Positions 1-64,000 are shown, numbered from the stretch's first letter. The stretch is 64,000 nt of DNA from an uncultured Gemmatimonadaceae bacterium (GCA_963829055.1 CAWHHI010000016.1:1120001-1184000), one strand, 5' to 3'. Numbers and translations: made by a program. Notes: a model not told the origin generated them from the letters alone.

Positions 1-1
1 G

Positions 2-718
2 GTCACCTGGAAGGAGTGGCAGGAGTTCCGCGATCAGCTGCTGTCGCTGCGCCGCGGCGGCCTGTCGGCGCTGATCCTCGCGCTCATTCTCGGCGTCGTG
101 GCGCCGGTGCAGCTCGGACCGGAATGGGTGCACTCCAGGATCGTCATTGCGTACTGGCCATTCCTCGCCGCCACGATGGTCTCGTCGCTCATTGCCGATT
201 CGGTCGCGGGAGAACGCGAGCGGCACACGCTCGAGACGCTGCTGGCGAGTCGATTGTCCGATTCGGCGATCCTCATCGGGAAGATCATCGCTGCCGTGCT
301 GTATGGGGTGGGGTTCGCCGTCGCGAACATGCTGATCGGTCTCGTCGCGGTGAACATCGCCTATCGCGAGAGCGCGCCCATTCTGTTTGCACCGCAGCGG
401 TTCGCGGTGACCATCATCCTCACAATTCTGGCCTCGCTGCTCATGGCCGGCATTGGCGTGTTCATCTCGCTCCGCGCGTCGACCGTCAAACAGGCGCAGC
501 AGGCGTTTGGGATCGCGATCATTGTCATCACCATGGGGCCGCTGCTGCTGTTCAACGCGCTGGCGCCGGAGATGCGTGAAAGCCTCGTGCGGCGCATTGC
601 GGACGTCGGAGAGTCCCGAATGGAGACCTATGCGGTCGGGATGCTCTTCGTCATGTCCGCGATTGTGATCGGCGTGGCGCTCGCGAGGTTCAAGCGAGGC
701 AAGCTGGTGCTGGACTGA
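2..718 (+). CDS. ABC-2 type transporter permease (5' truncated by window edge)
   Basis: Frame open from base 2 (VTWKEWQEFRDQ...); several TM segments; ABC-2 permease motif DSVAGERERHTLETLLASRLS...ILIGK. Confidence 0.8.
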   Translation, partial: VTWKEWQEFRDQLLSLRRGGLSALILALILGVVAPVQLGPEWVHSRIVIAYWPFLAATMVSSLIADSVAGERERHTLETLLASRLSDSAILIGKIIAAVLYGVGFAVANMLIGLVAVNIAYRESAPILFAPQRFAVTIILTILASLLMAGIGVFISLRASTVKQAQQAFGIAIIVITMGPLLLFNALAPEMRESLVRRIADVGESRMETYAVGMLFVMSAIVIGVALARFKRGKLVLD

Positions 719-756
719 CTAACCCCGGCCAAGCCTTCTCCGGGTTTATCGCCAAA

Positions 757-765
757 TGCTATATT
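757..765 (+). promoter_or_regulatory. Extended -10 element (TGcTATATT) 5 nt before the iscS ATG; probable leaderless promoter
   Basis: TGnTATATT directly upstream of ATG 771 with no Shine-Dalgarno. Confidence 0.5.
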
Positions 766-770
766 GACTT

Positions 771-1931
771 ATGCCACAGCCCGTCTATCTCGACCACGCA
801 GCGACCACGCCGGTGCGCCCGGAGGTCGTCGCAGCGATGGAACCGTTCTACGGTCCGCGATTCGGCAATCCCTCGAGCGTTCATCGTTGGGGGCGTGAGG
901 CGCGCGCTGCTCTGGACGAGGCGCGTGAGCGCGTTGCCCGGTGCCTTGGTGCAAAGCCGGACGAGGTGTGCTTCACGTCTGGGGGCACGGAAGCGGACAA
1001 CCTCGCGATCCTCGGCCCACTGCGCTCGCAGCGCGCGAAGGGACGCACCGCGATCGTCACGTCTCCGATCGAGCACAAGGCCGTGCTCGAGACCGTGCAT
1101 CACGCGGCGCGCAATGGCGTGACGGAGCGCATGCTCGGCGTTCTGCCTAACGGCGTGGTCGATCTGTCGTCCGTCGATGACGTCGTTGACGACTCGGTGG
1201 CCGTGTGCACGGTCATGTGGGTCAACAACGAGATCGGAACCATCCAGCCCGTTCCGGAGATCGCGAAGGCCGTGAAGGCGCGTGGTGGCGTCATGCACAC
1301 GGATGCCGTGCAGGCATTCGGCAAGCTCGCCATCGATGTGAAGACCGTGCCCGTCGACCTCCTGACGATTTCAGGGCACAAGATCGGAGCGCCAAAGGGC
1401 GTCGGCGCGATGTTCATCCGACGCGGCACACAGATCGACCCAATGTTCCATGGTGGATCTCAGGATCGCGGACGACGTCCAGGGACCGAGAACGTTGCTG
1501 CTGCCGTCGCGCTTGCGTGTGCGGCGGAGTTGGCGATCGCCGAGCACGACGCCGAGTGTACGCGTCTCGCGTCGCTGCGAGATGCGCTGGAGGAGGGATT
1601 GGTGGCGCGCATCCCCAATGCGGTCGTGCACGGCCGGGGTGCACCGCGAGCGGCGCACATTCTCAACCTCTCTGTTCCCGGCACCGACAGCGAATCGCTG
1701 CTCATGGCGCTCGACCTCGCGGGTGTTGCGGCCTCCTCTGGCTCTGCGTGTCAGAGCGGAAGCGTCACGCCATCGCACGTGCTGCGGGCCATGGGTGTTC
1801 GTCCGGAGCTCGCGGTGGCGGCCATTCGCATGAGCCTCGGCGCGCTCACGACGCCGGAGTGCGTGAGCCGCGTCGTCGAGCTGTTCCCTGCCCTGATCGC
1901 GAAGGCCCGCCGCCTGTCTGGTGTGGCGTAG
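771..1931 (+). CDS. iscS: Cysteine desulfurase, IscS/NifS group I
   Basis: YLDHAATTP, FTSGGTEADN, HTDAVQ, PLP lysine in SGHK, SSGSAC catalytic Cys; adjacent to mnmA. Confidence 0.93.
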   Translation: MPQPVYLDHAATTPVRPEVVAAMEPFYGPRFGNPSSVHRWGREARAALDEARERVARCLGAKPDEVCFTSGGTEADNLAILGPLRSQRAKGRTAIVTSPIEHKAVLETVHHAARNGVTERMLGVLPNGVVDLSSVDDVVDDSVAVCTVMWVNNEIGTIQPVPEIAKAVKARGGVMHTDAVQAFGKLAIDVKTVPVDLLTISGHKIGAPKGVGAMFIRRGTQIDPMFHGGSQDRGRRPGTENVAAAVALACAAELAIAEHDAECTRLASLRDALEEGLVARIPNAVVHGRGAPRAAHILNLSVPGTDSESLLMALDLAGVAASSGSACQSGSVTPSHVLRAMGVRPELAVAAIRMSLGALTTPECVSRVVELFPALIAKARRLSGVA

Positions 1932-1937
1932 CTGATC

Positions 1938-3041
1938 ATGGGAGAGCGCGTGCTGGTCGCCATGTCTGGCGGCGTCGATTCATCGGTCGCCGCGGCGATG
2001 CTCGTCGAGCAGGGCTACGACGTCATCGGCGCGACGATGAAGCTGTTCTGCTACGGCGACGACGTTCCCGACCGGCCGTGCTGCTCGCTCGACTCCATCA
2101 ACGACGCGCGGCGCGTCTGCGAGAAGCTCGGCGTGCCGCACTACGTGCTCAACCTCGAGAGCGCGTTCAGTCGCGACGTGATCAATGACTTCGTCGCCGA
2201 GTACGCGGCCGGCCGCACGCCGATTCCGTGCGTCCGCTGCAACACGTTCACGAAGTTTCGGGATCTGTTGCGCAAGGCCGACGCGCTGGACGCACCGTGG
2301 ATCGCCACCGGCCACTACGCGCGCACGCGGAACGGAGAGTTGCTGCGCGGCCGGGACGCGGGCAAGGACCAGAGCTACTTCCTGTGGGGCATCGACCGCT
2401 CCGTCGTTAGGCGCATGCTGCTGCCCGTCGGCGAGATGACGAAGCCCGAGACGCGCGATCGGGCTCGAGCTCTGGGTCTCACGGTGGTGGCGGACAAAGT
2501 CGAGAGCCAGGACATTTGCTTCGTGCCCGACGGCGATCACGCGAAGATCATCGCCCGCCGGCTGGGCGCCGACACGCCGTCGCTCGCCAGAGGCCCCGTA
2601 GTCCTCGTAGACGGCACTGTAGTGGGCGAACACGAAGGGTACGCCCGCTACACCATAGGCCAGCGGCGGGGCGTTCCTGGGGGATTCTCGGAGCCGATGT
2701 ACGTGGTCGGGATCCGGCCGGCTGACCGGGCGGTGGTCATCGGCCCGCGGGATGCATTGCTGGGGCGCGGCGTCGTGGCCTCCGAGATGAACTGGCTCGT
2801 CGACGCGCTGCCGGTCGGGTCACCGGTCCAGGTCCAGGTGCGCCACCGCGGAACACCCACGCCTGCGGAGATCGTTCGCATCCAGGGTGGAGAGATCGAG
2901 CTCGCGCTGGAGGAGCCAGTGGCGGCGATCACGCCGGGCCAGTCGCTCGTGCTGTACGATGGCGAGCGTGTCCTGGGTGGCGGTTTCATCGAGCGCGGCG
3001 GTGCCGCAGCGCGGATGACACTCCCGGTGCTGGCTGCCTAA
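1938..3041 (+). CDS. mnmA: tRNA 2-thiouridylase MnmA
   Basis: VAMSGGVDSS PP-loop, TPIPCVRCN, ATGHYA, KDQSYFL, SQDICF, TIGQRRG, PGQ. Confidence 0.96.
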   Translation: MGERVLVAMSGGVDSSVAAAMLVEQGYDVIGATMKLFCYGDDVPDRPCCSLDSINDARRVCEKLGVPHYVLNLESAFSRDVINDFVAEYAAGRTPIPCVRCNTFTKFRDLLRKADALDAPWIATGHYARTRNGELLRGRDAGKDQSYFLWGIDRSVVRRMLLPVGEMTKPETRDRARALGLTVVADKVESQDICFVPDGDHAKIIARRLGADTPSLARGPVVLVDGTVVGEHEGYARYTIGQRRGVPGGFSEPMYVVGIRPADRAVVIGPRDALLGRGVVASEMNWLVDALPVGSPVQVQVRHRGTPTPAEIVRIQGGEIELALEEPVAAITPGQSLVLYDGERVLGGGFIERGGAAARMTLPVLAA

Positions 3042-3080
3042 CGATCCAGATGTGGCGATCCAGTTCACCGCGCCAGGGCC

Positions 3081-3423
3081 GGTGGGGACTACGATTTGGC
3101 GGATCGGTACTGCGAAACTACCGGATACGGCTTTGCATTCCCGGCCGCTTCGCGCCGCGGTCGATGGGAACTGCGATTGGGCGGATGAAACGGAAGAAGC
3201 AGGATACCGCTCGGTAGATCCCGCTCCTCACGCAACGAGCCGGGATTGGTGGGAACGGCCGCTCGGGAGACTCCTGCGTCCCGAGCGGCCGATCCCATTC
3301 ATTCATGGTCTGCCACGAGCCAGCGTCGAATGCAAAGTTGTATCCGGCCGTTTTCCGTGTCATCCGCCAAATCGCAGTTCCCACCGACCGCGGCGGGACG
3401 ATGCGTGAATGCAAAGCCGTGTC
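3081..3423. repeat. Composite intergenic repeat: about 80-bp units in direct and inverted orientation around a 13-bp-stem hairpin (REP/BIME-like)
   Basis: Unit GGTGGGAACTGCGATTTGGCGGAT...CCGGATAC(G/A)(G/A)CTTTGCATTC at 3081-3140 and about 3153-3207 (+), inverted at 3328-3395 and partially at 3407-3423; hairpin CGGCCGCTCGGGA/TCCCGAGCGGCCG at 3256-3291. Confidence 0.8.
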
Positions 3424-4585
3424 AGTACTTCAGGCCACCCGCCTCGGCGAACTCGCGCATCATCCGCTCCTGCTCCTCCGAGAGCTTCTCGGGCACCGAG
3501 ATCTGTACCTCTATGATCAGGTCACCGCGCTGCCCGTCCTTGTCGATCCCCTGACCTCGGACCCGGAAACGTCGGCCCGACGCCGTCCCAGCCGGGATGC
3601 GGATCGCGACGCGCTTGCCATCGAGCGTCTTCACGCTGATCCGCGAGCCTAACGTCGCCTGCGCGATGTTGATCGGCACCGTCGCGATGAGGTCGAGTCC
3701 TTCGCGCTTGAAGAAGCGATCCGGCAGCACCTGCAACGTGATGATGAGATCGCCCGGTGGCGCACCAGCCGATCCACGACCGCCCTGCCCTTTGAGACGA
3801 ATCTTCGTCCCGGTATCCGAACCAGCAGGCACAGTGATCATCACCTTCTTGCGATTCCGCACTTCACCGGCGCCGTTGCACTTCGGGCATCGCTCCGACG
3901 GAATCTGCCCACGGCCAAGACACATCGGGCACGGACGGTTCACCGCGAATCCGCCCTGACCGAACGAGATCACGCCACGCCCGTTGCACTCCGGACACGT
4001 CTTCAGCGTCGCGCCCGGCGCCGCGCCGGATCCATTGCAGACATCGCACTCCTCGTTGACCTCGAGCTCGACCGACACCTTGTCGCCAACGGCCGCCACG
4101 CGGAACGGGACCTCGAGCGTCGTTTCGACCGTCTGACCGCGCTGTTCAGCGCGCGGCCGCGCGCCAGCGGCACCCGGCCGCTCCGCTCCGCCGCCACCGA
4201 ACATGGACGCGAAGAGATCGCCCAGCCCGCCGATGCCGCCAATGTCGAAGTCCTGAAAGCGGAAATCCTGCTGTTGCCCCGCGCCAGGCGACCCGCCACT
4301 CGGGCGCGGGCCGCCTGAAGGGCGCGCGCCACCACCACGCGCGCCACCAAAGCCGGAGAACGCGCCGAGACGTCGCATGTCATCGTACTGTTTCCGCTTC
4401 TCGGCATCTCCGAGAACGGTGTAGGCCTCCGAGATCTCCTTGAAGCGCTCGGCGGCTTTCGCGTCGTTCAGGTTCTTGTCGGGATGGTGCTTGGCGGCGA
4501 GCCGGCGGTATTGCTTCTTGATCTCGTCCTGGGATGCGGACGACGAGACCCCGAGGACCGCGTAGAAGTCCTTCGTTTGCGCCAT
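3422..4585 (-). CDS. dnaJ: Chaperone DnaJ
   Basis: J-domain HPD, G/F-rich linker, four CxxCxGxG zinc repeats. Confidence 0.96.
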
Positions 4586-4604
4586 GGATCAGGTCACGGG
4601 TCTG

Positions 4605-5246
4605 TCAGCCGTTCCACTGCTTTACGACCACGCGGGCCGGACGCAGCAACTGGCCGTTGAAGACGTAGCCACGCTGGTAGACCTTCCCCACCATGTGGTC
4701 GTCCTCCGGCGATAGTGCGGGCTCGGTACCGACAGCCTCGTGCACCTTTGGGTCGAACGGGTGATCGATCGGGTCAATGACTTCCAGGCCGTGCCCGGCC
4801 AGCGACTTCATCATTTTCTTCTCGACCATGTCGGCCCCCTGCACGACGGTCGATGAATCCACCGTCGCGGGGTCGACGTGGGCGAAACGGGTGAGGTCGT
4901 CGAGCGCCTCGATCAGTCCGCGAACCATCTCGCCCTGCGCCCGCCAACCAGCCTCCTGACGCTCGCGAGCCGCGCGCTTCCGGAAGTTGTCGTACTCGGC
5001 TGCGAGTCGCAGATGCTTTTCCCGCTGCTCGTCGACGCGGCGACGCCAGTCGTCGCGCGTGGAGAGCTGGGCAACGTCGCTTTCGGTGTCGGGGGCCGCG
5101 CTGCCATCGCCCTGTTCACTCTCTGGAGACTGCTCGGTCGGAGGCATCTGATCGCCGTCGCCACTTTCCCACGCGTCACTGCCTGCCGCGCGCTCGAAAG
5201 CGTCCTCCGAATTCGAAGGGTCGGAATTCCGTTTCTTATCGTTCAT
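4605..5246 (-). CDS. grpE: Nucleotide exchange factor GrpE
   Basis: RLAAEYDNFRKR, FDPKVHEAV, YQRGY...LLRPARVVV. Confidence 0.95.
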   Translation of the reverse strand: MNDKKRNSDPSNSEDAFERAAGSDAWESGDGDQMPPTEQSPESEQGDGSAAPDTESDVAQLSTRDDWRRRVDEQREKHLRLAAEYDNFRKRAARERQEAGWRAQGEMVRGLIEALDDLTRFAHVDPATVDSSTVVQGADMVEKKMMKSLAGHGLEVIDPIDHPFDPKVHEAVGTEPALSPEDDHMVGKVYQRGYVFNGQLLRPARVVVKQWNG

Positions 5247-5384
5247 TGCAACGCCGCTAGGGTCCGGTGAAATGTCTTCCGCTCATGCACGGGGTGCAAC
5301 ACGCCCACATGAGATGTGCCGAGATGTGTGGTGACAACGGGCAACGCCTGTGCCCTGAACGTCTGCCGATGCGGCAGACCCGGT

Positions 5385-6635
5385 TCAGCCAGCCACCATT
5401 CGTCGTACGAGATCCAACGCCGCCTGTGTCGCGCGGAAGCGAATCTCCGCACGATCGCCGATGAACCGCGACCCGTGAGTGCGCACGTCGCCCCGGACGT
5501 CTACCGCCATCCAGACCAGCCCCACGGGCTTGTCCGGTGTGCCGCCGCCAGGGCCGGCGACGCCGGTGATCGAAACGCCGATATCGACGCCGAGTCGGCG
5601 GCGTACACCAGTCGCCATCTCGCTCGCCACTTCTTCGCTCACAGCGCCATGGCGCTCGAGCGACTCCGTGGTCACCCCCAGAAGACCCTTCTTGACGCCG
5701 TTCGAGTACGCGATGACTCCGCCGATCACGACGGAGCTCGACCCCGATATGGCCGTGAGCCGAGCGCCGAGCAAGCCGCCGGTACAGCTCTCTGCGACAG
5801 CAATGGTGAGACCGCGCGCGTCACACTCGTTCAGCACCACTGACGCGAGGTCGGTTTGATTCTCGGCGTATGCATAACGCGCCGCGATTTCGCGGAGCGC
5901 CGCGATCCCCTCCGTGAGAGCGGCGTCCGCGGCGTCGGGCGCGAGATCCCGTGCGGTGAGCCGCAGGTCGACACCTTCCTGGCCCGGCAGGTACGCGAGT
6001 GACAAGCCGTCGATCCCATCGGCCAGCGGACCAAGCAGCTCGGCGAGCTTCGACTCGGCCACGCCGGTGGTTCGCAGTGTTCGCGATCGCACGACGACGC
6101 GCTGCTGGCCATCGAGTCGAGCGGTGAGACGTGGGAAAAGCTCGTCAGCGAGCATGCCACGCATCTCGCGCGGCACGCCTGGCAACATCGCGCACCAGCG
6201 TCCACGCTCGTCTTCCAGCCAGATCCCGGGTGCCGTGCCGTGCCGATTCGTGAGGACCGTGGCGCCACGCGGGATCATGATCTGCGTGCGATTTGTTTCC
6301 GGTATCTCACCACGCCCGCGTTCCTTCCACAACGCGCGCAACGCCTCCCACCTATCCTCGTCAGGCACCAGATCGCGACCGAACAGCTCCGCAATGGCAG
6401 GACGCGTGCGATCGTCGCTCGTCGGCCCGAGCCCTCCGGTGGTGATGACAGCGCCGGTTCGATCGAGCGCCTCGCGAACAGCGGACGCGATGTCGTTTGC
6501 ATCGTCGCCCACGGTTGCTCGCCGGACGATAGACACCCCGATGGACGCGAGCTCACGCGCGAGGTGCGCAGCGTTGGTGTCGACGGTGTACCCGAGCAGC
6601 AGCTCGTCACCGATCGTGATGATTTCGAGAAGCAT
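5385..6635 (-). CDS. cinA: Competence/damage-inducible protein CinA (MoCF-like domain + NMN deamidase)
   Basis: IGDELLLG..VDTN, GGLGPTSDD, AESCTGG, SITGVAGPGGG. Confidence 0.93.
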   Translation of the reverse strand: MLLEIITIGDELLLGYTVDTNAAHLARELASIGVSIVRRATVGDDANDIASAVREALDRTGAVITTGGLGPTSDDRTRPAIAELFGRDLVPDEDRWEALRALWKERGRGEIPETNRTQIMIPRGATVLTNRHGTAPGIWLEDERGRWCAMLPGVPREMRGMLADELFPRLTARLDGQQRVVVRSRTLRTTGVAESKLAELLGPLADGIDGLSLAYLPGQEGVDLRLTARDLAPDAADAALTEGIAALREIAARYAYAENQTDLASVVLNECDARGLTIAVAESCTGGLLGARLTAISGSSSVVIGGVIAYSNGVKKGLLGVTTESLERHGAVSEEVASEMATGVRRRLGVDIGVSITGVAGPGGGTPDKPVGLVWMAVDVRGDVRTHGSRFIGDRAEIRFRATQAALDLVRRMVAG

Positions 6636-6675
6636 GGAAGAAAGCTATCAGCTGACGGCTGACAGCTCTCTATTT

Positions 6676-7404
6676 TTACCTTCCCGCTTCTCGCGGCGAA
6701 CCGCCGAGCACGTACCCGAACCGGCGCGCATACAGGCCAAGCGAGTACAGCGTGAGCCCCACGGCACCAATCATGGACACGGTCGATGCAATGCCGTTGA
6801 ACATCGCAAAGTAGCGCCACGCGTCGGACGTCCAGTGCATCTCTGTCGCTGCCGCCGCGGCGAAGAACCAGAAGAACGCCGATCCCGCCCACGCCGATTG
6901 AAAGCCCGTCTTCCATTTCGCCGGGCCGATGGCCGAGATGATGATGCCTCGGCGTGCGGCGTATTGGCGGAAGATCGTCATCAGCGCTTCGCGCCCGAGC
7001 ACGACGAGCACGACCCACAACGGGAAGCTCACGAGGCCAAACGGTGTCACCAGGGGCCACGCTTCGTGCGGACCCGACATCACGGGGCCGATCGTTCCCC
7101 GGACCGCCCAGTCGTCCGGCGCCGGCAGCGGCGACACCAGCGGGAGCCCGCGGGTGAGCCACCACATCGGCCCGAGCGTACAGAGCAGCAGGAGCTTGTC
7201 GGCAATCGGATCGAGGAGCCGCCCGAGGTCCGTCTCGAGGTTGCGCGACCGCGCGAGCTTGCCGTCGTAGTAGTCGGTCACCGCGGCCGCGACGTACAGC
7301 GCCCACGCGGCGAGGCGCAGTGGCCACGACGGCATGATCACCATCCACGCCACGACCGGCGCGACGGCAATGCGGACGGCGGTGATCGCGTTAGGCAGGT
7401 TCAC
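6676..7404 (-). CDS. pgsA: CDP-alcohol phosphatidyltransferase (PgsA-like)
   Basis: MNLPNAIT, DYYDGKLAR...GRLLDPIADK signature; next to cinA. Confidence 0.85.
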   Translation of the reverse strand: MNLPNAITAVRIAVAPVVAWMVIMPSWPLRLAAWALYVAAAVTDYYDGKLARSRNLETDLGRLLDPIADKLLLLCTLGPMWWLTRGLPLVSPLPAPDDWAVRGTIGPVMSGPHEAWPLVTPFGLVSFPLWVVLVVLGREALMTIFRQYAARRGIIISAIGPAKWKTGFQSAWAGSAFFWFFAAAAATEMHWTSDAWRYFAMFNGIASTVSMIGAVGLTLYSLGLYARRFGYVLGGSPREAGR

Positions 7405-7456
7405 GTGGACGGCGTTGCGGTGGACGGCAGTGGAAATCGTGACGGCGTACCAGGCG

Positions 7457-8134
7457 CTAGGCGAGCGACTTGAGCACCAGCTTGCTGACCGCTTTCAGCG
7501 TGTCGAACACTCCGTCGCCGCTGACCGCGACCCCTTCGAAATACGTCGCGCGTTCCACCCATTCGCCAGTGGGAATCTGCTCGATCAGATTCTCGCCGGC
7601 GTGGTACGGGTCCGGCGCCACGCGCTGCCGAGCGGCGTCACTCACTTCCCACCCTGGGTTGAGCTGTGCCTGCAAGTCGCGGATGGGCGCGGCATTCGGC
7701 AGATCGCGTTTGTTGTACTGGATGACGAACGGCATCTTCGGCAGATCGTACCCGTACTCGGCCATGTTGTCGTACAGGTTCTGCATCGACTCCTGATTCG
7801 CCTCCATACGCTCCATCTGGGAGTCGGCGACGAACACGATGCCGTCCACGCCTTTCAGAATGAGCTTCCGGCTCGCGTTGTAGTACACCTGCCCGGGCAC
7901 AGTGTACAGATGGAAACGCGTCTTGAAACCGCGGATCGTTCCGAGGTCAACGGGCAGGAAGTCGAAGAACAGGGTCCGCTCCGTTTCCGTCGCGAGCGAG
8001 ATGAGCTTCCCGCGCGTGCTCGGTGAGACCTTGCCGTAGACGTGTTCGAGGTTCGTCGTCTTGCCGCCGAGTCCCGGACCGTAATACACGATCTTACAGT
8101 TGATCTCGCGCGAGGCGTAGTTGATCATCGACAT
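7457..8134 (-). CDS. mglA: MglA small Ras-like GTPase
   Basis: [35 protein letters not shown]. Confidence 0.93.
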
Positions 8135-8149
8135 CGGGTCGGCCTCGCG

Positions 8150-8635
8150 TTACTGGAACAATCGGTCGATCTCGTCGTCGGCATCGGCGAGAACGTTAGG
8201 CTGGCCGGCGCCGGATTGGCTTCGGCGGAACACTTCCTCGAACAACCGGGACAGCTCGTCGACAGTCTGTCGCATCTTCAGGCGCACGAGTCCGAGTGTC
8301 GTCCGGTTATCGAACAACACGACGAGAATGACGCGCCGCGCGACGTCCGCGAGGAGCATCGACTCTCGCTCTCCCTGATGGAAGAGAGTGTTGAAGTCGG
8401 TCTCCCCAATCAGTTTCGCCAGCTGATCGTTCGCGCTGAAGTCCGCCGCGGTGAGCGTCGCGAACGCCGTCGCGTCGAAGGTCGGCTTCTCACCGACCGT
8501 CGTCACGAGCTGGCCGCTGCGATCTACGAGGAGAGCGCATCGAGCGTTGCTGTCGTACAGAAATCGTTGCAGTAACTGGTTGATCGCCCCGAAATCATCC
8601 TCGGTGAACGACCAGCTCGTAGCACCTACGGGCAT
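8150..8635 (-). CDS. mglB: MglB roadblock/LC7 GTPase-activating protein
   Basis: LLVDRSGQ, LAKLIGE..F..LFHQGE, LGLVRL, C-terminal DDEIDRLF; directly upstream of mglA. Confidence 0.9.
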   Translation of the reverse strand: MPVGATSWSFTEDDFGAINQLLQRFLYDSNARCALLVDRSGQLVTTVGEKPTFDATAFATLTAADFSANDQLAKLIGETDFNTLFHQGERESMLLADVARRVILVVLFDNRTTLGLVRLKMRQTVDELSRLFEEVFRRSQSGAGQPNVLADADDEIDRLFQ

Positions 8636-8659
8636 GGCTCTCGTGGTTGGGCCGAAGCG

Positions 8660-8944
8660 TCAGGCCAGTTGGCGCTCGACCCGATCGAGGAGTCGGCGGG
8701 CGCGGCGCTTGAAATCATCGCGCTGCTCCCAGCGAATGTAGTCCCTGAGCAGGCTCGCCGTTTCCGGCGTGCGTTGCCCGCGGAGGTAGCTCAGCGCCGC
8801 GAACCGGCGCATCGGACGGGCGTTGAACAGGTCGCGCTTCCGCGCGTGCTGCTCGCGACTCCAGAGCAGAATGCCGGCCGCAAAGCCACCCACGAACCCC
8901 AGCGCGACAAGGCGCGATCCGCGTGCGCTCGACGTGAACGCCAT
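8660..8944 (-). CDS. Small membrane-anchored hypothetical protein
   Basis: N-terminal hydrophobic helix; tightly packed between recR and mglB. Confidence 0.65.
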   Translation of the reverse strand: MAFTSSARGSRLVALGFVGGFAAGILLWSREQHARKRDLFNARPMRRFAALSYLRGQRTPETASLLRDYIRWEQRDDFKRRARRLLDRVERQLA

Positions 8945-8947
8945 GGC

Positions 8948-9538
8948 TCAGACCATCTCCCGGCGTGCGGAAAGCGCCTGCGCAATGGTCACGCCGTCTG
9001 CGTATTCGAGGTCGCCGCCAACAGGAAGCCCACGCGCGATCCGCGTGACGGCAAGACGATAGGGTGCAAGCTGTCGCTGAACGTACAACGCTGTTGCCTC
9101 CCCCTCGAGACTTGGATTTGTGGCGATGATCACCTCGCGAACCCCACCCTGCGACACACGATCCACGAGGCGGTCGATGGTCAGATCCTCGGGGCCGACG
9201 CCATCGAGCGGCGAGAGCCGGCCACCGAGCACATGATACAGGCCTCTGAACTCACCGGCGCGTTCGATTGCGCCGATATCCGACGCTTCTTCGACGGCGC
9301 AAATGAGCGCGGCGTCACGCCTCTGATCACGGCAAATCGCGCACAACTCTTCCTCGGTCAGATTGAAGCACCGAGTGCATGGCCGGACTCGCTCAGCGAG
9401 CGTGACGAGCGCCGTTGCCAGCCGCTGGCTGAGCTCGGCCGGCTGCCGCAGGAGGTGGTACGTGAGCCGCAACGCCGTCTTCCGGCCAATACCGGGGAGG
9501 CGTGAGAGCTCGGTCGCAAGATCCTCGATAGCGGACAC
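8948..9538 (-). CDS. recR: Recombination protein RecR
   Basis: LPGIGRKTA HhH, C4 zinc finger, TOPRIM (YHVLGG, NPSLEGEATA, RIARGLPVGG). Confidence 0.96.
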   Translation of the reverse strand: MSAIEDLATELSRLPGIGRKTALRLTYHLLRQPAELSQRLATALVTLAERVRPCTRCFNLTEEELCAICRDQRRDAALICAVEEASDIGAIERAGEFRGLYHVLGGRLSPLDGVGPEDLTIDRLVDRVSQGGVREVIIATNPSLEGEATALYVQRQLAPYRLAVTRIARGLPVGGDLEYADGVTIAQALSARREMV

Positions 9539-9563
9539 TAGCGGGAACCGCCTGACGCGGCTC

Positions 9564-9881
9564 TCAGAACGGCAGCTTGAACGGGAGGTTCATCCCGCCT
9601 GCGAGCTTGCCCATCTCCTCCTGCGCCAGATCCGCGGCCTTCTTCTGCGCTTCGACCACCGCCACGAGGACGAGATCCTCGAGCATTTCGACGTCCAATG
9701 CGTTCACGACCGTCGGGTCGATCTTGATCTTGCGGATCTGACCCTTTCCGTCGGCCTCGACGGAGACCATACCGCCGCCCGACGCCGCGTTGACGGTGCG
9801 AGATTCGAGGTCGTCCTGAATCTTCTTGAGTTGACCCTGCATCTGCTGCGCCTGCTGCAGGATCTTCATGATGTCGGCCAT
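9564..9881 (-). CDS. ebfC: YbaB/EbfC nucleoid-associated protein
   Basis: MKILQQAQQMQ, SGGGMVSV, DVEMLEDLV; dnaX-ybaB-recR synteny; start set at ATG 9881. Confidence 0.92.
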   Translation of the reverse strand: MADIMKILQQAQQMQGQLKKIQDDLESRTVNAASGGGMVSVEADGKGQIRKIKIDPTVVNALDVEMLEDLVLVAVVEAQKKAADLAQEEMGKLAGGMNLPFKLPF

Positions 9882-9999
9882 CGAGACGCTTGGGCTCTGG
9901 TGAAGTGGCGAAAAGCTATTCGGCGCTCGCGTCGCACCGCAAGCGGACACGGACGTGCCTGCCTCTGGGTGTTTCTGTCTCTGGTCGACGCTGGAAGAA

Positions 10000-11838
10000 T
10001 CAGTCCAGAAGCTCGAGATCGAGCGCGTCGATCGCCGCGCGGAGTACGGGATCCTGCTTCCTGAGTGATGCCATCCGCTGCTCGCGGATCTCCTCTTCAG
10101 TAACGCGACGCGATGCACCGGACGCGGCCTTCCCTTCGGGGCGCGCGATCGCGATCCGATCGACCGCCGGGTAGAAGGATTTCACGACGCCGAGTAAATC
10201 CGCCTTCCCCATGTCGAGGCCGTCAGCGGACGCGACGTCGTCGATGCGGATCGTGAGCATCCCGGAGGCCGAGATGGCCGACGGCACTGCCTGCTCCAGA
10301 TATGGTGCAAGCAGAACGCGAGTCTCTCGAACGGCAGCGACAATGTCGTCCCATCGTTCCGTGAGCACGTTGATCGTCGGCAACGTGGGCGTGACCGCTG
10401 ACGGCGCGCGCGACTGCACGCGCGACGCCGTAGCGGTGGCCGTCGCGGCGCCTGCGACCGTCGGTGCGCGCGCCGCGGACACCGTCGTCGACGATGCCGA
10501 CGGTCCCCACGGCGGCTCGCCACGCGGGCCCGAATCGCGATCGCGGACGACTGGCGGGACGACGGGACGATCCGCTGGAGGCCCAGGGGGTTCGGCCATT
10601 GCTCGCCGAGGGACATCGGAGGCGATGCTACTCTGCCCCGCGGACGACCGCACTGACGGGGTGCCGCCCGACGACGCGCCTCGCGATCCCGCTCCCGAAT
10701 TCCCGCCATCACCGAGTCCGCGCAAGACGTCCTCGATGGCGACCGTGCGGTCGAGCAGCGCAAATCGAATCAGGAGCGTTTCGAGAAGTAGTTGCTGCTG
10801 CCCGCTCTTCCGAAACCGCTGTTCGAGCTCGCCGATGGCGGTGAGCATTCGCAGCAGGTCACCGGCAGAGATACGATCACGTCGCGCTTCGAGCGTGGCG
10901 CGCGCACGATCGGACACTTCCACCGTGGAAGACCCGAGCACGACAGCGAGTTGCGCGCGGAGCATGTCGGCGAGTCCGGTGAGGAAGATGCCGAAGTCGA
11001 CTCCGGAATCGCCGAGACGCTGGACCAGCGGGAAGACATCACCGGCGCGTCGCGCGGCGATGACATCGAGCACGGCGAGATACTCGTCTTCGGGCACGAT
11101 CCCGAGCGCGTCGCGAACGCGTTCGGCCGTGAGCGCCCCCTCGCCTAACGACAGCGACTGGTCGGTAAGACTGAGGGCGTCGCGCATCGAGCCATCGGCC
11201 GCGCGCGCGATCATCGCGAGCGCTTCGGGCTCAGCCTCGATGTGCTCGTCCGCGAGCACGGTCTGGAGACGGGCCTTCACGTCAGCGGGCCCGATACGCC
11301 GGAAGTCGAAACGCTGCAGTCGGCTCAGCACCGGTGCGGCCGCCTGCGCGATCTTCTGCGGTTCCGTCGTCGCGAACACGAAGACGACACGCGGTGGTGG
11401 CTCCTCGAGTACCTTGAGCAGCGCGTTCCACGCTTCGCGCGTGAGCATGTGTGCCTCGTCGACGATGTAGACTTTGTACCGATCGTCGCCGGATGGCGCG
11501 TACATCGCGCGTTCACGCAGGTCCCGCGCATCGTCGACGCCGCGGTTGGACGCCGCGTCGATCTCGATCACGTCGAGACTCGCAGACCCGCTCCAGATGC
11601 GCTGGCAGGAATCGCAGACGCCACACGGCTCGCCGTCGGGCGCTCGATTCTCGCAGTTGAGCGCCATCGCGAGGACGCGGGCGAGCGTCGTTTTCCCGAC
11701 GCCCCGCGGGCCACACAGCAGGTAGCCGTGGGCCACGCGTCCGCGAGCGATTGCGCCCTTGAGCGTGTTCGAGACGTGCGACTGGACCGCGACGGACGCG
11801 AAGTTGCGCGGACGGTATTTGCGCGCGAGAGCGAGCAT
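10000..11838 (-). CDS. dnaX: DNA polymerase III subunit gamma/tau
   Basis: LARKYRP, GPRGVGKTT, EIDAASNRGVDD, DEAHML, KVLEEPP; start set at ATG 11838. Confidence 0.96.
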   Translation of the reverse strand: MLALARKYRPRNFASVAVQSHVSNTLKGAIARGRVAHGYLLCGPRGVGKTTLARVLAMALNCENRAPDGEPCGVCDSCQRIWSGSASLDVIEIDAASNRGVDDARDLRERAMYAPSGDDRYKVYIVDEAHMLTREAWNALLKVLEEPPPRVVFVFATTEPQKIAQAAAPVLSRLQRFDFRRIGPADVKARLQTVLADEHIEAEPEALAMIARAADGSMRDALSLTDQSLSLGEGALTAERVRDALGIVPEDEYLAVLDVIAARRAGDVFPLVQRLGDSGVDFGIFLTGLADMLRAQLAVVLGSSTVEVSDRARATLEARRDRISAGDLLRMLTAIGELEQRFRKSGQQQLLLETLLIRFALLDRTVAIEDVLRGLGDGGNSGAGSRGASSGGTPSVRSSAGQSSIASDVPRRAMAEPPGPPADRPVVPPVVRDRDSGPRGEPPWGPSASSTTVSAARAPTVAGAATATATASRVQSRAPSAVTPTLPTINVLTERWDDIVAAVRETRVLLAPYLEQAVPSAISASGMLTIRIDDVASADGLDMGKADLLGVVKSFYPAVDRIAIARPEGKAASGASRRVTEEEIREQRMASLRKQDPVLRAAIDALDLELLD

Positions 11839-11896
11839 TACTGTCGGGAACGGGAAATCGGGAACCGAGAACGGAACGGCGGAGGGTCCGACGCGA

Positions 11897-11940
11897 CGGA
11901 GCCTCGCTCGACGCCGCCGTGGCACTCGAGCGAGGCTCCG
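11897..11940. other. Perfect 15-bp stem hairpin in the ffs-dnaX spacer
   Basis: CGGAGCCTCGCTCGA-N14-TCGAGCGAGGCTCCG. Confidence 0.6.
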
Positions 11941-12093
11941 AATCTTTCGCGCGTCGCTCGCGCGATCAAGCGTGGTGGTGCTGCAGTGCTGCTTCAGGTG
12001 CTGCTTCGCCGGGTGGGCGGGCTGCTGGCCTGCGAACGTTCGAACCGCCTGGGCGGTTCCTCGTTCGCTGTCCCCAGCGGCCACCGCTCACCG

Positions 12094-12199
12094 CGATACT
12101 CCAGGTCTGACGAAGCGACGCAAGACACCACATGCCGCTGCTACCTTCGGGGTCCTGACGGAGTTAGCGGGCTCACGCCCTTCGGGACCTGGAGCACCG
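12094..12199 (-). ncRNA. ffs: SRP RNA (4.5S, small bacterial type)
   Basis: Minus strand contains TCAGGACCCCGAAGGTAGCAGC (SRP helix-8 motif); terminal pairing CGGTGCTCCAGGTC/GACCTGGAGTATCG; upstream of dnaX as in many bacteria; -10-like TACCTT just upstream. Confidence 0.85.
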
Positions 12200-12227
12200 G
12201 GAAAGGTAGCCGGCCACACACCGCGAT

Positions 12228-13253
12228 TCAACCGCGTTCGAGCACTTCGCGAAGGATCGTTGCGGCCTCGTCGACCTGTGCCGGTGTGACATCGAGATGC
12301 GTGACCACGCGGATTCGCGTCGAAGTCCAGACGCTGACGAGCAGACCGCGCGCGGCCGCAGCGCGGGCGACGTCAGCCGCAGTCAACGGTGATCGCACAT
12401 CGACCATCACGATGTTGGTATCAGGCGAAACGACGTTCACCGTGGTGCATTCGGCCACCATCTTCGCGAACCGTGTGGCGTTCGCGTGATCCTCCACCAG
12501 CCGGTCGCGGTGATGTTCCAGCCCGAACAGTGCCCCGGCAGCAATGATGCCTGACTGTCGCAGCGCACCGCCGAAGCGCTTGCGAAAGGTCCATGCGGCG
12601 TCGATGAGACGGCTCGAACCCGCCAGCGCCGCGCCGACCGGAGCGCCCAACCCTTTGGAGAACGACACCATCACGGTGTCGGCGCAGGCCGCGTAGTCCG
12701 CGACCGCAACGCCCGTGGCAGCTTCCACGTTCCAGAGTCGCGCGCCGTCGAGGTGCAACGGAATCCCCACCGCACGCGCGACGCGCGAGATGTCACGCAG
12801 CGACTCGAGCGGTGTCACCACCCCACCTGCGCCGTTGTGTGTGTTCTCGACGGAGACGAGCGACGGCCGCGGCGCGTAGCGTGACGGTGGCCGAACGGCA
12901 CGCTCGAGGTCACGAGCGTCCCAGGTGCGGCCCGACGGGACAATGAACCGTGGCTGGACTCCTGTCAGCGCGGCTATGCCCGCCCCGGTCAGATTCACGA
13001 CATGCGCGTCACCGTCCACCAGTATCTCGGTACCGGGCACCGAGTGCACCGCAATCGCGGACTGGTTCGCCATCGTGCCGGTGGGAAAGAACAGCGCCGC
13101 TTCTTTCCCGAGCAGCGCCGCTACTCGCGCTTCGAGTCGGCGCGTGGTCGGGTCACCATCGAGGTGGTCGTCTCCGACGTCCGCGGCGGCGATGGCCTGC
13201 CGCATGGCGGCAGTTGGCCGCGTGACGGTATCGCTGCGAAGGTCAATGGGCAT
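12228..13253 (-). CDS. ltaE: Low-specificity L-threonine aldolase
   Basis: IDLRSDTVT, TGTMANQ, ENTHN, HLDGAR, SKGLGAPVG. Confidence 0.92.
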   Translation of the reverse strand: MPIDLRSDTVTRPTAAMRQAIAAADVGDDHLDGDPTTRRLEARVAALLGKEAALFFPTGTMANQSAIAVHSVPGTEILVDGDAHVVNLTGAGIAALTGVQPRFIVPSGRTWDARDLERAVRPPSRYAPRPSLVSVENTHNGAGGVVTPLESLRDISRVARAVGIPLHLDGARLWNVEAATGVAVADYAACADTVMVSFSKGLGAPVGAALAGSSRLIDAAWTFRKRFGGALRQSGIIAAGALFGLEHHRDRLVEDHANATRFAKMVAECTTVNVVSPDTNIVMVDVRSPLTAADVARAAAARGLLVSVWTSTRIRVVTHLDVTPAQVDEAATILREVLERG

Positions 13254-13388
13254 CCCGGGAACCTAACGTTACAAGCGGCGGATGGGCGAGCGTGGCCGCA
13301 TCGCCACTCCCGCCCATCGCCCATCCCCACACCGGATGCGACGAGTCGCCTAACCAGTGTTCCGCGAGCCGCAGCGCTTCCAGCGCGC

Positions 13389-13634
13389 TTACGGCTTCGT
13401 TACGCGAACCTTGGGCACGGCCACCTTGGCCGAATCCTTTCGAACGTCGACTTTCGGGACGGCCACGGTCGTCGTGTCCTTGACGATATCGACGTCAGGC
13501 GTCTTGATGGTGGTCGTATCGGTCTTGACGTCGACGTTCGGCGTCTGCACCTGGAACTCGTTCTCTCCGGTTTTCTTGCACGCGGCCACCGCCGTCAGCG
13601 CCGCGATCGCGAGGGTCAAAGCTGTCTTCCGCAC
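13389..13634 (-). CDS. Small lipoprotein with 14-aa repeats
   Basis: Lipobox VAAC; repeats P-x-V-D-V-x-x-D-T-T-T. Confidence 0.7.
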   Translation of the reverse strand: MRKTALTLAIAALTAVAACKKTGENEFQVQTPNVDVKTDTTTIKTPDVDIVKDTTTVAVPKVDVRKDSAKVAVPKVRVTKP

Positions 13635-13762
13635 GGTAGGCCTCCAGTTGAGTGCGAACGCTCAGCTGTAGGGCAACCTTTAGGCCAAGGGGAGAATGTG
13701 CTATCAGCTAACACGGAACCTCGGAGTCCCGGGGCGTTGAGCCGCGCTGATGGCTTCTTCTC

Positions 13763-14671
13763 TCAGTCTTCAAATGTTTCCCGCTGCAAACGCCTCACGC
13801 GGCGCAGCTCGTACACCTGCCCCACTTCCCCGCCGAGGATGAAGATCATCGCCGCGTAGTAGACCCAGAACACGATGATCACCAGCGCGTACAGCGTTCC
13901 CGTGTACACCGACCCCGGGTCGAACTCCGCGACGTACGCGGTGAACACGTTCTTCGCGAGTTCGAACATGGTGCTCGTGAACACCGCGGCGAGCAACGCT
14001 GTCTGCCAGCGGATGCGCCGGTTCGGCAAGAACTTGTACAGGCCGAAGAACATCAGCGCGACGAACGTGAACGCGACGAACCTGCCTAACACGTACTCCA
14101 CCGTGCCCATCACGTCCGCGCGGATGCCGAGCCGCTCGATGATCTGCACGCCGCGCGTCGTCGCGAGCGCGAGGTAGGCGCTCAGCGCGGTATACGCCAC
14201 GAGCAGCAGCGTCGACATGATCGTGATCTGAATGTCGAACAGCTTCCCGGCGATGATCCCGCGATCCGTCTCGATGTCGAAGACGTCCGCGAGCACGCTC
14301 CGCAGCGAGCCGAACAGGCGCGTCGAGAACCAGATGAAGCCGACCGCGCTGTAGACACCAACCGCGCCACGCGTGCGGATGATGTCGATGAGCATAGTGT
14401 GGACGGGGCTCTCGGTCGTCTCCGCGTGTGGCGGCAGCAGGCTGTCGATGATCGCGGTGACGTCGGCGAACGTCTGGTCCGCCGAATGATTGAGCAGCGT
14501 GGCGAGCCCCGACACGAGCAACAGCACGAACGGAACCGCGACGAGCATGATGTTGAACGCGATCCCACCCGCCAGGAAGAAAATGTTGTCTTCACCGGCG
14601 TTATCCCAGACACGCTTCGCGTAATCGCGAAGCGTCCAGGCAACCCGACTGAGGAGAGGACGTCGCGCCAC
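13763..14671 (-). CDS. YihY/BrkB family membrane protein
   Basis: DNIFFLAGGIAF, LYKFLPNRR, YTGTL..LVIIVFWVYY. Confidence 0.88.
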   Translation of the reverse strand: MARRPLLSRVAWTLRDYAKRVWDNAGEDNIFFLAGGIAFNIMLVAVPFVLLLVSGLATLLNHSADQTFADVTAIIDSLLPPHAETTESPVHTMLIDIIRTRGAVGVYSAVGFIWFSTRLFGSLRSVLADVFDIETDRGIIAGKLFDIQITIMSTLLLVAYTALSAYLALATTRGVQIIERLGIRADVMGTVEYVLGRFVAFTFVALMFFGLYKFLPNRRIRWQTALLAAVFTSTMFELAKNVFTAYVAEFDPGSVYTGTLYALVIIVFWVYYAAMIFILGGEVGQVYELRRVRRLQRETFED

Positions 14672-14694
14672 GCTACGGTCCGCGAGCGCCGAAG

Positions 14695-15171
14695 CTACCG
14701 GTCGGGCTCGTCCGACTCGAGGTCTGCGGGTGTCGGCAACGACGCCGGGCTGCCCGACCGCGCGACGTCGACGCCGGCGTTGTAGGCAGCCTTCGTTTCG
14801 GCGATCCGACGCTCGAGCTCATCGCGCGCCTGCTGCGCCGCCGCGCGACCCGCTTCCATGGCGCGGGACACCTGACGCTTCTTGAGGTCGATCGCCTGGC
14901 GCGCCGTATCGAGCCCCTGCTCGACGCGACCGCGTGCCTGCTCGAACGTTTCGTTCACCGACGTCGTGATATCGCCGGCCACATCCTGCGCCGCTCGCGT
15001 CGCGCGCCGAGCGCCCCGACGAATGCCCCGTCGAGTCTCCGCGCCGGACTGCGGCGCCAGGAGCAGGGCCGCGGCCGCACCGACCGCGACGCCGAGGAGG
15101 AACGCGCCCACTCCACCCGAGTGCCGTTCGATGATGACCGCTGGTTCGTCGTCGTAATCCACCCTACGCAT
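14695..15171 (-). CDS. YtxH domain protein
   Basis: FLLGVAVGAAAALLLAPQSGAETR motif followed by coiled coil. Confidence 0.85.
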   Translation of the reverse strand: MRRVDYDDEPAVIIERHSGGVGAFLLGVAVGAAAALLLAPQSGAETRRGIRRGARRATRAAQDVAGDITTSVNETFEQARGRVEQGLDTARQAIDLKKRQVSRAMEAGRAAAQQARDELERRIAETKAAYNAGVDVARSGSPASLPTPADLESDEPDR

Positions 15172-15246
15172 AGCCTCTCCTCGTCATCTCGCGCCGCTTG
15201 TGCGGCGCGGGTCGTGATCGGTCACCAACGCGGTAAGCGAGATCGC

Positions 15247-16752
15247 CTAACGCCGCTTCTTCGACTTCGCCTTCGCGTGCACCTTCGCCGGCTGGGCGCG
15301 CTCGACTACTACCGCATCGCTCGGCTCGTCATCGCGGTTTGCCCCAGGCTCCTCACCATCATCCGCCGAAGCGTCCGCCGCGGTCGCACGTCGTGCTGCC
15401 TCGACGCGGGCGCTGACAAACCGCGAGAACTCATCGAACAGTTCGTCGCGCGTCATGCCCATCACCATTGCTCCGCCGTGATCGCCGTTGGACGCGCCAG
15501 CGCGATCGGTGGCGCGGCGACGTGGCGGCGACGACGGCGACCCGTACGCGTCGGTGCCCTCCGCGCCAGGCTGCAGATGGCGCGGTGCGATGTCGGCAAC
15601 CGTGATCACCGGTCCGGTGGCCATGATCACCGCGCGCTCGACGGCGTTCTTCAGCTCGCGCACGTTCCCCGGCCATCGATAGTTCAGAATCCACGACCAG
15701 GAGTCGTTATCGAAGCCGGTGACCTTCTTGCCATTCTGCTGTGCATAACGCGCGAGGAACTCGTTCGCGAGCAACTTCACGTCGCCGAGGCGCTCGCGGA
15801 GCGGCGGCAGAAAGATCTCGACAACGGCGAGCCGATAATACAGGTCCTCGCGCAGCTCTCCCTCGGCGATGGCCTTCTGCAGATTCCGGTTCGTCGCCGC
15901 GACGACGCGAATATCCACCGCAATCTCGCGCTTCCCGCCAAGACGCCGAATGGAACGCGACTCCAGCGCGCGCAGCAGCTTGACCTGGATATCGGGCGCC
16001 ATCTCCGCGACTTCGTCGAGGAAGATCGTGCCGCCATGCGCCATCTCGAATGCGCCCGCCTTCTCGTTCGTCGAACCGGTGAAGGCGCCCTTCTCGTGAC
16101 CGAACAGCTCGTTCTCGAGAATGTCTTTCGGAAGCGCCGCGCAGTTCAGCGCGAAGATCGGGCCCTTCGCGCGATCACTCTTGTTGTGAATCGCGCGCGC
16201 GACGAGCTCCTTGCCCGTGCCGGACTCGCCGAGGATGAGGACGCTCGCCGTGGACGGTGCGACGGCATCGAGGACGCGGTAGACGGAGCGCATGGCTTCC
16301 GACTGTCCCGTGAGCTCACCATAGTGCGTGAGCCCCTCGATCGTCGATGCGAGCTCCTTGATCTTCTGGCGATCGTTGAACTTGTCGAGCGCTTTCGGAA
16401 TGAGCGCCTTGAGCCGGTTGAGCTTCTCGGCGTTCAGGGGCTTCTCGATATAGTCGTAGGCGCCCTGCCGCATTGCCTGAACGGCGGAATCGACGGTCGC
16501 CTGGCCCGTCACGATAATGCACTCCGTCGCGATGCCGCGCGCCTGCAGCTCCTTGAGCAGTGCGAGACCGTCGAGCTTCGGCATCATGAGATCCGCGAGT
16601 GCCACACCGAACGTGTCGGTCGCCAAGCGGTCGATGGCCTTCTGGCCATCGAGGGCTACTTCGATTTCGTAGCCCTCGTCCGACAGGATGGCGCCCAGTC
16701 CATCGGTGATGGAGCGGTCGTCGTCAGCGATCAGAATCTTCGGCTTCTTCAT
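15247..16752 (-). CDS. Sigma-54-dependent response regulator (REC + AAA+), atypical C-terminus
   Basis: REC (ADDD, DLMMP); GESGTGKE, ELFGHEKGAFTGS, FLDEV, WPGNVREL; no clean Fis-type HTH. Confidence 0.9.
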   Translation of the reverse strand: MKKPKILIADDDRSITDGLGAILSDEGYEIEVALDGQKAIDRLATDTFGVALADLMMPKLDGLALLKELQARGIATECIIVTGQATVDSAVQAMRQGAYDYIEKPLNAEKLNRLKALIPKALDKFNDRQKIKELASTIEGLTHYGELTGQSEAMRSVYRVLDAVAPSTASVLILGESGTGKELVARAIHNKSDRAKGPIFALNCAALPKDILENELFGHEKGAFTGSTNEKAGAFEMAHGGTIFLDEVAEMAPDIQVKLLRALESRSIRRLGGKREIAVDIRVVAATNRNLQKAIAEGELREDLYYRLAVVEIFLPPLRERLGDVKLLANEFLARYAQQNGKKVTGFDNDSWSWILNYRWPGNVRELKNAVERAVIMATGPVITVADIAPRHLQPGAEGTDAYGSPSSPPRRRATDRAGASNGDHGGAMVMGMTRDELFDEFSRFVSARVEAARRATAADASADDGEEPGANRDDEPSDAVVVERAQPAKVHAKAKSKKRR

Positions 16753-17363
16753 GAAGAGACGTCTGGAGTGGCGCGTGGATCGACTGCCGGAAAGCGAAGC
16801 TCGAGGAATCGTTCGCTCACGGCGATGCGCACGCCGTGTGCAAGCGCGATGGCAACGATCTCAGCATCGGGGAGCGGTGGTACGTGTGTCGCTCCCGTGA
16901 CGCGGAGAAAGATACCGTCATCGACAGCGATTTCGCACGAAATCGCGTCGCCGTTCGCGAGAGCGGCTAGCACACTGCGCGCCACCGCTGCCCGGACAAG
17001 CTCGACGGGCGCGCTCGTTCGCGCACGGCCGTCGCTCTCGTCAGTGATCCTGACCCCTCCTACCCCGCGCAACGCCACGAGTCGCGACAGGCGGGTCACC
17101 ACTGCCGCTACGTCCGCTGGCGCCGGCTCGGGCCGAGCAAATCCGAGGAGCGCTTCCGCTCCCGCAGTCGCCAGCTCGAACTGGGCCGCGGCGGTGGCGG
17201 CAAACGGCGCGATCGCCGCCGCCTCGGCACCGCGAGCCGATCGGCCGCGCACCACCTCGAGGTTCACCGCAACGCCGTTCAAGGCGTTGCGGAAGTCGTG
17301 CGCGACGTGGTTTGCCAGCGCCTGAAACGCTTCGGCCCAGAGCGCCGAGCCGCTATCAGTCAC
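16749..17363 (-). CDS. Degenerate histidine-kinase-like protein (HisKA H-box only)
   Basis: VAHDFRNALNGVAVNLE H-box; no N/G1/G2 ATP-binding boxes recognisable; overlaps both neighbours. Confidence 0.65.
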   Translation of the reverse strand: MTDSGSALWAEAFQALANHVAHDFRNALNGVAVNLEVVRGRSARGAEAAAIAPFAATAAAQFELATAGAEALLGFARPEPAPADVAAVVTRLSRLVALRGVGGVRITDESDGRARTSAPVELVRAAVARSVLAALANGDAISCEIAVDDGIFLRVTGATHVPPLPDAEIVAIALAHGVRIAVSERFLELRFPAVDPRATPDVSS

Positions 17364-18783
17364 TCAGGTCCATGTCGTCTGGGGCGGCGGCGACGTTCTC
17401 GTACCCGGCCGTACCGGGCATCGGGCGATGCAACCGCACCGCTTTCACGTGCTCGCCTACCGCGGCTGCGGTGTTACCAACGGCGAGCTGCGTGAACAGG
17501 AACTCGAACTTCGCGTCGTAGGCCTTGGCAACGGCTGCCTTCACGTCTTCCGGCAGATCCCAGAGGCGCTGCTTGAACGGGCCGAGCGCTTTTTTCCGCG
17601 TCTTGTAGAAGAACTGCTCGTCCGTGTCAGCCGGTTTGCGCTCGTCCTTGGCGTTCGTCCTGAGCCAGTCGTAGATCTCCTGCCGAAGCGGCGCAGGCAG
17701 ATGATCGAACAGCATGTTCTGGAAGTTCGTCGCCAGGTGAATCTCGGCCGTCTCGGTCCGCGGGAAGTTGTGGAACGCCGTGTCTGGGAGCGTCGACGCG
17801 CCATGCTGGACAGCGCCCGAGAGCCCGTATCGTTCGCGGGCCTCTTTCGAGAGGCGCGCGAGCGTGTCGAGATCGAGCGCGACGTCCGCGATCGAGCCGT
17901 CCGCGAGGACGACGCCCCCATGCGACGTGCCGGACTGCACGCTGATCTTCGACAGACCGTCCGTGCCCGGCGGGCAGCGCTCGGCCAGCGTGCGGTTGAA
18001 GCCGTCCATGAATGCCCGCAGCTCTTCGACGGTGCTGTTCTCCGTTCCGACCTCGCCGATCTCGCCACCGACCGAGATCGTGACCCCCTTCGGCTGCAGC
18101 TCACGCACGTAGCGGGTGATGTCGACGCAGGTCTCGTAGTTCAGCCGTTGCTGCGCCGCGAGATCAGGTTTGGACAGGTCGACGAGCGTGGACGTATCGA
18201 CGTCGATGTTATAGAAGCCGGCCGTGATCGCTTCGAGCGCGAGCTGCTTCACCGCCGCCACTTCGCCGTTAGGGTCCACCGCGAACTTCTTCGCGTTGAC
18301 CTGGAAGTGATCGCCCTGGATGAATACCGGCCCGCGGAAGCCCTCGCGCAATGCAGCCCCGAGCATCACCGACACGTACTCGGCAGGGCGCTGGTCGGTG
18401 TAGCCGATCTCCGACCGGGCAATCTCGAGCAGGAACGCGCCGGCGTTGAGCTTGTTGGCGGTTCGGAAGATCGATCGCGCCGTGTCGTACGCGGCCCCAC
18501 GGACGTTGATGGCGGGAACCGTGAAGCCGTGAAGCTCTCCGCGGCCGCGCGCCATATAGAGCCCGTTGATAGAGGCTGCGCGCACGCCGACGGCCTCACC
18601 AATTTCCCAGATGAGCCATCGGGCGTAGTCCCGCTGCTCGCCGGTCGCGAACACCGCCTCGCGCACCAGGGCGTCCATCTTGGGCGACGCGAGATCTGCC
18701 TCGCGCAATACGGTGACGCGTTCGTTCTTGACGCTGATCGCATCGCCAAGCGGGGACGTCCGCGTCTTCACTTGCTCCGGCAT
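17356..18783 (-). CDS. Class II fructose-bisphosphate aldolase family protein
   Basis: VPAINVRG, QGDHFQ, GGEIGEVG, GTSHGG, VQHGAST. Confidence 0.85.
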   Translation of the reverse strand: MPEQVKTRTSPLGDAISVKNERVTVLREADLASPKMDALVREAVFATGEQRDYARWLIWEIGEAVGVRAASINGLYMARGRGELHGFTVPAINVRGAAYDTARSIFRTANKLNAGAFLLEIARSEIGYTDQRPAEYVSVMLGAALREGFRGPVFIQGDHFQVNAKKFAVDPNGEVAAVKQLALEAITAGFYNIDVDTSTLVDLSKPDLAAQQRLNYETCVDITRYVRELQPKGVTISVGGEIGEVGTENSTVEELRAFMDGFNRTLAERCPPGTDGLSKISVQSGTSHGGVVLADGSIADVALDLDTLARLSKEARERYGLSGAVQHGASTLPDTAFHNFPRTETAEIHLATNFQNMLFDHLPAPLRQEIYDWLRTNAKDERKPADTDEQFFYKTRKKALGPFKQRLWDLPEDVKAAVAKAYDAKFEFLFTQLAVGNTAAAVGEHVKAVRLHRPMPGTAGYENVAAAPDDMDLSD

Positions 18784-18888
18784 GTGCCGCCTCGGGAGAA
18801 AGCCGACTACTCGGGTGATGTTCCGGGAAGCTGAGCGCGCTCGAGAGCTGAAGCAACCCCTGCGCCGCGTGTCAGCACAAGCGGCGTT

Positions 18889-19674
18889 TCACGACTCGTC
18901 AATGCGAATCGTGAGGCCGTCGAATGCCGGTGAAACGCCTCGCGGCAGCTCGGCCTCGAGATCCGCGTGGAAGTTGTCGTGCGTCAGATGCGTGAGGAAC
19001 GTGCGGTCGGCTCCGATCTCACGCGCTGCGCGCACCGCTTCCGGAATGCTCAGGTGCGTCGGATGCTCGGTCCGGAACAGCGCATTGATGACGAGCACCT
19101 TCGCGCCGCGCAGATGCTCCATTGCCGCGGGCGGAATCGTCTTCGCGTCGGTCACGTAGGCGAGCGGGCCAATGCGATAGGCGTACACCGTCATCTTGCC
19201 GTGCGGCACCGGCACCGCGGTCACATCGATGTCGCCGATCGTCACCGTCTCGTCGCCCGCCAGGGGACGCGCGTCCCCCTCCGGCTTCGACGTTCCCGCG
19301 ACGGGACGAATGTTGTCGTCGAAAATATACGGGAATCGCTTCGCGAGGTTCTCGAGCGTCGACGGTGGACCATACATCGGCAGTGGGGCGTCGCGCCTAA
19401 CGGTGATCGCGCGAATGTCGTCCACGCCGTGCGTGTGGTCCGCGTGGTCGTGTGTGAACAGCACGGCGTCCACGCGATCGATGCCGTTCGTCACCAGCTG
19501 CAGCCGCAGTTCCGGCGGCGTATCGATCAGCAGGCGCGTCCCGCGCTCCGTCTCGACGACCGCACCGACACGGGTCCGTCGATCACGCGGGTCGGCGGAC
19601 CGACAGCGGGCGCAATTGCACCCGATCTGCGGGACGCCGAAGCTCGTGCCGGTGCCGAGGAACGTGAGCTTCAC
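18889..19674 (-). CDS. MBL-fold metallo-hydrolase (PhnP-like)
   Basis: FLGTGTSFGVPQIGCNCARC, THDHADHTHG, THLTH. Confidence 0.9.
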   Translation of the reverse strand: MKLTFLGTGTSFGVPQIGCNCARCRSADPRDRRTRVGAVVETERGTRLLIDTPPELRLQLVTNGIDRVDAVLFTHDHADHTHGVDDIRAITVRRDAPLPMYGPPSTLENLAKRFPYIFDDNIRPVAGTSKPEGDARPLAGDETVTIGDIDVTAVPVPHGKMTVYAYRIGPLAYVTDAKTIPPAAMEHLRGAKVLVINALFRTEHPTHLSIPEAVRAAREIGADRTFLTHLTHDNFHADLEAELPRGVSPAFDGLTIRIDES

Positions 19675-21086
19675 ACGCGCTCGACGCGGAGCACGTTGGT
19701 GGTGCCGGGAACGTCGAAGGGTACGCCTGCCGTGACGAGCACGCGATCACCTTCCTTCGCGAGCCCGCGCGACAGCACGACGTCACGCGCACGCGCGACC
19801 ATCGCTTCGTAGGTCGCGCAGTGGGGCACGAGCTGCGGGATCACACCCCACACCATCGCGAGCTGGCTGTACGTGCGGGGAACGTCCGTCAGCGCCAGGA
19901 TCGGCACGGCGGGACGATGCGGCGGACACGATACGCGCGCTGGAGCCGCTCTTCGTGAAGACGATGATGATTGGAGCACCAAGCATCCGCTGCGCCGTGT
20001 CCGTCGCGGCGGCGATCGTTTCCTCCGTGGTCGCGATGATCTCAGGACCGATGTACCCGTCGCGCGCCCGCTTGAACGGATGCTGTTCGATCTCGGCGAT
20101 GATGCGGCGCATGGCCTGCACCGCGAGTCGCGGATACGCGCCGGCCGCCGTCTCGGCCGACAGCATCACCGCGTCCGTTCCATCGATGATCGCGTTCGCG
20201 ACGTCGCTGGCCTCGGCGCGCGTGGGCCGAGGATTCTCGATCATCGACTCCAGCATCTGCGTCGCCGTGATGACCGGCCGCCCGATGATGTTCGCGGACT
20301 TGATGATCTTCTTCTGAGCGATCGGGACTTCCTCGAACGGCAGCTCGACGCCCAGATCCCCGCGCGCGACCATCACGCCGTCGGACTCGCGCAGAATGCT
20401 CTCGATGTTCTCGAGCGCGGAGTCCTTCTCGATCTTCGCGATGATGAGCACCGGTCTTCGGCAGGAGCGCGCGCAGCTCGGCGATATCCGCGGCTCGACG
20501 GACGAAGCTCAATGCGACGTAGTCGAGTCCCTGCTCGACAGCGAACGCCGCATCGACACGGTCCTTGTCCGTGATCGACGGCGCCGAGACGTTGACGCCG
20601 GGAAGGTTGATGCCTTTGTGGCTCTTCACCTCACCGCCGTGTACCACGCGTGCGGTGACGCGGGGCGTCTCGACGTCCAGAACGACGAGCTCGATCAGAC
20701 CATCGTCGACGAGGATGCGGTCACCGACGTGTACGTCGTCGGCGAGCGCCACGTACGTGACCGGCATCTCGCCGGGCCGGGCGTCATGCTCCGGACAGAA
20801 GACGACGTCCGACCCCGGTTCGAGTAACCGTGGCGCGTCCAGATCGCCAATGCGGATGCGTGGACCCTGGAGGTCGCCGAGAATCGCGACCGGACGCTCT
20901 CGCTGTTTCGCCAGATCGCGCACGATCGCGATCGTGCGCGCATGCTGTTCGTGCGTACCGTGTGAGAAGTTGATGCGAGCGACATTCGAGCCCGGCGTCC
21001 ATGAGCGCGCCGATGGCCTCCGGCGTCGACGTGGCAGGACCGAGCGTACAGACGACCTTCGTGCGCGGTTGGTGGTTCGTGGGCAC
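19671..21086 (-). CDS. pyk: Pyruvate kinase (about 3 frameshifts, near 20990, 20455, 19925)
   Basis: [70 protein letters not shown] spread over four frames. Confidence 0.9.
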
Positions 21087-21193
21087 GGAGTGATAGGAAA
21101 ACGATGGGGGAACGTCATCACGCGCGATGCGAAATGCACCGCCGGGCGGTCGCAGACTCTGAGAGTCGGCGACCGCGATGTCAGTGGCGCGAA

Positions 21194-22340
21194 TCAGCGA
21201 CTGGCGCCGATCGGCCGACCGAGTGTCTTGGTCTTTCTCTCGAGACCCGCAATGAGCGAGTCGAACGACTTCTGAAAGCTCGCGAGACCATCGACGAGCA
21301 GCTTCTTCGTGACGTCGTTGAAATCGATCCCGATCTCTGCGAGCTGTTCCATCACGCGTTGCGCTTCCCGCGTGTTGCGATCGACCGTGCGGGCGACGAC
21401 GCCATGGTCCCTGAACGCGTCCATCGTGGCCGGAGGCATCGTATTGACCGTGTCCGGCCCGATGAGCTCCTCGACGTACACCACGTCGCGATACGCGGGG
21501 TTCTTTGCGCTCGTGCTGGCCCACAGCGGACGCTGGAGACGCGCGCCGCGCGCTTGAAGCTTCGGCCCAACGGTCGCTGCTGAACGAGTCGCGGAACAGT
21601 TGATACGCGAGCTGCGCATTTGCCACCGCCGCGCGACCCTTGAGCGCCATCGCACGATCCTTCGTGGCGGGATCTGCCTTTGCGGCGATGGCGTCGAGGC
21701 GCTTGTCGACCTCGGAATCGACACGACTCACGAAGAAGCTCGCCACCGACGCGATGCCGGCAATGTCCTTGCCCGCCGCCAGGCGGTCCTCGAGGCCACC
21801 CATGTACGCCTCGATCACCTGCCGATGCGCGTCAATGGAAAACAGCAACGTGATGTTCACGTTGATCCCATCGGCGATGAGCGAGCGGACCGCACGCGCG
21901 CCCTCGGCGGTTCCCGGAATCTTCACCATCACGTTAGGCCGATCGACCGTCGACCAGAGCCGCCTCGCCTCGGCCACCGAGGCCGCCGTGTCGCTGGAAA
22001 CGCCGGGCGAGACCTCGATCGATACGTAGCCGTCGCCGCCGTTTCCGGTGCGGTACGTGTCGGCGAAGATGTCGCACGCGGACCGGACGTCGGTCGTCTC
22101 GACGAGCTCGAACAGGTCCCAGGCGGTCAATCCGGGCGGCGCCGATTTGATCTGATCGTCGTACTCGTCGCCCTCGCCGAGCGCCTTCTCGAAGATGGTC
22201 GGATTCGACGTCATGCCGGACAGCGCGTCCTCGCGGATCAGCCGCGCGAGCTCGCCATTTCGGAGAATCGTCCGGTCGATGAAATCCAGCCAGACCGATT
22301 GGCCGGCTTCGTGTAGCTCGGTAAGCCGATTGGTCGTCAT
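21194..22340 (-). CDS. tal: Transaldolase (frameshift near 21570)
   Basis: SVWLDFI, TSNPTIF, SIEVSP, NVMVKIP, NITLLFS, SFFVSRVD, then QRPLWAST, NTMP in a second frame. Confidence 0.92.
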
Positions 22341-22510
22341 TCCAGGTATGCGATCGAAGTGGTGGACCTGACTCGGGATCCCCGACGCGGGATGCACGTG
22401 GAAACATACCACGCGCCTGGCGGGCGCGTCGACGCTTCGGCGGTGAACGAACCGACGGCCGGGAAGGCGTCGGTGGGCTTGCTGCGCCCTGGCGAGCCGT
22501 CGCGCCCCGC

Positions 22511-24485
22511 ATGACCGCGAAGATCGTCGCGACGCACCGTGCGGCCCTCCGCTGGTGGCGCTCGCGCTCGCTGGCAGCGCAGCTCGTCCTCACAAATCTG
22601 GGCGTCGTGGTGCTCTGGGCGGCGACGACGCGGCAGATCGTTTCCCTCCAGAGCGGACGTCGTGAAGCCGCCGAGAATGCGGCCGTGCGCGCTGGGGCGG
22701 CAGTGCTCGTCACGGCGCGAATCGAGCCGGCGCTCGCGACCCTGGAGACGGGCCAACGAGGGTTCGTGCTCACGGGCGACTCGGCGTTCCTCGCTCCGTA
22801 TCGGCGCGGTCAGGCAGAGATCGCCACCACACTCGACTCACTGGCGAAGCTCGCGCGCAGCAACGAGGCGCTGACCTCCGCCACGAGCAGCGTGGATCAA
22901 GCGATCGGTTCGTGGGCCGAGGCGGCCAATCGGCAGTTCGCCGCCCGCGCCGCCGACGCGTCCCGGGATACGGTCGCGGCGCTGCGCGACGACGTCGCGA
23001 TGCTCATGGAGCGTGCGCGCGCGTCGACGAAGGCGCTCGAACGCATCACGCGCATTCAGGCAGAGCAAAGCGAGGCGGAGGCGGCGTCGCAGATCGAGTT
23101 CGACGCTCGCGAGTCGTTACTCGTTCGGCTGCTCCTTCTCGCGATGATCGTGCTCGCCACGACCGCGAGTCTGCGGCGCGTCACCAGCACCCTCGACGCG
23201 ATCGTCTTCGATGCGCGCGCGCTGGCGGCGGGCGACCATCGCGCCGCGGTTCGCTCTGTCGCCGGCGGGAGCCGGGAACTGGGTCAACTCGGTCAGGCAT
23301 TCGGCACGCTCGCGGCCGCGGTTGCCGAGCGCGAAACTGGGCTGCGCGATGACATCCGACAGCTCAAGGAAGTCGAGCGACTGAAAACGGAATTCGTGTC
23401 GACCGTGAGCCACGAGCTTCGCACGCCACTCACGGCCATTCGCGGCGCACTCGGATTGGTGCTCGCGGGAACGACCGGATCTGTTGCGCCGAAGACGCGT
23501 GACCTGCTCCAGATCGGGTTGCAGAATACCGAGCGGTTGATCCGACTCATCAACGACATCCTCGACGTCGAACGCATAGAGGGCGGCCACCTGTTCGTGC
23601 GTCGCGAGCCGTGCGAGCTCGCTGACATCCTGCGCACGACCGTCGAATCGCTGCGCACCGTCGCCATGGAAGCACAGGTGTCGTTGGTGCTCGCAGTGGA
23701 GACGAGCGCGATCGTCACCGGCGACCCCGATCGTCTCGTGCAGGTATTCACGAATCTGATCTCGAACGCCGTACGCTTCTCACCGCGGGGAGAGTCGGTG
23801 ACCGTGGCGCTGCGCACGACATCGACCAGCGTCGTGGTGTTCGTCACCGATCGCGGGCCCGGAATTCCGCTCGAGTTTCGGCGACGCATCTTCGGCAAGT
23901 TCCAGCAGGCGGATCCCGCCGGTTCCGCGGGCGGCGCTGGTCTCGGGCTCGCGATCGTGCAGGCGATTGTCGAGCGACACGGCGGCTCCATTCGCTTCGA
24001 TAGCGCACCGGGCCACGGCACGACGTTCATCACCGAGCTCCCCTACACCGCTCCGAGCGCGTCGATTGGGTCTGCGGCGTTAGGCCGTCATCGCCTGCTC
24101 GTCGTCGACGACGATCGCGACATGCTGAGCGTGCTGCGCTCGTTATGCGAATCGGTCGGAGCCGTCACCGCGGTGGGCTCGCCTGACGAGGCATGGCGGA
24201 TGCTCATGCAATCGCCGTTCGACGCGATCGTGATCGATCCGTGGGCGCCCGGGTCGCCGGGCATGGACCTCGTGAAGCGGTTGCGTCAACTGCTCGACGT
24301 ACGCTGACGTCCCGGTGCTCGTGTTCTCGTCCCGCGAGTTCTCCGACGAGGAGCTTCAGGGCATCACGCTCGCGCCGTCGCACGCGTTCGTGAAGGCGCG
24401 CGATCGCGAGCAGGATCTGCTGCTTCGTCTCAAGGCCGTGCTGGCGGTCCGCCGACCGCGACGTCCTGTCGCGGTGCCCGCGTGA
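22511..24485 (+). CDS. CHASE3/HAMP hybrid sensor histidine kinase with C-terminal REC (frameshift near 24290)
   Basis: LETGQRGFVLTGD (CHASE3), [33 protein letters not shown] continues in another frame to TGA 24485. Confidence 0.88.
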
Positions 24486-24565
24486 GGCACTCGATGCAGG
24501 GCACTCGGAGAGGCATCAGACGTTCGACCCCGAGATGATGCCTGTGTCGTTAGGCCGGAGAAAGA

Positions 24566-26512
24566 CTAGCTGGCAGCGCGCTCGCGCCAGAGCGGGATCT
24601 TGCCCGCCAGTGTTCGGAAGCCGACAGGTTTCGCGACGTAGTCGAGTGCGCCGGCACGAAGGGCGCGCACCTGATCGCCCTCGCCTGCGTTGCCGGTGAT
24701 GAACACGACGGCATAGGCGTCCGGACGCTCCTCGCGCAGGCGCTCGTGCACCGAGTGTCCGTCGAGTCCCGGGAGGTCGACATCGAGGAGCACGAGCGGG
24801 CGCCGGCCTTCGGTTCGGAAGCCCATCAGGGCCTCGAGCGCGGCTTCGCCATTCGCGTACGCGCGGAAGCTCAATCCCGAAGCGCGCAGGACGTACTGCA
24901 TCATGTCCGACAGCGCGGCGTCGTCCTCGATGAGGATGACCTGCGGCGCCAACCCCGCCTCCTGTTGACGCCAGCGCCTAACGGGCGCCGCTCGGTCCTG
25001 CCGGGCGATCTCGATGGCTTCCTCGGCGGCGCGCCGCAGCGCGGTCACGTCTGCCGCCACCTCGGACGTATCCACGATGCCGCAGCGCCACACTGGCGCG
25101 CCCTCGGCACGGCCGACCACGAGCGCTTCGAACAATGACTCCGCGACCTCCGCGTCGCCTTCGAGGACCGCCAGCAGCGCGACCCCGTCGTGATAGCCGA
25201 CCACGCTCGACGAGCCGGCGACGGCGTTCGCGATACGCTGCGTCTCGCGCAGCCATCCCATGGCGGTATCGCCAGCGAGATCATCCACGTCCGGCCGCAC
25301 GATGGCCATCACGATACCGCGACCGTGTTCCGCGGCGGAGCCGACGAACGCTCCGACGTCCGCCGTCGTTCGCGGTGGCAACGGCAACCCGGTGCCCGGA
25401 TGGCGGCCCTCGCTCAGCCGCACTACGCGCTGGCGCTCGAGGTGGCGCGCGATACAGGCACGGAGATCAGGAGCCGAGATGGGCTTCGCGAGGAAGTCAT
25501 CGACGCCCGCGCGTCTCGCCTGCTCCTGCGTGCGCGCTTCGGTGTCGGCGGAGATCAGCACGATGGGAAGATCGCGATACGCCGGTAGCGTCCGCAGTTC
25601 TCGCGCAAGCTCGATACCGGAGACGTCGCCCATGCGTACATCCATGACCAGCAGCGACGGCGCGGTAGCCGCGAGATGCTGGTGAAGATCGCTCGGCGTA
25701 TCGCACGTCATGCTGCGCACGCCCTCACTCTCCAGCAGCAGCTGAACGATCGTCAGGATGGATGGGTCGTCATCGAGCACGAGGATCGTAGCCCCCGCGG
25801 TCGAGCTGCCAAGCGACAGGCGATCGGCGAGATCGAACAACGTCCCGAGCTCATCGTCCTGGTCCACCATCGCGATGCCGTCTCCCCCGGCGGCGCCGTG
25901 ATCCGGAGGCGCCCCGGGTTCGGCGAGCGCGATGACAGGAACGTTCGCCGCCGCGGTGAGCTCGCGCGTCGCGACGATGTTCTGGGCCGGAATGACCACG
26001 ACGTGCGGCGCCAGCTCGCGGAGCGAGATCGCGGTGAGATCAGCCGCGCGTCCCGACGACAGCTGGTAGCCGCGAAGGGCAGCTTCGGCACGCAGACCAC
26101 GTGAGTAGGCGGCGGGAACGTCGACGAGCATCATGCGACGGCGCGACACGCCAACATGGCCGACCCCTACCTCCGCCGACATCGAGAGCCGCAGCGCGCT
26201 CACGAAATGGCCGATGATCGTGGACCGCTGCGCGCGCTCGATCGACGGGTCCTGTTCCCAACCCGCGACGCGCTGCTCCAGCTTCGCCGCGAGACGACTC
26301 GCTTCGATGAAGCCGTAGCTCCCGGCTGTCCCGTGGACGCGATGGAGCTCGCGACGAAGCGCCTCTATCGTCTCGGGTGCCGCGGCGTCGACGACGAGCT
26401 GCTGCGCGAGGTCGTCCAGCGTCGCAATGGTGCCCGCGCTGGTCTCGCGGAAGCGCTCGCGCAACGCCCGCAGCGCATCACTCGCCCGCGCGACGGTCTG
26501 GGCGTTGGCCAT
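24566..26512 (-). CDS. Hpt - REC - degenerate GGDEF - REC signalling protein
   Basis: LHRVHGTAGSYGF Hpt motif; REC (LDDD, MDVRM, KP); GGDEF-like region reading GYHDGV; second REC (IEDD, LDVDLP, KP). Confidence 0.8.
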   Translation of the reverse strand: MANAQTVARASDALRALRERFRETSAGTIATLDDLAQQLVVDAAAPETIEALRRELHRVHGTAGSYGFIEASRLAAKLEQRVAGWEQDPSIERAQRSTIIGHFVSALRLSMSAEVGVGHVGVSRRRMMLVDVPAAYSRGLRAEAALRGYQLSSGRAADLTAISLRELAPHVVVIPAQNIVATRELTAAANVPVIALAEPGAPPDHGAAGGDGIAMVDQDDELGTLFDLADRLSLGSSTAGATILVLDDDPSILTIVQLLLESEGVRSMTCDTPSDLHQHLAATAPSLLVMDVRMGDVSGIELARELRTLPAYRDLPIVLISADTEARTQEQARRAGVDDFLAKPISAPDLRACIARHLERQRVVRLSEGRHPGTGLPLPPRTTADVGAFVGSAAEHGRGIVMAIVRPDVDDLAGDTAMGWLRETQRIANAVAGSSSVVGYHDGVALLAVLEGDAEVAESLFEALVVGRAEGAPVWRCGIVDTSEVAADVTALRRAAEEAIEIARQDRAAPVRRWRQQEAGLAPQVILIEDDAALSDMMQYVLRASGLSFRAYANGEAALEALMGFRTEGRRPLVLLDVDLPGLDGHSVHERLREERPDAYAVVFITGNAGEGDQVRALRAGALDYVAKPVGFRTLAGKIPLWRERAAS

Positions 26513-26681
26513 CAAGCGGTCATGGAAACGGAAATGCCGACGCAGGTGGGTGGTGGCCGGCGGGACAGGCCACCGCGGTGCCGTGACGCGGTACACGCTA
26601 CAGACGTCCGAGAGCAGACCCGGTCACGCCGCGCACCGCGCTCTCACCCTTGCTCGCCGCCCCCCTGCTCACGCCCGACGG

Positions 26682-27053
26682 ATGAAGCTTCTCTGCGCCG
26701 ACGACGAGCCGGACCTGCGAACGATTCTCGCGCTCGCTCTGTCGATCGACCCCGGGCTCGACGTCGAAATCGTGTCGTCCGGCACCGAACTGTTGGAACG
26801 CGCGTCGCACAAACGCTACGATGCGTTCGTGCTCGACGGGATGATGCCGGGACTGGACGGCTACGAGACGTGTCGCCGACTCAAGGACGACCCGACGACG
26901 GCCGCCATTCCCGTGGTCTTCCTGACGGCCAAAACCCAACAGGAAGAGGTGCGACGCGCGATGGCACTCGGCGCCACCGCCTGCTTGACGAAGCCGTTCG
27001 ATCCGCTCACGCTCGCGACCGAGCTACGCGCCGCCCTCGAGCCAGGTGCCTGA
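26682..27053 (+). CDS. Single-domain response regulator
   Basis: ADDE, LDGMMPGLDG, FLTAK, KPFDP. Confidence 0.9.
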   Translation: MKLLCADDEPDLRTILALALSIDPGLDVEIVSSGTELLERASHKRYDAFVLDGMMPGLDGYETCRRLKDDPTTAAIPVVFLTAKTQQEEVRRAMALGATACLTKPFDPLTLATELRAALEPGA

Positions 27054-27066
27054 CGAGTCGCGTCGC

Positions 27067-29382
27067 CTAACGCGGCAGCGTGGCTCCGTGCGACTCGCCG
27101 ACGCTTGCGTCGACGGTGTGAGCAAAGTGAACCGGTAGCCCCACCGAGAAGGTGGTACCGACGCCGTAGACGCTCTCCACCTGCACTTTGCCGCCCAGCC
27201 GCTCGAGCAGCTTGCGCGTGATGCTCAGTCCGAGACCAGTGCCGCCGAACTCTCGCGTCCGCGACTGATCGATCTGGCGGAAGTCTTCCCAGATCGCGTC
27301 GAGGTGTTCGCCCTTGATGCCGATGCCGCTGTCGCTGACGGCGATGTGCACGTGATCATCCGCGCGGGTCGCGTCCAGTCGCACCCAGCCGACGTGGGTG
27401 AACTTCACCGCGTTCGAGAGCAGGTTCAGCAGGATCTGCTTGAGCTTCGTGCGGTCCGTGTAGACGACCATGCCGTCATCCGCGACGCGATACGTCACGT
27501 CCAGGCCTTTCTTGCGGACCATTGGCTCGAGCTGCTGCGCGACCTCGGTCACGACGTCCGCGAGCGGAATCTCCTCGAGGTGCAGCGGCATCTTCCCCGC
27601 TTCGATCTTCGCCAGATCGAGAATGTCATCGATGAGCGCCTGCAGATGCTGGCCAGCCGCACGAATGCGCTCCAGGCTATCGATCTGCTGGAGCGTGACT
27701 TCGCCGAACAGCCGATCGAGCAGCAGCGACGTGTGACCCAGCACCGCGTTGAGCGGCGTGCGCAACTCGTGCGACATACTGGCGAGGAATTCCGACTTCA
27801 AGCGATTCGCGCGCGCCAGCTCCTGTGACTGCCACTGGAGCTTGAGGTTCTGCGCTTCGAGGTCGCTCGTCGCGGCGCGGATGCGCTCTTCGAGCTGCGC
27901 GGAGAATTTCTTGAGCTCCTCGTACAGTCGCTCGTTCTCGACCTGTTTCGTGAGGTCGTGCACGACCGACACGATGACGCTCGGCTCACCGTGCTCGTTG
28001 ATGATCTTGCCGGACACCACCTCGACCGGCAGCTCGCGCCCGCCAGACGGATCGGTGAGCGTCATCCGGGCGCGTCGCGAGATCGCGGTGCCTAACGTGA
28101 ACTCGGAGATGAACGACGTGAACTTCGTGTCGTTGCCGCGAATCGCCTGGATGGCTCCGTAGTTCCGCTTGCCGCCTTCGCGCACCTGGAACAGTCGCTC
28201 GGCCTCGTCGTTCATCATGATGATGTTCGACTGGTCGTCGGTGACGAGGATCGGGTCGGCGACGTTCTCGAGAATGAGGTTCAGCCGATCGCGCTCGCGC
28301 GTCGCCTCGAACTCGGCGAGGCGGACGCGTTGCATCTGCCGCTCGAGCTCGTGCCCCGCCCGACGCAGGTCGGTGACGTCGCGCAGGACCGAGAGCACCG
28401 CGCCGGCGCGTTCCGCCTCGCCATCGAGCGGGTGCGCGAGTACCTCGAACAGCAGGTCGGTGCCCTCACCGGGGTCGACGAGGTTGAGCTCGCGCGGGCC
28501 GCTCTGGAGGCCGCCGGTCATCACCGCGCGCGCGAGGTACGACGTGAACAGCAGGTTGTTCACCTCGACCGCGCGCCGCCGGCCTTCCGAGTCCGAATCG
28601 CGCGTATTGAGCAGACGCTCGGCGCGCGCGTTCTGAACGATGATGTCGTTGGCGGCGTTCGTGATGACGATCGGGTCGGGCAGCGAGTCGATGATGCTCG
28701 TTAGGCGATCACGTTCCTTCGTCGCCCGGTCCGCCGCCTGGCGCACCGCGGTCGCCATGCCCATGCGCGCCAGAATGGGGCCGGCGAACATCGCGACGCG
28801 CGCCAGCGCCTCGACCGTGTCCTCGCCGTGCGTGCCCTCGAGCACGACGACGCCGGCCGGCGCGTGTCCGAACCATTCCTGCTGGCGTGCCGGGCGTGGG
28901 CCGACGCGCAGGCCCACCGGTGTCACGAGGTCGACGGCCCGGGCGAAGGGGACGAGCGGCGGGCCTGCGCGGTCGTCGCCGCGAGGAAGCGGCAACGCGA
29001 TCCAGTCGCGAAACGGGATGCGCGAATCCCACGGCGCACCGGGCTCCGATGAGATCGGGTGCAGCGAAAGCGCGGCGATGACGACCGGATGCGACAGGTC
29101 GCTGATCGATAGCGTTCCCAGCACGTCGCCGTCGTCGAAGCCGACGACGGCGACAGAGGCAAGCGTTTCCAGCGCCGGGTCGAGGAGACGTACGTACCCT
29201 CGACTGGAACCGGACAGCTCACCGAGTCTCGACAGCAGAAACGCCGCCGACGACGCGACGTCCGGAGCCTCAGCGAGCGTCGCGAGGAGCTCGTCGAGGT
29301 CCGTGGCCGCACCGCGCGGCGGAGGCCCGCCGTCAATCAGGTCATGCGGTGGCCTGCTCAAGGCGTCGGCGTAGCTCCGCAT
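27067..29382 (-). CDS. Cytoplasmic PAS-PAS sensor histidine kinase (start uncertain, probably near 29345)
   Basis: Two PAS repeats ([24 protein letters not shown]), [31 protein letters not shown]; no TM segment; abuts gvpA. Confidence 0.88.
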
Positions 29383-29644
29383 TCTCGCGCATCACACGCT
29401 CGAGTTCCGAGTCGGTGTCGGCGACCAGTTCACGCGGCCGTGAGACTGGTGCCGTAATACCAACGGCTTCCGAGTACTTGAGATAGGTGTCGATCGACGC
29501 CACGACGATTCGAGCTTCGACGGTGACCAGGTCGATGCCGACGAGTGAGACCCGCACCCACGCATCGATCACGATTCCCTTGTCGAGAACGCGATCGAGG
29601 ACATTGATGAGAGAACTCCCACTGGGGGAGCGTTCTACGGCCAT
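29342..29644 (-). CDS. gvpA: Gas vesicle structural protein GvpA
   Basis: [53 protein letters not shown]. Confidence 0.95.
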
Positions 29645-29672
29645 TTCAGCCTACTCCGTAGGTAAGAGGATC

Positions 29673-29999
29673 TTACTTCTTCCGGCGCGACGTGCGCTCG
29701 GACGCCGCGGCAAGCTGCTCCAGGCTCTGTTCGATACGCTCGAGACGACGCTCGATGTCGCCCGCAAGAAGCGGGCTCGACTGTACAGATGTCAGCCGCG
29801 GGTCATGGCGCCACCAGTTCAACCCAATCTGCTCCGCCTTGTCGATGGAGCAGATGAGCAGCCGCACCTGAATGGTGAGCAGCTCGACGTTCGCGAGGTT
29901 GATCTTGATGTCACCGGCAATCACCAGCCCTTTGTCCAGCACGCGATCGAGAATCTCGACCAGTCCGTGACCGCGCGATGGGGTAACGAGATCCGCCAA
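29673..29999 (-). CDS. gvpJ: Gas vesicle protein GvpJ (GvpA family)
   Basis: [49 protein letters not shown]. Confidence 0.88.
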   Translation of the reverse strand: MADLVTPSRGHGLVEILDRVLDKGLVIAGDIKINLANVELLTIQVRLLICSIDKAEQIGLNWWRHDPRLTSVQSSPLLAGDIERRLERIEQSLEQLAAASERTSRRKK

Positions 30000-30040
30000 G
30001 CAGGAGCACTCCGGCGGCTGCTTTCGCTGCCGCTGTTAGC

Positions 30041-30077
30041 AGGAACGTTCAGGAACGTTCAGGAACGTGGAAGAACG
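30041..30077. repeat. 10-bp tandem repeat (AGGAACGTTC)2-AGGAACGTGG-AAGAACG between gvpK and gvpJ
   Basis: Directly visible; each unit contains the palindrome GAACGTTC. Confidence 0.75.
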
Positions 30078-30079
30078 CG

Positions 30080-30433
30080 TCAGCGCAGACGACCCAGCGG
30101 GCCCAGATCGATCTGCAAATCCTCATCGGTGAGCCCGAAAGCTCCCTTCATTTGCTGCATGCGCTCATCGAGGCGGAGGAGGGTGAGCCCGAGCCGCTCG
30201 ACCTCCTCCGCACTGAGATCGCCGCCATCCATGCGGCGCACTGCCTGATGCTCCAAGACCTTACGCACGACCTCGATCAGGGTCAAGACGAGCCTGGCGA
30301 GTCCCTGCTCCACGCGTTCCGGATCGGCATTGATCCGATCCGGTAGCGCACGCGCTACCGCCGCCAATTGCGTCGCGAGATCGTTCCGCAACGATTCATC
30401 GACGTCGAACGCCGGTTCGTGATCTTCAGGCAT
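30080..30433 (-). CDS. gvpK: Gas vesicle protein GvpK
   Basis: GLARLVLTLIEVVRKVLEHQAVRRMDGG.L..EEVERLG, IDLGPLGRL. Confidence 0.92.
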   Translation of the reverse strand: MPEDHEPAFDVDESLRNDLATQLAAVARALPDRINADPERVEQGLARLVLTLIEVVRKVLEHQAVRRMDGGDLSAEEVERLGLTLLRLDERMQQMKGAFGLTDEDLQIDLGPLGRLR

Positions 30434-31172
30434 CGGTCGAGAATGAATATGGGGCGAACGGTCCGAGGACGGATAGATCGATTTGTTGGGACGGCAAGAT
30501 ATTCTCGGCGGCGGCGCGGAACGCGTCGACGTCCGAGCGCCGGACGAGGACAGGAAAGAACGCCACGCCGCGCATCGCCTCGCAGCGCTGCTGATCGATG
30601 ATGAGGTCACCCACGGCCGCGCGAACGCTGTGACGGACCTCTTCACACGCCACCTCACGCGCAAGATCGGCCCGTCCCGCGCGGGCGAGACGGCGGAGGA
30701 ACGATGTTCCGGGTCCTTCGGCTTGCTGCTCATCGTCCACGTCGGCCGAGTCGACGCCGGCGCTCGAACCGATTGCGTCAGGTGTGGCAAACGCTGGCGT
30801 CTGCTCGTTCACGTCCACGTCCCTCCCGCGCGTGACGACGACGCGGAGCTCGACGCAACCAGACACTCTCGCCAGCCGCTCGCGAAGCGCGTGCTCGCGG
30901 TCCGCAACGGCGCGCACGAGCGCGGCGTCATCAGCGAACGATTGACCAAAACGGATCGGAAGCGGAGTGTCTCCATGCGTCAGCGCCGCGGCACAGACGG
31001 CATCGTGCGCTCTGAGACGTTCCACCGTTACGTCGACTGAGCCGTCTGCAACGTCGCCGACCCACGCGACGAGCGTCCCGGCGTCGATACTTCGGACTGG
31101 CGCGCCGTCCAGGCCAACGACCCCGTCTGGTTGCTGCGCGTCACTGCGAACGCAGTAGAGATACGATGCCAC
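30426..31172 (-). CDS. GvpL/GvpF family protein
   Basis: YLYCV, AHDAV, PLPIRFG, GPFAPYSF. Confidence 0.85.
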   Translation of the reverse strand: MASYLYCVRSDAQQPDGVVGLDGAPVRSIDAGTLVAWVGDVADGSVDVTVERLRAHDAVCAAALTHGDTPLPIRFGQSFADDAALVRAVADREHALRERLARVSGCVELRVVVTRGRDVDVNEQTPAFATPDAIGSSAGVDSADVDDEQQAEGPGTSFLRRLARAGRADLAREVACEEVRHSVRAAVGDLIIDQQRCEAMRGVAFFPVLVRRSDVDAFRAAAENILPSQQIDLSVLGPFAPYSFSTDA

Positions 31173-31173
31173 G

Positions 31174-31380
31174 CTATCGGTCGCCGCCTTCGCGCCGGCG
31201 GCGCTCCGCCGTCCGCACGGTCTCGATAGCCGTGAGCACGAGCGTGAGATCGAGTTGAATGAGGTCGATGTCGCCGACGGAAATGGTGACGCTGCCGGCG
31301 ATCACGGCACCCTTGTCCAACACGCGGTTGATGAGGTCCGCCAACTCGAGCGGAGCGTTATCGACGACGTCACCCGGCAT
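31174..31380 (-). CDS. Small GvpA-family gas vesicle protein (GvpS/GvpM-like)
   Basis: LADLINRVLDKGAVIAGSVTISVGDIDLIQLDL. Confidence 0.85.
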   Translation of the reverse strand: MPGDVVDNAPLELADLINRVLDKGAVIAGSVTISVGDIDLIQLDLTLVLTAIETVRTAERRRREGGDR

Positions 31381-32174
31381 CGCTCACGCTCCTCGCGAAG
31401 TGGTAGGGCGGCCACGGCCCGGTGAACTCGAGACGGAATCCGCGCCCGTTGTGTTCGCGCATGAACGTCGTTACCGCCGCGCGAAACTCATCGATGCGGC
31501 CGTGGCCGACCAGGAATGACGCGTTGAGAACAGCCGCTCCCTTCTGATCCGGATCTGTCTTTGGCAGCGGGTCCTGCGTAGACGCGAGCGCGTGCGTCGC
31601 GAGCTCGTTGTAGGCTGCACTCGCGACTGTAGCGGCGACGCGATGGATCTCATCCTTGCGCGCCGCGTCGAGCTTTCTCCTCAGCAGGTATGCCTGGCCC
31701 GGCGACGGCGCGGACGAGACTTCCGCCTCGAGGGCCGCGAGCTCCGGGCTGAACGATGACAGCGCCCGTCGTAGCTCCTGGTCCACACGAAATATCCGCA
31801 CGCCGTATTCGCGGCCACGCGCCAGATCTCTCGAGGAGACGGCGCAACTCGTCGCGCCGCTCGGTGAGCATCGCCCGCACCGCGTCTTCCGACCGGAAGA
31901 GCGACAACAGCGGCAGCGGCACGACTGCGCCGAGATCACTCGCCCAGGTCAACACCGCATCGTGTGCCGTCGCGCGCGGCGCGAGCCACGACACATCAGC
32001 AATGCGGTCGTCGACGCCCGACCCGTACACCGCCGCGTCGATGCGTCCCGCGAGTGCGGCAACGTCACCGTCGGCGATCAGCCCGACCGCGTGTCCATCG
32101 ATTCCCGGAGGCGCGGCCTCGATCGCGATGTTCGCCGGCACGACCGCGTACACGTAGTAGAGATGATCAGCCAT
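31370..32174 (-). CDS. GvpL/GvpF family protein (frameshift near 31830)
   Basis: LYYVYAVV, AHDAVL, VVPL in one frame; REYGVRIF, GQAYL, VLNASFLV, TGPWPPYHF in the next. Confidence 0.85.
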
Positions 32175-34067
32175 CGAGTCCCAGCGATCTCCAGTCTTCG
32201 AGCCATTGTAGTAATCGCGGCGCACCGACCGGTGGGGGCATGACGTCGGCGGCAACAAACTGCCGGACGGATGGCTCGACTGGAAGAGGCGCGGGGACGC
32301 CCTCTGCTCGATTCCAGAGGATCGCGGGCACGTGGTTGCCGAGCGCGCGCACGCGGTCGATGACGCGGACGGCCTCGAGCCGTACGACCGGCTCGTCGAG
32401 CGCCACGACCATCACGCCGGCGCGCGCGGGGTCACGCAACAGCGCGCCCACCGCACGCGTGCGACGAGCGAACGCCAGCAGCTCGGCCGACACCTCGTTG
32501 CCACCAGCGAGCTCGCGGTACTTGAGCATCAGCCGCAGCAGTCGGTGAGACCAGTCGAGGGCGAGTGCCGGCATCTCGAGCAACCGTACGAGGTGGCCCG
32601 TGGGCGCCGGGTCGATGACGATCCGTTCGTACCGTCCGTCGGCGAGTGCGTCCCCAAGCCAGACGAGCGCGTACAGTTCGTCGATCCCGGGCGGCGCCAG
32701 CGCGAGCAGTTGACGTGCGATCGCCCGATCGTGCGTGGCGTCGAGGCCGGGGCCCATCAAGGCGTCGAACGCGCCGTCGACGCGCGATTCGTATTCCGCT
32801 CGCCAGCGGGCGAACGCGGCGCTCGCGTCGATCTGCCGGGCGACGAGACCGAACCCGTCGCGGACCAGCCGGTCCTCGTCACCAATGGGCTGATCGAGCG
32901 CGTCGCCAATGGACGGCGCGGGATCGGTCGAGACGAGAAACGTGCGGTGGCCTACGCGCGCGTGAGCGAGCGCGATCGCGCACGAGGCAGACGTCTTTCC
33001 CACCCCACCCTTGCCGCCAACGATGAGCACCGGCGGAACTGTCGCAATGAAGTCGGTCGCGAACGGCAGCGCGCGCGTCGACGTGGACGGTCTCGTTTGG
33101 CGAGCGCGCTGTCCGGCCGCGGAGCGGCGAGCGCGCGACCAGCGCCTAACGTTGCTGCTCCACAGCTCGACACCATCGGGCCCGGCCGGAACGACATCGA
33201 GCGCGCGCACCGTGAACAGCGCGCCTCCAGGGGCGGCACCGCGCACGGCGTCGACTGCACTCGCGACGTTCTCGCCGTGCACCAACGGCACGGCGTTCAT
33301 CACGATCGCGCGCACAGTCAGTCCGCTGTTCGCGAGCGCGGCTGCATAACGCGTGGTTTCCGCCACGACGACGGGCTCAGGGCGCGTCACCAGCACGACC
33401 GCGGTGTGACTCGCGTCGCTCGTGATCGCATGAAGCCGCGCGATCCGCGAGCGCAGGCTCGCGATGAACGAGTCCGCCGCATCCGGTTTGTAGCGGTGGA
33501 GCAGCGCCGAGACCATGAACCGGTGCTTGGCCTGCATCGTGTCGAGCAGATCGATGACGGCCTGGAACGTGTCCGGGAGCGCGAGCAGCCGTAGCGTGTG
33601 CCCCGTGGGCGCGGTGTCGAGAATCACGCGCTCCCAGTCGCCATCGTCGGCGAGATCCGCGAGCGCCAGCAGCGCCATCGTCTCGTCGATCCCCGGAAGC
33701 GTCGCATCGATGAGTCCCTGAATGTCGTCGCGATCCAGGTACGTGCCGCGATCGATGATCGTCGCCAGGGTCTCGCCCCATTGCTGGATGAACTTCGCGC
33801 GCGCGGCGGTCGCGTCGAGCTGACACGCGAACAGATTCGGCACCGCCGCGACCGGCGACGGTGCGCCGCCGAGCGGGGATCCGAGCACGTCGGCGAGCGC
33901 GCCAGCCGGGTCGGTCGAGAGGACGAGCGTGCGGACGCCATCGCGCGCGCTCCGGGTGCCTAACGCGGCAGCACAGGTCGTCTTGCCGACGCCTCCCTTC
34001 CCCCCAACGAGCGTCCAGGACGCGAGCGACGCGAGCAGCGCGTCGATCCCGCTCAGCCGGCGGTCAT
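32167..34067 (-). CDS. Tandem two-domain ArsA/Get3-family ATPase
   Basis: Frame is open upstream of the ORF-track start (LSGIDALL...VGGKGGVGKTT...STDPAG); PGIDE, DTAPTGH; second half GKGGVGKTS, STDPAPS, PGIDE, DPAPTGH; start uncertain (CTG 34056, or ATG 34067 with a 1-nt indel). Confidence 0.88.
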
Positions 34068-34369
34068 TCGGCGTCGTCGCTCTCCCGCGCCACTCGCACC
34101 GGGCCGCCAGCGGTGGCCATGCCGAGCCGCTCCCGCCACGCGCGCACCTCGCGCAGGCGCGCCATCACGTCCGCCTCTCGGCGCACGTATTCCTCGTCGT
34201 CAATGTCGCCGAGCTCGACCAGCATCTGGAGCTCCATGAGCTCCTGCTTGATGGGGGTGTCGTCGACGAGCTGCTCCTCCACGACGCGCTGCACCTTGCC
34301 TAACGACCAGCGGATGCCCGCGACAGGTCCCGCGACGGGAAAGAAGAGGAGCTTACTCAGCAGGCCCAT
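34064..34369 (-). CDS. gvpG: Gas vesicle protein GvpG
   Basis: LLFFPVAGPVAGIRW, IKQELMELQMLVELGDIDDEEYVRREADVMARL. Confidence 0.85.
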   Translation of the reverse strand: MGLLSKLLFFPVAGPVAGIRWSLGKVQRVVEEQLVDDTPIKQELMELQMLVELGDIDDEEYVRREADVMARLREVRAWRERLGMATAGGPVRVARESDDAE

Positions 34370-34385
34370 CGTCCAGACCCGGAAC

Positions 34386-34446
34386 GCGGATGGCGGATGG
34401 CGGATGGCGGAACATTCGATTCCCCATTCCCGATTCCCTATTCCCG
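34386..34446. repeat. Heptamer tandem repeats (GCGGATG)3 and (ATTCCCN)4 in the gvpF-gvpG spacer
   Basis: Directly visible. Confidence 0.8.
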
Positions 34447-34447
34447 A

Positions 34448-35269
34448 TCAGTTGGCTTTCTCGAGCTTCAGCTTGATGTTCACGAAGTTGTACGGCGGCC
34501 ACGGACCGGTGTACTTGAACGTCAGCAGCTCGTCGTAGCGGCGGCTCACTTCTTTCACCTTGTCGTCGAACAGGCGCTCCTGCGTGCGGTCGACGAGGAA
34601 GGCCGCGTTCAGAATCATGCGGTCGCCGATGACCTTGTTGCTGCGGCTCGCGACGGCGACCGGCTTCAGCGCCTCGTGAATGTCCGCGACGTAGCGACCC
34701 TGCACGCCTTCGAGCGCCGATTCTACGAGGCGTCCGAGCTGCATCCGCGCGAAGTACGTCGAGGACGCTGTGTTCCGGCTGATCTCGTCCTTGAGACGGC
34801 GGATCTCGTCGTTCTCACGCTCGAGGTTCGCGATCACCTTCTCGCGCTCCCAGAGGACCTTGAGGCCGAACTCGATCTTGTCCTGCATCTTGTCCAGGAC
34901 ATCGCTGAACGCCTGATAGGTCGACCGCAGCAATTCGGTCACATCGTCTTCTGACCGGAAGACCGTCCCGAATGACATCGGGATGACCGTGAACTCGCGC
35001 ATGACTGTCTCGTTCACGAACTCGTGCGCCAGCACGTGCTCACGCGTCGGATCGTAGATGACGAGCGGCGTATCACTCACGATCGCCGCGAGATCCTGGA
35101 AATGCACGGTGTACACGCGCTGTCCGCCGCCAATGCCGACGCTTCCGAAGTCGCGTTGCTTGTCGAGCCGGATGATGCAGTAGACGTACTTGCCGTCGAC
35201 CGCGGGTTGCGTGAGCCCAGGCTGCGGGAGAACGGGCGTGTCGCTTCGAACGGTCTGAGGCTCGGTCAT
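34448..35269 (-). CDS. gvpF: Gas vesicle protein GvpF (GvpL/F family)
   Basis: GKYVYCII, VLAHEFVNE, VIPMSFGTVF, MILNAAFLV, TGPWPPYNFV; start set at ATG 35269. Confidence 0.88.
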   Translation of the reverse strand: MTEPQTVRSDTPVLPQPGLTQPAVDGKYVYCIIRLDKQRDFGSVGIGGGQRVYTVHFQDLAAIVSDTPLVIYDPTREHVLAHEFVNETVMREFTVIPMSFGTVFRSEDDVTELLRSTYQAFSDVLDKMQDKIEFGLKVLWEREKVIANLERENDEIRRLKDEISRNTASSTYFARMQLGRLVESALEGVQGRYVADIHEALKPVAVASRSNKVIGDRMILNAAFLVDRTQERLFDDKVKEVSRRYDELLTFKYTGPWPPYNFVNIKLKLEKAN

Positions 35270-35524
35270 CACAGGGTCCCGGTTGGCGACAATCGTACGG
35301 CTCCCGAAGCCGAGGAGAGATTCGCCAGAAAGTAGCAATCGGGCAGGATCGGGGAAAGACTCGATGTTACGCTGCGGACGGCACGGGTTGTCGGTTGGGA
35401 TTCCCAGCGGAGCCAGCCGCCCGAGAACCAGCAGGCGCGGCGAGTCCGCCATCACTTGCGACCGATTCTTCGCCGCGCCATAATCGGCGCCCCCCGCCCT
35501 CAGTACCCTCCACTGGATCGTCCG

Positions 35525-36259
35525 ATGCGCCTCACTATGCGTCCGCTCGCCGCCGTCGCGCTCACGGTACTCGCTGCCTGCGGGTCCATCACCGATCCGG
35601 TCGATCCCCTGGCCAAACGGACACCGCCGCCGCCTCCGCCTCCGGCGCACCCGATCATTCTGTTCGTGCACGGATGGAACGCGAACGCGACTACGTGGAC
35701 GACCATGGTCGGACGCTTCAAGGCGGACGGGTGGCAGAGCTCGGAGCTGTCTGCCTTCTCGTACGACTTCTCGAAGTCGAACGCGACCACGGCGGCGCTG
35801 ATCGCCGGGAAGGTGGACTCCATCCGCGCCAAGACGGGCGTGGCCCAGGTAACGATCATCTCACACTCGATGGGCGCCCTCTCGGCGCGCTACTACGTCC
35901 GCAACCTGGGCGGCGACGGTAAGGTCGCGGCGCTCATTACGCTCGGCGGCACGAACCACGGCACGAACACGGCCGTGTTCTGCCTGCAGACATCGTGCAG
36001 GGAGATGATCCCGGGATCGTCGTTCCTGACCGCGCTCAACGCGACGGATGAATCGTGGGGATTGCCGCGGTACGCTACGTGGTGGTCGCCGTGCGACGAG
36101 GTGATCAATCCCCGTGACAGCGCACTGCTCAGCGGCGGCGCGGAGAACTATCAGACCGCATGCATTCAGCACAGTCAGCTGCACGAGGACGCCACCGTGT
36201 ACGCGTCGGTGCGTGACTGGGTGAAACAGCCGGCGACGGTCCTGGCGAGCGTGCGTTAG
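35525..36259 (+). CDS. Secreted lipoprotein lipase/esterase (alpha/beta hydrolase, lipase_2-like)
   Basis: Lipobox LAAC, FVHGW oxyanion motif, SHSMG nucleophile, NHGT, CDEVI, His near C-terminus. Confidence 0.85.
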   Translation: MRLTMRPLAAVALTVLAACGSITDPVDPLAKRTPPPPPPPAHPIILFVHGWNANATTWTTMVGRFKADGWQSSELSAFSYDFSKSNATTAALIAGKVDSIRAKTGVAQVTIISHSMGALSARYYVRNLGGDGKVAALITLGGTNHGTNTAVFCLQTSCREMIPGSSFLTALNATDESWGLPRYATWWSPCDEVINPRDSALLSGGAENYQTACIQHSQLHEDATVYASVRDWVKQPATVLASVR

Positions 36260-36277
36260 GCAGCCAGCGTCGCAAGC

Positions 36278-36312
36278 AAAAGGCGGCACCGCTCGAGCGG
36301 TGCCGCCTTTTT
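36278..36312. terminator. Bidirectional intrinsic terminator
   Basis: AAAAGGCGGCACCGCTCGAGCGGTGCCGCCTTTTT between convergent lipase and nrdJ. Confidence 0.9.
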
Positions 36313-36350
36313 CGCAAGACGGTGGTTGTGTCCGACCGCGTCGATTTACG

Positions 36351-38873
<2,523 letters not shown>

Positions 38874-39355
38874 ATTTACATCTCCCTGGAAAGCGTAAAA
38901 AGCGTAGCGTTACGACGACTGACAGGGCGGCGGGGCGGGAACCTCGCTTCGCGCGGAGCGGCGAAGAGGGCGCAGTTTATCGGCGTTCGTGAAACCGCGC
39001 CAGTCCGCACGTAAGTGGTCATACAGCAACGACTTATTCTTTGCACATCACGAATCTCAATCCGAGCTCGACTTTTCCACGGCCGCAGGATTACACCGCT
39101 CTCACGTTCGCCACGAAATCTACCCCGTTCGCGACTGCGATGGCTGCCTAACGCGTCGTGCATGGTCAACTCGATGACGCTAAAGCGGTTGCCCAATCCA
39201 ACGACCACATTCTCGGTCACGCCGCAGCCCTCCGTCCGTCGAGCACGGTAGTCGGCCGTTGGGAGCGCGCCGATCGCACGTCGGGTGTTCTTGCCCGGAA
39301 ACACGTGCAGCGTGCGTGCCACCGGCGCCCTCGCAGGCCGAACGCCGACAAGCAC

Positions 39356-39877
39356 TTAGGCTGAGTTCGGCTGCTCCGACGTTATTCTGCGGGCGAACTC
39401 GCCGCGACGGTGGCGCTCGGCCAACTCGAGATACGCGGCCACCGCTGATGCTCCTCGAGTGCGCAACGTCTCGTCCGCCGAACGCACGATCCGGCCAGGC
39501 ACGCCGAGCACCAGGGAATTCGGTGGGATCACCATCCCCTCGCTACACACCGCGCCAGCGCCGACGAGAGATCCACGACCCACGACGACGCGATTGAGCA
39601 CGATCGCGCCCATCGCGATGAGACAGTCGTCCTCGACGGTCGCACCATGCACGATCGCTCGATGCCCGATCGCGACGCGCGCGCCGATCGTGCAGGGCAA
39701 CCCGGGATCGACGTGAATCACGACGCCGTCCTGCACGTTGCTCGACTCACCGATGGTGATCGGTGCGGAATCGGCGCGGATCACGGCGCCCGGCCACACC
39801 GAGGCGCGCGGGCCGAGCGTGACGTCGCCGCACACGAAGGCGGCGGGGTGGATGAATGCCGTCGGATGAATGGTCAC
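39356..39877 (-). CDS. Gamma carbonic anhydrase family protein
   Basis: Hexapeptide repeats, IRAD, SNVQDG..IH, IGHRAIVHG, LGVPG. Confidence 0.9.
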   Translation of the reverse strand: MTIHPTAFIHPAAFVCGDVTLGPRASVWPGAVIRADSAPITIGESSNVQDGVVIHVDPGLPCTIGARVAIGHRAIVHGATVEDDCLIAMGAIVLNRVVVGRGSLVGAGAVCSEGMVIPPNSLVLGVPGRIVRSADETLRTRGASAVAAYLELAERHRRGEFARRITSEQPNSA

Positions 39878-41778
39878 GGCTGCTGGACCTGTCGGCCCAA
39901 CGCGCGGAAATACGCCACGAGGCCGTCGGCGACGCCTAACGCGTAGCGCTCCTGGAATTCCACCGTACGCACCGCCGCCTCCTGCTCGGGAATCATGATG
40001 AATGCGCCCTCACAGAGAACCGATGGCATCCAGGGGTGTCGCAGATCCGACAGGTTGTCGTAGAAGATGCCGAGGTCGCGGAGCCCCATCCGGAGAACCA
40101 TGCCGCGCTGGACCTCGCGCGCGAGCGGCTCGGACGACGGATGAAAATAGTACGATCCCGTCCCGTTCGCGGTGAACGGATTCACGCCGTCGGGAAGGGC
40201 GTTGAGGTGAATGGATACGAAGGCGTGTGCGCCCGCCTGACGTGCGAGCACGGGACGGATCGCCAGCGCAAGCGGATCGGCCGTCGTCCGCGTCATCACC
40301 ACGCGGGCTCCGCGCGCCTCGAGAATCGTCTTGAGACGCTGGCTGATCGCGAGCGTCGGGACCGCTTCGTACAAGCCTGTGGGACCTGTGGAGCCCGCTG
40401 GCGGATGGCCGGCATTCACCACGATCGTCAGCCCCTTGAGTGGCGACGCCGCATCGATCGCCGGCTGGCGACGGATGCGAAGCGTGAACGCGCCGCGATC
40501 CCACATGGGGAGGTAGCCGTATGGCGCGTGAGCGAGGTCGATCTCGAAGCGGGCGCGGTCGCTCGTCTCCTGGTACCAGCGCACGCGTCGCACGAGGGAG
40601 TCATCGCCGACGTAGCCGATGATATCCGTGTTCGCCTGCACGCCATACATCACCAGCACCAGCGTGTTGCCCTGCTCGCGAACCTCGAACGGCGGTCGAT
40701 CTCCAGTCGGGATGACGACGTCCACCCAGTCGCGCGACGCGACGACGCGCGCGTTGCCCGCGGTGCGGCGCGGCCCTGCAATGCCGGCCGGAAGCTCCGT
40801 CACGTCGCCGGCCGCGGCCCACGCCTCGAGCCCGGAATCGAGTCGAACGCGGACCATGTCGCCGACCCGACCCGTGGCTTCCAGCGTGGTCCCGGCGAAC
40901 AGCAGCCACTTGTACGTCCCGTTAGGCACCGGCCGCAGGATCACCACCCGGTCGGTATCGGGCACGCCGGCTCCGCCGGTGAGACGGACCCACCGTACCC
41001 GCAGTGGGTCGTCGACCGTGACGTCCCGGATCGCGAAGCGGGCCGTGTCGAGTCCGCGGCCAACGACCAGCTCCGCGCCAGCCGCGAGCGCCTCGGCAGG
41101 GGCGTCGGTCGACCAGACGAACGGGTCGACGTCGTTCGGACCGACGGTAACACGCAGGGAATCCAGTGCACGCGCGGCGTTCACGAGCCGGCGTTCGCTT
41201 CCGTCCCTCAGCCGAACGGTTACGACCGCGTTTCTCGGTGCGCGCAGGCTCACGCGAACGCGCTCGCCGGCGCGCGCGATGCGGACGCCGCGCGGCGATA
41301 CACTGGCCGTGTCCACCACCAGGCGACCGGTGTCAGCGAGCACGAGGCGCGGCGGCAGCAGCTTGATGGGATGATCGGCCCGCGCTGTATCGGCCCCACG
41401 CGCAGCGACGATCGCGTATCGCGGCGCGGTCGCTGGAGGTACCGGCAAGTACGCGATGAAGCTTCCGTTGGGTACGACGGGCACCGGCGTCCCGTTGATG
41501 CGGAGGGTCGCCCGCCCGCTGCCAACGGTGCCGAAAATGAAGTTCGAGTCTCGCGCCTGAACAACGGCGCCGGCCGGCGGGTAAACCACACGGACGGCGA
41601 GCGGCCCATCGACCAGCGGGACGGGCGGGAGGGCCGCCGCAGCGACGGGTGCCGCCGATCGGGCCGCCGGTGACCGCGCCGGAGCGCATGCCAGCACCGC
41701 TGCCGCGACGCCGGCGATGAGGCGAGGAACACGCGTTCGTGCGCGAACTCGTGAGCAGTGGGGCCTATCATCGAGCAT
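39874..41778 (-). CDS. N-acetylmuramoyl-L-alanine amidase (Amidase_3), probably a lipoprotein
   Basis: C-terminal IVVNAGH, E, FVSIHLNA, SVLCEGAF; LAC lipobox; start uncertain. Confidence 0.85.
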   Translation of the reverse strand: MLDDRPHCSRVRARTRVPRLIAGVAAAVLACAPARSPAARSAAPVAAAALPPVPLVDGPLAVRVVYPPAGAVVQARDSNFIFGTVGSGRATLRINGTPVPVVPNGSFIAYLPVPPATAPRYAIVAARGADTARADHPIKLLPPRLVLADTGRLVVDTASVSPRGVRIARAGERVRVSLRAPRNAVVTVRLRDGSERRLVNAARALDSLRVTVGPNDVDPFVWSTDAPAEALAAGAELVVGRGLDTARFAIRDVTVDDPLRVRWVRLTGGAGVPDTDRVVILRPVPNGTYKWLLFAGTTLEATGRVGDMVRVRLDSGLEAWAAAGDVTELPAGIAGPRRTAGNARVVASRDWVDVVIPTGDRPPFEVREQGNTLVLVMYGVQANTDIIGYVGDDSLVRRVRWYQETSDRARFEIDLAHAPYGYLPMWDRGAFTLRIRRQPAIDAASPLKGLTIVVNAGHPPAGSTGPTGLYEAVPTLAISQRLKTILEARGARVVMTRTTADPLALAIRPVLARQAGAHAFVSIHLNALPDGVNPFTANGTGSYYFHPSSEPLAREVQRGMVLRMGLRDLGIFYDNLSDLRHPWMPSVLCEGAFIMIPEQEAAVRTVEFQERYALGVADGLVAYFRALGRQVQQP

Positions 41779-41945
41779 GGCGGTGAAAGTAATGTCGTGC
41801 CATTCGCTCTCGCGACCGTCGAACGACCCGTCTGCTTCGATTCGACAGTCGAAATTGCCCCTGGTTTTGCCGACCCGTATATATTCGTGACCTTCGCGCG
41901 CCTCTGGCCGCCATACCCGTCCGCCCCGACGCTTCCGGAGCACGT

Positions 41946-43055
41946 TTGACGGTCAACCACCATCCGACGCCGACGGATCCGATCACGCCTCCTGGCGCGA
42001 TCGTGCTGCACGTCTTTGCGCATTCGGACGTGGGGCGCACGCGAGAGCACAACGAGGACGCGTTCGTCGTCGCGGACCTCGCACGGGGCGAACCCCTCTC
42101 GTTCGACCACCTCCGGACGGAACGCGTCGGTCCACGCGGCACGCTGTTCATGGTGGCCGACGGCATGGGCGGGGCCGCCGCTGGCGAGATCGCGAGCGAG
42201 ATGGCCGTCGAGGTCGTGCTCCAGCAGATGCGCCGGCGCTGGCGCGACGGGGCTACGGTAGAACCCGTCGCCTTCGTGGGAACGCTCAAGGCCGCGACCG
42301 AAGTCGCGAACGCCACGATCCACCACTACGCGGCCGACCACCCCGAGCTTCGGGGTATGGGCACGACCGCGACGATCGCCGGTCTGCTCGGCGACACGCT
42401 CTACCTCGCCCAGGTTGGCGATAGCCGGGCGTACCTGGTGCGGGACGGGGTCGCGATTCAGATCACGAAGGACCAGTCCCTGATGCAGAAGCTCATCGAG
42501 GCTGGCGAGATCACGGTCGAAGAAGCGGAGTTGAGCGACCGCCGCAACATCATTCTGCAGGCGCTCGGACCCGAGCCGCACGTGAAGATCGATCTCACGC
42601 ACCAGCGCGTGCGGCGCGACGACGTGCTCGTACTCTGCAGCGACGGGCTATCGGGGCTCGTGAAGCCGGATCAGATCGCGCGGGCGGTGACCGAGGAGGC
42701 GAGCCCCGAGCTCGCGGCTGAGCGACTGGTGGAGCTCGCGAACTCCTCGGGTGGCCCGGACAACATTACCGTCGTCGTTGCGCGGTTCGACGGCTCAGGG
42801 CTCGAATCCGCTGCTCCGGTCGACGAAGTCGGGCATCGGGTGTTCGACTCACCGGACCTCGTAACCCCGACGTCGACGTCGCCCATCGTGCGGGTGGAGT
42901 CCATTCCGGAGCCCGTCAGCATCATTCCCCAGGTGGAGGAGCCGCCGCCGGACATCGAGCGAAAGAAGCGCGGCGTCCTGTATGTCCGTGTCCTCGCGGC
43001 GGTCGGAATCGGGCTGACGCTCGTGTTTCTCTGGCAGGTGCTGACGAAGCTCTGA
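41946..43055 (+). CDS. PP2C-type Ser/Thr phosphatase (Stp1/PrpC-like) with C-terminal TM
   Basis: SDVGRTREHNED, VADGMGG, MGTT, VGDSRAY, LCSDGL, GGPDNIT. Confidence 0.92.
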   Translation: MTVNHHPTPTDPITPPGAIVLHVFAHSDVGRTREHNEDAFVVADLARGEPLSFDHLRTERVGPRGTLFMVADGMGGAAAGEIASEMAVEVVLQQMRRRWRDGATVEPVAFVGTLKAATEVANATIHHYAADHPELRGMGTTATIAGLLGDTLYLAQVGDSRAYLVRDGVAIQITKDQSLMQKLIEAGEITVEEAELSDRRNIILQALGPEPHVKIDLTHQRVRRDDVLVLCSDGLSGLVKPDQIARAVTEEASPELAAERLVELANSSGGPDNITVVVARFDGSGLESAAPVDEVGHRVFDSPDLVTPTSTSPIVRVESIPEPVSIIPQVEEPPPDIERKKRGVLYVRVLAAVGIGLTLVFLWQVLTKL

Positions 43056-43082
43056 ACCGCACGCGCCCTGCCTGTCGGCGGG

Positions 43083-44525
43083 TCACACGCGGCGAACGAG
43101 CCACCGGCCGGCAGCCCTGACCATCGCCGGGACGGCACTCCAGCATGCGACAACGAGGCTCGCGCCCGCGAGCGAGAGCTCGTGCGCGGGATGGCCGCAC
43201 CAGACGACAGCCGTATCGCGGCCAAGGCGTCGCGCCTCGGCGCATAACGCGGCCGCATCGCTGATGGCGCGAGCGTCAACGTGGCTCAGTGTGGACGCGT
43301 TCGTGCCGGGCGGCAGGAGCACCACCACGAGCGTGGACCGCACCACACCCGACGGCGTCGTCACGTGCCTAACGCTCGACCCATCCGCGCCCGCGTCCGC
43401 GATGCCGGCCGCGAATGCGGCGACGATGGACGGCACGCCGGCCTGCTGGGATGCGCCGACAACTGCAACCTCGATGGGCGACGCGACGCGCACGCTGCGC
43501 CCGCGAATCACGGAGATCGCGCGCTCTCCGACGTCGCCGAGCCACGCGTGGTCGTCCGCGGAGCGCGCGAGGAACGACGAGGGCGCGCTCGCCATTTCCG
43601 CCCTGAGGCGCTGCCGACTACCCGCATCGTGCACGCGTTCGCGGTCGAGGCGTCCGGCCTGCACGGCATCCATCAACGCTCGCAGCTCGACGTCGACGTT
43701 CGCAGGGCGCACGACGAGATCGATCCCGGCAGCAACCATGTCCGCGGCAGCTACGCGCGCGCCGGTCTGAATGGCGAGCGACTCGGCGTCGGCGATGGCG
43801 AGACCGTCGAAGCCGAGTTGACCGCGGAGCAGCTTCTGAAGAATGGGCCGTGACAACGGAGCCGGAGCGCCGCTGGGATCGAGCGCCGAGTACCTCGCGT
43901 CGGCGATCATGACGCCGGCGACGCCGGCGTCGATGGTTGCGCGAAACGGAACGAGGTCCGTCGCATAGAGAGAATCATCGCTGTCGCGCACGGTTGGCAT
44001 CTCGAAGGCAGTCCGGATGATGCGACCAGCGCCGGGAAAGTGCCCCGCGAAACAGAGCACGCCTTCCGCCTGCGCGGCATCCACCCACTCCGATGCAGCG
44101 GCTGAGACCAGCGTCGCATCCGTGCCGAACATGTCGGCGCTGGCGCTGACAGCGACGTCACACGACGGCGCGAACAACGCGTTGCATCCGGCACGCCGAG
44201 CCTCCCGCGCCACGATGTGCGCGACGCGTCGGACGACGAGCGACTCGCGGAGCGACGCGATGGCGCCCGGTGGTGGCAACGCGACGGGATCACCCCACTC
44301 GGCAGCCGCGATCGTCGATGGCGCAATCGCGATGATCGGAGCGCTGTCAGCCTGACGCCGGATGTCCGCGGCCAGGGCCGAAACGGCATCGCACGACCCG
44401 CCCTCGATCAGGAACCCGCCGACGCCGGCCGCGAGCGCGCGGCTCACCGCCGGTCGCACCGGCGCGAACCCAAGCGTCGCATCCCACCGGATCGACGGCA
44501 GCAGGAGTCGCGCGATCTCGCGCAT
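43083..44525 (-). CDS. GH3 (NagZ-like) beta-N-acetylglucosaminidase homologue with degenerate active site
   Basis: GHFPGAG, DLVPFRATI.AGV, LLRGQLGFDGL..AD; last gene of murQ-anmK operon. Confidence 0.75.
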   Translation of the reverse strand: MREIARLLLPSIRWDATLGFAPVRPAVSRALAAGVGGFLIEGGSCDAVSALAADIRRQADSAPIIAIAPSTIAAAEWGDPVALPPPGAIASLRESLVVRRVAHIVAREARRAGCNALFAPSCDVAVSASADMFGTDATLVSAAASEWVDAAQAEGVLCFAGHFPGAGRIIRTAFEMPTVRDSDDSLYATDLVPFRATIDAGVAGVMIADARYSALDPSGAPAPLSRPILQKLLRGQLGFDGLAIADAESLAIQTGARVAAADMVAAGIDLVVRPANVDVELRALMDAVQAGRLDRERVHDAGSRQRLRAEMASAPSSFLARSADDHAWLGDVGERAISVIRGRSVRVASPIEVAVVGASQQAGVPSIVAAFAAGIADAGADGSSVRHVTTPSGVVRSTLVVVLLPPGTNASTLSHVDARAISDAAALCAEARRLGRDTAVVWCGHPAHELSLAGASLVVACWSAVPAMVRAAGRWLVRRV

Positions 44526-44553
44526 TGGCTCTCGTGACCTATGCCTAACGCAT

Positions 44554-45702
44554 TCAGGCTGGCGTGCGCTGGCCCAGGATGCGCGGCCCACGCGCGCCGG
44601 TGACGCTAGGCAAGTTGCCGGGCTCGCCCACGAGGTGCAGGTAACCGAGCAGGGCGAACGCCACCGCCTCCTTGGCCTCACCGTCAAAGAAGACGTCGCT
44701 GAAGCGCCGAACGACGACCGACGGAAGCGCGCTCGTGATCGCGTCGACGAGCGCCGGATTCTCGGCACCGCCGCCAGAGACGACGAGCTCGCGCACTGGC
44801 TCGGGCACGAACCGGCTGAACGCATCCGCAATGCTGGCCGCCGTTAGGCTGACGGCCGTCGCGACAATGTCGCCGGGAGATGCGGCCGGCTTCTCGGTGC
44901 GGCACCGCTCGATGAACGCGGAGATGAACGCCGGATCGAACAGCTCACGACCGGTCGACTTGGGCGGCGCACTCGCGAAGTACGGATCCGCGAGCACGTG
45001 CCGCACGACCGCGTCGATCGGCGTGCCGCTCCGCGCCAGCTTGCCATCGACATCGTACTCGAGGCCGGGAGCGACGACACGCGTGACGCCATCGATGACG
45101 ACGACGCCCGGCCCGGTGTCGAACGCGCGAGTGGAGATCGTGACGCCGCCCGGCGGAACGATGGTCACGTTGCCAATGCCGCCGAGGTTCTGGAGGGCAC
45201 GCCAATCGGTCGGGTGCGCGAACAAGAGTGCGTCGGCGGCCGGGACGAGCGGAGCGCCCTGCCCCGCGGCGGCGACGTCGCGGACACGAAAGTCGCTGAC
45301 CACGTCGATCCCGGTGCGCTCGGCGATCACGGCCGGTTGGCCGAACTGCCACGTCGAGTGACCGGGCTCGTGCCACACGGTCTGGCCGTGGCTTGCGATC
45401 GCGGCAACGTCGGCGCGTCCGACGCCTGCGTCGGCGATGGCGGCGATCGCGGCGTCGGCCAGCCAGTCGCCGAGGTCGAACGCGAGGCGGCAGTACTCGC
45501 GCGGCGTCGTTCCGATGAGTGCCGTCGCGAGTCGCTGGCGCTGGGCGGCGTCGTACGACCTGACGCTCATGCCTAACAACTCGTAGGTGAATCGTCCGTC
45601 ATCGCCGCGATCGAAGCGGACGACGGCGGCGGAGATGCCGTCGAGCGACGTGCCGGACATGAGTCCGACGAGGACGCGCGATGTTGAAGCCGGCTGCGTC
45701 AC
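44554..45702 (-). CDS. anmK: Anhydro-N-acetylmuramic acid kinase
   Basis: GLMSGTSLDG, SHGQT, DFRVRD, GQGAPLVP, NLGGIGN, DTGPG, KSTGRE, KEAVAFA. Confidence 0.95.
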   Translation of the reverse strand: MTQPASTSRVLVGLMSGTSLDGISAAVVRFDRGDDGRFTYELLGMSVRSYDAAQRQRLATALIGTTPREYCRLAFDLGDWLADAAIAAIADAGVGRADVAAIASHGQTVWHEPGHSTWQFGQPAVIAERTGIDVVSDFRVRDVAAAGQGAPLVPAADALLFAHPTDWRALQNLGGIGNVTIVPPGGVTISTRAFDTGPGVVVIDGVTRVVAPGLEYDVDGKLARSGTPIDAVVRHVLADPYFASAPPKSTGRELFDPAFISAFIERCRTEKPAASPGDIVATAVSLTAASIADAFSRFVPEPVRELVVSGGGAENPALVDAITSALPSVVVRRFSDVFFDGEAKEAVAFALLGYLHLVGEPGNLPSVTGARGPRILGQRTPA

Positions 45703-46631
45703 GTCGGTACCGGTGGGGGTGCGTCGGCGACCACGCGGCGAATGACGCCACCGGCGGCTTCGAGCGCTTTCAAGGCGCCGTCGCGATCGACGCCGAGCTT
45801 CTGCATCACGATCGCGGTCTTCACGCTGCGGTCGGCCGCGGCGATGAACACACGCGCTTCGTCGCGCGAGATGCCGCACACTTCGGCGACGATGCGCTCG
45901 CTGCGGTCGACGAGCTTCGCGTTCGTGGCGCGCAGGTCGACCATCAGGTTGCCGTACGTCTTGCCGATGCGGATCATCGCGCCGGTGGTGATCATGTTGA
46001 GCACCATCTTCGTCGCGGTCCCGGCCTTGAGCCGCGTGGAGCCAGTGACGACTTCGGGTCCGACGATCGCGATGATGGCGACGTCGAGTTGCGCGGTGAG
46101 CTCGGCGGAGATCGGCGTGCAGGCGACGAATGCGGTGCGCGCGTGCCTCGCGCGCGCGCGCGCAATCGCGCCGTGCACGAAGGGTGTGGTGCCTGACGCG
46201 GCCACACCGACGACGATGTCACGGTCGCCGACTGCATGCTCGTCCATCACCGCTGCGCCACCGGCGGGCGAGTCCTCAGCGCCTTCCTGCGCACGGAGGA
46301 TGGCCGGGAATCCGCCGGCGATTATCCCCTGCACCATCTCGGGGTCGCTGCCGAACGTCGGCGGGCACTCGCTCGCATCGAGCACACCGAGCCGTCCCGA
46401 GGTGCCAGCACCGACGTAGAACAGCCGACCGCCGCGGCGGAACGCGTCTTCGGTGATCGCGATGACACGCGCGATCTGCTCGCGCTGGCTGGCGACCGCG
46501 TCAGCGACCGAGCGGTCTTCGGCGTTCATGAGATCGACGATCTCGAGTGGCGTGGCGAGATCGATGTTCGCCGTTCGCGGATTGCGCCGTTCGGTGACGC
46601 GCGGATCGAGTGGTGGCGCCTGACGAGTCAC
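45699..46631 (-). CDS. murQ: N-acetylmuramic acid 6-phosphate etherase
   Basis: TERRNP, GAGTSGRLGVLDASECPPTF, GPEVVTGSTRLKAGTA, NLMVD. Confidence 0.96.
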   Translation of the reverse strand: MTRQAPPLDPRVTERRNPRTANIDLATPLEIVDLMNAEDRSVADAVASQREQIARVIAITEDAFRRGGRLFYVGAGTSGRLGVLDASECPPTFGSDPEMVQGIIAGGFPAILRAQEGAEDSPAGGAAVMDEHAVGDRDIVVGVAASGTTPFVHGAIARARARHARTAFVACTPISAELTAQLDVAIIAIVGPEVVTGSTRLKAGTATKMVLNMITTGAMIRIGKTYGNLMVDLRATNAKLVDRSERIVAEVCGISRDEARVFIAAADRSVKTAIVMQKLGVDRDGALKALEAAGGVIRRVVADAPPPVPT

Positions 46632-46794
46632 GACGAAGTCACGACGAGATGATGGGAGTGACAGGCAGTGCCGCTCGTTGACGGCGGCGCGCGTTCACTG
46701 TCGGGGGCGGGGATCGCGCGGCTAAGTTATCCAACACGCGCGAACGAAGGCAAGCGTTCGGCGTCCGTCCTCTCGTCGCGACCGGAGTCGTCCG

Positions 46795-48630
46795 ATGCCG
46801 ACCACGCTTCTCAGCAAATTCACCGCAGGCGCCACGGTGCTCGCCGCGTGCGCCGCAGTCGCCGCGTGTCGCACCGCGCGCACGTCGGATCCCATCGCCG
46901 ACAAGTGTGTGACATCAGTCGGCCTCGTAGAGGGCGCGCCGGCGAGCGTCGTCACGCAGGCGGCGGGTGTAAGTCGCACGCGAGCAGCCGCGTTTCCCGC
47001 CGAGTGGCGCTTCAAGGCCGGCGAGCAGGGCACGGTGGCGCCGACCGCCATGGTCGCGAGCAACAACGCGCTCGCGAGCGCCGCCGGCGATGAGATCATG
47101 AAGGCTGGCGGCAACGCCGTCGATGCCGCGGTCGCGACAGGCTTCGCGCTCGCCGTCACGTTCCCGTTCGCCGGCAACCTCGGCGGCGGTGGGTACATGG
47201 TGATCCGCATGGCCGACGGACGCACCGCTGCCGTGGACTATCGCGAGATCGCGCCGCTCGCGGCGATCCGCGACATGTACATCGGCCCCGACGGCAAGCT
47301 CACGAACGAGAGCGTGGTCGGATATCGCGCGTCGGGCGTGCCGGGCGCGGTGGCTGGAATGACCGCGGCGCTCGCGAAGTTCGGCAGCAAGCCGCTCCGC
47401 GAGGTGCTGCAACCCGCGATCAGGCTCGCCGAAGAGGGCTTCATCGTCGACAGCGTGTTGTTCGCGTCGCTGCGCGGCAGTCGCGCGTACCTCGAGCGCT
47501 TTGACGGGAAGACCGTCTTCTACCCGAATGGAGAACCGCTCCAACCGGGCACACGGTTCCGTCAGCCGGCGCTCGCGCGCACGCTCAAGCTGATCGCCGA
47601 GCAGGGTGCGGACGCCTTCTATCGAGGTGAAGTCGGTGATTCGCTCGTCGCGGGCATGAAGCGCGGCGGCGGGATCATCACGAAGGAGGATCTCGCGCGC
47701 TACAAGCCCGAGATGCGCCAGCCCATCGCGTCCACGTATCGCGGCTATCACCTGCTCACGATGCCGCCGTCGTCGTCAGGCGGCGTGACGATCACCGAGA
47801 CGCTCAACATTCTCGAGACGTACGACAACCTGCCGCCATTCGGCAGCGTGGGGTACGCGCATGCGCTGGCGTCGGCGTATCAACGCGCGTTCATCGATCG
47901 CAACTCGAAGCTCGCCGATCCGGCGTTCGCGCAGGTGCCGCTCGACAAGCTCACGAGCAAGTCGTACGCGCGCGAGCTTCGCAAGACGATCGCGAACGAC
48001 AAGGCGACGCCGACGCCAACGCTCGAGCGTACGATCGCCGACGGCATGCACACCACGCACTACTCGGTGGTGGACGGTTCGGGCAACGCCGTCGCGACGA
48101 CGACGACGATCAACAACGGCTACGGCTCGGGCGTGTACCTAACGGGACCGGGCTTCTTCATGAACGACGAGATGGACGACTTCGCCGCGCAGCCGGGCAA
48201 GCCGAACATGTTCGGCCTCGTGCAGGGCGAGGCGAACGCGATCGCGCCGGGCAAGCGGATGCTGAGCGCGATGTCGCCGACGATCGTGCTCGACCCGCAG
48301 GGCAAGCTGTTGCTGGTGGTCGGCGCGGCGGGCGGCCCACGCATCATCACGGCGACGTCGCAGGTGATTCTGAACGTGATTCAGAATCACATGACGCTCG
48401 CGGACGCGATGCGCGCGCCGCGGCTGCATCACCAGGCGCTGCCGGATACGCTGCGGTTCGAGAGTGCGGGCCTAACGCCGGCGGTCGTGGATTCGCTGCG
48501 CGCGATGGGATGGGGCATCGTGTCGACGGGCTCGGTGGCGAACGTCAACGCCATCATGCGCATCCCGGGCGGCCTGGTTGGAGTCACAGAACCGCGGGAT
48601 CGTGGGCCGAGTCGGGCGGTAGGACACTGA
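46795..48630 (+). CDS. ggt: Gamma-glutamyltransferase
   Basis: GGNAVDAAVA, DYREIAP, PPSSSGG, TTHYSVVD nucleophile, MNDEMDDF, PGKRMLSAMSP. Confidence 0.95.
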   Translation: MPTTLLSKFTAGATVLAACAAVAACRTARTSDPIADKCVTSVGLVEGAPASVVTQAAGVSRTRAAAFPAEWRFKAGEQGTVAPTAMVASNNALASAAGDEIMKAGGNAVDAAVATGFALAVTFPFAGNLGGGGYMVIRMADGRTAAVDYREIAPLAAIRDMYIGPDGKLTNESVVGYRASGVPGAVAGMTAALAKFGSKPLREVLQPAIRLAEEGFIVDSVLFASLRGSRAYLERFDGKTVFYPNGEPLQPGTRFRQPALARTLKLIAEQGADAFYRGEVGDSLVAGMKRGGGIITKEDLARYKPEMRQPIASTYRGYHLLTMPPSSSGGVTITETLNILETYDNLPPFGSVGYAHALASAYQRAFIDRNSKLADPAFAQVPLDKLTSKSYARELRKTIANDKATPTPTLERTIADGMHTTHYSVVDGSGNAVATTTTINNGYGSGVYLTGPGFFMNDEMDDFAAQPGKPNMFGLVQGEANAIAPGKRMLSAMSPTIVLDPQGKLLLVVGAAGGPRIITATSQVILNVIQNHMTLADAMRAPRLHHQALPDTLRFESAGLTPAVVDSLRAMGWGIVSTGSVANVNAIMRIPGGLVGVTEPRDRGPSRAVGH

Positions 48631-48635
48631 ACCGT

Positions 48636-48677
48636 CGGGAATCGGGAATCGGGAATCGGGAATCGGGAATCGGGAAT
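48636..48677 (+). repeat. (CGGGAAT)6 heptamer tandem repeat
   Basis: Directly visible; reverse-complement copies at 48764-48790. Confidence 0.9.
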
Positions 48678-48678
48678 G

Positions 48679-48716
48679 AAACCCCGGGATGCTCACTCGA
48701 GCGTCCCGGGGTTTTT
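48679..48716. terminator. Intrinsic terminator, probably bidirectional
   Basis: AAACCCCGGGATGCTC-actc-GAGCGTCCCGGGGTTTTT between convergent genes. Confidence 0.85.
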
Positions 48717-48795
48717 GCTTGTCGACCAGCGACCAGCACGAGCGACCAGCTACCAGCCTGCAGTTCCCTATTCCCGATTCCCGATTCCCGAACCG

Positions 48796-49671
48796 TTAGG
48801 CTTTAATGGTCAGCGGCGACGTCAGCTTGACGACGATGCGTCCGCCATCGTTCACGCAGCCATCGTAGTTCGCCGTCGCGGCAGCGGCGGCCGTGCCAGC
48901 GGCGGCGCCACCGGCCGCACCGATGACCGTGCCCTTCGCGTCCTTGCCGATCACCTGGCCGATCACCGCACCGAGCACCGCGCCACCGAGCACCTTCTTC
49001 GCGTCGTTGCCCTTCGTCGACGCGCGCACGCGGTCGACCGCGGCGGACGAGACGTCGGCATCGACGTTGTACGTGTTCCCGCCGAACGAGATCGTGCGGA
49101 CGGCGAAGCCCATCTCGATGTTGTCGTTCGCGTTCTCGCTCTTCTTGAGCTTCGTCACTTCGATCTCGGCGGTCGCGCCGGCCGGAATCACCGCGCCGTT
49201 GCTGCCCGTGACGGCCTCGCTCAGCGTCGCGGTGAAGCGATCGCCGACCTTGTTCGTGTTCGTGCAGACCTTGGACGTCGACGCCATCGTCAGCGTCGTG
49301 CCCGACGCGATCGCGCCAACACCGCCAGCCGAGCTCTTCTCGCCCGGCGTTACCGTGTTGCCGGACGCCGTGCGCGGCGGTGCAGCCGGCTCCGGCGTCG
49401 GGGCAGGCGTGGTCGGCCGTGTCGTCGGCCGCGTGGTCGGACGTGTCGCAGGCGCCTTTGGCGCCGGCTCCGGCGTGGCGGTCGCGGGCGGTACGTCCTT
49501 GAGCTGCGGCTGCGCGGCACTGTCGCCGGTCGCCAGCTGCAGATCGCGATTGAGCGCCGAATCCTGCGCCAGCGTCGTATCAGTCTTCTCGCCGCCGTTG
49601 CTGCAAGCGGCAATAGCGAACGTGATCGTCAACGCCAATGGCGCGCCAGCTCGCCGAATATATTTGGACAT
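48796..49671 (-). CDS. Lipoprotein with Pro/Thr linker and C-terminal glycine zipper
   Basis: Lipobox IAAC; GGAVLGAVIGQVIG...GAAGGAAAG. Confidence 0.8.
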   Translation of the reverse strand: MSKYIRRAGAPLALTITFAIAACSNGGEKTDTTLAQDSALNRDLQLATGDSAAQPQLKDVPPATATPEPAPKAPATRPTTRPTTRPTTPAPTPEPAAPPRTASGNTVTPGEKSSAGGVGAIASGTTLTMASTSKVCTNTNKVGDRFTATLSEAVTGSNGAVIPAGATAEIEVTKLKKSENANDNIEMGFAVRTISFGGNTYNVDADVSSAAVDRVRASTKGNDAKKVLGGAVLGAVIGQVIGKDAKGTVIGAAGGAAAGTAAAAATANYDGCVNDGGRIVVKLTSPLTIKA

Positions 49672-49756
49672 TCATAGCCTCCGAATTGTGGTGCTGTAGT
49701 TCGTACCAACAGCGCTGAAAAATGTGCCTTCAGCAGGGATACAGGGGGCAATCCAT

Positions 49757-51553
49757 ATGCCAACCATGAGGGCGCTTCGACGGCTCCTGCCGTACTTTCG
49801 CCCATATCGCTGGCAAGTCTTTCTCGGGCTTGCCTGTGTGATCGTATCGGCAGCGTTCGCGAGCGTGACCCCATGGCTCCTTCGCTCGGCGCTGGACGGC
49901 ATTGGATCTGGCGCGCCCGCGCGCCGCATCTGGACGCTCGCCGCTTCCATGGTCGCCCTCGCTCTCGTTGCCGGCGTCCTCCGCTATGGCATGCGCGATC
50001 TGATCAACGGCCTCAGTCGACGCATTGAGTACGACCTACGCAACGACCTATTCGTACACCTCCTGAAACTCGACGCCGCTTACTTCGGGCGCACCCGAAC
50101 GGGTGACATCATGGCCCGGCTGACGAACGACCTGAGCGCTGTGCGTCAGGCAGCCGGGCCCGCCATAATGTACCTCACCAATACCGTGGCCGGCGCCGCC
50201 TTCGCGCTGTACTTCATGTTACGAATCGACGTCCGGCTGACGCTTCTGGCGCTCACGCCAATGGTCGTGCTGCCGGTGATGACCATGTGGCTCGGACGCG
50301 CGATTCACGAGCGTTTCGAGGCCGTCCAGGAGCACTTCAGTACCATGACCACGCGTGCCCAGGAGAACCTCGCCGGCGCGCGTATCGTCCGGGCCTACCG
50401 CCAGGAGCAGGCGGAGCTCGACCGGTTCGCCGCGCTGAACGAGCAGTACCTCGACGAAGAACATGGGGCTCGTTCGTCTGTACGGGATCATGAACCCCGC
50501 GTTTGGCCTGCTCGCCGGACTGGGCGCCGTGACGGTGCTTGGCGTCGGCGGGGCGCTCGCCGTCAGCGGTACGATCTCCGTCGGGGCCTTCGTCGCGTTC
50601 GGGCTCTACCTCGGCATGCTGACCTGGCCGCTCATCGCGTTAGGCTGGGTAGTGAACCTGTTTCAGCGCGGCGCGGCGTCCATGGCTCGGCTGGCTCGAG
50701 ATCCTCGACCAGGCACCCACCGTGGCGAATCCGCCGGCTCCGGCTTCCCTGCCCGCGGCGGCCGCTGGACGATCTGTCGAGTTCCGAGGCGTCGGGTTCC
50801 ATTATCCGTCTCCGGGCGACGCGCGCGACGCGCTGGGTGCTCCGCGACATCTCCTTCCGCGTAGAGGCGGGGTCGACGCTCGCCGTGGTCGGTGCCACGG
50901 GCAGCGGCAAGAGCGCGCTGCTCGAGCTGCTCGCGCGCGTCTACGATCCGCAGGAAGGACAGGTCCTGGTCGACGGCGTCCCGGTGCAATCGCTGACGCT
51001 CGACCAGCTCAGACGCGAGATCGGATTCGTGCCGCAGGAGAGCCTCCTGTTCAGCGAGACGATCCGCGAGAACCTGACGTACGGAACGGACGACACGGCG
51101 GCGGCGGAGTGGGCCGCGGGCGTCGCCCAGCTGGACACCACGATCGAAAATTTTCCCGGCGGCTACGACACCCTGCTCGGCGAGCGCGGGATCAACCTGT
51201 CGGGCGGGCAGAAACAGCGTGCGGCCCTTGCCCGCGCGCTCGCGAGACGTCCATCGATCGTCGTGCTCGACGACGCCCTGTCGGCAGTCGACACGCACAC
51301 GGAGGCGGACATCCTTCGAGGGCTGCGCGAGGCGCTCCGTGGACGGACGGCGATCATCGCATCGCACCGCATCAGCGCCGTGCGCGACGCGAGCTGGATC
51401 ATCGTGCTCGATGAAGGACGCATCGTCGAACAGGGACGCCACACGGACCTGATCGTGGCCGGCGGGCGCTACTGGACGCTGCTCCGGCGCCAGCAGCTCG
51501 AGGACGCGATCGAGGACGAATCTGTCACCCCGCAAGGGGTGGCAGCCGGCTGA
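49757..51553 (+). CDS. ABC exporter, fused permease/ATPase (MdlA-like; frameshifts near 50460, 50690, 50825)
   Basis: TGDIMARLTND, GATGSGKS, LSGGQKQR, LDDALSAVD, SHR. Confidence 0.9.
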   Translation: MPTMRALRRLLPYFRPYRWQVFLGLACVIVSAAFASVTPWLLRSALDGIGSGAPARRIWTLAASMVALALVAGVLRYGMRDLINGLSRRIEYDLRNDLFVHLLKLDAAYFGRTRTGDIMARLTNDLSAVRQAAGPAIMYLTNTVAGAAFALYFMLRIDVRLTLLALTPMVVLPVMTMWLGRAIHERFEAVQEHFSTMTTRAQENLAGARIVRAYRQEQAELDRFAALNEQYLDEEHGARSSVRDHEPRVWPARRTGRRDGAWRRRGARRQRYDLRRGLRRVRALPRHADLAAHRVRLGSEPVSARRGVHGSAGSRSSTRHPPWRIRRLRLPCPRRPLDDLSSSEASGSIIRLRATRATRWVLRDISFRVEAGSTLAVVGATGSGKSALLELLARVYDPQEGQVLVDGVPVQSLTLDQLRREIGFVPQESLLFSETIRENLTYGTDDTAAAEWAAGVAQLDTTIENFPGGYDTLLGERGINLSGGQKQRAALARALARRPSIVVLDDALSAVDTHTEADILRGLREALRGRTAIIASHRISAVRDASWIIVLDEGRIVEQGRHTDLIVAGGRYWTLLRRQQLEDAIEDESVTPQGVAAG

Positions 51554-51575
51554 CGTCACGAGATACAATAGAACC

Positions 51576-52388
51576 ATGCATCCTGTGGATTCATCGACCA
51601 CGGCCGAGCACCGTGTCACGCTGCTCGAAGAAGCGCTGAACGAGGCCGCACAGGTCAATGCGGAGCTGCAGTCGCGCGACGCACTGAAGACGCAATTCCT
51701 GTCGAACATCTCGCACGACCTGCGCACGCCGCTCACGGCGATCATCACGCACGCCGAGATCCTTCGTGACGGCATCCTCGGGCCGTTGTCCGAGCGGCAG
51801 CGCGATAGCGTGGCGAGCATCATCGGCGGCGGGCGACAGCTGCTCGACGCCGTCGGCGAGATTCTCACGTATGCGCGTGGCGCGGCGAATCAGCTCACGG
51901 TATCACCCAGCGAGTTTCACATCTCCGCGGTCGTGGCGCAGGTGTCCGCGCTCAACGAGCCGTTGATCGCGAAGAAGGGATTGTCGCTGAGCGTCGATGT
52001 GGCCGACGGCGTTCCGTCGCTCGTCGCGGACCGCGAGCAGGTCACGCACGTGGTGAGCAACCTCCTCGGCAACGCCATCGCGTTCACGCCGGCCGGCGGA
52101 CGCGTGTGGGTGAACGTGACGTGCGTGCGCGACGCCGCGACGACGAACGTGCAGGTGGAAGTGGGCGACACCGGCATCGGCATCGCGCCGGAACACCACG
52201 ACCTGGTGTTCCGCGAGTTCGCGCAGGTCGACCCCTCTCCGTCACGCCGGCATCACGGCACGGGGCTCGGCCTAACGATTGCGCGGCGGCTCGTGGAGCT
52301 GAACGGCGGACGGATCTGGCTCGAGAGCCAGCTCGGAGAAGGCAGTCGGTTCTTCTTCGCCCTGCCGGCCGGCGACGTCACGCGCTGA
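51576..52388 (+). CDS. Sensor-less histidine kinase (HisKA + HATPase)
   Basis: SHDLRTPL, NLLGNAIAFT, DTGIGI, GTGLGL. Confidence 0.9.
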   Translation: MHPVDSSTTAEHRVTLLEEALNEAAQVNAELQSRDALKTQFLSNISHDLRTPLTAIITHAEILRDGILGPLSERQRDSVASIIGGGRQLLDAVGEILTYARGAANQLTVSPSEFHISAVVAQVSALNEPLIAKKGLSLSVDVADGVPSLVADREQVTHVVSNLLGNAIAFTPAGGRVWVNVTCVRDAATTNVQVEVGDTGIGIAPEHHDLVFREFAQVDPSPSRRHHGTGLGLTIARRLVELNGGRIWLESQLGEGSRFFFALPAGDVTR

Positions 52389-52763
52389 GTGGTGGAGGCG
52401 CGCCCGCACATCCTGATCGTGGATGACAGCGCGCTCGTGACGGGGGCGCTCACGATTCTGTTCGAGGAGACCGGCCACGACGTGTCGGTCGCTGGAAGCA
52501 TCCGCGATGCGGTGGCAGCGGGAAGCGCACGTTCTGTCGACGTCATGCTGCTCGACCTGACGTTGCCTGATGGCGACGGTCTTGCAACGCTGCTGGAATT
52601 GCGGGCGCGAAACGCGGAGCCGCGCGTCACGGCGGCCTTGACGGGCCGCGACGCGGCGGAGGTTCAGGCGCGCTGCACGGCGGCTGGATGCCGGGCGGTG
52701 CTGGTGAAGCCGGTACCCATCGCGGAGCTGCTCGCACGAGTTCGGGAGTGGACGGCTGCTTGA
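52389..52763 (+). CDS. Single-domain response regulator
   Basis: ILIVDD, LLDLTLPDGDG, ALTG, VKP. Confidence 0.85.
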   Translation: MVEARPHILIVDDSALVTGALTILFEETGHDVSVAGSIRDAVAAGSARSVDVMLLDLTLPDGDGLATLLELRARNAEPRVTAALTGRDAAEVQARCTAAGCRAVLVKPVPIAELLARVREWTAA

Positions 52764-53042
52764 TCAGCAGGGCTGGGTGTGCGGCGGCATGGCCAGTACC
52801 AAGTGCGTCAGTCGACTCAGCAGGAGTCATCAGGCTTCAGGTCCCGTATCCGCTGGCTTGGGTCGCGCGTGGGGTCGTGCTTTGGTCGCGGCGGACTGGT
52901 GACTGGGCTCGGAGACTGATGCCTGACAACTCGTACTCGACGCTGGCGTGCTGAGTGACTGGCCGCGACGCCGCGAGATGCGGGCATCGCCAACTCCTCA
53001 GGCGACTGTATTCGGTCCGCTTCGCTCGCTCGGAATGACAGG

Positions 53043-53768
53043 CTAGAGCCGGCTGCGGAGCGATTCGGGGGTGTACTGCTGAAGAAACGCCGCCATGATC
53101 GTGAAGTAGTTCGTCACCATCAGGATGCCCACCGCGATCATGAGCACACCGGACGTGCGCGTGATCCAGTTCATCTGTCGCTTCATGCGCGAGAAGAAAT
53201 CGAGAAACCGCTCGACCGCCACGGCGGCGAGGAGAAACGGGACGGCAAGGCCGAGCGAGTAGGCGAGCAGCAGCCACAGGCCGCGAGACATGTCGGCGGA
53301 GCTCGCGGCGTACGTGAGAATCGACCCGAGAATCGGTCCGATGCACGGCGTCCAGCCAGCGCCGAACGCGATGCCGACGAGTAACGTTCCGAGGTACCCG
53401 ACGGGTTTGTCGGCAATGTGAACGCGACGTTCCCGCGAGAACAGCGCGATGTTGAAGACGCCGAGCATGTACAGGCCGAACACGATGATCAGCACACCGC
53501 CAATGCGACTGATCCACACGCGTTGGTAGTTGAGCAGCTGACCGAGCGCCGTCGCCGTCGCGCCGAGCGCGAGGAAGATCAGCGTGAAGCCGAGAACGAA
53601 CAGCAGCGAGTGGACGAGCGCCGCGCGCCGGGATTTCTGCACGTCCTCGAGGCTCAGTCCCGTGATGAACGTCACGTAGCTCGGGATGAGCGGCAGTACG
53701 CAGGGTGACAGGAAACTCAGCAACCCAGCCGTGAACGCGATCGCGATGCCCAACGACGAACCTTCCAT
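53043..53768 (-). CDS. ccdA: Cytochrome c biogenesis protein CcdA
   Basis: SFLSPCVLPLIP, GWTPCIGPIL; AGGAG RBS upstream. Confidence 0.93.
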   Translation of the reverse strand: MEGSSLGIAIAFTAGLLSFLSPCVLPLIPSYVTFITGLSLEDVQKSRRAALVHSLLFVLGFTLIFLALGATATALGQLLNYQRVWISRIGGVLIIVFGLYMLGVFNIALFSRERRVHIADKPVGYLGTLLVGIAFGAGWTPCIGPILGSILTYAASSADMSRGLWLLLAYSLGLAVPFLLAAVAVERFLDFFSRMKRQMNWITRTSGVLMIAVGILMVTNYFTIMAAFLQQYTPESLRSRL

Positions 53769-55577
53769 GTCTTCTCCTCTCGCGGATCGCCGCGCTCGAC
53801 CACGAGCGGGGCGCTTCCTGCGTTGGTATTACCGCGTAAAGTATCGACCATTCCGGCGCGAGAAACGTCCGCACGACGGCCGGCGCGGCCTGATCATGCT
53901 CCAGATCGACGCCCTCGCGTATGCCGACCTGCGCCGCGCGATGGAGCTTGGCTACACGCCGACGTTGTCGCGCATGGTGAACGAGGACGAGTTCACGCTG
54001 CGCCGGTGGTTCTGCGGCCTTCCGTCGGCGACGCCGTACTGCCAGGCCGGCATCTTCCACGGCGAGAACGACGGGATCCCGGCCTTCCGCTTCTATGACA
54101 AGGCGGCGCGTCGAGTGGTCACGTGCAACGCGCCGGAAGGCGTGCAGTACATCCGCGACCGGATCCGCGCCCCCGGCGCTCTGGCGGACGGGTCGAGCTA
54201 CGTGAACCTGCTCGATGGCGACGCGCGCACGGTCGCGTTCACGGTCGCGACCCGGGAACGCATGTCGGTCTACCGCCGACTCGGTGGGACGCGCATGGCG
54301 CTGCTGATTCTGCTCCATCCGCTGCGCGTCGTTCGCATGCTGCTGCAAGGCGGTGGGCGAGTGGCTGCGCGAGGAGTGGGAGCGTGCGCGCGGCGAATGG
54401 GCGGGACGTTTCACGCACGCGGAAGGCATCTTCCCGTTCTTGCGGATCCTCACGAACGTCGTCGTGCGCGAGCTGCAGACGATCGCGATCCTGCTCGACG
54501 TGTACCTCGGCGTGCCGGTCATCTACAGCACGTTCATGCAGTACGATGAGCTCGCGCATCACTTCGGGTCCACGAGCCGGTTCGCGCTCTCCGACCTGCG
54601 GCGCACGGACGCGCGCATCGGCGAGATCGAACGCATGGCGCTCGCGGCGGGCGGCCGCGGATACGATCTCGTGATCCTGAGCGATCACGGCATGACGCCG
54701 TCGGTCGAGCTATCGGGTGCGCTTTCGCGAAACGCTCGGCACGACGGTCCAGCACATTCTCGACGGCGATGCGTTCCGCACGGGCGAGATGCCGATTCGT
54801 TCGCTCGCCAGCTTCGCCGAGACGAGCGAGTATGCCGACGTTGGACCACGCGTCGTGGAGTCGGTGGCGGGCGTGACAACATCGCGTCGTGGGCGTCGCA
54901 CGCTGCGCCGGCTGCGCGATTGGGTGCGGTCGCGCTACGGCCTGCGCGAGCTGGTGTTGCCCGAGAAGTATCGGGTCGACGCGAAGCACGGCGTCGTGGT
55001 GACGTACAGCTCGTGCCTCGCGCTCGTCTACTTCGCGCAGGAAGAAACGCGCCTCGCGCTCGAGGACATCGCCCGCAACGCACGGCACGTGGTCCTGTAC
55101 GACGCGCTGCGTGAGCACCCGGGCATCGGCCTCATCGCGGCGCTGGACGCGCGCGGCGTTCACGTGCAGAGCCGCGCCGGTCGCGCGCGCATCATCGACG
55201 GCGCGGTGGAAGTGCTGGACGGGGAGAATCCGCTGGAGCCGTACGGGGCGGACCCGCTCACCGTCCGCGCGATCGAGTCGCTCGTCAGGCAACCGAACGC
55301 CGGAGACCTCGTGCTGTTCGGTGCGTACGACGGCTACGAGATCGTCTCGTTCGACGACCAGATCGGCGCGCACGGCTCGGCGGGCGGCGACCAGGTGTGG
55401 CCGTTCCTCATCGCGCCAGGGGCGTTAGGCATCGGCAGCGAGCGCATCGAGAATGCGCGCGACATCCACCGCGTCATCATGCGGCGCTACGCGCGCGAGC
55501 CGGTCGCGATGGAAGACGTGCTGGAGCCGGATGAGGAACAGGCAGCAGCCAGTGGAGCAAATCAGCGATCGGGGTAG
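53767..55577 (+). CDS. Alkaline phosphatase superfamily / nucleotide pyrophosphatase-like protein (frameshifts near 54352, 54712)
   Basis: LQIDAL, LPSATPYCQAGIFHG, YDELAHHFG, ILSDHGMT, GAHGSAGG; start uncertain. Confidence 0.78.
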
Positions 55578-55861
55578 CGTGTCACTACTCGACGCCTAAC
55601 GCGGCTGGCCGGCGACGACACCGGCAATTCACCGCAGAGGACGGCTTCGACAACCCTCTCAGACGAGGGGAGCGAACGGATTCGTCTGATCTGGCGGATT
55701 GGCTCCTCGAGCGCGAAGGACGCTACAGCAACGAGCCGAATTGAAGAGGAACAGCCCGGGACATGAATCCGATCATCCGTTCGACGCCTTTCACTCTGAG
55801 CAGCCCGCGCGAGAGCAGTCCTCGGCTTGCATGGTGCGATCCGTCAAATCCCAGGAACGGA

Positions 55862-56581
55862 TCAGCGCTCCAGCGTCGCGAGCGGGGCTTCGAGGGCATC
55901 GCGGAATGCTTCGGTCGACAGGCGGTCCGGTTCGGCACCCTCGCCGGCGCGGCGCTGCACGCCCCTAACGACCGCGTCCAGCGCGTCGAGCGGCGCATCC
56001 GCCTCGGCGACGACGTCCACCTCCCACTTGCCGCGGTCGGCGCCCTTGAGCGTGAGGCGGTAGCGGGCGGTGTGGATCGTGAATCGAGATGCAACGCGCG
56101 CGGCGCTCGCGACGGCGGAACCGGTCAGCACATCGTCGTCATCTGCATCATCGACATCGGCGTCGTCATCCATCTCGTCTTCGTCGGCATCCTCGCCGTC
56201 CTCGTCGCCGTCGTACTCCTCGTCGTCCTCATCGTCATCATCACGCGCGTAGGGCGACTCATGCTCATCATCGTCGATGACTTCAACGACTTCCGTGACT
56301 TCGATGACTTCGTCGCTCTCGACTTCCGCGACCTGAGCCAACGCCGGCGAGATCTCCTCGCTCTCCGCGAGGATGACTACGTCGGTTGCCTCCGATAACT
56401 CCGCCTGCGGCTCCGCTGACGCCAGTACTGGTGCCGGCCGCCGAGGATCTTCCGCGACGACGGCCACGCCCGTCTCCACGCCGCCCTGGCGAATGGGCGG
56501 AAAGAGGTGAAGCTCGATCACGTGTTCGACCGGCACGCGTTGCGCGATGGCGCGCAGGAATCGCTGCTGCGTTTCCGTCAT
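55862..56581 (-). CDS. Hypothetical protein with central Asp/Glu-rich insert
   Basis: Ordered N- and C-terminal blocks (ELHLFPPIRQGGVETGVAV; HTARYRLTLKGADRGKWE) around an acidic tract; ATGA overlap with upstream gene. Confidence 0.7.
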   Translation of the reverse strand: MTETQQRFLRAIAQRVPVEHVIELHLFPPIRQGGVETGVAVVAEDPRRPAPVLASAEPQAELSEATDVVILAESEEISPALAQVAEVESDEVIEVTEVVEVIDDDEHESPYARDDDDEDDEEYDGDEDGEDADEDEMDDDADVDDADDDDVLTGSAVASAARVASRFTIHTARYRLTLKGADRGKWEVDVVAEADAPLDALDAVVRGVQRRAGEGAEPDRLSTEAFRDALEAPLATLER

Positions 56582-57702
56582 CGCGCGACCGCCGCCGGTC
56601 GAGCCGACGGGAGTGTGGCAGTACGACTGTCGAGCTCGCGCTCCACGAAGAGCCGAAGGATGTGCATGAAGTCCTGAGCGTTGGTGACGACGCCGAAAGC
56701 CTGATGAGTGCCGCGATCCTTGAGCTTGCTCACGACGAATTCGGCGGAGTCGACGCAGATGGTCGGCATCTCGCGCAGAGTGCCGTCGGGTTCCGTGACG
56801 AACGCGGGCAGCATGTTGCCAGTCGCGATGGCGTGCAGGGCGGTCGCGATCATCACGGCCATCGTCGCCTTCGTGGTGTGATGCTTCATCGCGTCCTGCG
56901 CGACCGCCGTGTCCGTGTAGACGCCAGGCAGCGGGCCGTCATCGCGAATCGAGCCGCACAGCACGTACGGGATCTTCTTCACCACGCACGCGTGCATGAT
57001 GCCGTCGGTGATGACGCCGGTCTCCACAGCACGCTCGATCGAACCGGCAGCGCGCACCTTGTTGATGGCGCGCATGTGCAGCCCGTGTCCGCCGACGGTG
57101 GATTCGCCCTTCCCCGTCATGCCGAGCGTCGTACCGAAGATGGACGCTTCGATGTCGTGAACGGCGACGGCGTTGCCCGCCAGCAGCGCGTGGACGAAGC
57201 CGTTCATGATGAACCACGTCATGTCCGACCGCGCGCGTGAATGCACGAGCGCCGGACCTGTCACCCACACGACGTAGCCGCCACGCTCGCGCTCCTCGAT
57301 GAGCAATCTCGCGAGGTGCACGTAGTCGATCGGCTTCTCGCGCGACACCTCGCTCGCCATGAACTTGAACTCGCCATCGTCGTGCCCGCCGGCCGCTTCG
57401 GTGTGCACGTAGATGCCTTCGGTTCCGTCCTCTTTCTTGCCGACGGCGACGAGGTCGCCGGAGCGGACGCGTCGCATCTCGCGGACCCAGAGCACGCCTT
57501 CGCGGTCGATGACGAGGGCCGAGTCCATCCGGGGCTCGCGCGGAAGGCGCCATTCGCCGCGGACACGGACGTAGGTCGGCAGGTTCGTCGTCGAGAAAAA
57601 GTCCTCGGGCAGCACGCCGTCCGCCGGCGCCGGGACGAAGCGGGCATCCGGCGCAGTCGAGAACCGCGCCGCACTGAAATCGGGGTGTGGAATCGTCGTC
57701 AC
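56578..57702 (-). CDS. TIGR00300 / LOR-SDH family protein (ArgZ/AgrE C-terminal-type ornithine cyclodeaminase)
   Basis: [65 protein letters not shown]. Confidence 0.82.
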
Positions 57703-57803
57703 GGGGGGAAAGATGCTCAGCCGGTGGCGGGTGGGCCAACCCCCTGCGCCCCTCGGGCGTAAGTTCAGGTAGGGGAATCCATGATCCGCGTCCGGAGGAT
57801 TGC

Positions 57804-59796
57804 ATGAGCACCGCGAGTACGGCGCATCGCCGCTTCAAGCTGCCTGGCCTGGCGTTCGCGCTGGCCGTCACCTGCGCCGTCAACGCAGCGGCGCAAGGGC
57901 GCGCTCCACGGGACACGGCGCTCGTCGCGCGGCGCGATTCGCTCGAGCGCGAGCTGCAGCGGATCGCAGTCGTCGATCGGAAGCTCATGGTGCCCATGCG
58001 GGATGGGGCGAAGATGCAGTTCGACGTGTATCGCCCGAAGAACGCGAACGGGCCGGTGCCGGCGATCTTCGTCCGCACGCCCTACAACATGAACTTCTGG
58101 GACGTCACCCTCGGCGCCCCGGCCGATATGACGGCGCAGCTCGACGCGGTGAAGCGCGGCTACGCGTACGTCGGCGCCAACGAGCGCGGACACTTCTTCT
58201 CCGAGGGGAACTACGACATTCTCGGACCGCCGACCACGGACGGAACGGATGAGATCCAGTGGATCTCGTCGCAGAACTGGTCGAACGGCAAGGTCGGCCT
58301 GATCGGCTGCTCGTCGACCGCGGAGTGGCAGATGGCCGTCGCGGCGCAGGCGCCCGAAGGGCCTCGCGACGATCATCCCGCAGGGGTTCGGCGCCGGTGT
58401 CGGTCGCGTGAAGCCGTACTACGAGCAGGGCAACTGGTACCGCGGCGGCGCGGTGCAGATGCTGTTCATCGACTGGCTGTACGGCGAGCAGAACCAGGTG
58501 CGACCGACGTTCCCGCCGAACACGTCGCAGGAAGATCTCATTCGCGCAGCCAGGTCGTTCGACCTCGCTGACCATCAGCCGCCGGTCGACTGGGACAAGG
58601 CGTTCTGGCATTTGCCGGAGAAGGATCTGCTGAAAGCCGTCGGTGGCCCGCGCGGCATCTTCGCGGATTCGATGCCGGGGATCGCGACCGGTGGGGCGAT
58701 GATCCAGCGCACGCCTAACGATCCGGCGTGGTACCGCGGTGGGCTGTTCAACGACGACATGAAGATCAACGTGCCCGGCCTGTGGTTCATGTCGTGGTAC
58801 GACGTGTCCGTCGGGCCGAACCTCGCGACGTACAACTACGTGCGCCGCACAGCCGACCCGGCTATCGCGAATCAGCAGTATGCGGTGATCGCGCCGACGC
58901 TTCACTGCTCGTACAAGCGCGCGACGGAGAACACGATCGTCGGTGAGCGGAGCGTTGGTGACGCGCGGCTCGACTACGACGCGCTCACGTACGGGTGGTT
59001 CGACATGTTCCTCAAAGGCGAGAAGAACGGGCTGCTCGACACGCTGCCGAAGATCCGCTACTACACGATGGGCTCGAACAAATGGCAGTCGACGGACACA
59101 TGGCCGCCGCGTGGCGCAGAGGGCATGTCGTTTTATCTGTCGAGTGAAGGCGGCGCCAACACGCGGAATGGAAACGGCGTGCTGACCACGAAGGCACCGT
59201 CCGACGACAAGCCGGACACGTTCGCGTATGACCCCATGCACCCGGTGATGTCACACGGCGGCAACGTGTGCTGCCAGGGCAATGCGCTCGCGGGTGGCGC
59301 GCTCGATCAGCAGGAGACGGAGTTGCGGCCCGACGTGCTCGTGTACACGACGGAGCCGTTCAAGGAAGGCATGGAGATGAGCGGGCCGATCGACGCAACG
59401 ATCTACCTCTCGTCGGACCGGAAGGACACGGATGTCACGGTGAAGATCATCGACGTGTATCCGGACGGCAAAGCGTACAACCTGGACGAGACGATCCAGC
59501 GTGTGCGCTATCGCGACGGCTACGACAAACCGGTGACGTTCATGGAGCCGGGCAAGGTCTACAAGGTCGCGCTGCAGCCGATGACGACGAGCAACTACTT
59601 CGCGCCGGGCCATCGCATCCGGATCGAGGTGTCGAGCTCGAACTTCCCGCGCTTCGATCGCAACCTGAACACGGGCGGGAAGAACTACGACGAAACGACG
59701 GGACTGGTGGCGAAAAACGTCATTCACCACTCGAAGCAATATCCGTCGTCGATCAAGATCACAGTGGTGAAGAAACCGCCGACCGCGGACAACTAG
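57804..59796 (+). CDS. CocE/NonD family serine hydrolase (frameshift near 58355)
   Basis: Signal peptide, [48 protein letters not shown]. Confidence 0.88.
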
Positions 59797-59805
59797 GAGT
59801 CCGCG

Positions 59806-59862
59806 GGAAGGAGGCCTGAGGAAGGAGGTTGTCTCCTCTGGCCTCTTCCCCGGCCTCCTTCC
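59806..59862. other. Inverted repeat between convergent genes (possible terminator)
   Basis: GGAAGGAGGCC (59806-16) / GGCCTCCTTCC (59852-62). Confidence 0.45.
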
Positions 59863-62142
59863 TCACAGCAGACTGACCGGATCCCGATCGAGCGCGACGC
59901 GCAACTGACTTCGGTTCTTCGGCACCTCGAGACGCTCGACGAGAAAGCGACACGCGCGCGTCAGCAGCGCGGGGTTCGTACTCTTGAGCAGGAGGTGCCA
60001 GCGCCACCGGGTCTTCACGCGCTCGATCGGGCACGGTGCCGGACCCACCACCGAGATGTCGCTGCCGTACTTCGCGACCGCTCGACGTAGGCGATCCGAC
60101 GTCGTCGACGCGAGCTTCTGCGTCTCGTTCTCGTGGAGCCCCGAAAAGATCACGTTCGCGAGACGCGTGTACGGCGGATACGCCGGCTCACCGCGGCCGC
60201 CTAACTCCTGCTCGACGAATCCGCTGTAGTCGTGCGCGACCGCGCAAACGACGGCGTGATGCCCTGGCACGCGCGTCTGAATCAGCACTCGGCCACCCTT
60301 CGGCCCGCGGCCTGCGCGCCCAGCCACCTGACTCAGCAGCTGGAAGCAACGCTCCGATGAGCGGAAGTCCGGCAGGTTGATGCCGACGTCCGCATCGATC
60401 ACGCCGACGAGCGTCACGTTAGGGAAGTCGAGTCCCTTCGCGATCATCTGCGTGCCGAGCAGGATGTCGACCTCGCCGCGGCCGACACGATCGAGAATGT
60501 CGGCGTGCGCCCACTTCCCTGTCGTCGTATCGACGTCCATGCGCGCGATCCGCGCCGACGGAAAGCGCTCCGACAACAGACGCTCCACCTGCTGCGTGCC
60601 GAGTCCACGCCTGCGCAATGTGTCGCCGCCGCACCGCTTGCAGCGTGGTGTCGGCTCTTCCTTGTGCAGGCAGTAGTGGCAGACCAGCCGCTCAGGCGTG
60701 CAATGGTACGTGAGCGAGATCGTACAATTCGGGCACGTCGATACGTCGCCGCACTGACTGCACTGCACGAACGACGCGTACCCGCGGCGGTTGAGCAGGA
60801 GAATGCTCTGCTCTCCGCGGGCGAGACAGTCGACGAGCTCACGCTCGAGCGGGTCGCTCACGACGAGCGTGAAGGGATCGGGCGGCGCCTGAGAATCACG
60901 CGCCGGCAGGCGGCGCATGTTGACCACATCGATCTTCGGAAGGCTTCCACCACCGACGCGCTCCGGCAACGAGAGCCGTTTGTACTTCCCCGACGTCGCG
61001 TTCGTCCAGCTCTCCAGGCTCGGGGTCGCGCTACCGAGCACGACGACCGCGCCCTCATTGCGCGCGCGCACGATCGCGACCTCGCGCGCGTGATAGCGCG
61101 GCGATTCGGCCTGCTTGTAGCTGCCCTCGTGCTCCTCGTCGACGATGATCGCGCCGACGTTGCGAAGCGGCGCGAAGATGGCCGACCGCGCGCCGACGGC
61201 AATGCGCTTCTCGCCTCGACGAAGAGCGAGCCATGCGTCGTAGCGCTCGCCGTCGCTCAGCGCTGAATGGAGTACGGCAACGTCATCTCCGAAGACGAGA
61301 CGGAATCGATCGACGGTCTGTGGCGTCAGCGCGATCTCGGGCACGAGCACGATGGCCGTCTGCCCGCGATCGCGCACCACACGTTCGAGCAGCTCGATGT
61401 ACACGAGCGTCTTGCCACTGCCCGTGATCCCGTGCAGGAGAAACACTTCGCCCGGCGCACCCGCCGCGAGTGCGGAGATCGCCTGCTGCTGATCGGCCGT
61501 TGGCGCGTGGCGACGCGTCGAGATCTGCGGCCGCGCGGCGAATGGATCACGCTGCACGATCTCTTCGCGGACCGTGACGAGATTTCGCGCGACGAGTCCC
61601 TTGAGCACCGACGGCGAGAAGCTGAGCTGCTCGAGGAGATGCTCGACCGGCGAGCGGCCGCCTAACGATTCCATGAGCTCGTACAACGCGCGCTGCTGCG
61701 GCGCACGGGCGAAGATGCGGTCGCGATGCATCAGCGACGACAGCTCGTTCGTGATCACGGCAATCCGGCGGACCTTCTGCTGCGGCGTCGGGACCGCCGC
61801 GCCGGTCATGAGCGCGGGCAGCACTCCGCGAAGCACGACGCCCAGCGGAACGACGTAGTACGCCGCCATCCAGCGACACAACTCCAGCATCGCGGCGTCG
61901 ATCGCCGGCTCGGCGTCCGGCGCCTCGATGATCGACTTGTAGCGGCGCGCCGTGTCGGTCTCTTCGACGAAGCCCACACACACACCGACCTCCTTCCGGT
62001 TCCGGAAGGGGACCACGACGCGCGTGCCGGGCACGATGGCGTTCGCGTACTGATCGTCAGCGCGATACGAGAACGTGTTGAACAGCGGCAGCGCCAGCGC
62101 GACCTCGACGAGCACGTCAGCGGCCGTGGTCGACGCTCGCAT
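59863..62142 (-). CDS. priA: Primosomal protein N' (replication restart helicase)
   Basis: GITGSGKT, VPEIALTPQ, DEEH, SATPS, LNRRGY, CxxC motifs, GTQMIAKG, QVAGRAGR. Confidence 0.96.
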   Translation of the reverse strand: MRASTTAADVLVEVALALPLFNTFSYRADDQYANAIVPGTRVVVPFRNRKEVGVCVGFVEETDTARRYKSIIEAPDAEPAIDAAMLELCRWMAAYYVVPLGVVLRGVLPALMTGAAVPTPQQKVRRIAVITNELSSLMHRDRIFARAPQQRALYELMESLGGRSPVEHLLEQLSFSPSVLKGLVARNLVTVREEIVQRDPFAARPQISTRRHAPTADQQQAISALAAGAPGEVFLLHGITGSGKTLVYIELLERVVRDRGQTAIVLVPEIALTPQTVDRFRLVFGDDVAVLHSALSDGERYDAWLALRRGEKRIAVGARSAIFAPLRNVGAIIVDEEHEGSYKQAESPRYHAREVAIVRARNEGAVVVLGSATPSLESWTNATSGKYKRLSLPERVGGGSLPKIDVVNMRRLPARDSQAPPDPFTLVVSDPLERELVDCLARGEQSILLLNRRGYASFVQCSQCGDVSTCPNCTISLTYHCTPERLVCHYCLHKEEPTPRCKRCGGDTLRRRGLGTQQVERLLSERFPSARIARMDVDTTTGKWAHADILDRVGRGEVDILLGTQMIAKGLDFPNVTLVGVIDADVGINLPDFRSSERCFQLLSQVAGRAGRGPKGGRVLIQTRVPGHHAVVCAVAHDYSGFVEQELGGRGEPAYPPYTRLANVIFSGLHENETQKLASTTSDRLRRAVAKYGSDISVVGPAPCPIERVKTRWRWHLLLKSTNPALLTRACRFLVERLEVPKNRSQLRVALDRDPVSLL

Positions 62143-63175
62143 CGTGGCGCGGCCTAACGCCGAGCCCGGGGGTGGCCGGCAGCGTGATGACGCCGCCGGC
62201 GATCGACGCGCCTTCGAAGGGATCGTTCGCGAGCAGCGCCGCCCCGTCGAGGTCCGCGTAGTCGAGCAATGGTGCGAGGTGCGCGACCGCCGTGATCCCA
62301 AGGCTCGTCTCGACCATGCAGCCGGCCATGACGGACATGTCGTGCGCCCGCGCGGCGGCAATGATTCGCATGGCTTCCCGAATCCCGCCGCATTTCGCGA
62401 GTTTGAGGTTGATGCCATCGACCGCGCCGGCGAGCTTCGGCACGTCCGTCGCGACGAGACACGACTCATCGGCGATGATCGGGAGCGGCGAACGGTCGCG
62501 CACGAAGCGAAGTCCCTCGATGTCGTGCGCAGCGACAGGTTGCTCGACGAACTCGACATCATAGTCCAACAGCAGGTCGATCATGCGCAACGCGCTCTTC
62601 GGCGTCCACGCCGCATTCGCGTCCACGCGAAGAATCTTGTCTGGCTCGGCCGCACGAACGGCGGCAATCGTGTGCGCATCACGGGTGCCACCGAGCTTCA
62701 CCTTGAGCACCGGGTATGGGGCCGCATCCTCCAGCGCGCGATGCAGCCCCTCGTCATCGTTGGTGAGCGGGATGGTGAAGCTCGACTGCGGCGCGCGCGC
62801 GGGATCGAGGCTCAGCATGCGATGCAGCGGCACGCCGAGCCGTTTGGCCGCGAGGTCATGCAGCGCCGCGCTCACGGCCGATTTCGCCGAGCCGTTGAAC
62901 CGGATCACGCGATGCATCTCGGCCTCGATGGCCTCGAGCGACCATGCATGCATGCCATGCAGCGCCGCGAAAAGCCGGTCGATCACCGCGATCACCGTCT
63001 CCGTCGTCTCTCCATAGAAGCGACTCGGCGCAGCTTCACCCCAGCCCTCGGCGCCGTCGTCATCGATGATGCGAACCCAGACGAGACGCCACTCGCTCGC
63101 GCCCCCACGCGCGATGACGAATGGCGTTCGCGTTCGCACCGTCATGATCTCATGCTCGAGCCTCAGTGTGCTCAT
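62117..63175 (-). CDS. Dipeptide epimerase (L-Ala-D/L-Glu epimerase, enolase superfamily)
   Basis: GWGEA, KVKLG, RVDAN, EQP, ADES, KLAKCGG, GCMVE, DLDG. Confidence 0.9.
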   Translation of the reverse strand: MSTLRLEHEIMTVRTRTPFVIARGGASEWRLVWVRIIDDDGAEGWGEAAPSRFYGETTETVIAVIDRLFAALHGMHAWSLEAIEAEMHRVIRFNGSAKSAVSAALHDLAAKRLGVPLHRMLSLDPARAPQSSFTIPLTNDDEGLHRALEDAAPYPVLKVKLGGTRDAHTIAAVRAAEPDKILRVDANAAWTPKSALRMIDLLLDYDVEFVEQPVAAHDIEGLRFVRDRSPLPIIADESCLVATDVPKLAGAVDGINLKLAKCGGIREAMRIIAAARAHDMSVMAGCMVETSLGITAVAHLAPLLDYADLDGAALLANDPFEGASIAGGVITLPATPGLGVRPRHDASVDHGR

Positions 63176-64000
63176 ATCGGCGTCGCCGGTGCTCCGCCGC
63201 CACGGCGAGCGAACCACGCCGCGCGCGTTTCGCCGGGAGAGCCAACCGTCATGAGGAAGTCGAGCAGCGCATCTGCGAGCTCGGCTCCGGTCTGGAAGCG
63301 CACATCAGCGGGCTTCGCGAGACAGCGCATCACGAGCGCCGACAGCTCGGGCGAAACGCGCGAGTCCACGACCTCGGGCGCAGCGGCCGTCTCGTGGACG
63401 TGCTTGTAGCCCACCGAATACGAATCCGCGCCATCGAATGGCGGGAAACCAAGCAGCATCTCGTACAGCATGACGCCGACGGCGTAGATGTCGCTGCGGC
63501 CGTCCACCATCTTGCCCATCGCCTGCTCCGGCGACATGTAGTGCGGCGTGCCCATCGCCCGGCCCGTTCCCGTTAGGCGCCCGTGAAAGCGAGCCGTCGC
63601 GATCCCGAAGTCCGTGATCAGTGCGTGGCCGTCCTCGTCGAACAGCACGTTGTCCGGCTTCACGTCGCGATGGACGACACCGCGGCGATGCGCGTAGTCG
63701 AGCGCCGTCGCGATCTGTGCGCAGACCGCCGCTGCCGAACCCGCGCCTACCGTCCGCTCCTTCACGAGCACGTCCGCCAGCGACCCGCCAGCGAGATACG
63801 GCATGACGATGAACACGGCTTCGGCCGCTTCGGCGTAGTCGATGATCGTGCAGATGTGCGGGTGCACGAGCTGACTCGCCGACTCCGCCTCTCGCCGGAA
63901 ACGCTCGCGCATCTCTTCGTCACGCGCGAGGTGCGTGTGCAGCACCTTGATGACGAGCGGCCGCTCGAGCAATTGATGCTCGGCGTAGTAGACGTTCGCC
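63172..64000 (-). CDS. Hanks-type Ser/Thr protein kinase (5' truncated by window edge)
   Basis: VIK, RFRREA, HRDVKPDN, DFGIA, GTPHYMSPEQ, DIYAVG. Confidence 0.93.
   Translation of the reverse strand, partial: ANVYYAEHQLLERPLVIKVLHTHLARDEEMRERFRREAESASQLVHPHICTIIDYAEAAEAVFIVMPYLAGGSLADVLVKERTVGAGSAAAVCAQIATALDYAHRRGVVHRDVKPDNVLFDEDGHALITDFGIATARFHGRLTGTGRAMGTPHYMSPEQAMGKMVDGRSDIYAVGVMLYEMLLGFPPFDGADSYSVGYKHVHETAAAPEVVDSRVSPELSALVMRCLAKPADVRFQTGAELADALLDFLMTVGSPGETRAAWFARRGGGAPATPI

What the first reader, a model, noticed from the sequence alone, without database searches (positions are those of the whole stretch)
1145..63578. Highly iterated non-palindromic octamer GCCTAACG/CGTTAGGC written through coding sequence in every frame
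Seen (hand count): GCCTAACG on + at 1145, 3036, 3647, 11143, 15245, 19395, 24976, 27065, 28090, 33144, 33958, 34298, 39146, 39934, 43367, 44543, 48470, 52270, 55594, 58713, 61660, 62152 (22). CGTTAGGC at 2405, 7389, 8194, 21932, 24078, 24548, 28699, 36254, 40920, 44842, 48794, 50638, 55423, 63571 (14). One-mismatch copies keeping the CCTAAC core at 13261, 13348, 14084, 18267, 45571, 48137, 55963, 60199, 60417. A rough zero-order expectation at about 67% GC is 2-3 exact copies in 64 kb. The motif is read as CCT-AAC (Pro-Asn: iscS, pgsA, mglB, tal), GTT-AGG (Val-Arg: mnmA, MBL, ATPase), TTA-GGC (Leu-Gly: dnaJ, dnaX, gvpG, priA) and CTA-ACG (Leu-Thr: ggt, anmK, kinase). It also supplies the stop codon of five genes (mnmA, sigma-54 regulator, PAS kinase, lipase, lipoprotein). 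So it is independent of protein sequence and imposes TTA/CTA/AGG codons that are normally rare at this GC. Established analogues are cyanobacterial HIP1, Neisseria/Pasteurellaceae DNA uptake sequences, Chi and nucleoid-protein sites. The weak strand bias (22:14) argues against a replichore-polarised Chi/KOPS role. Inference: a genome-wide DNA signal (uptake sequence, chromosome-organising protein site, or methylation/repair-driven motif). I am not aware of it being described for this lineage.
Basis: partly seen in the sequence, partly recalled or inferred. Interest (0 to 1): 0.88.

Follow-up and report, generated by a model that had tools for sequence, protein, structure and literature searches.

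The report
Genome-wide DNA octamer in soil bacteria
Some soil bacteria of two unrelated groups, and some bacterial viruses, carry the same eight-letter DNA word every kilobase or two, even inside essential genes; it most resembles the tags that a few bacteria use to choose which DNA to take up, but the protein that reads it is still unknown.

Summary
Real and ordinary-looking only at first sight. All 36 copies are where stated (chance 0.9). The host is a Gemmatimonadaceae genome with 5,004 copies in 7.78 Mb, 34-fold over a synonymous-codon shuffle. The word has no replichore polarity (51%), keeps neighbours more than about 250 bp apart, is conserved all-or-none between species and has a defined tolerance (VCMTAACR). 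About 94 of 251 family genomes are rich in it; the trait is gained or lost repeatedly. It is abundant in cultured Gemmatirosa kalamazoonensis, whose published PacBio methylome does not list it, and no methyltransferase family tested tracks it, so it is not HIP1. The same octamer is enriched in Chthoniobacterales (Verrucomicrobiota) contigs and in phage contigs, and it equals the integron attC R' core (51 of 61 sites in motif-poor relatives). Best reading (0.45): a DUS-like signal that biases uptake or processing of incoming DNA; main rival (0.33): a site for an intracellular DNA-binding protein. No reader was found: ComP is absent, and ComEC, ComEA, PilW, a solitary pilin, IntI and DndC do not track the motif. 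Not found described in the searches run.

The parts
1145..1152 (+). exact octamer, Pro-Asn frame in class-V aminotransferase (IscS-like)
2405..2412 (-). exact octamer, Val-Arg frame in mnmA
3036..3043 (+). exact octamer, supplies TAA stop of mnmA
3647..3654 (+). exact octamer, Leu-Gly frame in dnaJ
7389..7396 (-). exact octamer, Pro-Asn frame in CDP-alcohol phosphatidyltransferase
8194..8201 (-). exact octamer, Pro-Asn frame in Roadblock (MglB-like) gene
11143..11150 (+). exact octamer, Leu-Gly frame in dnaX
15245..15252 (+). exact octamer, supplies TAG stop of sigma-54 response regulator
19395..19402 (+). exact octamer, Val-Arg frame in metallo-beta-lactamase-fold gene
21932..21939 (-). exact octamer, Pro-Asn frame in ORF 20784-22412 (not annotated here)
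24078..24085 (-). exact octamer, Leu-Gly frame in CHASE3 histidine kinase
24548..24555 (-). exact octamer, outside called genes
24976..24983 (+). exact octamer, Val-Arg frame in Hpt/receiver protein
27065..27072 (+). exact octamer, supplies TAG stop of PAS histidine kinase
28090..28097 (+). exact octamer, Leu-Gly frame in PAS kinase
28699..28706 (-). exact octamer, Leu-Thr frame in PAS kinase
33144..33151 (+). exact octamer, Val-Arg frame in ArsA-type ATPase
33958..33965 (+). exact octamer, outside called genes
34298..34305 (+). exact octamer, Leu-Gly frame in gvpG
36254..36261 (-). exact octamer, supplies TAG stop of lipase
39146..39153 (+). exact octamer, outside called genes (next to a ribonucleotide-reductase piece)
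39934..39941 (+). exact octamer, Leu-Gly frame in Amidase_3 gene
40920..40927 (-). exact octamer, Pro-Asn frame in Amidase_3 gene
43367..43374 (+). exact octamer, Val-Arg frame in GH3 hydrolase
44543..44550 (+). exact octamer, outside called genes
44842..44849 (-). exact octamer, Leu-Thr frame in anmK
48470..48477 (+). exact octamer, Leu-Thr frame in gamma-glutamyltranspeptidase
48794..48801 (-). exact octamer, supplies TAA stop of glycine-zipper protein
50638..50645 (-). exact octamer in ABC-transporter region (frame ambiguous)
52270..52277 (+). exact octamer, Leu-Thr frame in histidine kinase
55423..55430 (-). exact octamer, Leu-Gly frame in ORF 54717-55577 (no Pfam hit)
55594..55601 (+). 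exact octamer, outside called genes
58713..58720 (+). exact octamer, Pro-Asn frame in PepX_C protein
61660..61667 (+). exact octamer, Leu-Gly frame in priA
62152..62159 (+). exact octamer, Val-Arg frame in enolase-superfamily gene
63571..63578 (-). exact octamer in Ser/Thr kinase (Leu-Thr frame by coordinates)
5872..5879 (+). tolerated variant GCATAACG
13261..13268 (+). tolerated variant ACCTAACG
14084..14091 (+). tolerated variant GCCTAACA
15743..15750 (+). tolerated variant GCATAACG
18267..18274 (-). tolerated variant CCCTAACG
24141..24148 (-). tolerated variant GCATAACG
33344..33351 (+). tolerated variant GCATAACG
43242..43249 (+). tolerated variant GCATAACG
45571..45578 (+). tolerated variant GCCTAACA
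48137..48144 (+). tolerated variant ACCTAACG
55963..55970 (+). tolerated variant CCCTAACG
60417..60424 (-). tolerated variant CCCTAACG

Best explanation
The octamer (consensus VCMTAACR, best form GCCTAACG) is an unmethylated double-stranded DNA signal read by a sequence-specific protein that favours DNA carrying it during uptake or the first steps of recombination of incoming DNA, as DUS/USS do in Neisseriaceae and Pasteurellaceae. SHOWN: abundance, DNA-level constraint, orientation independence, spacing, all-or-none conservation, turnover on the tree, a transformation toolkit in the genome. INFERRED: that a protein reads it, and that it acts on incoming DNA.
For: 2,962 copies in 5,248 called genes versus 78-94 after synonymous shuffling; 48% of all TTA codons lie in it. 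Position 7 is a synonymous third base in two frames yet its three variants total 31 versus 5,004. No polarity: 51.3% versus 80% for KOPS. Exact conservation 44 of 85 versus 18 of 83 for control words at 77.6% identity; mismatch counts are all-or-none and flanks of conserved copies are as diverged as others (0.24 versus 0.17 for conserved controls), the pattern Treangen et al. report for DUS (PMC2397512, abstract and passages). Pair density 0.16-0.26 below 100 bp, about 0.9 by 300-500 bp, flat for control words; N. gonorrhoeae DUS show a milder dip over the same range, 0.55-0.78 at 50-300 bp. Pro-Asn o/e 1.40 versus 1.03 in motif-poor relatives. Type IV pilus genes, a frameshifted comEA and comEC are in the genome. 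A temperate Haemophilus phage also carries its host's USS, 17 in 32 kb.
Against: No ComP_DUS match over cut-off in 0 of 5 genomes. ComEC (53 of 55), ComEA-type HhH (56 of 56) and PilW-like (51 of 55) are in rich and poor genomes alike; the solitary pilin is in 20 of 42 rich and 10 of 38 poor genomes. No inverted terminator pairs (0 tail-facing pairs at 8-25 bp) against 95 in 450 kb for DUS. The largest gaps are in conserved core genes and a 21-kb integrase/primase element of G062 has 17 copies in 20 kb, whereas DUS are reported as core-enriched and absent from recently acquired genes. Phage contigs reach 0.66-1.8 per kb, one 98% complete without a tyrosine integrase, though they were selected by the motif. 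The same word in two phyla is odd for a kin tag. Depletion between divergent genes (0.37 versus 1.09 per kb between convergent genes) could reflect binding inside the cell.
Confidence: 0.45

Rival explanations
1. Binding site of an intracellular sequence-specific protein: a self mark that shields DNA from a nuclease or licenses its maintenance, or a nucleoid organiser occupying 300-500 bp per site. Phages and satellites acquire it because it helps them inside the cell.
For: High density in phage contigs with terminase, portal or capsid genes and in a mobile element; megaplasmids carry 778 and 701 copies; strong orientation-free exclusion; avoidance of divergent intergenic DNA; rapid loss in sister lineages.
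Against: No candidate protein found; no ter- or ori-specific hole (the two 45-50 kb holes look like foreign chimeric DNA); no 8-90 kb periodicity on three large contigs, p 0.18-0.98; phage hosts and lifestyles are not established and the contigs were picked by the motif.
Confidence: 0.33
2. Neutral writing: a repair or editing process converts near-matches to the octamer in any DNA replicating in the cell and is blocked near existing sites.
For: Applies equally to chromosome, plasmids and phages; would give local exclusion.
Against: Four-fold-site divergence is flat with distance to the motif (0.42-0.50 at 78% identity, partly saturated; 0.02-0.09 at 98%); non-family one-mismatch words are not enriched near sites (pooled ratio 0.97); no enzyme candidate.
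Confidence: 0.08
3. HIP1-like methylation target maintained by an orphan methyltransferase.
For: Abundance and conservation resemble HIP1 (PMC5861425, passages; PMC13756078, first part of the text).
Against: Not palindromic. The G. kalamazoonensis PacBio methylome lists only RGATCY, ATGCAC and CCAGN7TCA (PMC3974934, whole text) although its plasmids carry about 0.7 copies per kb. C5 methylase PF00145 in 8 of 27 rich and 10 of 29 poor genomes, none in G000; PF01555 in 12 of 27 and 17 of 29, none in G000; DndC 0 of 5. Other m6A families were not searched.
Confidence: 0.06
4. The integron integrase itself, or cassette traffic, spreads the attC core through the genome.
For: The octamer is the attC R' box in 51 of 61 sites of motif-poor relatives and in part of G000's own array.
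Against: IntI over cut-off in 14 of 26 rich and 20 of 29 poor genomes, missing from very rich G104, G070, G114; gains are substitutions within intact reading frames; the second attC variant GTCTAACG (7 of 61) is not enriched genome-wide (24 copies); flanks are not attC-like (12 of 5,004 by one pattern).
Confidence: 0.06
5. Chi- or KOPS-type polar signal, or an artefact.
For: Octamer length only.
Against: 51.3% polarity; AddB-type nuclease hits do not track it in 5 genomes; present in many independent assemblies.
Confidence: 0.02

Closest known systems
DNA uptake sequences: Neisseriaceae DUS, Pasteurellaceae USS
   Same: Non-palindromic, about one per kb, both strands, inside genes, all-or-none conservation in permissive surroundings, mild short-range spacing, carried by a temperate phage of the host.
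   Different: Unrelated sequence; no ComP; no inverted terminator pairs; not depleted in the mobile DNA examined; rarer in core genes; same word in two phyla rather than family dialects; stronger local exclusion; equals the attC core.
Cyanobacterial HIP1 (GCGATCGC)
   Same: Octamer, thousands of copies, spread by substitution, conserved beyond codon needs, patchy on the tree, function long open and now linked to transformation.
   Different: Not a palindrome; not reported methylated; no methyltransferase tracks it; no 8-90 kb periodicity detected on draft contigs.
Integron attC R' box (GTTRRRY)
   Same: Letter-for-letter the commonest R' box plus one base in Gemmatimonadales arrays.
   Different: Genomic copies have no hairpin, no L box, no common orientation; tolerated variants differ; IntI does not track them.
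Chi, KOPS, and MatP/SlmA/Noc sites
   Same: Short, iterated, chromosome-wide protein-binding words.
   Different: No replichore polarity, no ter or ori domain, 5-100 times more copies than those sites (recalled).

Membership tests
DUS/USS uptake sequences | Non-palindromic word about once per kb on both strands without replichore skew | tested here: met
   0.64 per kb, 51.3% polarity
DUS/USS uptake sequences | Conserved beyond codon constraint, in permissive regions | tested here: met
DUS/USS uptake sequences | Host has a transformation machine (T4P, ComEA, ComEC) | tested here: met
   also true of motif-poor relatives
DUS/USS uptake sequences | Inverted pairs in intrinsic terminators | tested here: not met
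   0 F..R and 1 R..F pairs at 8-25 bp versus 95 for DUS in 450 kb
DUS/USS uptake sequences | ComP-type receptor pilin | tested here: not met
   PF16732 under cut-off in 5 of 5 genomes; control set also had no hit, so only this family is excluded
DUS/USS uptake sequences | Core-enriched, absent from recently acquired DNA | tested here: inconclusive
   density rises with GC3, 0.41 to 0.77 per kb, and chimeric foreign DNA lacks it, but core genes hold the largest gaps and a mobile element is rich
DUS/USS uptake sequences | Motif increases DNA uptake or transformation | not testable with these tools
   needs a bench assay
HIP1 | Palindromic octamer | tested here: not met
   sequence itself
HIP1 | Target of a co-distributed methyltransferase | tested here: not met
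   PF02384, PF07669, PF02086 not searched
HIP1 | 10-90 kb periodicity | tested here: inconclusive
   none on three draft contigs with a simple Fourier test; method differs from Xu et al.
Chi / KOPS | Strong replichore polarity | tested here: not met
   2,245 versus 2,133; KOPS 505 versus 129
matS / SBS / NBS domain sites | Confined to or excluded from ter | tested here: not met
   0.4-0.5 per kb across the inferred ter at C16:550 kb
integron attC | R''-L''-L'-R' hairpin in co-oriented arrays | tested here: not met
   met only by the array copies at C20:188-208 kb and in relatives

The most novel reading that the evidence does not exclude
A DNA receptor tuned to the near-universal attC core lets soil bacteria of different phyla pick integron gene cassettes out of environmental DNA; molecular drive then wrote that core through their chromosomes, plasmids and phages, creating an uptake passport shared across phyla rather than a kin tag.
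Probability: 0.15. Interest if true: 0.96.

Novelty: new variant of a known kind. Interest (0 to 1): 0.86.

Why it matters
Only a few hyper-iterated, gene-embedded DNA words are known (DUS, USS, HIP1). This one reshapes codon use and even peptides in two abundant, barely cultured soil groups, has a cultured carrier, and is gained and lost between sister genera, so its reader can be found by whole-proteome profiling and its function tested directly. If it is an uptake signal it would be the first shared across phyla and would tie transformation to the integron cassette pool; if it is an intracellular mark it points to an undescribed chromosome or defence protein that phages mimic. It is also a practical binning and phage-host marker.

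Tried and rejected
Reader candidates on a panel of rich and poor genomes: ComEC, IntI, C5 and N6/N4 methylases, PilW-like, ComEA-type HhH; DndC, AddB-type nuclease and ComP on 5 genomes. A solitary pilin beside ftsB-eno looked enriched with a 55-residue query (15 of 26 versus 6 of 29) but a profile found it in only 20 of 42 rich genomes, missing from near-complete very rich ones; its model (pLDDT 92) was not taken further. Gene content around comEC showed no gene private to rich genomes. Apparent dialects in other loci were tandem or REP-like repeats; TCCTAACG in four phage loci is a local 1-kb cluster, not a dialect. The two motif holes are not a ter domain. No helical phasing beyond a weak 10.5-bp value among eight periods tried. 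ComEC tree did not finish; only a quick MiaB tree is available. Laying contigs of four runs showed cover of several copies, but 566 differences were not shown, so it is not used as proof. Whole-record counts for the Verrucomicrobiota contigs were not available. Relatives of the richest phage were too distant to help. My hairpin finder recovered few attC sites; the L-box-anchored count is the one used.


Full report
Observation. The window holds exactly the 36 copies listed, against 0.88 expected from 100 dinucleotide shuffles. It lies in G000, 7.78 Mb in 20 contigs; the closest named relatives of its mnmA are Gemmatimonadaceae and Gemmatimonadales. G000 has 5,004 copies, 2,457 and 2,547 per strand, one per 1.56 kb, against 258 from an order-3 Markov model that the motif itself inflates. 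With my own gene calls (incomplete, the assembly has frameshifts), 5,248 genes hold 2,962 copies versus 78-94 in five synonymous shuffles; 1,212 of 2,507 TTA codons lie in the word, 59% of compatible x-Pro-Asn-x sites use it, and 195 of 675 TAA and 181 of 1,374 TAG stops are preceded by its first codon. Pro-Asn is 1.40 times expectation versus 1.03 in motif-poor relatives.

Anatomy. Enriched one-mismatch forms are ACCTAACG (827), GCATAACG (583), GCCTAACA (435) and CCCTAACG (428); changes at positions 2 and 7 total 109 and 31 although position 7 is a synonymous third base in two frames. Consensus VCMTAACR, 7,483 sites outside the chimeric ends. Copies avoid each other whatever their orientation: relative pair density 0.16-0.26 under 100 bp, 0.57 at 175-200 bp, about 0.9 at 300-500 bp; pooled control words are flat. 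The four enriched variants share this exclusion (0.43-0.54 within 200 bp); the other 20 pooled give 0.97, though rare GCCTAACC, GCCTAACT and GCCAAACG also dip to 0.51-0.58. Exclusion of variants may be inherited from decayed sites. Flanks are near background except weak preferences at -1, +1 and +2. Polarity is 51.3% versus 80% for KOPS on the same segments. The inferred terminus at C16:550 kb has ordinary density; two motif-free contig ends of 45-50 kb carry genes that look foreign by eye, probably chimeric. Both 16S genes lack it; density is 0.37, 0.81 and 1.09 per kb between divergent, tandem and convergent genes, rises with GC3 from 0.41 to 0.77, and the longest gaps cover conserved core genes.

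Evolution. At 77.6% identity (154 kb aligned to G001) 44 of 85 copies are exact versus 18 of 83 control words; at 98% identity 13 of 13. Mismatch counts at orthologous sites are 82, 24, 22, 21, 12, 7 for 0-5 changes versus 108, 146, 106, 48, 19, 8 for controls (53 gapped sites set aside), and flanks of conserved copies are not more conserved. Four-fold sites diverge equally near and far from copies. Outside the family 3 of 127 phylum genomes (two unpublished ones included) plus G030 pass 100. A quick MiaB tree of 53 of 56 panel genomes needs 13 label changes, 5 forced by strong branches, with contrasting sisters such as G095 (474 per Mb) and G054 (4) or G071 (974) and G129 (12); one gene, many open forks, so repeated gain or loss is shown only roughly.

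Beyond the lineage. A metagenome scan for three spaced cores returned 119 stretches, 80 with flanks. Several contigs of 57-60% GC are rich outside the selected stretch: L356 14 versus 0.18 expected, L323 7 versus 0.22, L331 7 versus 0.30. The named nearest homologues of an L331 and an L323 protein are Chthoniobacterales, Spartobacteria or Verrucomicrobiota, and an L356 protein falls in Verrucomicrobiota clusters. This rests on 10-kb pieces, not genomes. Among 121 genomes of an Acidobacteriota-centred sample only G452 reaches 299 (two unpublished included). Five virus contigs found by spaced-motif scans are rich on both strands: L224 31 in 17 kb, L183 12 in 7.8 kb, L162 11 in 12 kb, L283 5 in 6 kb, and G386 29 in 44 kb; terminase, portal, capsid or endolysin hits were found for four of them. 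They were selected by the motif, most of the 80 loci examined were chance or attC hits, and hosts are unknown.

The attC link. In motif-poor relatives the few clustered copies are co-oriented at about 600 bp and sit in cassette arrays next to an intI-like gene. Reading the R box from an L-box anchor gives the octamer in 51 of 61 sites and GTCTAACG in 7. G000 has its own integron. IntI does not track the genome-wide trait and GTCTAACG is not enriched, so the integrase is not the driver; whether the identity is chance or history is open.

Methylation. The named megaplasmids of Gemmatirosa kalamazoonensis KBS708 carry 778 and 701 copies, yet its PacBio methylome reports three other motifs (PMC3974934, whole text; raw data not seen). 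Methylase and DndC searches do not track the word.

Mechanism. The evolutionary signature matches uptake sequences as described in PMC2397512 (abstract and passages), and HIP1 has recently been tied to transformation too (PMC13756078, first of six parts; PMC5861425, passages). Natural transformation can feed integrons (PMC12614218, three passages). My DUS control (462 sites in 450 kb) shows a 20-fold excess of inverted pairs that this word lacks and a milder dip at 50-300 bp. The transformation genes are present but universal in the order, and no receptor was identified. I give 0.45 to uptake or processing bias, 0.33 to an intracellular binder, and the rest to neutral writing, methylation and IntI. 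It works like a DUS on present evidence but is not a member of the DUS, USS or HIP1 families.

Literature. Nine full-text searches; those aimed at prior description were: GCCTAACG anywhere (280 papers, 20 listed, none on this by title); Gemmatimonad + overrepresented + motif + uptake sequence (0); CGTTAGGC + bacterial genomes + motif + overrepresented (0); Chthoniobacterales + overrepresented + oligonucleotide + motif (1, unrelated by listing); Gemmatimonad + CCTAAC (6, unrelated by listing). Subscription journals and supplements were not searched, so a mention in a k-mer survey table cannot be excluded. GTTRRRY as the attC core, KOPS, DUS and USS words, and site numbers for Chi or matS are recalled.

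Noticed in passing
G000:C6:5440-55037 and G000:C11:1-44000: Motif-free contig ends whose genes look acidobacterial and alphaproteobacterial by eye; probably chimeric or contaminant DNA. The motif marks them sharply and could serve as a binning check.
   Followed up: partly
G000:C20:188000-209000: Chromosomal integron (IntI over cut-off) with a cassette array; a truncated IntI N-terminus lies at C4:2850-3239.
   Followed up: partly
G000 genome-wide: A second abundant repeat family around TCATTCCGAG (about 700 copies) and other REP-like words; in the window an ATTCCCGATT tandem repeat (8 copies).
   Followed up: no
G000:C16:100000-950000: Core genes converge strongly (80-99% co-oriented) on the inferred terminus near 550 kb, with xerC-like and rRNA genes close to it.
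   Followed up: partly
L273, L274, L275, L281: Related phage contigs with a 0.7-1.2 kb cluster of 9-15 TCCTAACG copies including a palindrome, iteron- or operator-like, partly inside an ORF.
   Followed up: partly
L194, L169, L153: Phage contigs whose small genes are separated by attC-like repeats.
   Followed up: no
L364: Virus-like contig with an FtsK-type packaging ATPase by eye (possibly tailless) and 13 copies in 10.5 kb.
   Followed up: no
G000:C16:947580-948051 (L474): Solitary type IV pilin subfamily beside ftsB-eno, patchy in Gemmatimonadales, pI from 5 to 12; frameshifted in this assembly.
   Followed up: yes
window 31000-35300: Gas-vesicle genes (gvpG, gvpL/F) with an ArsA-type ATPase in a soil Gemmatimonadaceae genome.
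   Followed up: no
window 12097-12193: SRP RNA upstream of dnaX (Rfam).
   Followed up: no
G452: One genome of the Acidobacteriota-centred sample has 299 strand-balanced copies in 4.9 Mb; could be a third lineage or contamination.
   Followed up: no
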